A stretch of 62,949 bases of DNA, counting the filler, from Neolecta irregularis DAH-3 (lineage: Eukaryota), in assembly GCA_001929475.1 (NCBI GenBank). It is 16 parts of 16 records of this genome, joined end to end, with 100 filler letters (N's around TTAATTAATTAA, not from the genome) between each part and the next. Parts side by side here need not be neighbours in the genome. Positions count along the whole stretch, not along the records: positions 1 to 4,129 come from LXFE01001678.1; positions 4,230 to 6,113 come from LXFE01001680.1; positions 6,214 to 7,429 come from LXFE01001693.1; positions 7,530 to 11,085 come from LXFE01001695.1; positions 11,186 to 12,938 come from LXFE01001700.1; positions 13,039 to 14,933 come from LXFE01001701.1; positions 15,034 to 24,833 come from LXFE01001702.1; positions 24,934 to 26,220 come from LXFE01001704.1; 8 more parts are not named here. The stretch is one strand, 5' to 3'. Positions 1-62,949 of the stretch are shown here, in pieces. Under the pieces are notes generated by a model that was not told where the DNA came from, made no database searches, and saw only the letters and a list, made by a program, of their open reading frames with translations. The position numbers and the translations under genes were made by a program. Every line of letters begins with the position of its first letter. The stretch's first letter is position 1.

Positions 1-390
1 CGCCCGCCCGTCTCGCGCGCCTGGCGCGTCTCTCCCACCTCGCGCCCCATCTCCCCCGCCTCGCCCGCCTCACCAGCCCGTCCCGCGCGTACTGTTCCGC
101 CTCGCCCGTCTCGCGCGTCCCTCCCGTGCCTTCTGTCCCTTCCTTCCCGCCCGACCCACCCGTCCTGCCTCGCTCCCCTTGTCCGACTCTCCTACCCGCC
201 TGACTTGCTTGCCTTTCCCGCCACGTGCGCCCCGCATCCATCTCTCCTACCTCGCGCTCCGATCTCGCCCGTCTCTCCCACCTCGCGTGCCCACCTCATG
301 CTCCTGTCTTGCGCGCTCCTTTGGCCTGTTTGTCCCACCCATCGTTGCCCACCTTGCCCACCCGCTTGTCAGTTCCCTTGCTAATATTTA
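1..390. repeat. Low-complexity C/T-rich degenerate repeat (CTCGCCCG-like units)
   Basis: Repeated cctcgcccgtctcgcgcg-like motifs; similar texture at 58590-58830; no credible protein. Confidence 0.5.
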
Positions 391-1166
391 GATAGATATG
401 GTTTTATTCTAACCTAAGTATGTGAACTTGGTTAGTACGCGGAATCCTACAAGACTATATACCCCCCAATATTAATGTCCGTAAATAAGAAACATCTTCA
501 CGTGTACGGTAAGAACTATTGTTCTTACAAAGAGTATTCTCACGATCAGAGTTGACGGTCACAACATTGTCATCTACTTGGCATATTCCTAGTCGATCTG
601 TATTTTGCTTCAAGGCATCCGATGGCATGATGAGCTGAATTACATGAAATTCTCGTCAACCTCGTGATCTGAGCTATGTTGTCCTCTAGGTTCAGCAGAA
701 TCCATGGGACCACAACAAGATTCGTGGCGGCCCTGATTCACCTCTCCTGCTTCACCATGCTGAACATAGTGCCTGATTTTCTGACAAGTCTTGAACCTCA
801 TAAGTGACCCATTGCTGAACTTTGGCATATCCATACCCTTATTCATTTTTTATTCGCTAGTGTATCGCCTGGTGATACTGACCTTGATTAAACGAACTAC
901 AGATTTTATTGAACAATCCCCTTTCAGTCTTGACATACTAAGTGGTATTCCGACTATGTTGAACTATGCAGCATATGAGCATCAAAAAATATCCAACTTT
1001 TTGGCAATGAAATATATTCAATTAGTTGATTATTATTTCATTCTGCATTTCACTACTTTGTCGAAATTTGGTTCTTCGAAATTGGGTATGAACCTGGGCA
1101 AAATATTCATCTGATGTTGAATCCAGTCCGCTGGATTCGCATAAACCCCGCAATATTTCAGTAGAC

Positions 1167-3332
1167 ATGGATCAAAATGACCATATTAGGGAGGCTGCTA
1201 AGAACTGGCTCGCTTGGGATCAGGTAATTTCCTGCTTAAAGGAGTCTGATACTTATTATATGGAATGAATCAACTCGAACTGAAATCAAATCTCTTCTTG
1301 ATTCAGACGCCTTTGGTGAACTTTCTGACCGACTGCTATCGAGAATTGGGTTTGGTACTGCTGGTCTTCGGGGACGCATGCAAGCCGGCTTTGCCCATAT
1401 GAATGATTTGACAGTCATTCAAGCATCTCAAGTTGTCAATTGGCTATTTCTCAGATCTGATGAGTCAAGGGACTTTGTGCTTATATCCTTGGCAAAATTC
1501 CTGACGCCGCTGAAAAGGGCGTAGTTCTGGGCCATGACCACAGACATAATTCAGAGCAGTTCTTTTTATTGTCTGCTGCTGCTTTCCTCCACAAAGGCGT
1601 CAAGGTTCATTATTATCAAGATTATATCCATACCCCACTTGTTGTATGTGGGAAAGATGAACAAATTCAAGGGTTAATCATGATAGCCTTATGCCGTTAC
1701 TACTCTTGGAGCGGCCTGTGGTGTCATGATTACTGCTTCACACGTATGATAACCATTAATTATCATGACTCTAAGCGTTAGAACCCCGCCGCCGATAACG
1801 GTATCTGTACATATAGATACATAACTAAACTTTAGGCTACAAAGTGTAATTCAGAGGTTGAAGACATTGTTTCTCATTCCTTTGCAGGTACTGGTCGAAT
1901 GGGTGTCAAATTCTTCCACCTCATGATTCCGGCATTGCCAGTTCAATTCTCGAAAATTTGGAGCCATGGACATGGGGCTCGTGTTCTATTAAGAACAACC
2001 ACCTTGCTAGAGACTGTTCTGACTCTGTTCAAGAGTCTTATTTCTCGTCTTTACAAAGACTTCCTCTAAACAGGTTTTTCTTTCATTATGGTGTAAATCT
2101 AAAGCTCACAGGTTATGTGAATCTTACGAAAAGATCAAGTATGTGTATACACCTATGCATGGCACTGGTCTTCCATTTGCCAAGAGAGCATTTGTGGAAG
2201 CAGGGTTTGAGGATGGTATGATCTTGGTAGAACAACAAGCTTCCCCGGATCCCAATTTCTCTACCGTTAAATTTCCAAATCCCGAAGAGAGTGGAGCTTT
2301 AGTATGCGAATTACGTCAAAATTTAAAAATTTAATACCTGTAGGATTTAGCGATGAGGACTGCAGATTCTCACAATGTTGATATCGTTATCGCTAATGAT
2401 CCTGATGCGGATCGATTCAACGCAGCTGAGAAACACAAGTATGTATTGTTTTCGAGAGCTTGACCGATTTTTGATAGCGGTAAGTGGAAAATCATCAGTG
2501 GAAATCAACTCGGCGTTTTATTTGGCTATTATATTTTTCAAAAGTACAAGAATACGTGCTCTGGTTCGCTTAAAAAGTTGATAATGTTATCATCCGCCGT
2601 ATCAACTCGAATGCTCGGTAAGATTGCCGCTGCTGAGGGATTCTGTTGGGAAGAACGGCTTACCGGGTTCAAGCATCTCGGTAATGGAGCGCTTGAGCTC
2701 CAGGATCAAGGATACGATTGCCCATTTGCTTTCGAAGAGGCAATTGGCTATATGATCGGTGATATTGTCCGAGACAAAGACGGTGTCAGCGCTGCTGTAC
2801 AATTTCTCGAGATTGTCAAAGTTTTGAAAGCAACTGGGCAGACCGTTTGCGGACAATTGGAACAGTTATATGAAAAGTACGATATATTTTTGCAAGCATC
2901 TCACAGCCTAGATATGGATACTACGAGTCTTGTAATTCGTATTATATCTGCAATGATAGGCGAAGAATGCAAGATATCTTCAACTCAATTCGATATCAGT
3001 CCATTGATCGATCACATGTATCCTTTCCAACTCATGTTGGAAAACGTCAAATTTTGAAGGTTAGAGATCTTACTGTTGGATATGATTCATCAACGCCTGA
3101 CAACAAACCTCTCCTTCCCGTATCGTCCTCGTCACAGATGATTACGTTTGAGCTGGAAGACGATGTCGTTATCACGATAAGAGGATCTGGGACGGAACCA
3201 AAACTCAAGTATTATATAGAGGCGAAAGGGGAGAGTACTGACAAGGCGAGGAAGACTGCTGAAGAAGTGGATAAGGACATAGAGAAAGAATGGTTTTCTG
3301 CAGAAACAACGGGGTTGCGGAGGGACGATTGA
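1167..3332 (+). CDS. PGM2: Phosphoglucomutase-2/phosphopentomutase-type alpha-D-phosphohexomutase, about 9 introns
   Basis: Spliced motifs [67 protein letters not shown]. Confidence 0.95.
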
Positions 3333-4129
3333 TCAAGAAGGGTGGAACCTTGTAGCCGAAGAGTCTATGCGAGGTGAATATCTCAGATGCAGAGAGAACT
3401 CTCAAACACGACTTTGTGTTGGACGGCCAGTTATCTACTTTGTTCACTGGATCTTATTGAGTGCAAATGTCGATTCTGACCCAATTAGGCTGCATGGAAT
3501 AGCAGTTTGACGTTAAGACCTTTGACGAAGAGCTGGAACGTAGCGTCCGTAACAGGCGATTGCAAATTTGCGGTTTGGAATACAGTCTCATTGTCTGGAA
3601 CCGTGGAGGCTTAATGTGATATAAGGTCGGGTTCGGGTTTCGTAGTGGGAAAATAATAACTGTGTTTGGGAGATTGGTATCATGGGCCGCGGGTGAACAA
3701 TCAAATGAAAAGGCTTGAAGTATCTTCGATTTCTTATTCGAGAGGGATATCTAGAAGAGGACGGTCTAACCTCTCATATCCTCCACAGAACACGAGCCAT
3801 AAAAGGAGAAAAAATACAAACCAAAAATCGGGGGTATGCCTGGACTAACTCTCCCTAACCGACGATGACCTGTGTTAAATATTTGGGGCCACTAGCAGCG
3901 GTTGGGGGTCATCCGGGCATCCTGGACCCCATGGGAAGATGACTGAGATTCGTGGAACATTGAATTCTGAAGAGCATATTGCCGCATGTTGGTAGAAATA
4001 TTAAGAGGGGCGGGTATGGGTATTTATGGGGCTAGCTAATATAGAAATAATAATAGAGATGATGTGTGGGGACATAATCATGCCCCACGATCCGACCGTA
4101 CTGGCGCCTAGCAGCACAAGCGACTATGA

Positions 4130-4229
4130 NNNNNNNNNNNNNNNNNNNNNNNNNNNNNNNNNNNNNNNNNNNNTTAATTAATTAANNNNNNNNNNNNNNN
4201 NNNNNNNNNNNNNNNNNNNNNNNNNNNNN
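4130..4229. other. Artificial scaffold linker (44N-TTAATTAATTAA-44N), first of 15
   Basis: Identical 100-bp spacers with six-frame stops also at 6114, 7430, 11086, 12939, 14934, 24834, 26221, 40232, 41730, 50728, 52161, 54245, 57361 and 59160; 10-N gaps at 11359 and 44165. Confidence 0.98.
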
Positions 4230-4304
4230 CATTTTTATTCTCATTTTCAACATTCCATTTTCAACATTCCATTTTCAACATTCCATTTCAAATCAACCTC
4301 CACC

Positions 4305-5205
4305 ATGTCTGACGAAATAATCTGGCAAGTAATCAACCAAGATTTCTGCTCCTACAAACTAAAGTACAATCCCCTTTTTCTATCTAATTCTCTGAACTAC
4401 AACCCAAAACTTTTGTCGCAACGAATACAACGTCTCAGGACTATGTAATCGGCAATCATGTCCCCTTGCCAACTCAAAATACGCTACAATCAGAGAAAAA
4501 AACGGCATTTGTTACTTGTATATGAAAACTGCAGAACGCGCACACATGCCCAGTAAACTCTGGGAACGCATAAAATTAAAAGCAAACTATGAACAAGCCT
4601 TACAACAGGTTCGCTTAACCCTCCCTTCCAATTCACCAAATAGATAGACGATCGCTTGCTCTACTGGCCTAATTTCTTGATCCATAGATGCAAACAACGC
4701 CTTACTAAAATTACTCAATACCTGATAAAATCACGAAAACTCGCAGCCTCAAAACAACCGGTACTCATTGGAATCAAACCCAAAATCGAAAAGAGAGAAA
4801 AGTCACGCGAAAACAAGGCCTTGGCTGCTGCAAAACTGGAAAAGGCTATTGAAAAGGAACTCGTCGAGCGGTTGAAGAGCGGAGCGTATGGCGAGATGCC
4901 ATTAAATGTCCACGAACAAGTCTGGAAAAAGGTCCTACAACAGCGTGAAGCCGACACCCAAGAAATAACCGATGACGAAGAAATCGATCAACCCGATCAC
5001 GAGGAAGCAGAATTTATAAGTGAAGATGACCAAAGCGATCTCGAATGGTTTATACACGACCAAGAGGAATTAAACCACCAGTCTACAAAACGGAAATCGC
5101 AGAAATCAATAAATCGCCCAAGAAAACGTATATCCTTTATAATCATTCCTAACAATAGGTGTCGAAATTGAATACGAAGAGGAACGCGAAGCGATACTAA
5201 ATTAA
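4305..5205 (+). CDS. MAK16: 60S ribosome biogenesis protein Mak16, 3 introns
   Basis: [51 protein letters not shown]...[12 protein letters not shown]...VEIEYEEE. Confidence 0.96.
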
Positions 5206-6214
5206 ATACCATACAAACCCTCGTATCTATCCATACATTTCCATGTGAAATCTTTTATCCGTTTGCATTTCTACCATAAGAACTAAAACATATCCCATTC
5301 GTTTTTAATCAGTTGCCAGTGACAATTTGATGTATTGACGATGAGGACTTATCCCTACTTGGGACTGTCTCGACACTAATCGATCTCATGTAGTATTCTG
5401 AAATGTTTGGATTGAATATAACATACCAGCATCGTTTCTTATTTCCCGCAGTCGACGCATCTTTCAGTGACGACTACTTTCAACTATGTGACATCTACTA
5501 TCCAGGTACTCCATGAGACATCAAATCATACATCAGAGAATTAATTCCAGTTTGACTAGTTTAAGGAACAATAGCTTCAACAGGTTGCACGATCATTTCT
5601 TAAAGTTTAAGCTTACGGTACAGCTCACATTGCTCTTCTGATCCAGGCCTCAATTGATTCGTCGTATCTCCAGTAGATGGCAACCTCTTCCGAGACAAAT
5701 TCGTCATCCTTGCAGTTTAACATGCATCTAGTATTACTAAAGTACTTGGCGGAAGTACAATGCGACTCGGTTTATAGTACGTGATGGTTAGGTTCGCGTA
5801 CAATCGGGAAACATTTCCAAAGTCCGGGTTACCTTGGAGGGGATGACTAGGATAGATAGTAAATTGAAGAGAAACGCGCACAACTCTTCCAAGACTCACC
5901 AAATTCGACAGGATAGAGATTTAATCCAAAGGTAGCTCGGCGAATTTCATCATGAATTATTCCAGCGTTTGATGTATATCTTTGTCGCCTAAAAAGTTGT
6001 AACTGCAGCAGGTAAGAGAGCAGGCTGGCCCTCTCATACCACAACACAGGAGCGTATGGATGATTGTTGGGCACTGTCAGTGAAGTGAATAGCCACATAG
6101 CACAAGGCGAGGGNNNNNNNNNNNNNNNNNNNNNNNNNNNNNNNNNNNNNNNNNNNNTTAATTAATTAANNNNNNNNNNNNNNNNNNNNNNNNNNNNNNN
6201 NNNNNNNNNNNNNC

Positions 6215-6331
6215 CACAGAGACATAAAACCACAAAACCTCCTCCTCAACCCCGCCACAGGCGTCCTCAAGCTCTGCGATTTTGGCTCAGCCAAAATCCT
6301 CGTCGCCGGCGAACCAAACGTCACTCTATAA
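6215..6331 (+). pseudogene. Truncated GSK-3 kinase fragment
   Basis: [36 protein letters not shown] then TL-stop, where GSK-3 continues SYICSRYYRAPE. Confidence 0.75.
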
Positions 6332-6582
6332 TCCCGCTCTGTGATCCACAGTCGCTCTCGCAGCCTTCCGATGCCCAGCCGGCTTCTTCTGTGCCACTGG
6401 TGTCTCACTTGCTGCTTCGCTTAGATCACGGGTAAAGTCGCTACGGCGGCCTAGTACACCCACCGCGAGACAGGTGTGAGACAAGGAGCGACAAAAAGGT
6501 GGGAGTGTCTGGAACGTCTATTAAATACGGCCCGCCCAGCTTACATCTACACAATCCTCTACCCGCAGATACAACTATTCAC

Positions 6583-7429
6583 ATGTTGCCAAAGCTCTTC
6601 TTGCTCTTTCTGTCTTCATCGATGGGGTATTTGACCCATTTCACAGATATCACAACTCGATTTAAACACACTGGTGGCTACTACACTGGTCCATCACAAA
6701 TCGTTGACAACAACACAACAGACGAGCAAGAAGTAGAAGCTTACTGTGCGAAAGCATGCCTTGAGGCCAAATATTTCTGCAAAGTGTTCATGGTTATGAC
6801 GAAACCGTTACCATTCTGCACACTGTTTGCGAAGCCGGTATCAGAATTAGTCTATCATCATGAGAAAACTTGTGGCCCACTAACAATATTCGAGTAAGTG
6901 CTTGTTACAAAGGGTGAATTTTGACAATCTAGGCTTTCAAAATCAGAATATGTTGAACCCATTGTGGACAGATTTTCTCATAATCTTCATCCAGAATCTC
7001 AATGGATTGAAGAAGGGTATGGTTTCGGCTATCTTGAAAAGGAGTATGGTTCAACAAAAATGTCAAAAGGCATCTTCGAGAATATCATGAAGGGTTACAC
7101 ACTTGCCACGAAGAGCCAACCATCAACAGCACTCGCTAGAAATTTTCTTCGAATAGCAGCTTCTGAACTTGAAGCATTTTCTGACCAGGAGGGCGCCAAG
7201 CCAACTGCAGAATCCATTGCCAACATTTTGTTTACTTTTCTGGATCTATTCTGTCCGCATCTTCATCAAAACATAAAGACTATTTACGATCCAACCAAAA
7301 ACCAACTTTTCATCACTGGACCGAATATCCACATACTAGTCGTTTCATTCGGGCCTAGTGATTATGCGATAGTACAAGACGTGCCTAACGACCCAGGAAA
7401 GTCTTTGGTTTTTGTATCAAATAAACGAA
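6583..7429 (+). CDS. Secreted PAN/Apple-like domain family protein, member 1 (3' truncated by linker)
   Basis: Signal peptide MLPKLFLLFLSSSMG; CAKACLEAKYFCKVF..CTLF; phase-2 GT-AG intron 6894-6932; paralogous C-terminal domain. Confidence 0.85.
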
Positions 7430-7604
7430 NNNNNNNNNNNNNNNNNNNNNNNNNNNNNNNNNNNNNNNNNNNNTTAATTAATTAANNNNNNNNNNNNNNN
7501 NNNNNNNNNNNNNNNNNNNNNNNNNNNNNCTGTCTCCCTGCCGCCCCGCCCCGCGCACATGCACCCGCACCCGCACCCGCCCCCGCCTGACCCGCCACAT
7601 CCAG

Positions 7605-8386
7605 TTTCACACAGACGTCCGCCCGCCCTTCCACGGCACAGTCTCCCTCCGGCCCCCGCCCGCCCTCTTCCGCAATCCCCTCAGGAAACTCCTCCCCCTC
7701 CTCTACGACTTCGACTCGGAGGCAGAGTGGCTCGATGACGACGACGACCCCGGCGAAGACCTCCTCAGCGACGAGGAAGATGACGTCGACAGCGTCCTCT
7801 CCGAAGAAGATCAGCGCTTCCTCGACGACGACGGTGACACAGACGACCCCGGCAGACGCCGCCCCATCCTCGATCTCGCTCCCTGCATCCAGGGTCCCTG
7901 CGCAGAAGGCCTCATCACTGTCGGCGTCTGCGAATGCCTACTCGGTAGCCCTGCCCTTCCCCCCTCCCTCCCTTGTCTAATGTCCAGACTGCCCCCCTCC
8001 CAGCGGCATAGATCCCTTCCATGACTACTGGGCAGACAACCCCCTGGAGGAAATCCCCTCAATGCCCCCGCCAGACACTTGTCTCCTCCCCTCTACCCTA
8101 AAAAAGAAGCTCCAAGCATTCCCACAAGACAAACTCGTCGATTTCATTCGCCTCATAAAAGGCTCCCAAGAACCAAAAATCCTGCTTGTCCAGGTCTTGA
8201 AAAAACAGTACCCCCTTCCCTTCCCATCTCTCCATAACCACTCTCAGCTTTCCATCCATCACAAAAGCCATCATCGCCGAAAAACTCGGCAAAGTTGCCA
8301 AAAGAACAGGCAGAAAAGAATCAGATGTTTGGGTCCTCACCCCAGAAATGGAACTGGCCCTCTCATATGCATCTGGACAAACTTAA
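7605..8386 (+). CDS. RLF2: Chromatin assembly factor-1 large subunit (Cac1/Pcf1), 3' part
   Basis: FHTDVRPPFHGT...RNPL...YDFDSEAEWLDDDDDPGEDL acidic CAF1A motif; C-terminal winged-helix-like segment; 5' end lost at linker. Confidence 0.8.
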
Positions 8387-8569
8387 AGCCACACGACATT
8401 GTGCTGGACGCAGACTGTCTCCCTCGAACTAGTTTTCTAACTGCATCTGTTTACAACGCAAAACAAGTAAATTAATTCCCATTTGCTATATATTTATGTA
8501 TATCAATTGTTCATCTGTACATACCAATCTCAAAACCCCCCTCGGAAATTTCTTTTCAACCCTCAACAA

Positions 8570-9016
8570 ATGCCCTCCTCTGACGCCGGGTCTCCAAATC
8601 AACACCATGCAGACATAAAAGCCAACCCTCAACCCCAAACACATATAAACATTAAAGTACCTATTACCCATCTACCCTCGAAAATACTAACCGGAAAAAA
8701 GGTCGTTAGTCCTGTAGGCTCTCCCCTTTTCCCTCTTGCATACAGCATTGATTCTCACAAACAAAGGACAGCCAAGAAGTATTTTTTAAAATCCGTCGAG
8801 AAACGCCATTGAAGAAGTTGATGGATGCGTATCATGAACGAACAGGTCGAACTACAGGAACAGTCCGGTTTCTGGTCGACGGGGAAAGAGTGAAACCAGA
8901 CGATACCCCGAATAGTGTATTTGCACTTGTACCTATGGATTGAGTTGAATAAATAGTTGGACATGGAGGACGGCGATCAAATCGAAGTAATGATTGAACA
9001 AGTCGGTGGACAATAA
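8570..9016 (+). CDS. SMT3: SUMO, 3 introns including a 12-nt micro-exon at 8702-8713
   Basis: HINIK|VVSP|DSQEVFFKIRRETPLKKLMDAY...VRFLVDGERVKPDDTPNS|LDMEDGDQIEVMIEQVGG-Q*. Confidence 0.93.
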
Positions 9017-9262
9017 TATAGTTATGGATTCGGAGAAATGGGGTGGATGCACTCGTTCGAGGAGCCTTGGTTTTAATGGATAAACAAAACACTTTTATGG
9101 ACAGTTTAATTGGTTGGCTACTTGCGAGTTTCTTCATCAATTCCATCGCTCATCAATATGTAGATACAAAAATGTTTCATGACTTGCTAATCGAACCCGG
9201 ACCCAAAATGTAATTCCTCCAAACCCGCCCTCTTTGCGACTTGGTTTTCCGTCTCTCGAGTG

Positions 9263-9887
9263 TCAATCCTCCCAGATTGCCCTCTTTGAGTCTTCGCGTT
9301 CCTTTTCCATTCTCCGTCTCTCGAGTTCACGCTGTTTGACAATTTCATTGTATTGTTTTTGCTGTTGTGTATCCCGACTACGAAGTCCCAAGGCTCCTGC
9401 AATCATTCGTCGAGCAACAGTGTCTGTCTTCAAAGGCCGTACATTCGACGGCGCACGATCCAAAGCCTTGCACCCAGTCATGATTGGCGATTCGGGAGAC
9501 CAAAATCTTACAGTTCCCAAATCCTTGGTCATCAAGTTCATATACTCGCTATACCGTTTCACGCCTAATTATCATTTTCAACGTACGTAAAACTAAAAAC
9601 ATACAAGTATCTCTTTCGAAAAAGACGAGTTTCATGCTATTATCGTTGATCCAGGATATGGAATACTCTTTCTTTTGAGGAAATACTTGATGAATGTGAT
9701 GATTTTGAGTACTGGTATCAAAACCAGTAAAATGCAAGATATTAGTAACATTGACCTCGTCTTTTTCAAAATTGTCCGTATCAACTAGTTTTTCCCAGGA
9801 ATCTTCTTCGCCTTGATCTTTATCATCATCATCGTGGTCGACTTGAGTTGTTTCAAGTTGGAAGACGACATCGTCAATGGAAGTCAT
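9263..9887 (-). CDS. R3HCC1-like protein (degenerate RRM + coiled coil), 1 intron
   Basis: ISWINDNSMKLVF RRM-like strand; RPLKTDTVARRMIAGALGL motif; K/E/R-rich tail ending in WED. Confidence 0.7.
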
Positions 9888-10833
9888 CGCATATCATCTT
9901 TTAATAACCCCGATAACTCCCAAAACAGAAATTAAATGCCGCCAAATATTATATTTTGTGTCTTTTTACATTTAACGGCATTTAAAAAAGCTTTTTCTTG
10001 CTATAAATAAGAGATGACTCGACTCCGATTGATCTTGCACCTCGCCTCTCCTGAGAGGGACGAGCGAGGGCACTATGAATACCAGGTACGTCTTTTTTTC
10101 ACTTTGCAGCCAAGACGTTTAGTAAATGATGAGCTCTACTTTCTTCTTTCCCCAACTTATCGACCATGGTGAAAATGAGAAATCCGAGTTGTTCGCACTT
10201 CTCGAGAAAATAAATACTTGCCAGTATACTTTTTCTGATACCCTCTTTACGTTTTCTCTGCATATCAATTTTATTTTTTGGAATTTTGCTGATTTGATTC
10301 AGGGTACGTTTATTCTTTTTCTTTTTAGATTTTCCTGCGGAGATACCCGATGATGAAAATTTTTACCATACATTCGCAGTTTCCTCTGTAGCCGGACGTT
10401 TGAACCCATTCTAGTCTGGTCAGTGACGGGAAGATACACTTCCTTGGATGTCTGAGGGTTATCCGTGATTTACTTTTAGTCTGAGTAGACTTGATGCTGA
10501 TTGTTTATAGACTTTTATGTTTACGAGTTATGGAATGATTATTCCCTTATAGAGATCTAGTTATGGCTGTGATTATTACATTTAGTTGTCGCTTATCATA
10601 TAATTTTGTCTCAAGTCCCGGCGGTCTCTTTCTGTTCTGCGTGCTGAAGTTACTACGTGCCATCAATCATCTAGTTTATATTATGCTTGAAATCTACTTG
10701 TACAAATCAAGTATTCCTCCCTGTACTATTCGTTACCAGAATCACCTCATCATTTCATGTTTATGCTGAATAGTGAACATTCCTTATAATTAGGAAGCAG
10801 GCGCTCCATCGTCATCGCTCAACAATCGACAAG

Positions 10834-11085
10834 ATGTCATCCCCAGTATTTTCACAAGCGTCAGATCTGTATCTTGCCCCCGGATTATTCCAGCGGAAAC
10901 TAAGTTAAAGTCCATCATGGAGGAAACTTCAAGATTACTACGGATCAACCGGAAAATCCTTGATTGTCAAAGACCTTTTCGCAAAAGATCCGAAACGATT
11001 CGAGCTGTTTTCGCGCGAATTCAACGGTAAAGACGGACCAATCTTGTTTGACTTCTCAAAGAATATCTTTGATGAGACTGCATTT
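10834..11085 (+). CDS. PGI1: Glucose-6-phosphate isomerase, N-terminus (truncated by linker)
   Basis: ASDL|PSWRKLQDYY...KDLFAKDPKRFELFSREF..ILFDFSKN. Confidence 0.88.
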
Positions 11086-11185
11086 NNNNNNNNNNNNNNN
11101 NNNNNNNNNNNNNNNNNNNNNNNNNNNNNTTAATTAATTAANNNNNNNNNNNNNNNNNNNNNNNNNNNNNNNNNNNNNNNNNNNN

Positions 11186-11358
11186 CTAGTGAACAGGGAT
11201 GGGGTACTGTTATACAACAGGAAGATGACGATGGGCATAGTTACACCTGTCGTTACGAATCAGGGACTTGGAACTCTGCCAAGCAGAAATATGCTACCAT
11301 ACAGAAGGAGTGTCTTGGCTTGGTAAAAGCTCTCAAGAAATTTCACTACTGGATCTTG
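11186..11358 (+). mobile_element. Ty3/Gypsy RNase H fragment, near-identical to 11949-12121
   Basis: 173 bp differing at 2 positions from the copy inside the pol ORF. Confidence 0.85.
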
Positions 11359-11548
11359 NNNNNNNNNNGATTCTTTGTATCATCTGAGATAATAGACTTG
11401 TTCATTGTTGCTTATTAAGTAACACAGCCTGGAGTGTCACAACATCCGCTAGTGCACCTTGTGTAACCTGATCGAGTTCATGTAACCATCGAGGATCTTA
11501 GCTGTTTACACTCACGGAGTCCGTCGATATGTCTTTCAACATATCCAG

Positions 11549-12790
11549 ATGGTTGCCAATGTCTTATCAGAATTGAAGAAAGGAAATCTCACCATCAGCA
11601 TCGATAAATCTCAATTTGGACATGATATAGTAAATTTCCTCAGTTACCATGTTGGAAAACATGGTCGAAGTCCAATGCCTAAGAAATTGGACAAGATCAT
11701 AGCCTGGGCACCATGTAGGGATGTTAAGGCAATAAGAGGGTTTATAGGGCTCTGTACATATTACAGAGTCTGGGTACAAGAATTTTCTCTGGTTATGAGA
11801 CCTCTATATGACCTCACCAAGAAATTCGCAAGCTTTCACTGGGGTCCTAGTGAGCAGCGCGCTATGGACCACATGAAGGAGCTGCTATGCAAGGCACATA
11901 TTCTTTGTGCACTGTATTATGATCATAGGATCATCATCATGACTGATGCTAGTGAACAGGGATGGGGTACTGTTATACAACAGGAAGATGACGATGGGCA
12001 TAGTTACACCTGTCATTACGAATCAGGGACTTGGAACTCTGCCAAGCAGAAATACGCTACCATACAGAAGGAGTGTCTTGGCTTGGTAAAAGCTCTCAAG
12101 AAATTTCACTACTGGATCTTGGGCAACAGGATTACAATTGAAACTGATGCCCACACCTTACTATGGATGGTAAATCAGTCACCCAAGGATATGCCGAATG
12201 CCATGATGGTCAGGTGGTTGGCCTTGATACGCATGTACGATTTCGAGATCAAACATGTGCCAGGTCATAAAAATTCATTAGCGGACTTCCTTTCCAGAGA
12301 GGGTAACAGTGGGGAGGAAGAGACCAAGGAGGTCTTAGATAGTTTCATTGATTCTTCATTAGGTAGTTTTTCTATTCAAGTTTGTAATTCTGGTGTTGTA
12401 AATGAACCCTTCGCAGAAAGTCACTACAAAGGGGAATATTTGGAGGTGGGAAGATGGTTGAGTACTCTGACGAATATACCAGGACTCACAAAGGAGAAAA
12501 TGAAACATAGAAAAGAAAAGAGGAAAAACTACTTTATTAAAAATGGAAAAATATATAAAAATACTGACAAAAGAGGAGGAATACCCAAAAGAGTAATTGG
12601 GTGTAAGAAAGATATTAAGAAGATATTGGAGTGTGCCCATGAGTCATTGGGACACCGGGGAGTTGAAGCAGTAATGAAACTGCTCAACAGGAAATACACA
12701 TGGAGGAAGATGTTTGATGACATTCGGGCTCATGTAAAGAGCTGTGACAAATGTCAGAAGAGGAGGACGAATCAGAATGTGGATGTAAGG
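11549..12790 (+). mobile_element. Ty3/Gypsy pol remnant (RT C-terminus, RNase H, integrase HHCC)
   Basis: IRGFIGLCTYYR, TDASEQGWG, TIETDA, IKHVPGHKNSLADFLSR, H-ESLG-H...CDKC; breaks off before the DDE core. Confidence 0.92.
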
Positions 12791-13038
12791 GATGGCAGCA
12801 CCTGTGGTGTGAACACCTGTACAAAGACCTTTACATTATACCTGTGGTTTGAACACCTGTACAAAGACAAGATGTCACACTCACAGCTACATAATATATA
12901 TATGTACAAATATGTATGTTAATTAGGAACCTTAATTCNNNNNNNNNNNNNNNNNNNNNNNNNNNNNNNNNNNNNNNNNNNNTTAATTAATTAANNNNNN
13001 NNNNNNNNNNNNNNNNNNNNNNNNNNNNNNNNNNNNNN

Positions 13039-14580
13039 GGTGCAGGGCGCTCTCGCGCGCGTGGCGGTGCAGCGTGTCGGCGCTGCGGAACTGGCGCTGG
13101 CACAGCAGACACGCGCCGCGCTCGCGGTCGGCGTACTCGTCGCCGGGACTGCCCGCGCTCCCGGTCTTGCCCGACACCAGCTCCTGCTGCTTGTGCGTCC
13201 ATTTCTGCAGGTGCGGCGCCATCTGTGTGAGCGGCGGTGCAGCGGGTGAATACCTTTCGCGCCGCAAGAGACGGCCGGGGCGGGCCTTTGCCGGGGTTGG
13301 CATTCGTCTCGCCCGGGATCGGGTTCGGGATCAGGGTCGGGTTCAGGGTTGGGTTCAGGGTCGGGTCCTCGCTCGGGTTCGGGACCGGGTTCGGGACCGG
13401 GTCCTCGATCGCGTTCTCCTCGGGGGCGGCCATTTCGTTGACGACCAGCTCGCTGGCATACGCCTTGTCGTCCCAGTACGCAAGCTGGAGCCCGCCCGCA
13501 CCGACAAAGACCCGCTCGTCGCCCGCGTACACGGGCACAAACACGCCGCCGTGGCAAAACGTGAGATGCACCGCCTTGCTCTTGATCGTAAACCGGTTGC
13601 TCTCGCCGTACTTGTCCATCGCCTGTTTCGCATCCTAGTCTCAGCCCGCTCCCCCACAAAACACACATTCACGTCCCCGTACTCCACAAACCCAAACCCC
13701 AGACTCTGCCCCGTCCCGCGGTCGCGGATCAGCAACACGCGCTTGATCTCAACCCCGAGCTTCTTCATCGCATTCGCCACCAGCTGCTCAGTCACAAGCA
13801 CATCCATGTTGCGCAAAAGAATAAACTGCGACGGCTCCGACGAAATGTCCCGCAGCCCGTCGTTCACCATATCAGTCCGCTGCGTAAGCCCCGCATCGGC
13901 TTTCGTCGTCCCGCACTTGAAACACGCCGGTCGTCGCGGGTAATTCACTACAGCGCACTCGCGTCAGCCTCGCCTCGTTTTCACGCACATTGGAACACGT
14001 CCACCCATCGTCAACCTCCTTCATATCCCGCGAATACGCAAACCGCACCCTCTGCATCCCCATATACACAAACGGAAAATACTTTTCCGTAAACTCCTGC
14101 GCATACCCAACGCTCTTGAACTTTGCAAACGCAAAACACCGCGACAGTCCTGCGTGAGCCCTCGTAATATAGAAACATACTTGTATCCTTGTCCCGTATC
14201 AATATCACATTTTCGACCTTTGCTCCTTTTTCTTCAAGCGCCCGGTGTAACTAGCACCATACTCAGCCCATGTACAAAAACTCTGAGAAATAAACGTCGA
14301 GTTCAGTAGCGCTGGGATCCAGGCCCTGCAATCAACACCCGGTGTTTTACTGCAATACCTGAAATATCAACTGGTCGTTGGGCTGACCAGCGTTATCAAG
14401 CCCCCCTCCTCGCTCCCGTTCCTGCTCAACCTCATTTTTCTCCCGATGCTCGTCCCGATAATATCGCTCTCGTGACCGGTATTCCCGCTCGTCGTACCGC
14501 TCCCGGCTGCTGTTGTAGTTTCGATGCTCCATGTACCGCGGCTGGTCCAGGTTTACTTCTACCCGCCCCTTATCAACCAT
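13039..14580 (-). CDS. RBM5/RBM10-like RNA-binding splicing regulator (RRM, RanBP2 zinc finger, RRM, C2H2), 3' truncated
   Basis: DGWTCSN|CAVVNYPRRPACFKC; IRDRGTGQSLGFGFVEY; CLLCQRQFRSADTLHRHARESALH; about 5 introns. Confidence 0.85.
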
Positions 14581-14689
14581 CCTTTTGAGAATATCTAATA
14601 TATTCAACAAAAATTGTTTTTCAGAGATGTACAGAATTCATTCTATTCAATAAGTACATTGTGATAAATATATATCAATGTTTTTATAT

Positions 14690-14933
14690 AGACGTCAAAT
14701 ATATATTCACTGTTTATTATCAGATGGTAAATATATATTCACTGTTTATTATCAGAGATGTCAAATATATATTCACTGTTTATATCAGAAATGCAAATGT
14801 ATATTCACTGTTTATATCAGAGATGCAAATGTATATTCACTGTTTATTATCAGAGATGTCTATATTCTTTATTATCAGAGATGTCTATATTCACTGTTTA
14901 TTATCAGAGATGTCTATATTCACTGTTTATTAT
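14690..14933. repeat. AT-rich minisatellite, ~29-32 bp unit TATATTCACTGTTTATTATCAGAGATGTC
   Basis: About 8 head-to-tail copies running into the gap; no unique spacers. Confidence 0.9.
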
Positions 14934-16139
14934 NNNNNNNNNNNNNNNNNNNNNNNNNNNNNNNNNNNNNNNNNNNNTTAATTAATTAANNNNNNNNNNN
15001 NNNNNNNNNNNNNNNNNNNNNNNNNNNNNNNNNTAGGCGGTTCATACCTAGCCAAGTCGCCAATACTTAGGCTAGAAACAATACAACCTAGTCTTATTCG
15101 TATCCGGGCTTCAATACTTACACCATGTCTCTTCCCTAACCGCCTTGCCTGCCTCTCCTGCCTCGCACTCCCATCTCGCCCGCCTCACACTCCAATCTCG
15201 AGATACTAGGCATTCTGGAAATGTAATGGTACAAGTGGATGATAGGAGCAGGATATCCAGGCACGATTGGAAAAATTGGAAGAAATATATCAAAAACGGC
15301 TTGAGGATATCTTCGAAACACCACAATATTCGGACATCTTGACAAGTCGAAAGACTGAGAAGCCATGAGATGTTATTAGACTGACAGTCTGCAATTCAAC
15401 CATGACATATGTTGTTCTGTCTGGTGCTTAACAGACAGACCAAGTTGACAGCGTAAGGTGATATCAAACGCAACACAAATTGATGCCCGGTGGATACCCT
15501 CAGGCTACCGTGTTCTCAGTTTGACTGAGTATTTGGCAAAGACTGTTTGTCTTAAACCAGTATTCCAGCAGCCACAAAACCACTTGAGAAATGAGATACT
15601 CTCAGTGACATTTCATTGAGTTCGAAGTATTATTCTGTGGTTAAGATTGTAAATCGGTATTTAGTTCTTTTTGGCATCCGACAACGTGACGTCTGATATT
15701 GGATGAGTAAAGAAATGTGATCCTTGTACTAGCTAGTGAATTTGAGTTTGAGTATACTAGAGTAGACCGAGAGCTTAAAACGTGAAGCAGAGCTACAAAG
15801 GTCCATGTAAAGACTTTTAGTAGTATGCGTATAGTACTATCTTGTTCCGAGGCATAAGAGAGGAAATTTGCCGAAGCGGAGGACTGAGGAAAAAGCTATA
15901 ATCTTTTCCAATTCTATGAAGACTTCAGTTATTTTAACGAATGATATGTCTAAATATTGATACACCAAATTGAGATATATAGTTACTCGACTTGCCTATT
16001 ACGATACAGGATCTATCACAGGTCCCCTGAGGACTCGCCGCAAAAAGAAAAACGCAGATGATGCTCCCAAATACCAAGCCCGACAAAATTTACAACCTAT
16101 GAAGTCATTATATCATCTTCTTCGTCGTCTAGATCTGTC

Positions 16140-19043
16140 CTATGACCTGTACTGACCGTCATTTGAGGTGTCTAAGTATATTAGCGAAGTTTCCAAGCGG
16201 GAACATGCGTCTTCTATTTCTTCTGAAGTTATACTGAATCCGCCATGCCTTTCAAAATCATCATCGTAAAATTCTTCTTGAACCGAAGCTTCGAACTCCC
16301 TATTCTGAGCAAATTCATGACCTTCAGCCATCCTAAAGAATTAACACCAAATACGAAGACAAACTACCAATCCTCGTCATCATCTTCATCTGAACTACCG
16401 AATTTATCAGGAAGATCTCCTGTAATTTGCTGTGAGAAATATCGAGCAAACTAAAGGATGAAATGCTTTCCTTGTGTGTTTATTTCACCTGGTCACCATC
16501 CTCAAAAACACGCCCCTCCGGACCTTCTATTCCCAATTTTGACATCGCTCCAGTAAGATCATAATCTGCATTTACTTGACTGGGAGGAGGAGGAGGTTGA
16601 GGCCGAAACCCACCAAGAATCGCATTGTCTCTAGCTCTAGTTGCAACAAGTGTATGCTCGACATAATCGATCCATTCAGGTGCAGTGATCTTTTCGATGA
16701 CAAGCGGCGAAAGAGGTTCGCGTGCATATCTTTCGGTGAGTTTCACGACTTCTTCTGCAATTAGAGTTAGATGACCCATGTATCCTAATCGTACTCCGCC
16801 GGGCTGAGACCTATTTGTCAGCGGGTTTTTGACTCTAACTTACGACGATTCGTCGCTATTCTTGCTACCCTGAATGATTCGTTCGGTAATTCTTCCAGAT
16901 ACAAACACATCAATTGCGAGGTCTTGGTTGTATCCACGATCCATTGAACCGTTAAAAACCTGCTGAACGATATCGTAGACGACGTTATGCAAAAAGTTGT
17001 TCCAAGGAAATTGGAAGAAGAGATCCTGAATATCAGTAACTTCTCGTAATACTGCCCTACCAAAACCTTCGGTACAACACCAAACTTCACAAACTGCATT
17101 TTCAAGAAGTCACCTACTACGGGATCGGAAATCGCAAAGTCTTCTTCTTTGCAATTGTCCCCCTCCGAATCATGGTGTTCCTGAGTAGGTGTCTTATCAC
17201 CATCCCCACCCTTCTTCATCAGATCCCTTTGCCGATCCCTCATCAAAACAACGGCTTCACCTCGAGGATCATTCAGTAGCAGCATATTACTACAATGTAG
17301 AAGCTCAGCATATAACTCGCATATACGAAATCTTTCAAATCCCAGAGGTTGGATTTTTCCAAAGGTAGTTGAAATGCGAACTTCTGCAGCCTTCGGATTG
17401 TTCAGAAGTTTTTGAAATGACAAGAGACGCGAAGAAAATATACGCAGCATGGTGCCGAGGTAAATGGGATCACGGAGTGTAGGGGCTTTGTGGGTTTGTA
17501 ATAATGACATGACTGGCTCGGGATCGTAATCACTGCACATTTAGATTATCTCGATTGGGGAATGTTTACGAGTTGTTTTTGCGAATCAGTTCGATTATAA
17601 TTGAAACGCCGTTCGTAAGAGTTGCTGTTGAATATGGTGCGACTGAATGTAGCATATACTCAACTAAAGTCGTTATTGATTTTTCACCGACAAGTTCTCT
17701 CGATAGTGAGTTTGGTCCAATGCCTGATTGGTCATTTGCGTTTGCGCTGATTGCAATAATCGCTTTTAAAACGTCTGCGACTGTCGTCTGGATTTCTGGG
17801 TCGACCTGAGGATCCATTTGGGATATTAGTGCAGGAATAAGGCCTTCATCCTGGAGCCACTAAGGGTTGTTAGACAGGCAAACAAGCAGCTATACATCAA
17901 CAACTCCTCGGCCTGCATCAAACTTTTCCATGCTGATGATCTTGAGAAGAAGATCCATGACTGCCGAGGTATCAATGTGCGATAGTAACTTCGAGACGAT
18001 ATCCGGAAGGGACTGAATGAAGGAAACCATCTGGGAAAATCAACAATAATCTCATCTCAGAGATAATACCTCGTCAGTCTTCTTTTCCAGAAATTGCTCG
18101 TTTACTTTTGTGAAATAACTTGCCTGTAATGGATTTAGGGGGGGCTGACGGTCTAAAAACATCCAAAAATGTTGTAAGAGTTCGCGATTCTGAACAACGG
18201 ATTCGCATATACTCCATATTTCACAACACAACACTTCGCAAGCTGTGTATGAATATCTAGATTCTTGTTAGCCAACTGAAAAATTGGGATGAAAATGAGA
18301 ATAGCAAAATGATTCTAAGAAGGCTTCATAAGAAATTCGTGCGCCTAGTCTTGACCTTCTCAAACCGAGACAGATTTATGGAGACCCCCAGGCAGGAAAC
18401 TGGGCAGGGAGTTACTGGTTCAAGGATGATATCATCATTAGTGAATCGCAGCTCCAAGATTCTTTCAAATTTCTCATGGCAGAAGCCCGCAACTGAGTTC
18501 AAGGTATATCCTTTGTCCATAGTCGCCATCCATTTATTCATAGTCGCCATCCATTTATTCAAGTGCAGGACTCTCCTAAAATCCACAGTTGTATCCGAAG
18601 CCCAAAATAATTGGGCACACCTGATTCAATCGCTCGAAGAAAATTCAAATCTCGCATGATATTCTCCATGGTTGTTTCTTTGATAAATCGACCCAGTCTC
18701 AGTCCCACGGATGAACTCAATCAGGATAATGGCGATCGTGTCGAAAATTTACAGAACTGATGCCTAGTTCCGGAAAAAGGAAGCTACGAAAAGACTTACT
18801 TCATCTTTCCCTCGCCCTCCTCTACAATAAAGTCTAACAGTCGTCCCAAAACATTTGGATCTCTTAGATACTCGATCAATTTTGTATTATGTGCTTTACA
18901 TTCCTGTAACAAATCGTCTTCGTCGAGGATTTCTTCGAGAGTAACGTCCGGCTTGTCTAGCAAAGCGTCGATTGCGCTAACACTATGAAAACCGAAGCGC
19001 CAAAACTTGGAATATTAAACATGTAGTAGTAAAAAAGCACCAT
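16140..19043 (-). CDS. SAP190: SIT4/PP6 phosphatase-associated protein (SAPS family; Sap190/Ekc1), about 9 introns
   Basis: ATG-only first coding exon then FWRFGF...LEEILDEDDLLQECK; PLGFERFRICELYAELLHCSNM; FPWNNFLHN; LGYMGHLTLIAEEVVK. Confidence 0.93.
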
Positions 19044-19308
19044 CTAGAGAACGACCGTAATGAAAGAAATCTGCAGACGGAAAGCGTGGAGGGGGTGTAA
19101 TGTAGGTGCTGCCGCGTTACTCAGCGGAACGTGCAGATCTGATTGCAAATAAACTAGGCAGAAGATGCATAACGGCACATTCAAAGTTTGCGGGGTTGTA
19201 ATGGTCTAAATTCCGATTATATATGAGGTAAAAGCATATATCATTGCTAGCCTTAGATCAGAGTATTTCGTTTGCGTGTTGCCACGCGTATGACTATCCG
19301 CCGCTGGA

Positions 19309-20032
19309 ATGAATCGCCTACTAGGATACAATAGAACAAAAGCACCAAAACCTTCTCTGACAGATGCGATAGCCTCGGTGCGTAGAGATACAAGTAGACG
19401 GCCCTAATCTTCCAGACCGATTCGAGGATTGAGTCTATTGACCTGAAGATACGAAAACTCGATTCAGAACTGCAGTCCTACCGTGATAAACTACAAAAGC
19501 TGCGCGATGGACCAGGCAAGAATGCTATCAAACAAAAAGCTTTAAAAGTACTGCGTCAAAAGAAGCAGTATGAAGCTCAGCGCGATCAACTACAATCCCA
19601 GACGTTCAATATGGAACAAGCTGCTATGCAGACGGAGAATCTCAAGAACGTAATGACTACGTTTGACGCCATGAAGACTGCGAACAAAGAACTAAAGAAG
19701 ACTTACGGAAAAGTGAATATAGATAAAATAGACGCAAGTCCCTCGACATTTCTATTCTCACAATCTAGAAACTACACGATGAAATGGCTGATTTGATGGA
19801 CTCAGCGAATGACCTTCAGGAATCGTTATCGCGAGGATACGATGTACCAGACGATATATCTGAGAGCGAACTTGACGCTGAGCTGGACGCTCTAGGAGAA
19901 GAATGGGTAAATGAACAAGCTGAGGGTGCGGGAAGTGTTCCCTCGTATCTTCAAGATGCCGGAGACCTGCCTGATTTTATTGATGAACCGGTTGAGAACA
20001 AAGAGAAGAAGGAGAAGGTGACCGCTGGATAG
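19309..20032 (+). CDS. VPS60: ESCRT-III accessory Vps60/CHMP5, 2 introns (second is GC-AG)
   Basis: MNRLLG..KAPKPSLTDAI; KQKALKVLRQKKQYEAQRDQL; ELDAELDAL. Confidence 0.93.
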
Positions 20033-20422
20033 GTAATAAACGCTCATTCTACATACCCGTTTCTACGCTATCCTCTTGAATCTTCAATTTGGTCAACCAG
20101 TGAAGCGCCAACTACATGCTATTTCTGCCAGCGGTTTATAGAGAGAATGCTCGGCAAGTCCTGTTTCATTCAAAGTGATTGTCTTGCTTCAAGGCAAATC
20201 GTAGGACCAATATTCTTTCCTTCAAGATGAAAAGGAACACAAAAGCTCGCAAATCTCCCGGGGTAGCCTACAAAGAAGCACGACTCTTGAATTTCCATGT
20301 GCTCTCGTCTATTTTCACTTGACAGATCTCAGGTACCAGTCTCTAAAAATATCCGAATAAGCTTTTATTATCCGACTACGCGCTAGTTCAGCGGGAATGA
20401 TCTCGTGCCATAAACAATTTCC

Positions 20423-21130
20423 TTAAAGCGCCTGCACAGTGGTCGGTCTTTTGGCAATTATGAAATAACTACAGTTCATTGTAGCCATGAACTCCCACTT
20501 TCCTATAAGCGGGTTATATCCAATCCCTTGTACTGATGTTTCCCACCCAATGGCTTCTTGGAGTTCACTGGGTTTGATAAACTGGCTCCATGTGTGCGTC
20601 CCTTTGGGAACTATACCCAAAATTTTCTCTCCCAGCAGGATCGTCAATAACCAGCTCAAGTAGGTTCGATCTATCGTTGAAAAAAAGAGGTAGCCGCCAG
20701 GTGCAACTCGATCTTTGCAGTGTTGTAAGAATAATTTCGGCGACGAAACATGTTCGAGGACTTCACTAGCCAGAACGATATCCCAGGTTCCCTGAAGGCT
20801 TCCCACTTCTTCATTTCGATAATCTACCTGTATCCGATTTCTCTCTGCGTGTTCTCTGGCCACTTTCAGAGCGGCAATTGTGGGATCAACGCCAGTAACG
20901 TTGCACCCAAGTCTGGCTAGGCTTTCGCTGAATATTCCGCCCCCACAACCTACATCTAGAGCCCTCTTTCCAGAAAGGTCGGTGATATGAGAACGAAGGT
21001 ACTGTACACGAAGGGGGTTTAGCAGATGGAGAAGTCGAGATGAGCCGTTAGGCGACCACCAACTGCTGCTCAAAGCGGTGAAATGCGAGATCTCTGTAGG
21101 ATTTACAGTGCTCCGAATAGCTGGATGCAT
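20423..21130 (-). CDS. COQ3: Ubiquinone biosynthesis O-methyltransferase (possible upstream exon near 21185-21244)
   Basis: STVNPTEISHF..WW..GSSRLLHLLNPLR, LDVGCGGG, SEVLEHV, IVPKGTHTW. Confidence 0.93.
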   Translation of the reverse strand: MHPAIRSTVNPTEISHFTALSSSWWSPNGSSRLLHLLNPLRVQYLRSHITDLSGKRALDVGCGGGIFSESLARLGCNVTGVDPTIAALKVAREHAERNRIQVDYRNEEVGSLQGTWDIVLASEVLEHVSSPKLFLQHCKDRVAPGGYLFFSTIDRTYLSWLLTILLGEKILGIVPKGTHTWSQFIKPSELQEAIGWETSVQGIGYNPLIGKWEFMATMNCSYFIIAKRPTTVQAL

Positions 21131-21380
21131 TTATCGCGGCTGCTGTGTTCAGCGAATTGATTCCGAGTTTCTTGAATTCCAACGTCGATGTTGTTCGTCT
21201 GTCCTCGAAAGAACATGCCATAATTCTCTCCTCCTGGTTAACATGATCCTTCATATTTACTTGTGGAAATCATACGAGGAGAAATATTCGAATATATGTT
21301 TATAATACAAGTTTCCATCGAGTTTCGTCCCGCCGCTCAGACATCGCGAGCCTTCTGTCTTGGCCATCAGTTATCACTAA

Positions 21381-23048
21381 ATGCTAAGGAGCCCTTCGGT
21401 CCGTAGATCATTTGCAACTGCTGTTTCTCTTCCATCGAAAAGATCTTCGGGATGGGGCAATCTGAAAGATCAGGATCGGGTTTTTCAGAATCTCTACAGC
21501 CAGCACGGCGCTGACCTTAAATCTGCCCAAAAGCTAGGAGATTGGTATAAAACAAAGGAGATTCTGCTTAAAGGCCACGAATGGATCATTAGCGAAGTAA
21601 AACTTAGTGGACTGAGAGGTCGCGGAGGTGCTGGATTCCCAAGCGGGCTGAAATGGAGCTTTATGAACAAAGACGGTAAAAATTCGTCATTTAACGACAT
21701 GCTGATAATTAGGTTGGGAGAAGGACCCGCGACCGAGATATCTAGTTATTAACGCGGATGAGGGAGAACCGGGAACTTGTAAAGACAGAGAAATTATGCG
21801 AAAAGATCCTCACAAGCTTATTGAAGGATGTTTAAGTATATGTGCCTTACACACCTTTATTTATTGTATAGTTGCTGGCAGAGCGATGAACGCAAAAGTC
21901 TGCTACATTTACATTCGAGGCGAATTTTACAACGAAGCCTCACAAGTTCAAACGGCTATCAATGAAGCTTATAAAGCTGGATTGATTGGTAAGAATTCAT
22001 GTGGGTCCGGATACGACTTTGAAATTTACCTCCATCGGGGTGCTGGTGCTTATATCTGTGGCGAGGAAACCAGTCTCATCGAATCAATTGAAGGAAAGGC
22101 CGGAAAACCGAGATTAAAGCCCCCGTTCCCAGCTGATGTCGGTCTTTTCGGATGTCCTACTACAGTCACAAACGTCGAGACTGTTGCAGTTGCTCCTGCT
22201 ATCTGTCGAAGAGGTGGTGCCTGGTTCAATTCTTTCGGCCGCGAGAATAATTCCGGCACAAAATTGTTCGCAATTAGCGGACATGTTAACAAACCTTGCA
22301 CAGTTGAGGGTATGCGTTGATTTTTAATGGAGCTGTGCTAATACATGAAGAGGAAATGAGCATACCTTTGAGAGAACTCATTGACCGGCATTGTGGAGGT
22401 GTCCGGGGAGGGTGGGACAACCTTCTCGGAATCATACCAGGAGGTTCATCTGTTCCTGTACTACCGCAAAAAACCTGCGGCGAAGTTCTGTATGGCTTCT
22501 AAAAACCGAAACACATCGATTGATATTTAGCATGGATTTTGACTCCTTAAAAGATGTTCAATCTGGTTTAGGCACCGCTGCGGTCATTGTAATGGACAAA
22601 TCCACAGATATTATTCGAGCCATTTCTCGGTTTGCTCAATTCTACAAGCATGAAAGCTGTGGTCAGTGCACGCCATGTAGAGTATAAGCTTTTTCATGAG
22701 TAACAACTATTCACAAATTCAGGAAGGCACAAGTTGGATGAACAAAATGATGGCTCGTTTTGAGAATGGTACCGCTAAAGCTCGGGAGATTGACCAACTG
22801 TACGAGCTGACAAAAGAAATTGAAGGACATACGATTTGTGCTTGTAAATAGCATCCTATTTGCTCGGCTAACGAATAGTGGGCGATGCTGCTGCCTGGCC
22901 AATCCAAGGCCTCATTCGGCATTTCCGGCCTGAAATGGAGAAGCGAATTGAAGGCTACAAAGGAAGACATGGTGGAAATGAACCCTATGCAGGCGGTCAT
23001 GAGCCAGAGAAAGATATGAGGAGCAATCTGATTAGTCCGGGGATGTGA
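21381..23048 (+). CDS. NDUFV1: NADH:ubiquinone oxidoreductase 51-kDa FMN subunit, 6 introns
   Basis: [57 protein letters not shown]. Confidence 0.97.
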
Positions 23049-23434
23049 ATTATTTGTTTTATTGGTGTTGGCATACCATGGAATTTCTGTTGACTCAATG
23101 TTAGTTTTTTGCACACTTGTTTAAAATTATACACAAAATTATATTACCGATAATCTAAAGGACTATTTTCTTTAACAAATAGCTTCTTTTTCAAATATCC
23201 CTTGGCGTTCTCCGCCACTCCTTTGCTTTTGATGATTATGATTTTTGTCAATAATGGGTCTTAGTATCTTGAGGTTTATATTTACCAGAGCAAGCAATAG
23301 AAATGTTTTAAATGCCATGTTTTGACACCGTTTGTGAAATCAGGACACCAAGATGTAAATTGTGAGACGCCCATGAGAAGAGTGCTAATTCTATTTTAAT
23401 CATTCCCACGCCGGAAGTTCCAACATTTGTTTAC

Positions 23435-24440
23435 TCATTTCCATTTACGATTGTCTCTGTTGATGAGCAAAGACAACGGTCTAACCATGTACCTGATCTT
23501 GTCGCTTTGCCATTCTAGCACTATTGGAAGAAATTTCCACACATTGAAGTTTGGCCAATACGTTTGGGTAAACCTAATAGTCGTATCTTTGGAGACCTAC
23601 TTACTAATCGAGGAGATTCAATTAAATACATACCTGCCAAAGTAAAAAGTCGCTAAGCCTTTCCACGCCGCTGGTTCGAATAAGAAGATCCACCGGGGGC
23701 GAATTCTGTGTAAAGAGATGTTCTTCTACTGTCTGCTCATCAATCGTTTCAGGATCAAGATGGCCATTTTCGTATGAACGCACAATTGATTGCAATGCAG
23801 AAGTAATTTCTGCGCGGGAAGTGTACGGAAAGCAGACGTTCAAGATGGCTCTGGAAATAAGATCAAAATCCACCGGAGCAAGCAAACTTTGTGTTCCGTT
23901 TAGTGATCTCTTCTGCACGATTACAGAATTCCAAGACATCTGGAGAAATCATTCCCCTTTGTCCAAGTATGCGAATTCGGCAACCATATTGATCCATCAT
24001 GTCTCTAGTATGTCAGTAATATGTCTCATTGTAATTGAAAGATACCCATGTTGACATAACTGCATCAAGCTTGTCTTTGCGATGTCCATCAACGCATCGA
24101 CTTCGTATTTCGATCGTTTGAAATTTTCGATACTGAAGGCATAGAGAGTGACACTAGAAACTCCCATTTGATAACATACAGCCAGAATCTAACTTGGTTA
24201 GCAAAATATTTCGGCTTTCATCAATTGTAATACTTTCTTCAAAGACTCAAATCCCATGGAATGGCCTTCTGCAGTGTCCATTCGCAGACTCCTGGCATAC
24301 CTCCGATTACCATCCATGATAAACGCTATATGTCGGGGAACTGGACCTCGGGAGATGGCATGAATTAACATGGACTGCAATCTTTCAATTCCAGAGACAA
24401 ACGGCGGAAAGTTCAAGAGCCATTCTAATGTTGCGCCCAT
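23435..24440 (-). CDS. RER2: cis-Prenyltransferase (dehydrodolichyl diphosphate synthase), about 4 introns
   Basis: [48 protein letters not shown]. Confidence 0.93.
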
Positions 24441-24933
24441 GAATAATCCAGGATCTGACAAAGTGGAGATGTGTTGGGCGGAGTCTAAAAAGCCAAACCC
24501 GCACTAAGGCTGCGTTCGCCAGCCACACCAAAAAAATATCTCCATTTTCTAAAACAGGGAATATCGTACTTGGAAATTAACATTTTGAGAACTTTATTCT
24601 TTGTAAATGCCACAAACCGCGTTCGCCGCCATACTGAAATAAAATATTACCTTTTTGGTCAATGCCACAAAGGCCTGCAGCAGACAAGGTTGCTTCTCGG
24701 TGGTACTATTGTAGTAGTGGTTGATAATAAACCTGAACTGTTCTGTTCTTGAATAAGAGATGAGCAAATCTCTTCGGGATTCATATTTTGGGCAAGGACG
24801 ATAGACGTAATTGCAGAAGTAGCCTACTGACTGNNNNNNNNNNNNNNNNNNNNNNNNNNNNNNNNNNNNNNNNNNNNTTAATTAATTAANNNNNNNNNNN
24901 NNNNNNNNNNNNNNNNNNNNNNNNNNNNNNNNN

Positions 24934-25000
24934 CTCTTCCTCTCTTCTCTTCCTCTCTTCTCTTCCTCTCTTCTCTTCCTCTCTTCTCTTCTCTTCCTCC
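24934..25000. repeat. (CTCTTC)-type microsatellite at contig start
   Basis: Direct inspection. Confidence 0.85.
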
Positions 25001-25023
25001 CTCCTCACTCACTCACAATCTCA

Positions 25024-25471
25024 GGCATATTCGGATTTGGATTAGCCTCTGCTCGAGGTTACTCCACCACCGTCGGCGGGATTTTCTTCGGATTCATTGC
25101 ATTTGGTCTCATTTTTGCTGCAACCGCCAGCTCAGCCTATATCGTCGATGGCTACCGCTCATTAAACGTCGAAGGGTTCATCTGTCTTTTAATGTTTAAA
25201 AACTTTTTCGGTTTCTTTTTGACGCAGAAAGTTGCAGATTGGATCATGTCAACCCCCGTAGATCAACTAGACACAAAGGTCCTCCTCCACCCCCGCCCTG
25301 CTTATTTCAGATGTTTAATATCATCGGCGTCATTCAAGTATTTGTCTGTTTGACCTGTATTCCCATGTACGTCTACGGGAAAAAATGCAGGTATACACCC
25401 CCTTTTCTTGCGTTGACCACAGGGATTTCACTCATAGATACGATGTTTTGAAATATCTTGGCTTGGATTAG
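25024..25471 (+). CDS. MFS transporter (Hol1/DHA-like), C-terminal part
   Basis: AYIVDGYR...FKNFFGF...IPMYVYGKKCR, typical fungal MFS C-terminus; 2 introns. Confidence 0.8.
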
Positions 25472-25539
25472 TATAGCTAGCATTGTCTTTTGAATTATGT
25501 ACTCGGTATTGAATAGTAGAGTACAATCCAAGATCTGTT

Positions 25540-26220
25540 CTATATATCATGAATTACTGGCGTCTCGTTTATCCACTCATTCGTTGCAAGTTCTCGGAAT
25601 ATAAAATGTACAATATTGCTCCTTGAAGTGGTTAATATTCCTTGAAAATGAGTCCCGTATTCGAGTCTATATGGTGTGGGCTTTTTCATCGCGTTTCCAT
25701 GCGGCACAAACAGTTTGAATACTGTAAACTGAAGGCCACTCGTTGAAATTATCTCCACGTAACGACTAGACTCCATAAAAGCCGACTTCAATAAATGTAC
25801 CGCAGCAGATGCTAGGATTTTCCTCGTCCCAAGTTCCTTTTGGTCGTCCAATTGTGCTACGGACATTGCAATAATACGTTGGACGCCCTGCTGCTTCATA
25901 ACTACTACCAGGTCCTCGTAGAATCTAGCAATAGGTTGCTCTTTTCCATGAAAGATAACACGAGGTGCAAGTATGCTGACTACCGCATCCACATTCATTA
26001 AAGCTTTGCTTACAACATCAATCGATAGTACATCGCCTTCGAATATCGTCACACGATGACGCAAATCGGGAGGAATCATGGTTGACGATTTAACCACAAC
26101 ATGGATTTCATAGCCCCTTGCTAATCCTTGCGCACACAAGGCAGACACATACCGTCCAATCGAATCGAGTATTAATAGTCGTTTTGGAGCTTTGATACTT
26201 TTGGATAATCTCGTTTTTCC
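25540..26220 (-). CDS. NAD(P)-binding Rossmann protein (flavin reductase/BLVRB-like), intronless in the visible part, 5' truncated
   Basis: FEGDVLSIDVVSKALMNVDAVVSIL, MKQQGVQRIIAMS, SRSNIVHFI. Confidence 0.7.
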   Translation of the reverse strand, partial: GKTRLSKSIKAPKRLLILDSIGRYVSALCAQGLARGYEIHVVVKSSTMIPPDLRHRVTIFEGDVLSIDVVSKALMNVDAVVSILAPRVIFHGKEQPIARFYEDLVVVMKQQGVQRIIAMSVAQLDDQKELGTRKILASAAVHLLKSAFMESSRYVEIISTSGLQFTVFKLFVPHGNAMKKPTPYRLEYGTHFQGILTTSRSNIVHFIFRELATNEWINETPVIHDI

Positions 26221-26320
26221 NNNNNNNNNNNNNNNNNNNNNNNNNNNNNNNNNNNNNNNNNNNNTTAATTAATTAANNNNNNNNNNNNNNNNNNNNNNNN
26301 NNNNNNNNNNNNNNNNNNNN

Positions 26321-26632
26321 GTTGTCTGCTGCCGACTCGAGGGTTTTGTCTGCCGTGCCTGCCGTGCTTGTGCATACCCCTACAGACTCCAAACGGATGC
26401 CTGCCCGCGACCCCAGATCCTCGACAGTCACCGCCGTCGGGTCCAGCGGCACGCAGACACAGACGTGGGCTTTGCTGACCAGGCGGTCGTGCAGGATCGC
26501 CACCTGCGCCGCCGCAGAACGGCCTACTGTATACGTTGTCCCCGGTCGGAGCAGGTAGCGGGTGCGTGCAGTCCCAGGCGCGCCAGTCGCGCCAGGCGCT
26601 GCGAGTGAATCGACGACAAGCTGCCAGGGCAT
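26321..26632 (-). CDS. FHA-domain protein N-terminus, Nbs1-like (truncated by linker)
   Basis: MPW..., LLRPGTTYTVGR, D..VSKAH, VEDLGSRAG: FHA core motifs at the extreme N-terminus. Confidence 0.65.
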
Positions 26633-26660
26633 GGTGGTGCACTTTCTGTCGTCGCCCACC

Positions 26661-28381
26661 ATGTCGCTCCCCCTCGACTATGCCTCCGACTCGGACCGCG
26701 ATCGTCCATGCACACTGCCGCGCGTCGCCTGTGCGCCAGAAACAGCACTGGCAGATCCCATGCTGCAGCGCGCCCTCCTCCTCCAGGCCTCGGCCACAGA
26801 ACTCGCCGCCAGCGTCCCCTACTCCCATCTCTGCAAACCAGAATCCGGCCCCGCCCTCAACCCATACGCCTCAAAGTCCCTCTCCCGCAAAAACCTCATC
26901 ACCGGGTTTGCTGAAACAGAGTACATGAGCCCCGCCCATTTCGACAGTCTGCACCGCAGCTTCCTCAGGAAACGCCCACTCTCCCCCACACACCCCTCCC
27001 CCATCCACAACGCCCTCCTCGACACCCACTACCAAAAATTAGACGCTGCTGTCCTAAAAACAAAGCGCCAGAAGAAAGGCGACCCGGCAGTCATCGACGG
27101 CCACAACGCCTACCGCGGCCCCTGGGCAAAATACGAAAACATACACCCGGACCCTCCCCTTGACCTGTCAGACGAAAGCGACCACCAGCCTGCACCCCCG
27201 CCCCTCCCTGCAGAGAATCTCTCCCTCGACCCCCTGGTCCACGCTGACGAGTCCACTGCCTTTCACGGCCACTCAAAGACTGACTACCAAGGACGCTCTT
27301 ACATACACGTGCCCCAAGACCTCGATGTCAACCTCCTAAAACACCCCGGCCAACAGGAATGCTTCATTCCAAAAAAACACATACACTCCTGGAAAGGGCA
27401 CGACAAAGGCATCTCCGTCATCCGCTTCTTTCCAAAATCAGGCCATCTCCTGCTTTCGGCAAGCATGGACTCGAAAATTATGGTACCCTCTTCCCCCTCC
27501 CCTTTTTCACCCCCTAGCTGTGGGACGTCTACCACGAACGCAACCTCCTACGCTCTTTCTCAGGTCACGCAAAAGCCGTCCGCGACGTCGCATTCTCAGG
27601 CAACGGTCACACTTTTTTGAGCGCCAGTTATGATCGCATGGTCAAGCTGTGGGACACAGAGACAGGTTGCCCCCTTTCCTTTTGTATTAATCTCCAGGAA
27701 CATGTGTCTCCCGCTTCACAACCGGGAAACTCCCCTACGTTGTCAAATTCACCCCTACATCCGGCGATCAGAACGAGTTTCTAGTCGGCACCTCGGACAA
27801 AAAGATCGTCCAGTTTGACGTGAGAAGCGGCAACATCGTGCAGGAATACACACATCATACCGGTCCTGTCAATACAATCACCTTTGTCGACGACGACCGT
27901 CGCTTTGTAACAACCTCGGACGATAAATCGCTCCGCGCTTGGGAATACGGCATCCCCGTGCCAATAAAATACATCGCAGAGCCTTATATGCATTCAATGC
28001 CCTCGGTGGTGCTTCATCCTTCAGCAAAGTACATTGCCTGCCAGTCTCTCGACAACCAAATCGTCGTATATTCCGCATCAGACAGATTCAGACAGCAGAG
28101 AAGGAAAAATTACAGGGGCCATAATTGTGCTGGATATGCATTGCAAATCGATATTTCTTCAGATGGACGCTATCTGATGAGCGGGGTATAATCCCGTCCT
28201 CCCTATCGCTGATCCTCAGGATGCTGGTGGTTATGCTTGTTTCTGGGACTGGAAGACGTGCAAAATGTATAAAAAGTTTAAAGCTCACGATTCACCAGTC
28301 ATTTCAATGGCATGGCACCCACAAGAAACAAGCAAAGTAGTTACAGCCGCGTGGGACGGGTTGATAAAGTATTGGGATTAA
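26661..28381 (+). CDS. PRP17: Pre-mRNA step-II splicing factor Prp17/Cdc40 (WD40), 3 introns
   Basis: [50 protein letters not shown]. Confidence 0.95.
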
Positions 28382-28383
28382 CC

Positions 28384-31300
28384 TCATTCATTAAAAGCTA
28401 AAACATGCCAACAATCCGGAGACAGCAAAAGATATTGACTCATCGATTCTCGAAACCTGTTTTTGTATAATCGCGGCGTCACGACAGTCGGCTCTTTGCC
28501 GCCACGGCCAACAAACCCTCTCTCCTTGACCCAGCTTTCAAGTTTTTTATCCCACGTGTACGTTCTAATGTAATCAAACATAAGCAGCGACCGCTTCTTG
28601 ACATACCTATTATGCCAACCACAAGCTCATGCTGTTCGTCATCAATCCCAATAACAAGTGAATAGTCCATCACATTCACCTTGGCCAGGAAGAGAGTATC
28701 GTTCCAGAGCGACGCTCTTAATAGCCTTTTCGAGTGTTCACGTATAAATAACGGAGATTCGTAAATGACTAGACATGAGTCTTGACAACAAGATCCATAC
28801 ATTCTACCAAATTCTCGTCAAGCAAAACTTCGTTCTCTTTGCCCGTAGATTCCACATGTCGATTTCGCATGGAGCCTTTTAGATCGAAAATCTGCGCTTA
28901 GTCACTTGCAGGGGTCAAACATACTCGACTGACCTTTCGGTCGTAGAAAAGGTTTTCCATAACCATGATATTCATCTTTACTGTCTTTCCAGTGCTCGAA
29001 CTTCGAGTGTGGATCTGATAGAATCCCATGATTTTTGCCAATGCCGTCGGTAACTAAATGTAAGACCATCGCCGATTAACCAAAAAACTTCGTGGAAAAA
29101 AGCTTGGGCCATGAATTCAAAGTAGCACGGAGCAAATTTCATAAAGCTTTCTATTTCGAGTCTGGTCGTTCCTTTCAAAATGAATCGATTGTCTAGATTT
29201 AGAAAAGTGAAATGCTCAAGTACCATTAGTTTTGAGAAACGCAGAACCAGATTTCCCGCCCGATGAATCCCATTTCTTGCATCTAGCGAGTGACTGGATG
29301 AACGTTTCTGAGCAGCCGCATTGTTGTCTAAAGGCTTCAAATTGCTCGGCATAAAAGACCTTGCAAACCATCCTTGACTCGCCATCTTGGACTTCTACAT
29401 ATCAGCTCACTTGCAAAGTAACACATACCGCACTTCATGTGCGTTGCCGTTCCCTTTAATAAAATAGATTCCAACTCATTCACCGGTGGCAATTCTCTCG
29501 GACTGGTTCTCATACTCGAGATTTGATTCAGGTAAGCAGGACTCGCAAGAGTGAATGCGATCAAAGAACTCGGCTCGTCTTCTCGAACAACCACATCTGA
29601 ATCAGCGAATAAATGCTCAGATGGTGCTCTAATCGGTCAGCATGAAGAGATCAAATGACTACAATGCAGGTTCAAGGGGACTCCAGGTCGCTGCAGATCT
29701 ATCGGCCAGAAAATTCGTCAAGGTCTTCATGAACGAAGACTTTTCGAGGCATGGCCCGGCAAGCTCGCTGTCGCTGATGTGTCCGGTCGAATCAGGCGGA
29801 TACACAATCATTTGATTTCCGTCAACATATGGTCCAATCGGAGAAAGAATTTCAATGCATTCATCTACTGGTTTATTCTTGCTCAACGGATCTAAATTTG
29901 GTGCACTATCTTGCTGAATATCTTCGTCCTCGTCGTCCCAATGCTCATCTTCTGCTCCCTTGGAGTTGCTAAAGACTTCAATCATCGGCTTACAAGGTCC
30001 AATCGGTAAAGAACGAGGGATGCTGGCACGCAACACTTTGCGTTCTCGTGCCTTTTGCTGCTCGAATTCTTCACTTAGTTTGTTAAAGTGTCTGGTCAGA
30101 CTCGAAACCTTGGTAGCGCTGGAAGCTGGGAATAAGCGTGTTTGCTTGGCAAGTGCTGAGCGAACAAAACGGGCTTTTGGAGGAGGAAAGTGGTCTTGAG
30201 AATTGGCAAGTACTACTCGATCGCCCTCCCCGTGTTTGGGTTTCGATCGGGTGAAAACATTTGATACTTTTTGCCGAGGCTTGGAAAGCGAGTCCTCCTT
30301 GACTTTGCGTACCGGAGAACGTTCAGGATGCTTTAAAGTTTGGCCAGGCTGCTTAAAGTTTCGGAGCGAAGAGTCGTGTAGCTTTGACAGTTGTCGTAAT
30401 TTGCCATGCCCTCTGGTGTGTGATTCAGGACTGCATTCCCCAGAAGTTTGTAGAGGTGTATCTATAGAATCAGATCTCAGAGTTTCGTCATCAGTTTTGT
30501 CTCCGTCCGTGGGACAAGTCTTGGGTACAAGATTATCTGCCAAGGTTTCCTCCTCGGGAACGATGACGGGAGATGCACGACTTGATTCGCTCAAATCCTT
30601 TTCGTCTGCATGTACGGTCGTAATTTCAGATTCAATTTCAAAAGACGGCTTCTCAGTTGTCTCGCTGGAATAAGGCGAGTCCCGCTCAGCGAAAAGTTTT
30701 CGAAACTGCATGGCGGTCAAATGACGTATATCCTTATCCGATAAGAAGAAACGATCGTCAAGATCTGCAAAGTACCGATCCCATTTAATAACACGCTCTT
30801 GAAGTCCTCGGAATGCCTTGCTCAAACTTAATGAGTCGCGGATACCCGAGTTTACAAATGTCTCACGCAATTGAGAATGCAATAATTGACGATCTTCCAG
30901 AGATAGCTTTTGTAAACGCAATATTTCAGACTGACACGGCTCAATTTTGTCGGCTGGAATTTTGTCCGTTCGAATTGACTTGCACCGTTTTTCCACAGAA
31001 TCAAAGAACCGACTAATTCGTCCCTCTAGTAAATTGTATTCTTCGAATTTTGAAACAAGAAGCGACTGTAATTTCCATTCGAGCGTAAGATTTGGCACCG
31101 ATACTCCAAACAGCTGGATTGAATCATATTCGAATCGAACAGCCCAATTTTGATATCCAAAGTACCGCAAGTGATCGCGATTGATGTTGTGCGGACACAT
31201 GCCGGCACGAGTCTTCAATCCCGTGTCGTAGAACGAGAGTTCGAGAAATTTTCCAAAAGAGTATTTCCAAGTATTCTCCGGCATCGCTGTAACAGGCAAA

Positions 31301-34300
31301 TTCAATTTGCAGATTTTACAATAGCTCCACATCAAGATGCTTTCTTGCATTCCAGGGAGTGGACTCGGGACTTTTTCAAGCACGACACTTACCCGGGCGT
31401 CTCCGTGAACGTAGCATCGATAATGCTCAAAAGATCGCTTATCACATCCATTAGCTGTACAGATAGCGTGAGACTCAAAGCTCATGTCTTCGACATATTG
31501 ACCCAAAGCACAATCACTTTCGCGATAATATTCGATCGCGTGAATTTCTGGTCCTTGACAGGGAACAGCAGTAACAGAGCAGACCGTTGAAAAAAGTACG
31601 ACCAGATTCTGATGGACTAGGGGGCTGAGTATATCTGGTGTTTGCGATAGAAATGAGGTCCACTGTTTTTCGCGTTCCATTAGCAGATGCATGGCCTTTT
31701 TGAAAACTGACGTGCGTAGCGCATTGCGTATAGTAATCTCGAGGATATCTTTCCACTGAGTATCCAGAGATACTGGAATGTAATTCTCTGCAACTTGTTT
31801 CATAACTACTAGAGCGTCCTCTATTGGATGCAACACTTCCAATGACTGGTTAACACCGTTATCTTTCATACTATAAGCTTCGCGGCTTGAATCAAGCATG
31901 AATTGGAGAAGATATGGCACAGGAAACTTGACGACTGGTGAAACAGATAAAATCGTGGCATCGAATTTAGCGATCGCGGACTGTGCCTTGTCTCTGGATC
32001 CTGGACGTGAAAGAGGAAACTCGATCTTGTGGTCTATTCTTGTCGATTCAGTGGTAGGATCAACCTCCACGCTGACGGGCAATAGTGCAAACTGATCTCG
32101 TATAAGGGCAGTTTCCAATTTCAAATTGTTTACGGCAAATACCATGAAATCCAAGACACGTTTGACGTTTGTGAGGAAATCCATAGAAGCGCCACGGAGA
32201 ATAACTGTACATCCAAGTTCTTCTCGACAGCCTTCTAGCCACATGAATGACTTTTTATGCCCGGGAAAATCATCACACAAATACGTTCGTACAGAAATCT
32301 TTGAACATTTACCAACTTTAGGACCGAAAGCAAGTCGATCGATCGATGCGATGATATGAGCTTGCGTTAGACGAGCGACAGCTTGCAACACTGGCATTTT
32401 GACGTTGTAAGCAACTGCGATATTTGCTTCATCGAGAAACTTCAAGGCGATGCCTGAAACGCTTCCTTCGACGAGGACAATATGTGGTCGAAGCGCGATG
32501 ATGCGGTTCACTAGATTTCGGAGGTACTCGTGTTCCTGGGCGATGACTGGTTCCAATGACATGAGCTTTGGTTCTTCACGGTGATATTCGATGGGGAATG
32601 CAATTATAACGATTCGAGGACTGTCGATAGACCGAGACATTCGCTTAAGCGCTAGGTTCTTGGTAAACACAATACCATTAATATAACGAGTATCTTTGGG
32701 ACTGCCTCCAGAAATTCGTTTGATTTTTGCATAATGACGAATATCGAGATCGTCGCCATTGCGAACATCTGGACGAATTGTGTCGGAAATCTTCAACAAG
32801 ATGGGCATTAATGCGTCTTCCCATGGAGCAGTCGGTTCAGGCGTTATTTCTTGTAATAACTGGATTAAAAGACGACGAAGGTGCTGTAGAGATGCGGCAT
32901 TGAGTTCGACGGTTGGACCAGCCACTGGTTTTGCAGCTATTGGTCGAGAAACTTTGATTGGGGTTGTTGAATTCTGCGCGGCAGCTAATTTCAAGTTATC
33001 GAGAGACTGCAAGCTTGTGCTCAAGCGATGAATAAGGCTCTTGGATTTAGCTCTGACCGGCCGAGCTTGGCTGATAGTATTGCGACGGGTGTTTTGAAGA
33101 ACAGGACCGACATTTGATCGAACATCAGAGGCTGCAATGCGAAGCCTGCTATTGTTTCTGCGCTGGTTTACTCGTGGTGGTCTACCGAGGCGTGTAGATT
33201 CGGCAATGGAAACTGCGTCGGCCGGTTTGGCCATGATGGCGGAAAATAACGAAATACTCGGATCATCTTCTGCTTCTTCATCGCTCATATAAGGCGCGAG
33301 TTCTGGATCGACGATTGAGTGGGGATGGACTGTAGGGAAATTCCCATCTTCGTCTATCGCGTATCTCCGAAATGGCGCCGGTGTGGCTACGAAATCATCG
33401 TTCGCGAATGCCCATTTATGGCGACCAGATGCATATGTAGCTGGCACGTTAAGACGAGACCTTGCAGAAAAGGACTTTGAAGAAGATGGCCTAGGTTTTC
33501 CAGATTCGACATCATGTATTGCGGGAAATTCTACAGTACGGTGTTGAGTATTTGTTCCATCGTCGCCAGCCACTCGTGTTGCGGGGATGGCCATCATTGG
33601 AGTTGATACTGGTTGTTGATCAGGACCAAGTGAGAAGGGATTAGTGTCGTATGAATAGGAAGATACTGGAGTGAGAGATTGAGGCGGCTGAGCGAAATTG
33701 TCGTCAGTTTCATGGTATTGATCCATAATTTGAAGGCATGTCTTGCATACGCGAAGGAATTGACTTGAATTGCCGATACGGAAGCGGCCGCCTGTAATCA
33801 TGGCGGTACATTTTGAGCAAAATATTTGTCCTAGGGTTTAGTATCGATGGCGATATATATTATTACCACAAATTCCTGACAGTTAGCGAAATTGAGTCTA
33901 GACATACGGCAATGATGTTTGCGTCTCCAAGCTGTGAATGAAGAGTCGCATAGAAAACAAGCATGGCAATTCTCGTTTTTCATCCAATACTCTCTGCCCA
34001 GATGACCAGTCTTTAGTCTATCCAAAACATGGAGAACGGTAGTTTGTGGTGTCAAAACAAAGTTTATAGATTGAGATTCGGATTCGCTTGACGGTTCTCT
34101 TTCTAGTGCAAATCCGGGTAAATGCTGCATTACTTTTGTGAAGATTGGTTGTGATGGTGGAGGAGGACCGGTAAAGGTTGGACGATTCAAGTTGAGTGTT
34201 TCAGCGGGGTTTTTGGACGATACAGTAACGGGGGCAAGGACGGGTTCTAGATGGTTTCTGGCCCTGTTCACATTAATTTTTTCTTTTCGAGGCTCATCCA

Positions 34301-34685
34301 AGCTCGAACGTGATGATTGGATGGATCCTGCAGGAGTAGAGGCATGTGCTGGAACGGACTTTTTAGGGGTGTGAAAGGGAGAAGGGGAGTGGATCTGGGG
34401 CAAACCGGGCAGACCTATGCTGACGGGGCTTGGGGGAGGCAGCACTGATGGGGCGGGCGAAGTGGGAGAGGACAAGCTGCGCTGTAGGCCTGTTTTGACT
34501 TTTGAGTAGAGACGGTCGATCAACGACGAGTCATGGAGGTCGACAATAGTGATTTTTCGATGTGTGGGAGCCGAGTACGTGTCAGGGAAACTGGTTAGTG
34601 AAGAGTCATGGAGGTCGACACTGGTGGTTTTTCTGTGTGTGGGAGCCGAGTACGTGTCAGGAAAACTGGTTAGCGAAGAGGCCAT
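28384..34685 (-). CDS. FAB1: 1-Phosphatidylinositol-3-phosphate 5-kinase (FYVE, CCT-like, PIPK), about 9 introns
   Basis: WM...CFLC...[63 protein letters not shown]. Confidence 0.97.
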
Positions 34686-34766
34686 GGCATTTGAGTGTGC
34701 ACTGGGGAAAAGGATGGGGTATTAATCACGTGTAAATATCAACTCGGAAACCCAGACAACTCGCAC

Positions 34767-36389
34767 ATGGCAAATCTGCAGCGGAACCCATGGCTTAAAA
34801 AAGCAGTGCTTAATGTGTTGCAGTCCCAGCAGACACCCTGGACGCATGCACCTCCGCCCTGCGATATGCCTGCAGTCGACTTCAAGGCAAAATCCGTCTT
34901 GCAGATCTACACCTTTTCAACATATAGCGATCCCGGTAACCCAACAATACTGTGTACCGGCTATGTTTCGGATACCGAGGTGTTTGTAAAGTTTGTTTTG
35001 TCTAAACAAGGCGCAAAGGACTGCGAAGAGCGGGTACCCTACAAAGGAAATAATTGACATGTAGAAAGGCCAAGATGCGTATTAGTAAACTGAGGGGTGC
35101 ACAGATATTTGTACGCGATGCACGGCTCTGTCTCGAGCGAGGACTCAGAGGTCAAGATTTATTGCCTATTATCTGGATCGAGCGGTGCAATTACATTGGA
35201 AATGCCGGTGAAAGTATTTATGGGGAGCCCCGCAATATCCTAAACGATCCTTCAGTACACGATGCTTTGAGGGCATCCCATATTAAAAGGTGATTTCATC
35301 CTCGGATGTTTTTATACAAAGATTATTTTCGCACCAGTCTGTTGAAGAGGATAATCCAGAAGAATTGCGATCTCAGCTGTCGTATTCAAGTGATTCAACG
35401 GTAGAGGTGCGGTTCATTTGCTGTGTTGACATAACAGACCGAGTTTTGCACACAGGCGCCTATGATTGAGACGCAATCGAGTGTAAAGTCTGCGAATATT
35501 ACTACACAATCGAGTGTAAAGTTGATCAGGAATCGACACCCTGGATGGATGGTATTAATTTTAAAAACATCTTTAAGTCTAGGGATTGGATCTTGATTAT
35601 CATGACACTTGTATTCCTGTTGAACAGGAGGAGATTCTCAGCAAGATATCAGGTAGGATGTATGTGATTAAGCTGATGATAGCATGGATGGACTCTGTAA
35701 ACGTTTCCGTGCCGTTGCCTACAGATAATTTTAGGGAGACGTCATACGTTGACTATTCCAAGGATCTTGATGAGATTAGCCTTCCGGCGAGTAGTTGTGA
35801 TGATGCAGTCGAGACAGGGAATGAGGAAGTTGCAGAGTCTGCGATGGATATGGAATGGCCGGAGAGTGAAGGATCTAGAAAAGAGAACGATGAATTATAT
35901 AAAGAGGACAAAGAAGAGGGATTACAGGAGGGTCAAGAGAAGAGATTACAGGAGGGCAGAGAAGAAGGATTACAGGAGGGTCAAGAGAAGATATTACAGG
36001 AGGGCAGAGAAGAGGGATTACAAGAGGGTCAAGAGAAGATATTGCAGGAGGGCAAAGAAGAGGGATTGCAGGACGGTGAAGAAGGATCAAAAGAAAGATC
36101 AGATCAAATGGAGAGCAACGTCAACGAATCCAACATCGACGAATCAAACAAAGAAATGGACGAATCTTTCGAATCTATCAAAAATAAAAAAGGAAAACCC
36201 CCGATAGTACCAATTATGGAGAGCATCGAGGATATCACTATTGAGGATATTATATGGAGGGATCAAGTTGAATTTCTTGCCAAACAAGAAAAAAAGGAAA
36301 AGAAGAGAAAGCGCAATGTAGAGTTTACCAAATTTGAAGAGTTGTGGGATTGGGTGATGCCTCGTATGGTGAGAGAGTATATTTTATAA
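34767..36389 (+). CDS. Shelterin TPP1/Tpz1/Est3-like OB-fold protein, about 5 introns
   Basis: PWL...LQI...VSDTEVFVKFVLSKQG...RGAQI...IYGEPRNI pattern of the TPP1/Est3 OB fold; IPVEQEEIL...W motif; acidic linker. Confidence 0.65.
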
Positions 36390-36541
36390 TATCAAATGAT
36401 ATTTTGAAATACATGATATTTTGTGATTTCAAATTTTATATTACTTTGGAATTGCAAACGAGACGTGGGAACATATTTATAGCTCTATGACCCCATGTCT
36501 CGACGTCGATCGTCTGTTAACTCACCACCACAACGCCCGCC

Positions 36542-37523
36542 ATGAGTCGCTCTACTCCCCGCAACAGCTCACAACAGGCTCATTTGTATCAGTTCAAGCT
36601 CGTGCTCCTCGGTATTTCTATTGTGGTTGATGCAATTGAGAATAACTCGATTTTTAGGTGAATCAGCTGTCGGGAAGGTATCTGCTCGGGTTTTAATCCT
36701 GTCATTCTCTAACAGCTTTTTTTGTAGAGCAGTCTAGTATTGCGTTTTGTCAAGGATCTATTCGACGACTACAGGGAGAGTACTATTGGTGGTAAGTTTG
36801 TGATATTTGACAGAGTGCTGATTCGCTTTGCAGCGGCATTTTTAACTCAAACAATACCTCTTGATGAAAATACAACGATCAAGTTTGAAATATGGCATAT
36901 TTCTTTTTCTTGGAGTTTTGCGGTTGATAATGCTTCTAGGGATACTGCTGGTCAAGAACGTTATAAATCTCTCGCCCCTATGTACTGTATGCTTTGCTGA
37001 GGAATGGTCCATTGCTTATTACCTAGATCGTAATGCCAACTGTGCAGTTGTCGTTTATGATATCACTCAAACTGTAAGATCTTGAGATTTTCTGATTTTG
37101 TTGATTTCTTCAGACTTCATTAGAAAAGGCCAAGGCGTGGGTTAAAGAGCTTCAGCGTCAAGCAAATGATGATCTTGTCATTGCCTTGGCCGGGAATAAA
37201 TCTGATTTGCAGGACCGACGTGAAGTCTCGACCGAGGTATTTCACCGTATTAACCAACCATATTGATCAATGAAAGGAAGCTCAAGCATATGCGACCGAA
37301 GCTGGTTTATTGTTTCTTGAAACTTCTGCAAAGACCAATGAAAACGTCAAAGAGCTTTTCCATTGCATTGGTTGATTTATTACTTTTTGGTCGTTGTATT
37401 GACCGATTAGCTCGAAAGCTGCCGCTTGACAAGCAGCGTGGTCGTAGTGCCACACAAGCCCGAGGAGTCGATTTATCTAGAAACACTTTACGCAGTCAAG
37501 GAGGTGGTGGATGTAATTGTTAG
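36542..37523 (+). CDS. YPT5: Rab5-family GTPase, 8 introns
   Basis: [46 protein letters not shown]-terminal CNC prenylation motif. Confidence 0.95.
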
Positions 37524-37602
37524 GATTTTTCATAAATTGGATTGGTGCTGGGAGCTGCTGCGGATGCTATGGTCTATGATACAAAGTTATTACTGTTTTT
37601 CC

Positions 37603-38197
37603 TCAGATATCCCGCGATCTCCAATTTTCTAGCGGATCGTTGTCGGTGTTATCGTCATCTTGGTCGGACTCTTGTGTGATCTCTAGTTCTTCCTGTTGTG
37701 TTTGTTGTGATGGAAGATGTGCACGTTTTTGCTTTAGTTTAGAGACTCTAGCTTCAAAGGAATCCTGGTATTTAATAGAAATCACAAATGAAGAGCACCT
37801 GTAATTGGAACTCTTGTGCTAGTTCCATTCGAGCTTCAGATTCGGGGTCGTCCTTTTCTAGAGCAACTGGACCTGTTTCGATGGGACGTTGTGTAGAAGC
37901 AATATCTGCTTGGAATGCGGCCCATTCGTGGTCCAAAGTTGAGGGCTGACCCGTATCGCTACCGTCAAAAAACCCATCTGGAAGCACTCCAGATGCAGCG
38001 ACGCCTGGCGCCCGTTTTTCTTGTATAGTTGGTCCTTGGGTGCGAGATCGTTTTGATTTCGAGAGATGTTCGTCCTCTGCTGCACGTCGTTTAGACGAGC
38101 CAGGGGGAAGGAAATTATGGACATCTTGATTTGCGTTTACTTTGCGTATGACGCTGCTAAAGGCGTTATAAGTACTCAGCACAGAAGAATGACCCAT
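37603..38197 (-). CDS. ZNF830/CCDC16-like spliceosome-associated protein, 1 intron
   Basis: LPDGFFD, EWAAFQADI, acidic stretch followed by NWRSR; no N-terminal zinc finger visible. Confidence 0.6.
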
Positions 38198-38303
38198 GAT
38201 TGAGAAGAGGGGAGTTTAATATCCACGTGCATCAAAATCTATCTGTACACACGTGCATCAAATATATCTGTATATCAAAAGTATACAGTGAATCAAACTA
38301 AAG

Positions 38304-39822
38304 TCATTCTATATTTATTTGGAGAGCTTGCAGGGTTGCTTCGGCAGCGATAATCTAGAATTAGCACGGACATTATGATTCGTACCTCTAGGGCCTGTTT
38401 TACTTCTAGGTGACGACGAGCCATGGTTAGCCAGTCTTGTGCAAGGAGTCTCGGCCAACCAGAAAGCTGGTTGATTTCGCGGGCAGCTTGGTCTAGATTA
38501 CTGTTTTCGAGATGGAATTCTACTCGTGCGAGGATACTGGGTATATCATTATCCTGTGGGAGACCTCTTTTGCGGAAGAGGAACTTTGAAAAGATTGTGC
38601 TTGATGCGTGGCCGGCGACACCCGAGTTTTCGGGCAGGAGACCTGTAGACTTGATTGCGTGTGCGAGTTTGTGGAAGCGGTGGTTGAGGGCTGTAAGAGG
38701 TTCTATTGCTTGATTTGGGTCCACGGAGGAGAGTGCGGTGCGAACGAGGGCGTTTTTTCCTGAAACACAGGTGAGTGCGTGGAGTTCATTAGAGAATGAC
38801 GACTGTTGATCGATGGCGGTGTGCAAAGCGCCAAGGGCGAGAGAGAGTTTTTGTGATTTTATAAAAGAGTCGAATAGGGCGTTTTGGGATGCGGAGAGTG
38901 TAGAGAGTTGGAGGAGGCCCTTTTGCAGAGCGTCCAAGCGTGCGAGGCGGTTTCCGCGTTCTTGTTCGATGCGTGCTTTTAGTTGGCGATTCCATCTGCG
39001 TTGAGCACGTATTTGCAGATCTGCAAGTTCATTTTGGAGTTTTTGGTGGGCGACATTTTGAATGTTTAGGATTTCAGCGCCCAGGCGTCGCTCATAGTCT
39101 CTTGTAAGATTTTCGCGTTCTATTTCCAATTCTCTTGCCCATCGCTGTTGCTGGAACTGGGTTGCTTTGTCTAGCTCAGCAGACTTTTCATGGAAAGAAG
39201 CGACTAAATTTGCGAGGTCTATATCTGTGGAGTCTTGCAGAATATTTGCGAGGGAAGCGATGAGTGATTTTGAATCGGTGAGGATAGCGGGGGAAGGAGG
39301 AGAGTTTACGTTTGCAGCGTCGATGATTGCATTTAAGTTGACCAGGAGAGGATGCAAGCGGGGGTCGTGGCCGGCCAAGTTTATGGGTTGGATGGGGGAA
39401 GGGGAAAAGCGGGAAGAGGGAGTCTGGGGAGCGGGGAGGAGGGAGGTTATGTAGGCGATGGAGCGGTCAGCGGTGGGGATGTGAGTTACGAGCCAGTCAG
39501 CGAGGGAGTCGTTGTGGAGGGAAGAGTAGATGGCAGCGGCGTAGGCGGCGAGGAGGGAGAGAGCAGAGAGAGCAGCGAGCGAGAGTTTTGAGCGGGAGCG
39601 AGCGGAGGGAGGGGTAGATGGAGGGGTAGCATGGATAGATGGAGGGGTGGTAGCAGGGGCAGCAGGTGGAGGAGTATGGAGAGAGGGAGGGGAAGTAGGA
39701 CGGGCACCAGGTGGAGAAGGAGTATGGAGAGAGGGAGGGATAGATGGAGGGGTAGTATGGAGAGAGGGAGGGAGTGAGCGGATGGGACGACAGACACGCA
39801 GACTTTGGCGGAGGAGAGGCAT
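38304..39822 (-). CDS. MIC60: MICOS subunit Mic60/mitofilin, 1 intron
   Basis: Presequence [12 protein letters not shown], transmembrane segment, coiled coil [32 protein letters not shown] mitofilin domain. Confidence 0.93.
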
Positions 39823-39850
39823 TGGGGCAGACACGCCGACTTGGAGCAAC

Positions 39851-40231
39851 ATGGCCACCGACCGCGCGGCCTCGCACAGCGGCACCTGGTACGCGAGCAA
39901 CGCCGGTCTCCTGCAGCAGAGTCTGGGCGCATGGCTGGCTGCTGCTGGACTGAGTAGTCTGGGCAGCCAGTGTAGTCTGGGCGGTGCAGACAGTACTCTG
40001 GGAGGCACTGGACTGGCCAGCACTGGACCAGACACTACCACTGGACTGACTGACACCCCGACCAGACTGACTGACGAATTGCCTACCACCAGACAAGGTC
40101 GAGTCATCATTGCCCCCCACGCGGGCTTCGCATACAGCGGCCCGACTGCGGCACACGCTTACGCGCGCCTGCACTGGTCGTCCCACACCCGCCGTGTCTT
40201 CATCCTCGGCCCCGCGCATCACCTGCGGCTC
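39851..40231 (+). CDS. MHO1: MEMO1-family protein, N-terminus (truncated)
   Basis: [41 protein letters not shown]. Confidence 0.9.
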
Positions 40232-40331
40232 NNNNNNNNNNNNNNNNNNNNNNNNNNNNNNNNNNNNNNNNNNNNTTAATTAATTAANNNNNNNNNNNNN
40301 NNNNNNNNNNNNNNNNNNNNNNNNNNNNNNN

Positions 40332-41058
40332 CTTCCGATCTGGGAGCTGCTTACGGCGGCCGAGGAGGGCTGGAGGCTGCGACTCAGCTGCTCAAACAGG
40401 GTCTGGGAGGCGTCGTATTCAAAGGAGAGGGCGGGTTCTGCAATGGCGATAGTAGTTGGCTCGCCGCCTGTTTTCTCGCGTTTGAGATCGCGCTCGAGGG
40501 CGTCTAGGAAGAGGCGGTCGTGGGGGACGCTGAACCAATAAAAGACTTTTTGTTTCTTTTGAGTGCGGATGCAGTTGTTTTTGTACATAAAGTCGAGAAA
40601 GTCTGACTTTGGGTCTTCGAGGGTTGCGTCTGTGCCTGGTTTGAGGTTGCGCAGATCTGAGAAGACGCCTTCCTCAAACTTTTTTGCGTTGTGGACGGGT
40701 CTGCCAAAGGCCTGGAAGCGGAAGACGAGGGAGCGGACGATGTCTGTGCCGGACATGTGGAACAGGTTGTTCCTAGGGTTGGCGGGGCGTGGTGGGCGCG
40801 GGGGGCAAACCAGAGGACGCAGCTGATGCACTCGCCTGTGGGCAACATGTAGCGGCGGATGTTTGTGCCGTCTGGCCAGTTTGCAGGGGCTGTTGCGAGA
40901 AAGTACTTTACTGGATCTTAGCTGCGGCGGCAATGGGTTGCCCTACGGTCATCGACCTGGTCGAGGGCGAGTTTTGCGGCGGGCGGCAGGGCGTCCTGCT
41001 GGGCCTCTGAGAGCTGGAAGGTCTCGGCCTTTGCGGGCGGGTAGAGGAGCGGGATCAT
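40332..41058 (-). CDS. STE12: Ste12/SteA transcription factor, STE domain (start uncertain, 3' truncated)
   Basis: LKYFLATAP, CISCVLW|NNLFHMSGTDIVR, KKFEEGVFSDLRNLK, CIRTQKKQKVFYWFSVPHDRLFLDALERDLKRE. Confidence 0.95.
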
Positions 41059-41289
41059 GTGCGATTAGACTAACGGGGGGGAGGAAAGGGTCCGAGAAAG
41101 AGAGCGAGAAGAGGGAAGCCGGCTTCCAGTTATGCTGAAGGGTGTAGCTTTTTTTGCCCAGCGACGCGCGGCTACCGAGCGGATTATATCAGAAAAAGGG
41201 GCAGCAGGCGGCATCTGTGCTGGATCAGCGCTAGCAGTGGTGAAACCTCGGCGGTGGGGAGGTTGCGGCGCGGTTTTTTCTTCCTCCTC

Positions 41290-41648
41290 ATGAGCAATCC
41301 CACCGTTCCTGCGGGTGATACAGTGCCTGCGACAGGCACGGGTACAGCTCTGGGTATATCTACGGGTATATCTACGGGTATATCTACGGGCCCGTGTATG
41401 GATTGGGGTGCTGGTACATGGGGTCCTCGAGCAACAGCTACACCTACAGCAACACCTACAGCAATATCTACAGCAACAACTACAGGCACAGCTACAGCTA
41501 CAGGCACAGGCACAGGCACAGGTACTAAAGGTACTGCCGCCGCCTCGCCGCGCCCGCCGCACGCCGCCAGCCAGGGCACGTTCAGCGTCAAGGCCGGCCT
41601 CGCGCAGATGCTCAAGGGCGGCGTCATCATGGACGTGGTCGACGCCGC

Positions 41649-41687
<39 letters not shown>

Positions 41688-41729
41688 CATGGCGCTCGAG
41701 CGGGTGCCGGCCGACATCCGCGCGGCGGG
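41290..41729 (+). CDS. SNZ1: Pyridoxal-5'-phosphate synthase subunit Snz1/Pdx1, N-terminus with low-complexity extension
   Basis: [20 protein letters not shown]...[20 protein letters not shown]. Confidence 0.93.
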
Positions 41730-41829
41730 NNNNNNNNNNNNNNNNNNNNNNNNNNNNNNNNNNNNNNNNNNNNTTAATTAATTAANNNNNNNNNNNNNNN
41801 NNNNNNNNNNNNNNNNNNNNNNNNNNNNN

Positions 41830-42195
41830 TACACTCAGCCCCACAAACTTCGCCGCGCTCTACATCGTCACCGCAGCCATTCTCGCCGTCTACACTGCGT
41901 TCCAGGTCTATCTCATCCTCAAGCCCCTGCCTGATCGATGGCCCCTCTTCAACATTGTATTTCGCGTCTTCTTCGCCGTCGGCCAGGTCTTGTTGCATTC
42001 CCTGTCGCCTACCATAATATATAACAGTATCAACCCTACCTCGACGGTATGTTTTTAGTCACAGTCTTAAACCTGCTCACCGCCATGATGGTCTACAAGG
42101 TGCCCGCCCTCCGTGCCAATACTCACTCCTAGTTTTGGGACTCTCTAATAAAAGAGGATCTCGAATTCAGCCTCAGCATGAAGGCCAATGTAAAG
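41830..42195 (+). pseudogene. CHS7: Chitin-synthase export chaperone Chs7-like 3' fragment, frameshifted
   Basis: DRWPL..VGQV, then a frame change near 42020 to YLDGMF..NLLTAMMVYK|FWDSLIKEDLEFS. Confidence 0.7.
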
Positions 42196-44061
42196 CTTCT
42201 AGCTCGAAACGAAGGAATTCAGTCTTTAGAACACCTACTGCCAGATTCACAAGATAAATTAACACAACAAAGCCACAATGAGGTTCAACTCCAACTGTAA
42301 GAGAAATATTAGAATAAGCTAGAAGTATATCATTCTCTTGAACCTGAATATTCTTTTTATTGACGATCCAACAAGTTCTGGACTCGTGAACCAATCTTCC
42401 TTGGCCGGAGTACGAATTGCGAAACCACTCCGAGGTGGAGGGAGTAATGCGAACGAACTGGCAAATGGGTATTTCATCAATGTATTTCAGAAAGCGTTTT
42501 GCTGACGAACTGTGGATAGAGGTGATGTCAGTACCGCTGCACCCAATGACAGACCCTGAGATCCTGATGTTGATCTTTGTAGCACTGTGCACACTGCTGG
42601 AGAGAAAGGCGAGCAGAAATAAGACCAGTCGGAAGGAGACTGGGACAGGGGGTCACACTGGGAGATAAGAAGCGCAGGTTAGGGATGGTGAGAGGGTGGG
42701 GGATGAAGGGTTAGGTAGAAGCGAGCATTTCCTTCTTTGAAGCTGAATAAAAAGCTAGCCAGTGGTATAACTATTACGACTTTTCTGCAAATTCAAGATC
42801 TTTTACTAGCTTTCACTGTAATTCCCTTAGATCTGGATTTCTGGGACTTTCACTGAAATTCCCTTAGATCCGGATTTTCACAGTAAGTTCTGGAGCTTGA
42901 AGGGATAGCGATGGAGAGAGGTGATAAGCAGGGGTTGGTAGTTCAGTGGGCGTCAGTGGCGAGTGGGGACAGGTCAAGGCAGTGCAGGTGCTGGCAGAGG
43001 GAGAGCAGCTTGAGCAGGTGGCTCTCTGCGGGGGCGGCAGGCACAGCAGCAGACTGTGCAGGTGGTGCAATAGCAGTGCATGCTGCGACAACAGACGGTT
43101 GACAAGGGTTGTGACGCGCGGTGCACTGGTGTGGGGCAGCAGTACAGGGAGGTGATGGGCACGGGAGTGAGAGGAATCTATTGGGTGAGGCATGCAATGG
43201 AGGGTTAAAGCTTTCTATTAAGCTGACTAGCCATTTATACTCAGTTATCAGGTAGTCTTTTTTTTTATCTTTTTCTGAGCCAATCGAAGGATCCAGAACC
43301 GCCAGCAATGCCCAGAATAACAGGAAACCAAGAGACAGATTCTCTTCCTGCAAAGCCAGCCGCCGAGTTTGTCGAGGAGCTGGATAACGGGGAGAGGGGT
43401 GTGGCACTGGGAGAGACGGGGGCGTACGGGATGAGGGTTTATTACAGCGTGCAGACCGGAGTGGAACATAATTGTTTTCGTCAATGGAATACCGTGTTAA
43501 ATTGGAGACGATGATAGCTTCTGGGGGGTAGCTAATTCCTTCTCTTTTGAGGGGGTGGGGAATGGGGAGGGGCAGAGGGGAGCAGCGCGCTGGATGGTCT
43601 GTGGATAGCGTAGGGCGAGCCGTCGACGATGGCCTCGACGAGGATGTTTGTGTCGGTAGGAGTGATGTCTGTATGAGTAGCGGTGATGCCTGTGTCTGTG
43701 TCGGTAGGCCTGGAGATGGGAAGCAGGTCGAGGACGTAGAGCAGCAGCTGGATACATCTCATTTCATTGAGTCATCCCTCAATTTCTACGGCCAAAAAGG
43801 CGGACCATCCTGTAGGTCCAGTCTGAAGAAGGCTGTAGAAAATGAAATAATGGAAAGGTGCATCGTGAATTCAGGAATTTTAAAACTGTGGTCCGCGCAA
43901 TGCAGGCACAGACCCTAACTTTAAATCATCCTCAGAACGTCAAGACTAGAGGAATCTGAACTCAAACTAGCTGAGGAGAACGAGCGTGACGAGACGAGCA
44001 GAACGGTACCAAAATCGCTAGAATTGGAGCAACATTGACGAAATTCAGCCTCAACCTCAAA

Positions 44062-44164
44062 TAAGCTCAACGGTGAGTTAAGCGACACCCCCCTTTACGC
44101 GACACCTCGCCAAAAAAAAACGCAAATTTCCAAAACCAAATTTCTCCCACACCACCAATTAAAA
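44062..44164 (+). mobile_element. Probable DNA-transposon end (pogo/Fot1-like TIR), copy A
   Basis: ~100 bp matching the reverse complement of 59296-59397; begins at TA; doubled internal GCGACACC motif; runs into a gap. Confidence 0.55.
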
Positions 44165-44413
44165 NNNNNNNNNNGCATTTTCAAACCACATGCCCGCATT
44201 CAGACACATTCGGGTTAAAGAACAGTCAGCCATTTGCTCTTTCCGTCGTCAGCCTCAACCTCAAATAGCATTTTCAAACCACATGCCCGCATTCAGACGA
44301 ATTCGGGTTAAAGAACAGTCAGCCATTTGCTCTTTCCGTCGTGAAGAGCTTTTTTGAAAAATTATTTAACCCTGAGGTATCCGCGCTGAATCGTTTTCAA
44401 CTTATCACAAACT

Positions 44414-45763
44414 ATGTTGTCGATTTTGTTTTTCTTCGCTTTGTGCGGAAAGTTTTCCTTTGCAACCTCGTATCTTGAACAATTTACAAGGGGCGAAGAG
44501 GTTGTCGGCCAGCAAGTCACTTGCCGTAGCTTGGAGGATACCCTTGGTATTTACATTATCTTTAAAACGTGGAATGAGAAGGAATCCTTGGAACCGCTAA
44601 TGGTAGAAGAAGCCTGTGCTGAAAAATGCTTCACTGCCCCATATTACTGCCACTCCTTCCTCTTGGTTAATAACGATGATATGGACACTAAATGCTTTAT
44701 GTTTGCTCTTGGATCATCTAATACCCACTTTGCTAAAATAGAATCTACCGACGATGTCGATCACCGTTGTGTCTTACGGTCGCTATATGAGTATGAAAGT
44801 GGGATTTATAAAGTCATCTGATGTCCTAGTATCAAGGATCCATCAGATTTTGTAGTCCCTGTTCGCGAAATATCTCTTGATCTCGTCCATCTTTCTGAAA
44901 CTCAATGGGGAGAGAAAGTCTGTTCCCTCTTTCCTGATGAATTACATTGCAATGATTATGTAAGACATTTTATATCGAGTTGCAGAAGAGCTGCATTAAT
45001 CAAAATGGCCCCTTTAATCTCGACTCCTGAGCAACAGCCAGATGACCGATCAGGTTATCTCGATCGAAAATCGCTCATTTACGCACTCAAGTCATGGAGT
45101 TTTCCAAATCCTCGATATTGGGCTTACTATGATCGGCTCATATTGATGTTTCTCAATATTTCCAGCAGAAGCAGAGGTCGGAAAATCATTGATTTGACGG
45201 AGTCATATTACTTTGAGAGAACCCTAGCCCGACAGGATAATCCGGAATCTAGTGTATTTGTCATGTCGTTTGGGGCAGGTCACTATATTACAATATCTAA
45301 GGGATACACCCCTTACGATGAGATCACATACATATCTGCAGATGGTATCTTTGACCAAGCGGCCAGTAGAGCAAGTGATGCTATTTCAGAATACCTAAGA
45401 TGCGCAGGCCGTCAAGAGGAGGGAATCAAGATGAGCGAATCAGGAATTGAGGTAAATGTCAATGCCTTACCCCAAGATGGTTTATCTGAGCCTGAGCTTC
45501 AGCAGAAAGCAGCGATAGCAGCGGTCAGCTACATTTTTGAAATGCAGGCCTTGAACAGCAATATGAATCCCACCATCCTTCCGCCAATATTTATTCGTGA
45601 TATGATTACATTCGTATTTTCATGGGGATACAAAGTTCGTCAGAGCGATTTCAACTTTAAAGACGAAGATGCTATTGATAAACGTCTAAATGGAATGTTA
45701 CGAAGCAGAAGGCAGGCCTCCTCGAAAGACCCTTCTATAGTGGATATCTTTACTCACCACTAG
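44414..45763 (+). CDS. Secreted PAN/Apple-like domain family protein, member 2 (complete, most divergent)
   Basis: Signal peptide MLSILFFFALCGKFSFA; CAEKCFTAPYYCHSF..CFMF; phase-2 intron 44791-44829 joins in frame to ORF 45005-45763; IFIRDMITFVFS. Confidence 0.85.
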
Positions 45764-46127
45764 CGCCAGCCGTAAATGATGTAGTTCACCAGATAATTTT
45801 GTAATTCAATGTATTTTCAGTTTAATGAGTATTGACTTTCTCGCACCCTCCGTACAAATGACGTCTTCTATGTTTCTTCCTGTCTGTATGACGCAATTTG
45901 AGTCATTAATATACTGCGAATCAATTTTCGAATATTTTGCTGTAGTCGTGATAATTCGGAATTACGCGTGCGTGACCTTAAAACCTAGCCTAGCACGTCA
46001 TGCTACCACACAAAGGAGATTGCTTTGTATAAGCCCATTGGTCATTTATAGAAACAGCCTCTTTTCCAGATAGAACAGATGCCTAAAAAAATCCCAAAGT
46101 ACAAACCCTTCGCCCACCGAGTCACAG

Positions 46128-48229
46128 CTACTTGCCCCAAATCCCATAAATTTTCTCGCTAAGTGCATTTCCAATGCTTTTCCGTCCATATCCTTGAATA
46201 GACTTTGCAATCAACATCTTCTTATCCATTTCGTCTCGGCAACTGTTGTAGGAATCTAACAAATGTCTTGGTGTAGGAAACACTTTTTGAATTTCAATTG
46301 CCTTTTCGGCAGAGACACCACGAATCGTCAACAACATCTTTAGAAATATATCGGCAAGCGTGAGAGCCCCGTTTTTAGAGGTTATTTGCGCGAAATCGGA
46401 CAAGGGGATCGTGTACCTCTTATTCGGATCATCGCGACGGAGATCAGAGCGTAGAGTATGGTAGTTGCGTGAGGAAACCTGACAACTAGGGATGATATGT
46501 AAAGACTCGGTCTACAGGTAAGATAAAGAATGGCTGGAATGAATACACTGTATAATTGCTTTAACTGCTTTGAGAGACGACATAGATAAGTTACTGTTCC
46601 TTCGATGTTTGGAACTCTTTTGACAAAGAATCCGTTCTGGACTTGAGAGGATGATATCGCTGTTTCAATTGCTTCGCGATAAGACGACAATTTATCCATA
46701 TTCGTTTCTTCGATAACGTAAATAATTTGTTTGATGCCAGACTTGGTCAGTCGGAACTTGACTTAGGCGTCATTTCATATTGACGAGTATACCTTTTGTT
46801 CATGGAATCGCCCATCCTTGATACTTGAAACCAAATCATCCATTCGTTTTCGTTCGACGATATAATCTAATATGTACTCTTGTCCATCAAGACTATCTTT
46901 AGCAATCCATAATATATCACCAATGTCGAGGGACCGAACGAAAACATCAATTCCGCTTTGTTCTAATCCTTCGACAAAAAGCTTTCTCTCTCTCTCAGAA
47001 CGGACTTCTCGGACATCTACCACGATCTGGACGGTATACCTCCCAGCGGGGATGTAGGAAGATGGAAGTTTGGAGGCATCATTTGGTAAAGATTGACAAG
47101 TTGAAGATAGTGATTGCGGTGCCGATTGCTCAGAGAGGTTGGGTGATAGTGGTATTGGTTCCCTTGGAGCTGCGTCTGGCCGAACTGGAGCAGCTTCTAA
47201 TCCCAGATTCAGAGAAGTCGGTCGATTTCGAGATGAAGCAGGTTCTATAGTCGTCTTTGTAGCAGTTGATATATTTCTTGATAGATCATCGTCCGACCCA
47301 ACATAATCTTTTGGTCCAAGTGAACTCTTGCCTTGTAAACTGACACATACATCTTTGACTATCAGTTCTTCGGTATTAATACGTGTTTCAGATGTCTTTT
47401 TAAACATGGATCGATCGGCGGTAGGTAAACTTTCGTTCGTAGAACTACCAGTCACGGGCCCACTCGTATATTCCAAGTTATTTATTGTGGCTTCTGCTTC
47501 TTCAATCTTGCGACAAGTCTCTATTCCCTCTTCAGTAAGGCAATATCGCGCTGGATTTCCATTCTTGTAAACTAGATTCTTCTGCTCGAGGATTTTCATT
47601 CCATGCCAGGCGGTGTAATATCTGCTTTTTTCTGTGGGAATATCAAAACTGGAATCACTGAATGGAGCTGCCAAACGAATCAATTCGGCCTTGTTAATTG
47701 ATTGGTCGTCCGCAAGGCTTCCTAGCGCCCGGAGAAGAGCGTATGGGCCGGACCGCTTGGCAGGAACATATGTCTTCGTCTTTGTAACTCGAGCTTTTCG
47801 TTTCGATACTTCCTGTGATTGAGACTGTAGCTGTGAACTTTGTAGTTGATCATCATCTTCTTCTTTTCAAAGTGAGCGCCGAGCAACTGAAATGTGAAAT
47901 ACCGGGTACAATGGTTTGAGATGGGTGTGGAGGCATAACGAGACCGTTTGCTTTACAGTGTGCTTCTAATCGTGTTTCAAGGCGTTTGCATATATTCGGG
48001 CCGATTCCTTTCAGACATGCTGCTTCGGAAGGATGATTAAACGGAAGAGGACAACTAGAGAGTTTATAATGTATTACGCTGATTCATACATCTTCATGCT
48101 GTCATATGCCTTCTTGAGAACATAGTAACCCTTGCTTGAATTTGTGCCCCTTGTAGCTTCCTTTTCCATCATTTCTTTCAGAAATTCAAGAAGTAATGGG
48201 TTTCCACAACCCGGTTTTGTTGTTTGCAT
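46128..48229 (-). CDS. MUS81: Crossover junction endonuclease Mus81, 4 introns
   Basis: CGNPLLLEFL, HhH GIGPNIC, winged-helix YVPAKRSGPYALL, VDVRE, ERKRMDDLVSSIKDGRFHEQK. Confidence 0.96.
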
Positions 48230-48466
48230 TGGTAAATATCAACGACAATAAATCGTATCGCGATCACGGAGTAATCAACCTCTGAGTGTCCAACAACAAG
48301 ATACATGATTAGTAATTATCCATCCTCTAGTTTAATTTATCAGGGATTGACTGTGATTAATTTCTTGAATGACGTGTACTATGTCGAAATCCGCTTATCG
48401 CAGAGGCTGACTGGTCAGTTTCCCCGGTTCGTACTCCTACTTTCGAAATTGATACCTTCATTTCCC

Positions 48467-50727
48467 ATGTCAAGTGACGCCCGCTTCTTCGCAAGGGTAA
48501 CCTTGTGTCTTTAATTTTGTTTGATGTCTAGGGTAAAGTCCAGGAACTCCGCAATGAACTCCAAATGGAGAAAAAGGAGAAGAATCTTAATAAAAAGCGG
48601 ACGGTGTTGAAAAAGGTATACAATCATTTGAATTATTTGATTGATGGGATATATTGTCGCGAATATGACCATGTCAAATGACATGTCTCCATTGTTTCCA
48701 GAGATCATCCAGTGTATGGCTCTACCAGATTTGGGAATCAAGAAAATGTGTTTTTTATACCTGACGAATTATGCTCGGTATAAATCCAAAATTCAAACTA
48801 CAAATAACGTGCTAGTTTGAAACCAGACATTGCCATGAAAGCTCTTCCAATATTACTTCGTGTACGTTTTTGTATCAATGGCGAGTTTGATTGAAGGACT
48901 TTGATGACATCAACCCATTAATTCGAGCCCTCGCGTTACGGACGGCATCATATATGAACGTCCCAGACGTTATTCGATCTCTGTTTGATCCAGTGTCTGA
49001 TTTGATGGGAGACCCGGACCCTTATGTTCGAAAGACAGCAGCAATGTCTGTAGCTAAGATGCACCATTATGATCCCCAGGGCGTAGTGAACAAAGGACTG
49101 GTAAATGGACTCAAAGATCTCCTTGGAGATGCTAATTCAACTGTGCCCTTGCTATTTTTGATATACTTTCTTATTATGCTAGGTTGTTGCGAATGCGTTG
49201 GCAAGTCTAATGGATATTCTTTCACGAACCGAAGGAATGAAATTGAATCTTGATTATACGATTTCGACTAAACTTGTTTCCGCGTTAAATGAATGTTCCG
49301 AATGGAATCAAACGTATATTCTCGAAGCATTGATGCATTTCACGCCCAAAAATTCGCGTGATGCGGAAACGTTGGCCGAGAGAATTGCGCCGAGACTTCA
49401 ACATGCTAATTCAGGGGTTGTCTTGACTTGTACTAAAGTCATTATTGCTCTTACAAACTATATTTCCAACGAAAAGGAGGTTACTCTGCTTTTTAAAAAG
49501 TTGATACCGCCGCTAGGTATTTCTTTGCTTTACACATTACTTACGAACAGTCACGTTATTGGCTAGACCTCCAGAAGTGCAGTTTGTTGCATTACGTAAT
49601 GCTCATTTAATTTTGCTTAAACGGCCGGATGTTTGGAGAAACGATATCCAACTATTCTTTTGCAAATACAATGACCCGATATATGTCAAACTAGCCAAAT
49701 TGGAGATCATCGTACGTTTGGCGAACCGAGACAACATTTCCCAAGTTTTAAATGAGCTGAAAGAGTAAGATTTGAAAAAAGTGCCGATTAACAAGCAAGG
49801 TATGCTACGGAGGTGGACGTTGATTTTGTGCGTAAAGCGGTACGATCGATAGGACGGCTAGCGGTAAAAATCGAAACTGCGGCACGGGATTGTATTTCTG
49901 TTCTTTTGGAGCTAGTTTCGACAAAAGTCAGTTACGTAGTGCAGGAAGCGACTGTGGTGATTCGAGACATTTTTCGCAAGTATCCGAATCAATACGAATC
50001 TATTATCGCGACGTTGTGTGAGAACTTGGATAGTTTGGACGAGCCTGAAGCCAAGGCTGCGATGATTTGGGTGATTGGGCAATACGCTGATCGAATTGAA
50101 AACTCTGATTTGCTGCTGGATGATTTTTTGTTTTCGTTCAAGGAGGAGACTATTGAAGTGCAGCTGGCGCTATTAACGGCGACTGTGAAGCTCTTTATTC
50201 AGAGGCCGACCAAGGGCCAGGATCTTGTGCCCAAGGTGCTGAAATGGGCGACCGAAGAGTCTGACAACCCCGATCTTCGCGACCGGGGGTATATGTATTG
50301 GAGGCTGCTTTCTATGGACACGGGGGCGGCGAAGCAAATCGTGATGTCTGAGAAGCCCCAGATCACGCTGGAGAGGGACGAGATGGACGAGGAGACGCTG
50401 GAGAAGATGTGTCTGCAGATCGGCTGCCTGGGGAGCGTGTATCACAAGCTGCCGGAGCAGTTTATCAGAAACGGCAAGTCGAGGACGCTTCCGGACTCGC
50501 CTGCGCTTGTGAGGCACGGCCGGAGTGGACTGGCGCTGTCGGTCAACACGCTCAGTGTCCAGGAGCCTAGTAAGTATGTTTGTGTGCCGTTGCGTGACGG
50601 GGAGGCTGACGGAAACAGCATGGCGCCGTCGCCGTCGCCGGGGGGCTACACGGGATGCGATCCGAGCGCGCTTGGGTACCGGCAGGAGAACCACATGCTT
50701 GGCGTGGGCGAGCCGATCGAGCGGCGG
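48467..50727 (+). CDS. APL1: AP-2 adaptor complex beta subunit, 7 introns, 3' end at linker
   Basis: [63 protein letters not shown]. Confidence 0.9.
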
Positions 50728-50827
50728 NNNNNNNNNNNNNNNNNNNNNNNNNNNNNNNNNNNNNNNNNNNNTTAATTAATTAANNNNNNNNNNNNNNNNN
50801 NNNNNNNNNNNNNNNNNNNNNNNNNNN

Positions 50828-52160
50828 TCAAACGAATATATACGGAGAAAAGCGTTGCCTCTGATATTACTGGGAGACAGATGCAATCAGGGCCCAATAT
50901 GCCAAACTACTCTGGAATCAGCCTTGTTTGTCGGATTCTGAGTTTCAACAAGCCAGAAAAGCTTCTATTTGGAATAGGCTTCGTCGCGGCTGCTATCTGT
51001 GGATCTTTCATCGTTGCACAAGCCTTTCTCTTTTCCAATTTTATCAGTGCTCTTTCCTACGGAAAATCCGAACAAAATCGTCTCCATGATCGAGCCAATT
51101 TCCTTGCGTTGATCTGGTTCATGATAGCGATTACCGCTTTTTTCTGTTACCTCATCGTTGGTTCCGTTTTCGAGTATTGCGCCGAAACCTTGATTCTCCG
51201 TGTTCGAGATCAGAGTTTTAGGAAACTCATTTATTCAGATATTGAGTTCTTCGACCGCCCTGAGAATGCAAGTGGTATTCTGACGAGCGTTCTTGCCACA
51301 GACGCAGCCGATTTGAAAGGGCTAAGCGGAAGTATTCTTCGTATGCTATTCCATAAAGGTCTTCCTAAACTCACCTACAGATGTTCTAATTACCCTTTCT
51401 ATTCAAATCGCTGCCGGTCTCACCTTGTCAGTGATTATTGCGTGGAAACTCGCTCTCGTAGTCATGTGTACAGTCCCCGTTCTCGTATCTGCCGGTTATT
51501 TTCGGTTCACTATACTTCGAAAGTTTCAGCTCTCAATTCAAAAAGTCTATGGGGACTCTGCGCAATTTGCGTGTGAAGCAACGGCCAACATTCGGACTGT
51601 CCAAAGTCTTACTCGGGAAACCCGGTTATTGGAGAAATATTCAGAAAGTCTTTCCGGCCCATCAAAGGCTGCAGTTGCTTCCAGCGTGCAGAGCTCCATG
51701 TTCTACGCTTGTTCCCAAAGTCTGACGTTTTTATGCAATGCTCTTGCCTTTTGGTGGGGTGCAACTTTGATCAAGCGAGGTCAAGTAGGACTCAACGATG
51801 TATTCCTGGTTTCCTGGTTAATGCGATTGGCTAATGTGCTAGTTCTTTATTTCTCTAGTCGCCATTGTGTTTGGAGGGCAAGGCGCCGGTCAAATATTCA
51901 GTTTCTCGCCAGATATTACCAAAGCAAATACAGCAGCCTCTAATATCTTCCGATTGCTAGATAGTCAATCGGTCATTGGTGCAAATGGGGGTGGCAAGAG
52001 ATCTTTTATGAACAACGGAACTATTACCTTCAACAACGTTTACTTTCGGTACCCCACCAGACCTCATGTTCCAGTTCTTCGGGGCCTGAACCTTGAAGTT
52101 AAGCCAGGACAATTTGTTGCTTTGGTCGGCCAATCCGGTTGCGGAAAATCCACTGTAATT
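50828..52160 (+). CDS. ABCB/MDR-type transporter, TMD2 and start of NBD2 (internal fragment)
   Basis: [33 protein letters not shown], Walker [10 protein letters not shown]. Confidence 0.93.
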
Positions 52161-52860
52161 NNNNNNNNNNNNNNNNNNNNNNNNNNNNNNNNNNNNNNNN
52201 NNNNTTAATTAATTAANNNNNNNNNNNNNNNNNNNNNNNNNNNNNNNNNNNNNNNNNNNNTTTATGATATTGCGCCGGGAACAAATAGATAACTATTACA
52301 GACTATTTATTCTTGGTCTGTCGATATTGAAACTTTTTTCGCGTTGGGGCAAACTCGCCCAACTTGTGACCGACCATCTAGCTTGAGAAAAGTGTGAGCA
52401 GGATTATACTTCGTCTGTGACATCTACTTTGACGTATTCCTTCCCATTGTGCACCATGAACCTGATACTGGGGTCAGAAGAGCCAAGTATTGGTGCACCC
52501 TATAAAGTTTGGCAGGATGACAGCCGCCCTGGCCTGCGTCTTGACGGGCGTTTTTGATTTCTGGGCTAGGGAGAGCGAGGTGTGCCATTTTACGATATTT
52601 GGGCCTGAAGATGGGCGGGGATCAGGGAATGGGTATACCTTTCCAGACTGAGCGGGCGAACAAAACGGGCGAAGGCAGCATGGTGGTGGGTTGTGCTGTT
52701 TGCGGATGCGCGGTGATATGAGCATGAGCGGGAACTCACCGCCGAGCTATCTGAAGCGCAGTATTATCCAGGCGCATTGTTGGGCGTTTAATTGCAAAAG
52801 ACTGTTTTCGTGACTGGCCTGCGGATAGGGTTACGGTGGCAGTACCGCTCCAACCACAGC

Positions 52861-54074
52861 ATGCCGCCCAGAAAGCATATGCAGCCTACATCGCCCGATA
52901 TCCCGTGCCGTTCTTCGCCCCGAATCACGCGCAACCGAGATACTTGTATGGTTATAGCAGAACCACCGGTTCAGAGTATCCGGGATACTCTGAACCGACC
53001 TCTCTGCACTCTGTCACAGGATGAGCAAACTACATCGACTGCTGAGCACACTACATCGACTGCTGAGCACACTACATCGACTGCCGAGGGCGCTACGTCG
53101 CAGGCAGACGAGCACACTACATCGCCTGCCGAGCACACTACATCGACTGTCGAGCACATTACATCGCCTGGCGAGGGCGCTACATCTGGACGACCTGTTC
53201 GCAAGAGAAAGGCAGTGGAAACACCGGTATCTGTCAACAAAAAGAAAAAGCTTGGTAAATGGGAGATTGAGAGTCTAATGTCGAACCCTAAATCGCCATT
53301 GGTGTATATCAACATTAGTGTATATTGTGGTACGACATGTGCTGACTGCAGGAATTGATTGATCCTGTGGAGTGGTTCGAGTTCACGGAGGAAGAAAAGG
53401 CAGAGCTAGTTCAATTGTTACCTGAAATTGACCGAAATGACGCAAATACAAACATCAAGTCGATAAGGGAGTTTTTTTCCAGCAACGAGATATGGCGGGA
53501 CGCGCTTTCTGACTGGCAACGGTCTCTTGACGACGGCGTGTTCCAGGAGAGCTGGACGCGGTCGGCTGAGAAGGCATTCGAGTTTGTGCGGTGTGGACGG
53601 TGTGACAAATGGAAGGACGATCAATTTGAGCGGTACTGGGGGCAAAAGCAAAAGCTCTCGCACACAGCGCGTGCGGGCGAGCAGACCAACTTGAAGATGA
53701 CTACTATTGCGGAGATGGGGTATTTCAAAAAGGGGGACTTGTGGCGGTATTCGCGCACTTTTGGGGGCAAGGGGACCCCGAAAACCGTGGTCACCAAGGA
53801 AGTCACGCTTGAGTCTGTGGATGCAAAGGGGCTGTTGACCTTTCAGGCGCCGCGGGGGCGAGACGGCTATATCCGGGCGGGGCAGGCAAGCACCCGGTTT
53901 AGCAAGATCGCGGCGCCGACCATGCTGGAAACGAAGATCCTGGACGAGGACGGGACGGTGGCCAAGGACGAGCGGCCCAATGGCAACGCGTGGAAGAATT
54001 TCCGGGTTTCGCGGGCGGGCGAAGATCTGGGGACGCTCTTTGAGGTCCGCGGCCGGGTTTTTATAAAGAAGTAG
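52861..54074 (+). CDS. Asx-homology (DEUBAD) domain protein, 1 intron
   Basis: LMSNPKSPL, W..FTEEEKAELVQLLP, WQRSLDDG, DKWKDDQFERYWGQKQ; N-terminal 21-bp tandem repeat (HTTSTAE) at 53023-53190. Confidence 0.8.
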
Positions 54075-54096
54075 AGTAATAACTGAGTGCTGCTGC

Positions 54097-54244
54097 TCAC
54101 AGGAGCTCGACGCTCTTGACGCAGCGGAGCATGATGGCCATCTCGGGCGAGCCGTGCTTGATCTTGATCGAGTCTGCGACGATGCGCTGCAGCCGGGGGC
54201 CGGCGCAGCGCAGCGTGCGGGCGAGCGGCGGGTTCGCTGTCCGT
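54097..54244 (-). CDS. C-terminal fragment of an unidentified GC-rich gene
   Basis: Open frame ...RIVADSIKIKHGSPEMAIMLRCVKSVELL* with strong GC3 bias, convergent on the Asx gene. Confidence 0.4.
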
Positions 54245-54583
54245 NNNNNNNNNNNNNNNNNNNNNNNNNNNNNNNNNNNNNNNNNNNNTTAATTAATTAA
54301 NNNNNNNNNNNNNNNNNNNNNNNNNNNNNNNNNNNNNNNNNNNNGCAGCTACTTTGAGTGAAGGTAACTACGTTTATAATCAATTTACACGGTTAAAGTC
54401 CCTCTGCTAGCCAGACGTGGACCTCCTTATATAGTAATTCTTTGAGGCGTGCTCCACTGCTGCCTATTGGCTCCTTCCTCTATGGAGCCTCATCCGTTCC
54501 ATACATCTCCTCATTGAGCTCACTAGCTCTTCTTGCGGAGTATTCCAGTGTTCCTAAATCTCTCTTAGGATGGACGTCGAGCT

Positions 54584-54880
54584 CCCGGGAGACAATATTT
54601 TATCGCGATATCGTAACAGCAGTGCTCTCTAGTGTATATGCAAAGATTAAAGCTGGTCCGTTCCACAAGAGTGTGTTCCACAAGGCCCAAACTGGCGCTT
54701 TTACTGACACAGCCGTGTGGGCAACCAGCGCAAAGAGAAAGTTTGTGCCAGATGACAGTGGTTCATTTATTAGAGATCTGGAAGCGAAAAAAGGAAAATA
54801 CATGTAAATGTCGCGAGGGCAGCGAAATGTTTTCTTTCACTTACTTTCTATATTCAATTAAACTTTGCGTTTGAAAACTT
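54584..54880 (+). pseudogene. Inverted partial duplicate of the 3' end and 3' UTR of family member 3
   Basis: High-identity inverted match to 55329-55636; TIFYRDIVTAVLSSVYAK...KYM*. Confidence 0.85.
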
Positions 54881-54957
54881 CGATGTGGGTCCTGTACAAA
54901 TAGAAGAATAACCCCACAAGTGATTAGGAGATTTCGCAAGTTTATTTAGATATTCAG

Positions 54958-55031
54958 CAGGGTCAAGGGTCAGAAGGGTCAGAAGGGCCAGAAGGGTCAG
55001 AAGGGTCAGAAGGGTCAGAAGGGCCAGGACC
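54958..55031. repeat. 9-bp tandem repeat (AGAAGGGTC)n
   Basis: About 8 copies inside the spacer of the inverted repeat. Confidence 0.85.
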
Positions 55032-55403
55032 AGGAAAGGGCTACTGCCTGGGGTGGGTTTAGGGCCAACAGGACGAGGCGGAGGGACGGTAGATGTCTGG
55101 CGGCTGCAGGTGCAGCAGGGCAACGGGGCCTAGGTAGGTGCGGTGAGGGTTCTGAGGGCGGTAGGCGTCCAATGTCGAGGCACTTTCGGGTTTCAAAGGT
55201 GCTCGCGTGAACAGTGTGGCAGGTTCAGGAGTACCTTGAAAATCAGTTGACATGTCATCACCTTTTATACCACCTTGTGTGTGTCCTGTAGGTTATAGCT
55301 GAGTGGCTGTAGCTGTCATATAAACCCTAAGTTTTCAAATGGAAAGTTTAATTGAATATAGAAAGTAAGTGAAAGAAAACATTTCACTGCCCTCGCGACA
55401 TAT

Positions 55404-56705
55404 TTACATGTATTTTCTTTTTTTCGCTTCCAGATCTCTATAAAATGAACCACTGTCGTCTGGCACAAACTTTCCCTTTGCGCTGGTTATGCCCACTCCC
55501 TACACGGTTGTATCAATAAAAGCGCCAGTTTGGGCCTTGTGGAACAAACTCTTGTGGAACTGACCAGCTTTAACCTTTGCATATACGCTAGAGAGCACTG
55601 CTGTTACGATATCGCGATAAAATATTGTCGCCTGGGTATCCAGCCTCGGTGTAAAGGGTGATTGAGGTAGAAAAAGTGCATCTACCACGGTGATCAATAC
55701 TTTTGTTGCAATCGATTGCTCATCATCTGCATTGCAGGGAGGCGTAACCCTTGTTGGATTTTGAGGAATCGTAGCAAGGGGGGCATGACTAGCCACTGTA
55801 TTTTTAAATAGCTGCAAAGCATCATTCTTCTGTTCATTGTCGATGCGAAGGCTCGTTGCTGCTATTGTAGCTTGGATAAAATTGTTTGCTGATTTAGTAT
55901 ACCGTAATATTTCGTAATGTCCAGGACGGCATGAAACAATAAGCAGATAAAAGTCTTCACCTTGAATGAAAAGCATCTTCTTGGTTGGATCGTAAAAAGT
56001 CGTTACATCTTTCTTAGCATTCTTGCTGAATATCTCGAGAAAAGTCAATACAATAGTGTCAAACCCTTCCGATAAGGTGTCTGACTTGGACGAATGCTGT
56101 GCCCATGAATTTAGGGTTAGGTCCATAAGTTGTCGTCTAATATTTACCGACATTGGTGGATTGCTATGAATTGCAATGTTGCAGACCGTTAGAACAATTT
56201 GAGCTAACCGATGTTGATCGTGATATCTTTCCGATAACCCATATCTAGTTTGAATCTCACTAGCCCAATCTTTTTCAGGCTGTTCATCATTGTGAGAAAA
56301 CCTTGCGGAAATGTCTTGAACTGTTTCTGGCTGACGTGTCCTAATTATCAGAAATCTATCATTACTTGCAAGCTGTTACACATATAACTGCACTTCAATC
56401 TCGGAATCAGAAGGATTAGAGATCCAGTTTGCCTCAGATGTGGCAAACATTTGACAAAAATGGTCATTTTCATACAATTGCACGGTAAAAGATTGGCAAA
56501 AGTATGGCATCATCAGGCAAATTCGCGCGCATTCTTCTTTTGCTTGCTCCATATCCACACTCTGGAGATAGTTATCACATACTTTTTGACCCTGGATAGT
56601 GACTTGGGATAACCCACGCGAAATCTCTTTGAAATTGTCGAGATCTGTTACCGCGCAAGTAAGAGTACAAAGCGTGATCAAAAAGAAGACCTTTGGAAAC
56701 ATCAT
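55404..56705 (-). CDS. Secreted PAN/Apple-like domain family protein, member 3 (in-frame TAG at 55500-55502; ancestral stop at 55404)
   Basis: Signal peptide MMFPKVFFLITLCTLTCA; CARICLMMPYFCQSF..CQMF; phase-2 intron 56341-56379; YDPTKKMLFI; IFYRDIVTAVLS. Confidence 0.85.
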
Positions 56706-59295
56706 GTTGGATATGTTGAAACTAGGGTGACCCAGGTGGATTGTCGGGTTTATATAGGGAATCTGTAACGATATATCCGGTAATACGCAGCAAGAGGCGT
56801 AGTAAGACAGCATCTAGAAAGGGTATATAAAGGCTTGGCTAGCATATCTCAACCTAAGCATATAAGGCCCACTGCCTAGGAACATAAGCCCACTGCTTAG
56901 GTTGAGGAAATATAAACCAATCTTAGTTGTATACTATGCCCCACAACTTGCAGAATCTGGATGCCGAGGTTTTCTGTTTCTCTTATTCTGGTTTCAATTT
57001 TTTGATATAGGTTTCACCCTCTGAGACAGTTCTGCTGCTACACCATGAGCCACTGCTCCATTTTTGCTTCTCTTCAGTTTCGGCCCCATTAGCCACATAA
57101 ATATCATTGCCGGAATTATCCCTATCACTTTATGCATGCTTTGAAGACCGATGTCCATGGCCGCTTCCATTGCAGCTGCCAAGGTCGTGTGCTGACATAA
57201 GTGTCTTGAGCGGTAAGCCCGGACACCCAACGCTCACGCCGACTGTGTGACTGAGCAGTAAGCTGTGGGGACTTCGAACGTCCCCATACGATCACGAATC
57301 CCCGGGTCGCCACAGTCACCACCAACCCGTCGGCGATCACTAACGGATTGGTAAAGGGAANNNNNNNNNNNNNNNNNNNNNNNNNNNNNNNNNNNNNNNN
57401 NNNNTTAATTAATTAANNNNNNNNNNNNNNNNNNNNNNNNNNNNNNNNNNNNNNNNNNNNCGCGATGGGTTTCCTGATCCAATACGTACTACACCATTCG
57501 TTCGCGATCTCGTTGCATTCGTGGTCACTAGTGTATATGAGAAGAACATGAAATCCAGTTGATTTCAATCTCGATAAAGCTCAGCAGAGATTTAACCGAC
57601 ACCCCCGAAACCCGCCACCCAAGAAGAATTGTGTGATACATACATTTGTCTACCCAATGTTCTATTCAAAGTTTAACTGCCATTCAAAAAACATGCAGTT
57701 ATCAATACTAGCTCTTTTTAATGCCTTTGCTGTTTCTTTTTGTCATAGCACAGTGACTGCACAACCAAAGCATGTGGTATCAAACTAGATCATATAAAAG
57801 TGAATAGAATCAATCAATAGTTATATATGAAATAGCTTGATGTTTTACCGTAATGCGGTAGCTTTCTCACCTCATGGCCACTTTATTTGTAAATCTGCTG
57901 CAAACCTCTTCCGGCATATTTAACCGCGGTGGAGTTATTTTTATCACACTACTTTTCAACTGTTTCCAAACGTCAACGAACTTCTAGGCGTTATCAGGGT
58001 ACGATGCTTTGAGTTACGAGATTCTAATTGTAATGAGGTCGCTTACTGGTTAATAAGCATAAATCATTTGCCTTCAACCGCCCAGCACCATTATGGATTG
58101 CTCAAATCTTTATCGATTTGCCCTTTGCCACCTCCCAGATATTGTGTGGTCAATCCTTTTCTTGGAGAGCCCCGAGCTTTTGGGACTGGGGGAAAAACTG
58201 CTACATTTTACCAGAAAGAGAATCAAGAGCGGCAACGACTGAATCAGACGCTCAACGAAAAGAAAGCTCAAAGGGTCAAGGGTAAGGAAAATGAATCTCC
58301 GCTCATTCTCACGTCGAAGAAAACTCTCCTGCGGGAAAGCCTGAAATACGATATTCCGGTCGCTGGTGGTCAGAAACGATTGCCTGAGCTACGTCAAACC
58401 TGGGCAACTCACTGCTTTGATGGGTGCTTCTGGAGCGGGCAAAACTACGTAATCTCCCATTGTGGTGCTTCTCACTTACGTGCGAGTCTTCTTGATGTAC
58501 TTGCAAATCGAGACCTACAGCACTACTACTTTGATTTGCAGCGCACCTGATGATTATCGAGACAAGTTTTATTGCATAAACGCCACCCTCCTCGCCCGTT
58601 GCCTCACCACACTGCTCGCCCGTTATCGTCCTGCCCACCTTGCCCGTTACTGCTCCCCTCCCTCGCCCTTTGCTACTCCGCCCTCTCGCCCTCCTCGCCT
58701 GCCCTCCTTGCCTGCTATCGCCCCGCCTACCTCGCCTGTTACTACTTCCCGTCCTCGTCCTTAATCGCCCCGCCCTCTCCCCAGTTACCGCCCGCCCTCC
58801 TAACCCTGCCCTGCCCTCTTCACCTCTTATCGCCACTGCAGCTAAAGGAAGAGAAGACTAATTTAGCCGGGGAGGGTGTCCACCACACAACGGTAAAGAC
58901 ACCATCAGACCCAGAGGACGCCACCAGTAGAAGGCGTCGTCCCGGTCCAGGACTTGGGATCCCCATGCGGAAAGTGTTCCATAGGGACTAGTCAGATGGA
59001 CTGTGGCGGCGAGGACAGGTATTTATGTAGCGCCTAACCCGGCTCTTTATTTAGGGAATACAAACCATCTGCCAAGCTGAATATGTTTATGCCACTCAAT
59101 ATTCTTTGCATATCTGCCAGTTTACTCTTCCGACTGGTAGACTGTACTTGGGACTCCAANNNNNNNNNNNNNNNNNNNNNNNNNNNNNNNNNNNNNNNNN
59201 NNNTTAATTAATTAANNNNNNNNNNNNNNNNNNNNNNNNNNNNNNNNNNNNNNNNNNNNGATATCTAATTGTACCATCTGCTCATTAGTTTCCAT

Positions 59296-59397
59296 TTTTA
59301 ATAGGTGGTGTGGGAGAAATTTTGGGTTGGAAATTTGCGTTTTTTTTGGCGAGGTGTCGCGTAAAGGGGGGTGTCGCTTAAGTCGGTGTTGAGCTTA
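59296..59397 (-). mobile_element. Probable DNA-transposon end, copy B
   Basis: Reverse complement of 44062-44164; also begins at TA and runs toward a gap. Confidence 0.55.
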
Positions 59398-60496
59398 ATG
59401 GGCCGGGCTTTTTTTTGGGCCGGTCCATGGGCTTAAAATGGCCCGTCCCCAACACTGGCCGTGTGTCATGCTAGGGAGGAGGAGGGGGGGCAGGTGTGAT
59501 GGGATATGACCCTGTACTGTCATTCAAGTAAATTCATGTTATCGTGTTCATTGACTCATTAGGTTTGAGGCACGCAGGGTGTAGCTAGGTGTTATAAGTG
59601 TTTATAGGCTTTATAGATTATTGATTTATTAATTGGTGAGCACGATCATATGGGATTTCACTGTCTTATGTTGTCAGGACTTAGAAACGGAAAATTAGAT
59701 TATACAGTTGGCTAACCTACAGAGATGAAAGCAGCCCTTAATTATAGCTGCCAGCAGCGGGCTGGTATCAGACCGAAATAGCACAAAAAGAAAAGGAGAG
59801 TGAAACGGAATTAGAAAGAGACAAAAAAATAAACCCGGGAGCGGCAGAAAGCTACACAGCAGTTTACCAGACTCCCTGGAAACAGAGGTAGATAGTTCAA
59901 TTGAAATACAAAAGGGAAATACCCGCCATCATCATCCTGGATCCGGCCAAGGAGTGAAAGGGACGGGTGAGTGGTTTGGGGGACTTGAAGTTGAAATTTG
60001 GTATGGCGGTCAATATCTCGTCAGCGGTGCCACAGGTTGAAGTCCACAATCAAAACATAGTCAGACAATCAGCCAACAATCATCTTCAAGGGAAAAGCTT
60101 GGCCCATGGGTCTAAATGGGCCGTTTAGATCTTGGCTCGGAAAAACAAAGTAAGTAAGCTAATAAAAATAAGAGATAAGAAACTTCTCTAAACTAAACCC
60201 AGTGATACAACCGGCCGCATTTCCCTTATACGAGAGACCGATGGCGAGCCAGACCGATCCAATGACCTAGTTCTTCAAAGTTAAACGTAGAAAGCGTCGT
60301 TGGTTTTGGCTGACCGCGTGCTGAAAATGTCTAAAAATGCCGTACAAGATAGTTGAGGTAAATGATGTGACGATATGGGATAGTGATGGGAGTTCTGAAT
60401 TACATTTCAACTACTTTCCCACTCTCAAAATCCATATTTTAACAGAAAATCAAGGTCGAAATCCGGTGCAAAACCGGCAATCTTTCATAAAATATA

Positions 60497-61859
60497 TCAA
60501 AGAATTATATCTGGTATGACTGAGATGTCTGTAAACTTTTTCGATTGCAATGTCGTGTTCAACGCTGAAAACATTCGAGTTCTCTTGTACTTTTTTCCAT
60601 AAATGTGGGAGAGTACAGCTGTTATAAGGTCTCTACAGAATATTAGCCCAGAAGGGCCAGGATAATAATATGAGTCCGGCTTAGGATCAAGAAGTGCTTG
60701 TATAACGTTCAACAACAAGTGCGCGATAGAGTCGGTATTGTATATAATGTTCTTGGAATACTGTATGGTCGTCTTCAGTTTCCTTGCTTGTTGAAAGAGG
60801 TCGAGAGTTTCATTTTGTATCGTTTTATCATCAAGGGTATTCTCACTATACGTCAAATATACGACAACGTCTGAATCATCATTGGTTTTTGGCTGGTCTC
60901 GTACTATCGCATAATTGTCTCGTCCTATCGCATGATGGTCTCGTCCTATCACATAATGGTCTCGTACTATCGCATAACGAGGCCCGAATGAAGCGACGAG
61001 GATGTGTATATCCTCATTATCAATGAAAAGCACCTTTTTGATTGGATCGTAAATAGTTGTTGTGCCTTGACGAATATGCGGACAAAATATCTCGAGAAAA
61101 GTCAAAAAAATGGTGGCAAAGGATTCTGAAGGTTTCTGTTCCGTTTCATCTGGAAAAATATTAAATTCTGTTTTTTCTGAAAATTCTTCCCAAGATTTGA
61201 CAAGCTCCAAAATCTTTTTGTCAGAAAATGCCTCAAGATCGGTAATTGGTCTTTGAGACTCTGAAATATCCCGCACAGAACTCCGTCTCTCGAAATCGAT
61301 TGCGATTGCTGGGTCACTATACATGGCAGTTTTGCAAGCTCTTATCATAGGCCAGAAATATTCAGGCATAAAGTCCCTTGCTAGGCCATACCCATTAACA
61401 AGTCTGTCGGCCCAAAGGTTTTCTGGCATTTTATAATCATAAAGAAATCTCTCAATAACAGGTTCAAGTGGCTCTGGTTCAAGAATCCTAGAATATAAGA
61501 ATATTAAAATTGGTCGCAAGCACATACTCGAATATTACCGACGACCCAATAGAGTGGTCAAATACAGTGGTTATTCGTGATGCGGGAATCCTAAACAACT
61601 TGCAACCCAGGATATTTGGACGCAAATAGGTCACTGTGAACACTTTGCATACATATTTGGCGTCAAGGCATGCTTCAGCACACTTTTTTATACCTTCGAG
61701 CTCGTCTATGTTTTCCGGAAGGTCAATGTGTTCGACTGACCAGCCGTAGTAGCGAACTTGAGAGTGTTGCAACTCAGTTGTAATGTCTTTGAAACCCTCG
61801 AGCTCTATTGCTGAAGATAAAAAAGTATAAAGTCCGATGAAGAAGAGCTGTGGCAACAT
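60497..61859 (-). CDS. Secreted PAN/Apple-like domain family protein, member 4 (complete)
   Basis: Signal peptide MLPQLFFIGLYTFLSSA; CAEACLDAKYVCKVF..CKLF; phase-2 intron 61488-61527; FLEIFCPH..IYDPIKKVLFI; IFCRDLITAVLS. Confidence 0.88.
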
Positions 61860-62468
61860 TATATGGTTGTGCGCTGCGTGTTGTGTGTAACTTGTGCAGA
61901 CTTGGTGGCTCGAATACAAGGCGCTAGTTGGAGATAACAATTTTGCGAAACATACCCTTAAATACTTTTTGAAATCCGTATGCCCTTTCCCTGAGTCTTA
62001 TGGGATGGAGGCTGAGACAGGTTGAGACTGAGTGACTGGTGAGTAAGCAGATCGGGTAAATACAATAACGGATGTAGTAACGTTAGACGTCGCACATTGG
62101 AAACAGTTGGGTTCGTTATAGGGAGGAATTTATTGTCACCTAGCCAGGTCGATTGCCCAGTGTCGCGTAGTCTTTGTAGGATTATCCTCGAGGCAGCCTG
62201 TTAGGTTTTATGGTGCGCTCGACATGAAATCCAACGATATTTAACTTTGATTTGATGCAACGTTTTGGGTTTGCAACCACATTGATCCAATGCTGAGTCA
62301 GACGAGTCTGCACAGCCGTCTAGATATGGTATCAGGTGATATTTGAGAAATTAGCGGCGATTTGCGGTTGGGGGCAGTCACATTTGCGTGCTGCCCACCG
62401 CACTGCTTCCTTCCTCCACCACCGCACTTCTTCCATCCTCACACCTGCAGCTCCACACTATCGACTAA

Positions 62469-62949
62469 ATGGGACGGGTGATTCGAGCACAGCGCAAATG
62501 CGGCAGCATCTTTACTGCGCACACGAAATCGCGCAAGGGCGCGGCCAAGCTGCGGACGCTGGACTATGCGGAGCGCCACGGCTATGTGCGCGGGCTGGTG
62601 AAGGAGATTCTGCACGACCCTGGGCGGGGCGCGCCGCTGTGCAAGGGTTCGAGCTCTACCCCAGCCGCAACTCACCCACCGCAGTGGTATTCCGCGATCT
62701 GTACCGGCACGGCCTGCGCACGGAGATGTTTGTGTGTGCGGAGGGCATGTACACGGGGCAGTTTGTGTACTGCGGCAAGAAGGCGGCGCTGTCGGTGGGC
62801 AACGTGCTGCCGCTGGCTGCGATGCCCGAGGGCACTGTGATCAGCAACGTCGAGCAAAAGGCGGGCGACCGCGGCGCGCTGGGCCGCGCGTCGGGCAACT
62901 ACTGCATCGTCATCGGCCACGGCGACGACGGCAAGACACGCATCCGCCT
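62469..62949 (+). CDS. RPL2: 60S ribosomal protein uL2, 1 intron, runs off the window
   Basis: [56 protein letters not shown]. Confidence 0.96.

Follow-up and report, generated by a model that had tools for sequence, protein, structure and literature searches.

Four short introns with a GT donor and no terminal AG are present in conserved genes of Neolecta irregularis DAH-3 (Taphrinomycotina). We consider it likely, with a probability of roughly 0.8, that these are genuine U2-type introns whose non-AG ends are functional and, in three of them, the sole 3' site available. The window, which is the whole stretch of DNA analysed (62,949 nt), consists of 16 small contigs of 1-14 kb with N linkers between them. 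A preliminary description had listed the four elements, and in the sequence all four proved to have the GT donor and non-AG end ascribed to them, at the positions given here with the genes to which they belong.

1167-3332, + strand: PGM2-family (phosphoglucomutase/phosphopentomutase-like) coding region, 11 exons, 591 aa
1224-1263, + strand: first coding intron of the PGM2-family gene, 40 nt, GT...TATATGG, phase 0
4305-5205, + strand: MAK16 coding region, 4 exons, 267 aa; its rebuilt reading frame has no break between ATG and stop
4364-4394, + strand: first intron of MAK16, 31 nt, GT...TCTCTG, phase 2, placed by homology
28384-34685, - strand: FAB1 (PI3P 5-kinase) coding region, 10 exons, 2000 aa; the rebuilt frame is open
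28575-28606, - strand: last intron of FAB1, 32 nt, GT...TGTTTG, phase 1, placed by homology
28565-28566, - strand: competing AG, 10 nt past the FAB1 UUG site, the acceptor in deposited protein P0121
48467-50727, + strand: beta-adaptin coding region, 8 or more exons; the contig end cuts the gene, and up to there the rebuilt frame is open
48616-48652, + strand: second intron of beta-adaptin (APL1 in the preliminary description), 37 nt, GT...GGGATAT, phase 0, placed by homology

Splicing was observed in the PGM2-family gene. Assembled contigs from two public runs, X1 and X2, were compared with the window contig at 1-4129; both runs are labelled 'DNA?', and X2 is taken as RNA-derived solely from the 12 intron-sized skips in its contig. 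In that contig (record 9, 3403 nt, depth 98.9), 1222 is followed directly by 1263 and 40 nt are skipped with one ambiguous letter, which corresponds to the intron at 1224-1263. The joint has 97 letters on its shorter side, the record coordinates run on unbroken across it, and it permits GT..GG or GG..TG only. Across 1-4129 the 11 joints of the contig account for 12 introns, 11 of them GT..AG and the other 1224-1263, and the reading frame rebuilt from these joints is a single open frame of 591 codons whose product matches Pfam PGM_PMM domains I, III and IV; a search of solved structures with PGM2 exon 2 gave no match. Canonical alternatives, defined throughout as GT/GC..AG pairs that leave both flanking frames open, number three at this site, and all are contradicted by the X2 contig. 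From the PGM2 RNA the intron is removed exactly at GT..GG; an assembled contig attests to presence, and other isoforms are possible. The preliminary description had named the use of alternative canonical junctions as a refutation of its claim, and at PGM2 the only transcript contig uses the non-AG end.

The four introns were compared with a set of 30 supported canonical introns. Their lengths (40, 31, 32 and 37 nt) fall within the 31-43 nt of the canonical set, as do those of all 34 supported introns, and none is a multiple of 3, as had been claimed. Each begins with GTA, satisfying the U2-type donor (GT/GC), and each has by sequence a YTNAY branch motif near its 3' end, the best being CTGAT 14 nt (PGM2), CTAAT 7 nt, CTTAT 6 nt (FAB1) and TTGAT 12 nt before the end; the predicted branch sites thus lie 6-14 nt from the end, the same range as in the 30 canonical introns. 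A pyrimidine occupies position -3 in all four (27/30 canonical), and when the acceptor term is left out they score 6.9-10.4 in a signal model whose training set included the four, canonical introns scoring 2.5-11.5. The first exon base is A in 4/4, as opposed to 9/30 canonical introns (Fisher p 0.015, post hoc). It is the terminal AG of U2-type introns that is missing, the ends being GG, TG, TG and AT, within UGG (PGM2), CUG (MAK16), UUG (FAB1) and UAU (beta-adaptin). Each is one base away from AG, and the next AG downstream is found at +43, +44, +10 and +49 respectively. Exact removal from a mature transcript is seen for 1224-1263 in the one X2 contig, RNA evidence thereby covering one of the four sites.

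U12-type introns have a rigid donor, /[AG]TATCCTT, and a TCCTTAAC-like branch site. A U12-type identity was rejected, the donors here being GTAATT, GTACAA, GTATGT and GTATAC and a U12-like branch motif being absent from all four. All four ends belong to the BG or HAU classes (PMC10711555), as had been proposed; the probability of this is 0.005 under an even draw from the 15 non-AG dinucleotides, and 0.20 among the single-base neighbours of AG.

Non-AG ends make up about four of some 99 introns in the window, the 95 canonical introns being a rough ab initio count, and the 95% interval of 1.1-10% is that of one 63-kb window with an ab initio denominator. The probability of at least four in ~99 would be 2.4e-4 at a true rate of 0.3%, a background that is assumed, meant as generous and not measured, and 0.018 at a rate of 1%. 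The 95 canonical introns were placed in 24 models by a stricter gene finder, a crude tool which at looser settings called four false in-frame introns among 13 in PGM2; the number agrees with the 90-100 introns previously counted by eye. The earlier estimate of a few percent non-AG ends holds roughly in this window, while its genome-wide extent would be drawn from one 63-kb window. When non-AG ends were permitted, the stricter finder recovered three of the four sites, placing two of these 3 nt away, but not that of MAK16; nine further non-AG calls that it made mostly fused separate genes or gained less than 4 bits, and none was counted. Two other counts were set aside: a first ab initio finder called 1396 introns over the two strands, far too many, and signal alone gave 282 non-overlapping candidates (threshold 6) as against 207-254 in five dinucleotide shuffles. 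A test of adjacent open frames found 77 pairs with a canonical bridge and flagged nine without one; one of the nine, a cis-prenyltransferase gene, was rejected as a non-AG case, a middle exon with two GT..AG introns accounting for the gap. In a SAPS gene, three introns were mapped in 10/10 alignments, all of them GT..AG, the stretch 18799-18260 lying outside the mapping.

In the yeast C* spliceosome the last G of the intron pairs with the first, and the A at -2 pairs with the branch A. In introns of 31-43 nt with no more than 6-14 nt between branch A and 3' end, the short tether that is left after the first step would present few nucleotides in the exon-ligation site. With no AG in reach, a site that has a pyrimidine at -3 and makes either of these canonical contacts may then be docked and ligated. 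Because such sites would be ligated rather than rejected, weak second-step proofreading would be implied, either through an altered second-step factor or through intron geometry alone.

A rival explanation is that the spliceosome is ordinary, with no heritable relaxation, and the cause local, the 6-14 nt tether, the lack of a competing AG, the -3 pyrimidine and the A at exon +1 allowing any fungal spliceosome to ligate at sites that were once AG and whose point mutation is tolerated. The single substitution that separates each end from AG points this way, as do the 43-49 nt without AG downstream of three of the four sites, the exonic A in 4/4, and the finding in yeast that exonic adenosines and upstream U tracts favour weak 3' sites (PMC10711555). 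However, human TG 3' sites are described only beside an AG and never as sole sites, with AG>TG mutants activating other AGs (PMC2374985), and ~4 of ~99 is well above reported fungal rates, ~98% of fungal introns being GT-AG (PMC7072748). We regard a purely local cause as possible, at rather less than an even chance.

The preliminary description had proposed instead a relaxed spliceosome that uses non-AG ends constitutively. The part of this that stands is that the introns are real and their ends of BG or HAU type; as to the remainder, RNA evidence comes from one site of four, and the data are equally compatible with a local cause, in which the branch site lies very close to the 3' end, no AG competes and the exon starts with A. 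We put forward only tentatively, as somewhat unlikely, a naturally relaxed exon ligation in N. irregularis, perhaps in early-diverging Taphrinomycotina, in which several percent of introns across the genome would end in YBG or YAU and be spliced constitutively where no AG is near, owing to lost or diverged Prp18, Slu7, Prp22, Fyv6 or Prp8 alpha-finger in an ultra-short-intron lineage. If true, this wild-type fungus would parallel the phenotype that prp18 deletion produces in yeast.

It is improbable, on the evidence of homology, that MAK16, FAB1 and beta-adaptin are spliced at other, canonical junctions, with proteins that are truncated or lack conserved residues as products of decaying or misread genes. 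Junctions in these genes were placed by agnostic protein-to-genome alignment to homologues with a penalty on non-AG ends, and those at the non-AG sites are the sole ones that keep invariant protein motifs. In MAK16, which matches Pfam Ribosomal_L28e, the non-AG junction was called in 10/10 alignments despite the penalty of 10 points; there is no AG from the donor to +44, and canonical solutions are zero. The join shows no indel against a 119-homologue consensus (K 113/119, T 111/119, T 98/119), T-x-T-Q-N-F-C follows in frame right after the non-AG end, and exon 2 aligns with solved Mak16 chains from residue 22-24. Retention of the MAK16 intron leads to a stop, and a TGA occupies 4393-4395, directly ahead of the conserved exon frame. 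The beta-adaptin junction was called in 9/10 alignments, with AG absent inside the intron and for 49 nt beyond. Its join restores [VL]-K-K-[VI]-[IV]-A-x-M-T (K 89/108, K 81/108, A 90/108, M 92/108 homologues), the residues I-V-A-x-M-T following the end, and the match of the next exon to Pfam Adaptin_N (positions 30-70) begins at exon residue 1. The 13 canonical alternatives each lose at least 17 conserved residues and have introns of 88-205 nt, compared with 31-43 nt in 34/34 supported introns. Homology pins the MAK16 and beta-adaptin junctions to about one codon, and neither range holds an AG; two exact-match scans of metagenome contigs for these junctions, with adjoining unbroken exon stretches, gave no match. 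The best 120 protein matches listed include none identical to the MAK16 or beta-adaptin exons, and therefore no deposited model argues for these non-AG joins.

For FAB1 the canonical junction would be the AG at +10, as in the deposited model. Protein P0121, deposited under the name FAB1 for N. irregularis DAH-3 at NCBI and 100% identical to the window over a 1392-residue exon, takes the AG at 28565, and an in-frame GT..AG pair of 38 nt (donor +4, acceptor +10) is the only near one of 71 canonical alternatives. The P0121 model, however, has a 42-nt intron and a frameshift, with a non-homologous tail of 29 residues replacing the last 62 conserved residues, and the 38-nt pair swaps the invariant D-Y-I-R for G-I. 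The non-AG junction was called in 5/6 alignments and restores G-I-I-D-Y-I-R-T (D 68, I 63, R 68 and T 68 of the 68-69 homologues aligned there, from 119 given), and the last exon corresponds to Pfam PIP5K positions 246-287 of 288, with the match starting at exon residue 2. Invariant residues in frame right after the ends, D-Y-I-R-T in FAB1 as in the other two genes, would not be expected in an intron, and the MAK16, FAB1 and beta-adaptin joins match near-invariant motifs without indels, as the preliminary description had reported. At PGM2, the only site testable by RNA, it was the non-AG end that was used. The FAB1 AG at +10 could nevertheless have partial or even main use. The N. irregularis annotation mis-models at least one gene with a non-AG intron.

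Sequencing or assembly errors at all four acceptor dinucleotides, for which the fragmented assembly and the one substitution separating every end from AG might speak, are very improbable in view of the 199-fold coverage of an assembly for which both DNA and RNA were sequenced (PMC5309816), long unbroken frames such as the 1392 codons in FAB1, and a transcript joined exactly at a non-AG end, which error leaves unexplained. The X1 DNA contig (record 5, depth 457.7) has no differences from the window over 370-4093 (3.7 kb), a span that takes in the PGM2 acceptor, and at 1262-1263 the variant list is empty (5% threshold); X1 may be the data behind the assembly itself and hence non-independent. The X2 contig differs at one exon position over ~3.2 kb. 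The earlier judgement that errors were unlikely is thus upheld, the sites being real introns.

Few signals in eukaryotic genes vary as little as the terminal AG. To our knowledge, non-AG ends are known in humans only as rare alternatives beside AG, and in yeast as errors under disabled proofreading. N. irregularis can splice at unusual intron ends, as one transcript contig of PGM2 indicates. If UGG, and probably CUG, UUG and UAU, are the sole productive sites in housekeeping genes, this fungus would offer a natural system for studying the choice of ligation site and the fidelity that a spliceosome needs with introns of 31-43 nt. Predictors restricted to AG break such genes; the deposited FAB1 loses the end of its kinase domain to a frameshifted tail. 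Comparative studies that draw N. irregularis intron positions and proteomes from annotation, for example PMC7940399 and PMC8476143, inherit such errors.

Reported fungal introns are ~98% GT-AG, the remaining <=2% being GC-AG, AT-AC and rarer combinations; in a catalogue of 130 fungal genomes, ends beyond these three types are rare, tied to low expression or pseudogenes, and in many cases artefactual, antisense transcripts giving CT-AC for example (PMC7072748). No treatment of N. irregularis was found in the available text of that catalogue, and our literature search found no paper describing non-AG intron ends in Neolecta. In Saitoella complicata, a fellow early-diverging member of the Taphrinomycotina, a hand-built cyanase model based on protein homology likewise has an intron with a canonical donor and branch site and no canonical 3' acceptor (Linder, 2018; PMC6292966), a single anecdotal case for which the part available reports no RNA support and which is not treated there as a property of the lineage. 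Human U2-type introns with a GT donor can also be ligated at UG, but these TG sites serve as alternatives to an AG at most 28 nt away and are never reported as sole sites (Szafranski et al., 2007; PMC2374985); FAB1, with its AG 10 nt away, resembles such a TG-AG tandem, whereas in PGM2, MAK16 and beta-adaptin a stretch of 43-49 nt is free of AG. The closest likeness in class of site is to Saccharomyces cerevisiae without Prp18, in which BG and HAU are the most frequently activated non-canonical 3' sites, UGG, CUG, UUG and CAU were confirmed by RT-PCR, and CAU and UAU are the best-used non-G sites; these too lie close to the branch site, and their use is helped by U upstream and A in the exon (Roy et al., 2023; PMC10711555). 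The yeast sites, however, appear in a mutant, and are minor and mostly non-productive beside an annotated AG, whereas those of Neolecta would be productive in conserved genes of a wild fungus and, in three of them, probably the sole site possible.

Four introns of Neolecta irregularis DAH-3, all four beginning with GTA, end in something other than AG, and that they are genuine introns used at these 3' ends is in our judgement probable (roughly 0.8).

1224-1263, + strand, PGM2 intron, 40 nt, 3' end TGG
4364-4394, + strand, MAK16 intron, 31 nt, 3' end CTG
28606-28575, - strand, FAB1 intron, 32 nt, 3' end TTG
48616-48652, + strand, beta-adaptin intron, 37 nt, 3' end TAT

A check of the sequence reproduced the positions and ends reported in the preliminary description, as well as its remark that none of the four lengths is a multiple of three.

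The PGM2 non-AG junction, GT..GG, is real in RNA. The available part of the genome report states that DNA and RNA were both sequenced from fruiting bodies (PMC5309816). Two public runs, X1 and X2, both labelled 'DNA?' and accounting for 0.96 and 0.63 of sampled words respectively, were compared as assembled contigs with the window contig at 1-4129, which carries PGM2. The X2 contig (3403 nt, depth 98.9) matches it piecewise, with 11 joints between the pieces. Ten of these joints skip 35-43 nt each, or 86 nt in the one case where 9 micro-exon letters stand between; since the contig thus lacks 12 intron-sized pieces, it derives from spliced RNA, whatever the label of the run. Ten joints are GT..AG, by the ends that the tool assigned and, for the micro-exon case, by reading of the sequence. 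The eleventh runs from 1222 to 1263, skipping 40 nt with one ambiguous letter, and is readable as GG..TG or, shifted one place, as GT..GG, which is the intron 1224-1263. The shorter flank of this joint is 97 letters long, and the contig coordinates are continuous across it with no extra letters. Non-AG splicing of this intron, as originally proposed, is therefore carried by a transcript contig, which speaks for the presence of the junction only and is compatible with other isoforms. Rebuilt from the X2 joints, the transcript reads as a single open frame of 591 codons, and its product matches PGM_PMM domains I, III and IV (Pfam).

The same contig holds other features of PGM2. A 10-nt micro-exon at 1836-1845 (+) lies between introns of 35 and 42 nt, its letters being present in X2 between 1801 and 1888, and two more GT..AG introns (509-549 and 1086-1126, +) lie 5' of the start codon. 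The contig extends back to base 1, and its upstream part represents a long 5' leader that is spliced, or else a separate upstream transcript merged into the contig.

At MAK16, FAB1 and beta-adaptin the predicted non-AG joins are forced by homology. We used a purpose-written protein-to-genome aligner in which introns may start and end anywhere; each intron costs 16 points, a donor other than GT/GC 12 and a non-AG acceptor 10. The MAK16 intron at 4364-4394 was returned with 10/10 homologues, as was a GT..AG intron at 4609-4643; a third, at 5128-5158 in the poorly conserved tail, was placed by 2/10 and yields a complete 267-codon frame. For FAB1, five of six homologues gave 28606-28575 and all six gave seven GT..AG introns, with one further GT..AG intron at either of two positions (4/6 and 2/6). 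The beta-adaptin intron 48616-48652 was found with 9/10 homologues, and six GT..AG introns each with 7-10 of the ten. The joined proteins align with homologues without indels across all three joins, in keeping with the earlier proposal that a conserved motif is restored at each. The columns at the joins are strongly conserved in MAK16 (K 113, T 111, T 98 and Q 101 of 119 homologues) and beta-adaptin (K 89, K 81, A 90 and M 92 of 108). In FAB1 the join reads G-I-I-D-[CY]-I-R-T. Of the 119 homologues given, 68-69 align at this point, and among them D is present in 68, I in 63, R in 68 and T in 68; about 50 show gaps, their cropped ends being too short to reach the join. MAK16 exon 2 aligns with solved Mak16 chains from residue 22-24, which is 21-23 in the rebuilt protein, and the exons after the other two joins match Pfam PIP5K 246-287 of 288 from exon residue 2 (FAB1) and Adaptin_N 30-70 from exon residue 1 (beta-adaptin).

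No protein identical to the MAK16 exon (4396-4644) or the beta-adaptin exon (48891-49250) was among the best 120 matches listed, in a collection that does contain the N. irregularis FAB1; these two proteins seem to be absent from the deposited proteome or modelled otherwise in it, for which short contigs, a contig end or the non-AG introns could be responsible. The top MAK16 match listed, P0001, scores 164 bits, the second 131, and carries the label Papilio machaon. At 406 residues it is of unusual length for Mak16, and it is a strange closest relative for an exon from a fungus; a duplicated domain or contamination may explain it.

Canonical alternatives were enumerated as all combinations of GT/GC donors and AG acceptors that keep the upstream and conserved downstream frames open. 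MAK16 has 0 such solutions, with no AG from the donor to +44 and a TGA just before the exon frame. The 13 solutions for beta-adaptin, with introns of 88-205 nt, each lose at least 17 conserved residues, and the RNA contig contradicts each of the three for PGM2. FAB1 has 71, nearly all of them large deletions; the near alternative joins a donor shifted by 4 nt to the +10 AG (38 nt) and gives G-I instead of D-Y-I-R. The deposited FAB1 protein of this strain, P0121, with which our open frame at 29662-33837 (-; 1392 codons, 1-phosphatidylinositol 3-phosphate 5-kinase fab1) is 100% identical, the next match being 41% identical (Saitoella), joins the consensus donor to the AG at +10 as a 42-nt intron and ends in a 29-residue out-of-frame tail that replaces the last 62 conserved residues. 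P0121 (window 28482-29395, -) also lacks eight kinase-domain residues, G-S-A-F-L-K-T-N, which homologue-guided alignment places; given this and the frameshifted tail, the deposited model seems to be in error at two or more junctions. Because the AG at +10 is available and is used in P0121, FAB1 is the weakest of the four cases, and UUG and the downstream AG may both be in use. The bases right after the UUG code for invariant residues in frame, which is not expected of intron sequence.

In other respects the four resemble their canonical counterparts among 34 supported introns, of which the RNA contig supports 12 and homology the other 22 (three in a SAPS gene picked regardless of intron ends). 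The 30 AG introns are 31-43 nt long (median 35.5), compared with 40, 31, 37 and 32 nt, and the best YTNAY branch motif lies 6-14 nt from the 3' end (median 8, n=30), compared with 14, 7, 12 and 6 nt. A pyrimidine stands at -3 in 27/30 and 4/4 respectively. Scores for donor, branch and length without an acceptor term are 6.9-10.4 for the non-AG and 2.5-11.5 for the canonical introns, a slightly circular comparison as the training set included the four. The downstream exon begins with A for 4/4 non-AG vs 9/30 AG introns (Fisher p 0.015, post hoc). In the SAPS-family gene (18260-18799, -), from the first exon to the exon near 18264, ten homologues gave many differing introns, some non-AG.

Where the branch-to-3' tether is 6-14 nt and any AG is out of reach, a site retaining a pyrimidine at -3 and either a terminal G or an A at -2 would be docked and ligated, and second-step proofreading in N. 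irregularis would therefore not reject such sites. Intron geometry may suffice for this without any changed factor, or a factor may have changed, which is the relaxed spliceosome of the preliminary description; that such a relaxation is lineage-wide is doubtful. Sequencing error at the acceptors is very improbable, since the X1 DNA contig (3724 nt, depth 457.7) matches the window over 370-4093, PGM2 acceptor included, with 0 differences and 0 gaps, and no variant is listed at that acceptor at a 5% threshold; the PGM2 bases on which the proposal relied thus agree between the two.

The sole exon difference listed for X2 is at 2954, with C in the transcript contig vs T in the window and the X1 contig; allelic variation, a difference between strains or a change in the RNA could account for it. 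The contig ends (1-400 and 4065-4129), rich in G+C and of low complexity, have an X1 depth of 2000-4000, 5-9 times that of the unique part, with many loose ends and alternative joints, and are a dispersed repeat. The window of 62,949 bases holds 16 contigs (1.2-13.9 kb) separated by 15 linkers, each consisting of a 12-letter stop linker with 44 N on either side; the assembly, as described in the accessible part of its report, comprises 14.5 Mb at 199-fold coverage, with an N50 of 16 kb and 5,546 genes (PMC5309816). Elsewhere, a 478-codon open frame at 11486-12919 (+) with RT RNase H-like and integrase zinc-binding domains is an LTR retrotransposon pol gene fragment. A G+C-rich 621-codon frame at 38296-40158 (-) encodes a Mitofilin (MIC60) domain and is apparently intronless among intron-dense neighbours; G+C is 59% in the 39-42 kb bin vs about 45% elsewhere.

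Four of the five genes that supply the 34 supported introns were chosen for a non-AG site, which makes these introns a biased sample. Intron counting by signal alone gave no excess over shuffled sequence, and a permissive gene finder was useless for counting. A stricter AG-only finder, which is rough and makes false calls, gave 95 introns in 24 models across the window, in agreement with the 90-100 estimated by eye beforehand, and in the four genes within its reach it missed none of the known canonical coding introns. The non-AG rate is then 4 in about 99 (95% interval 1.1-10%), a count with a probability of 2.4e-4 at a true rate of 0.3%. With non-AG ends permitted the finder showed no further convincing site in the window; a gap in a cis-prenyltransferase gene, flagged as a candidate, is accounted for by a middle exon with two GT..AG introns.

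The available text on yeast without Prp18 reports genome-wide activation of non-YAG sites, most often BG and HAU, as the preliminary description had correctly stated; UGG, CUG, UUG and CAU were confirmed by RT-PCR, CAU and UAU were the best-used non-G sites, and the sites tend to be branch-proximal and aided by upstream U tracts (Roy et al., 2023; PMC10711555). All four Neolecta ends fall in these classes, a fit with a probability of 0.005 against random dinucleotides and a non-significant 0.20 against single-base neighbours of AG. Human TG 3' sites, in the part of the study available, are alternatives only, at most 28 nt away from an AG and in no case the sole site (Szafranski et al., 2007; PMC2374985), a rule that three of the four Neolecta sites break. 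Fungal introns are given as about 98% GT-AG, with minor combinations rare and often artefactual, in the accessible text of Frey & Pucker (2020; PMC7072748). The accessible main-text literature on Neolecta introns, spliceosome and splice sites yielded no description of unusual intron ends in N. irregularis. A hand-built Saitoella complicata intron with a canonical donor and branch site and no canonical acceptor, described in the portion available of Linder (2018; PMC6292966), hints that the trait may be wider in Neolecta's group. Non-AG 3' sites as such are already known; what is new here is a wild-type fungus in which they probably serve, at a rate in the percent range, as the only productive sites of their introns.
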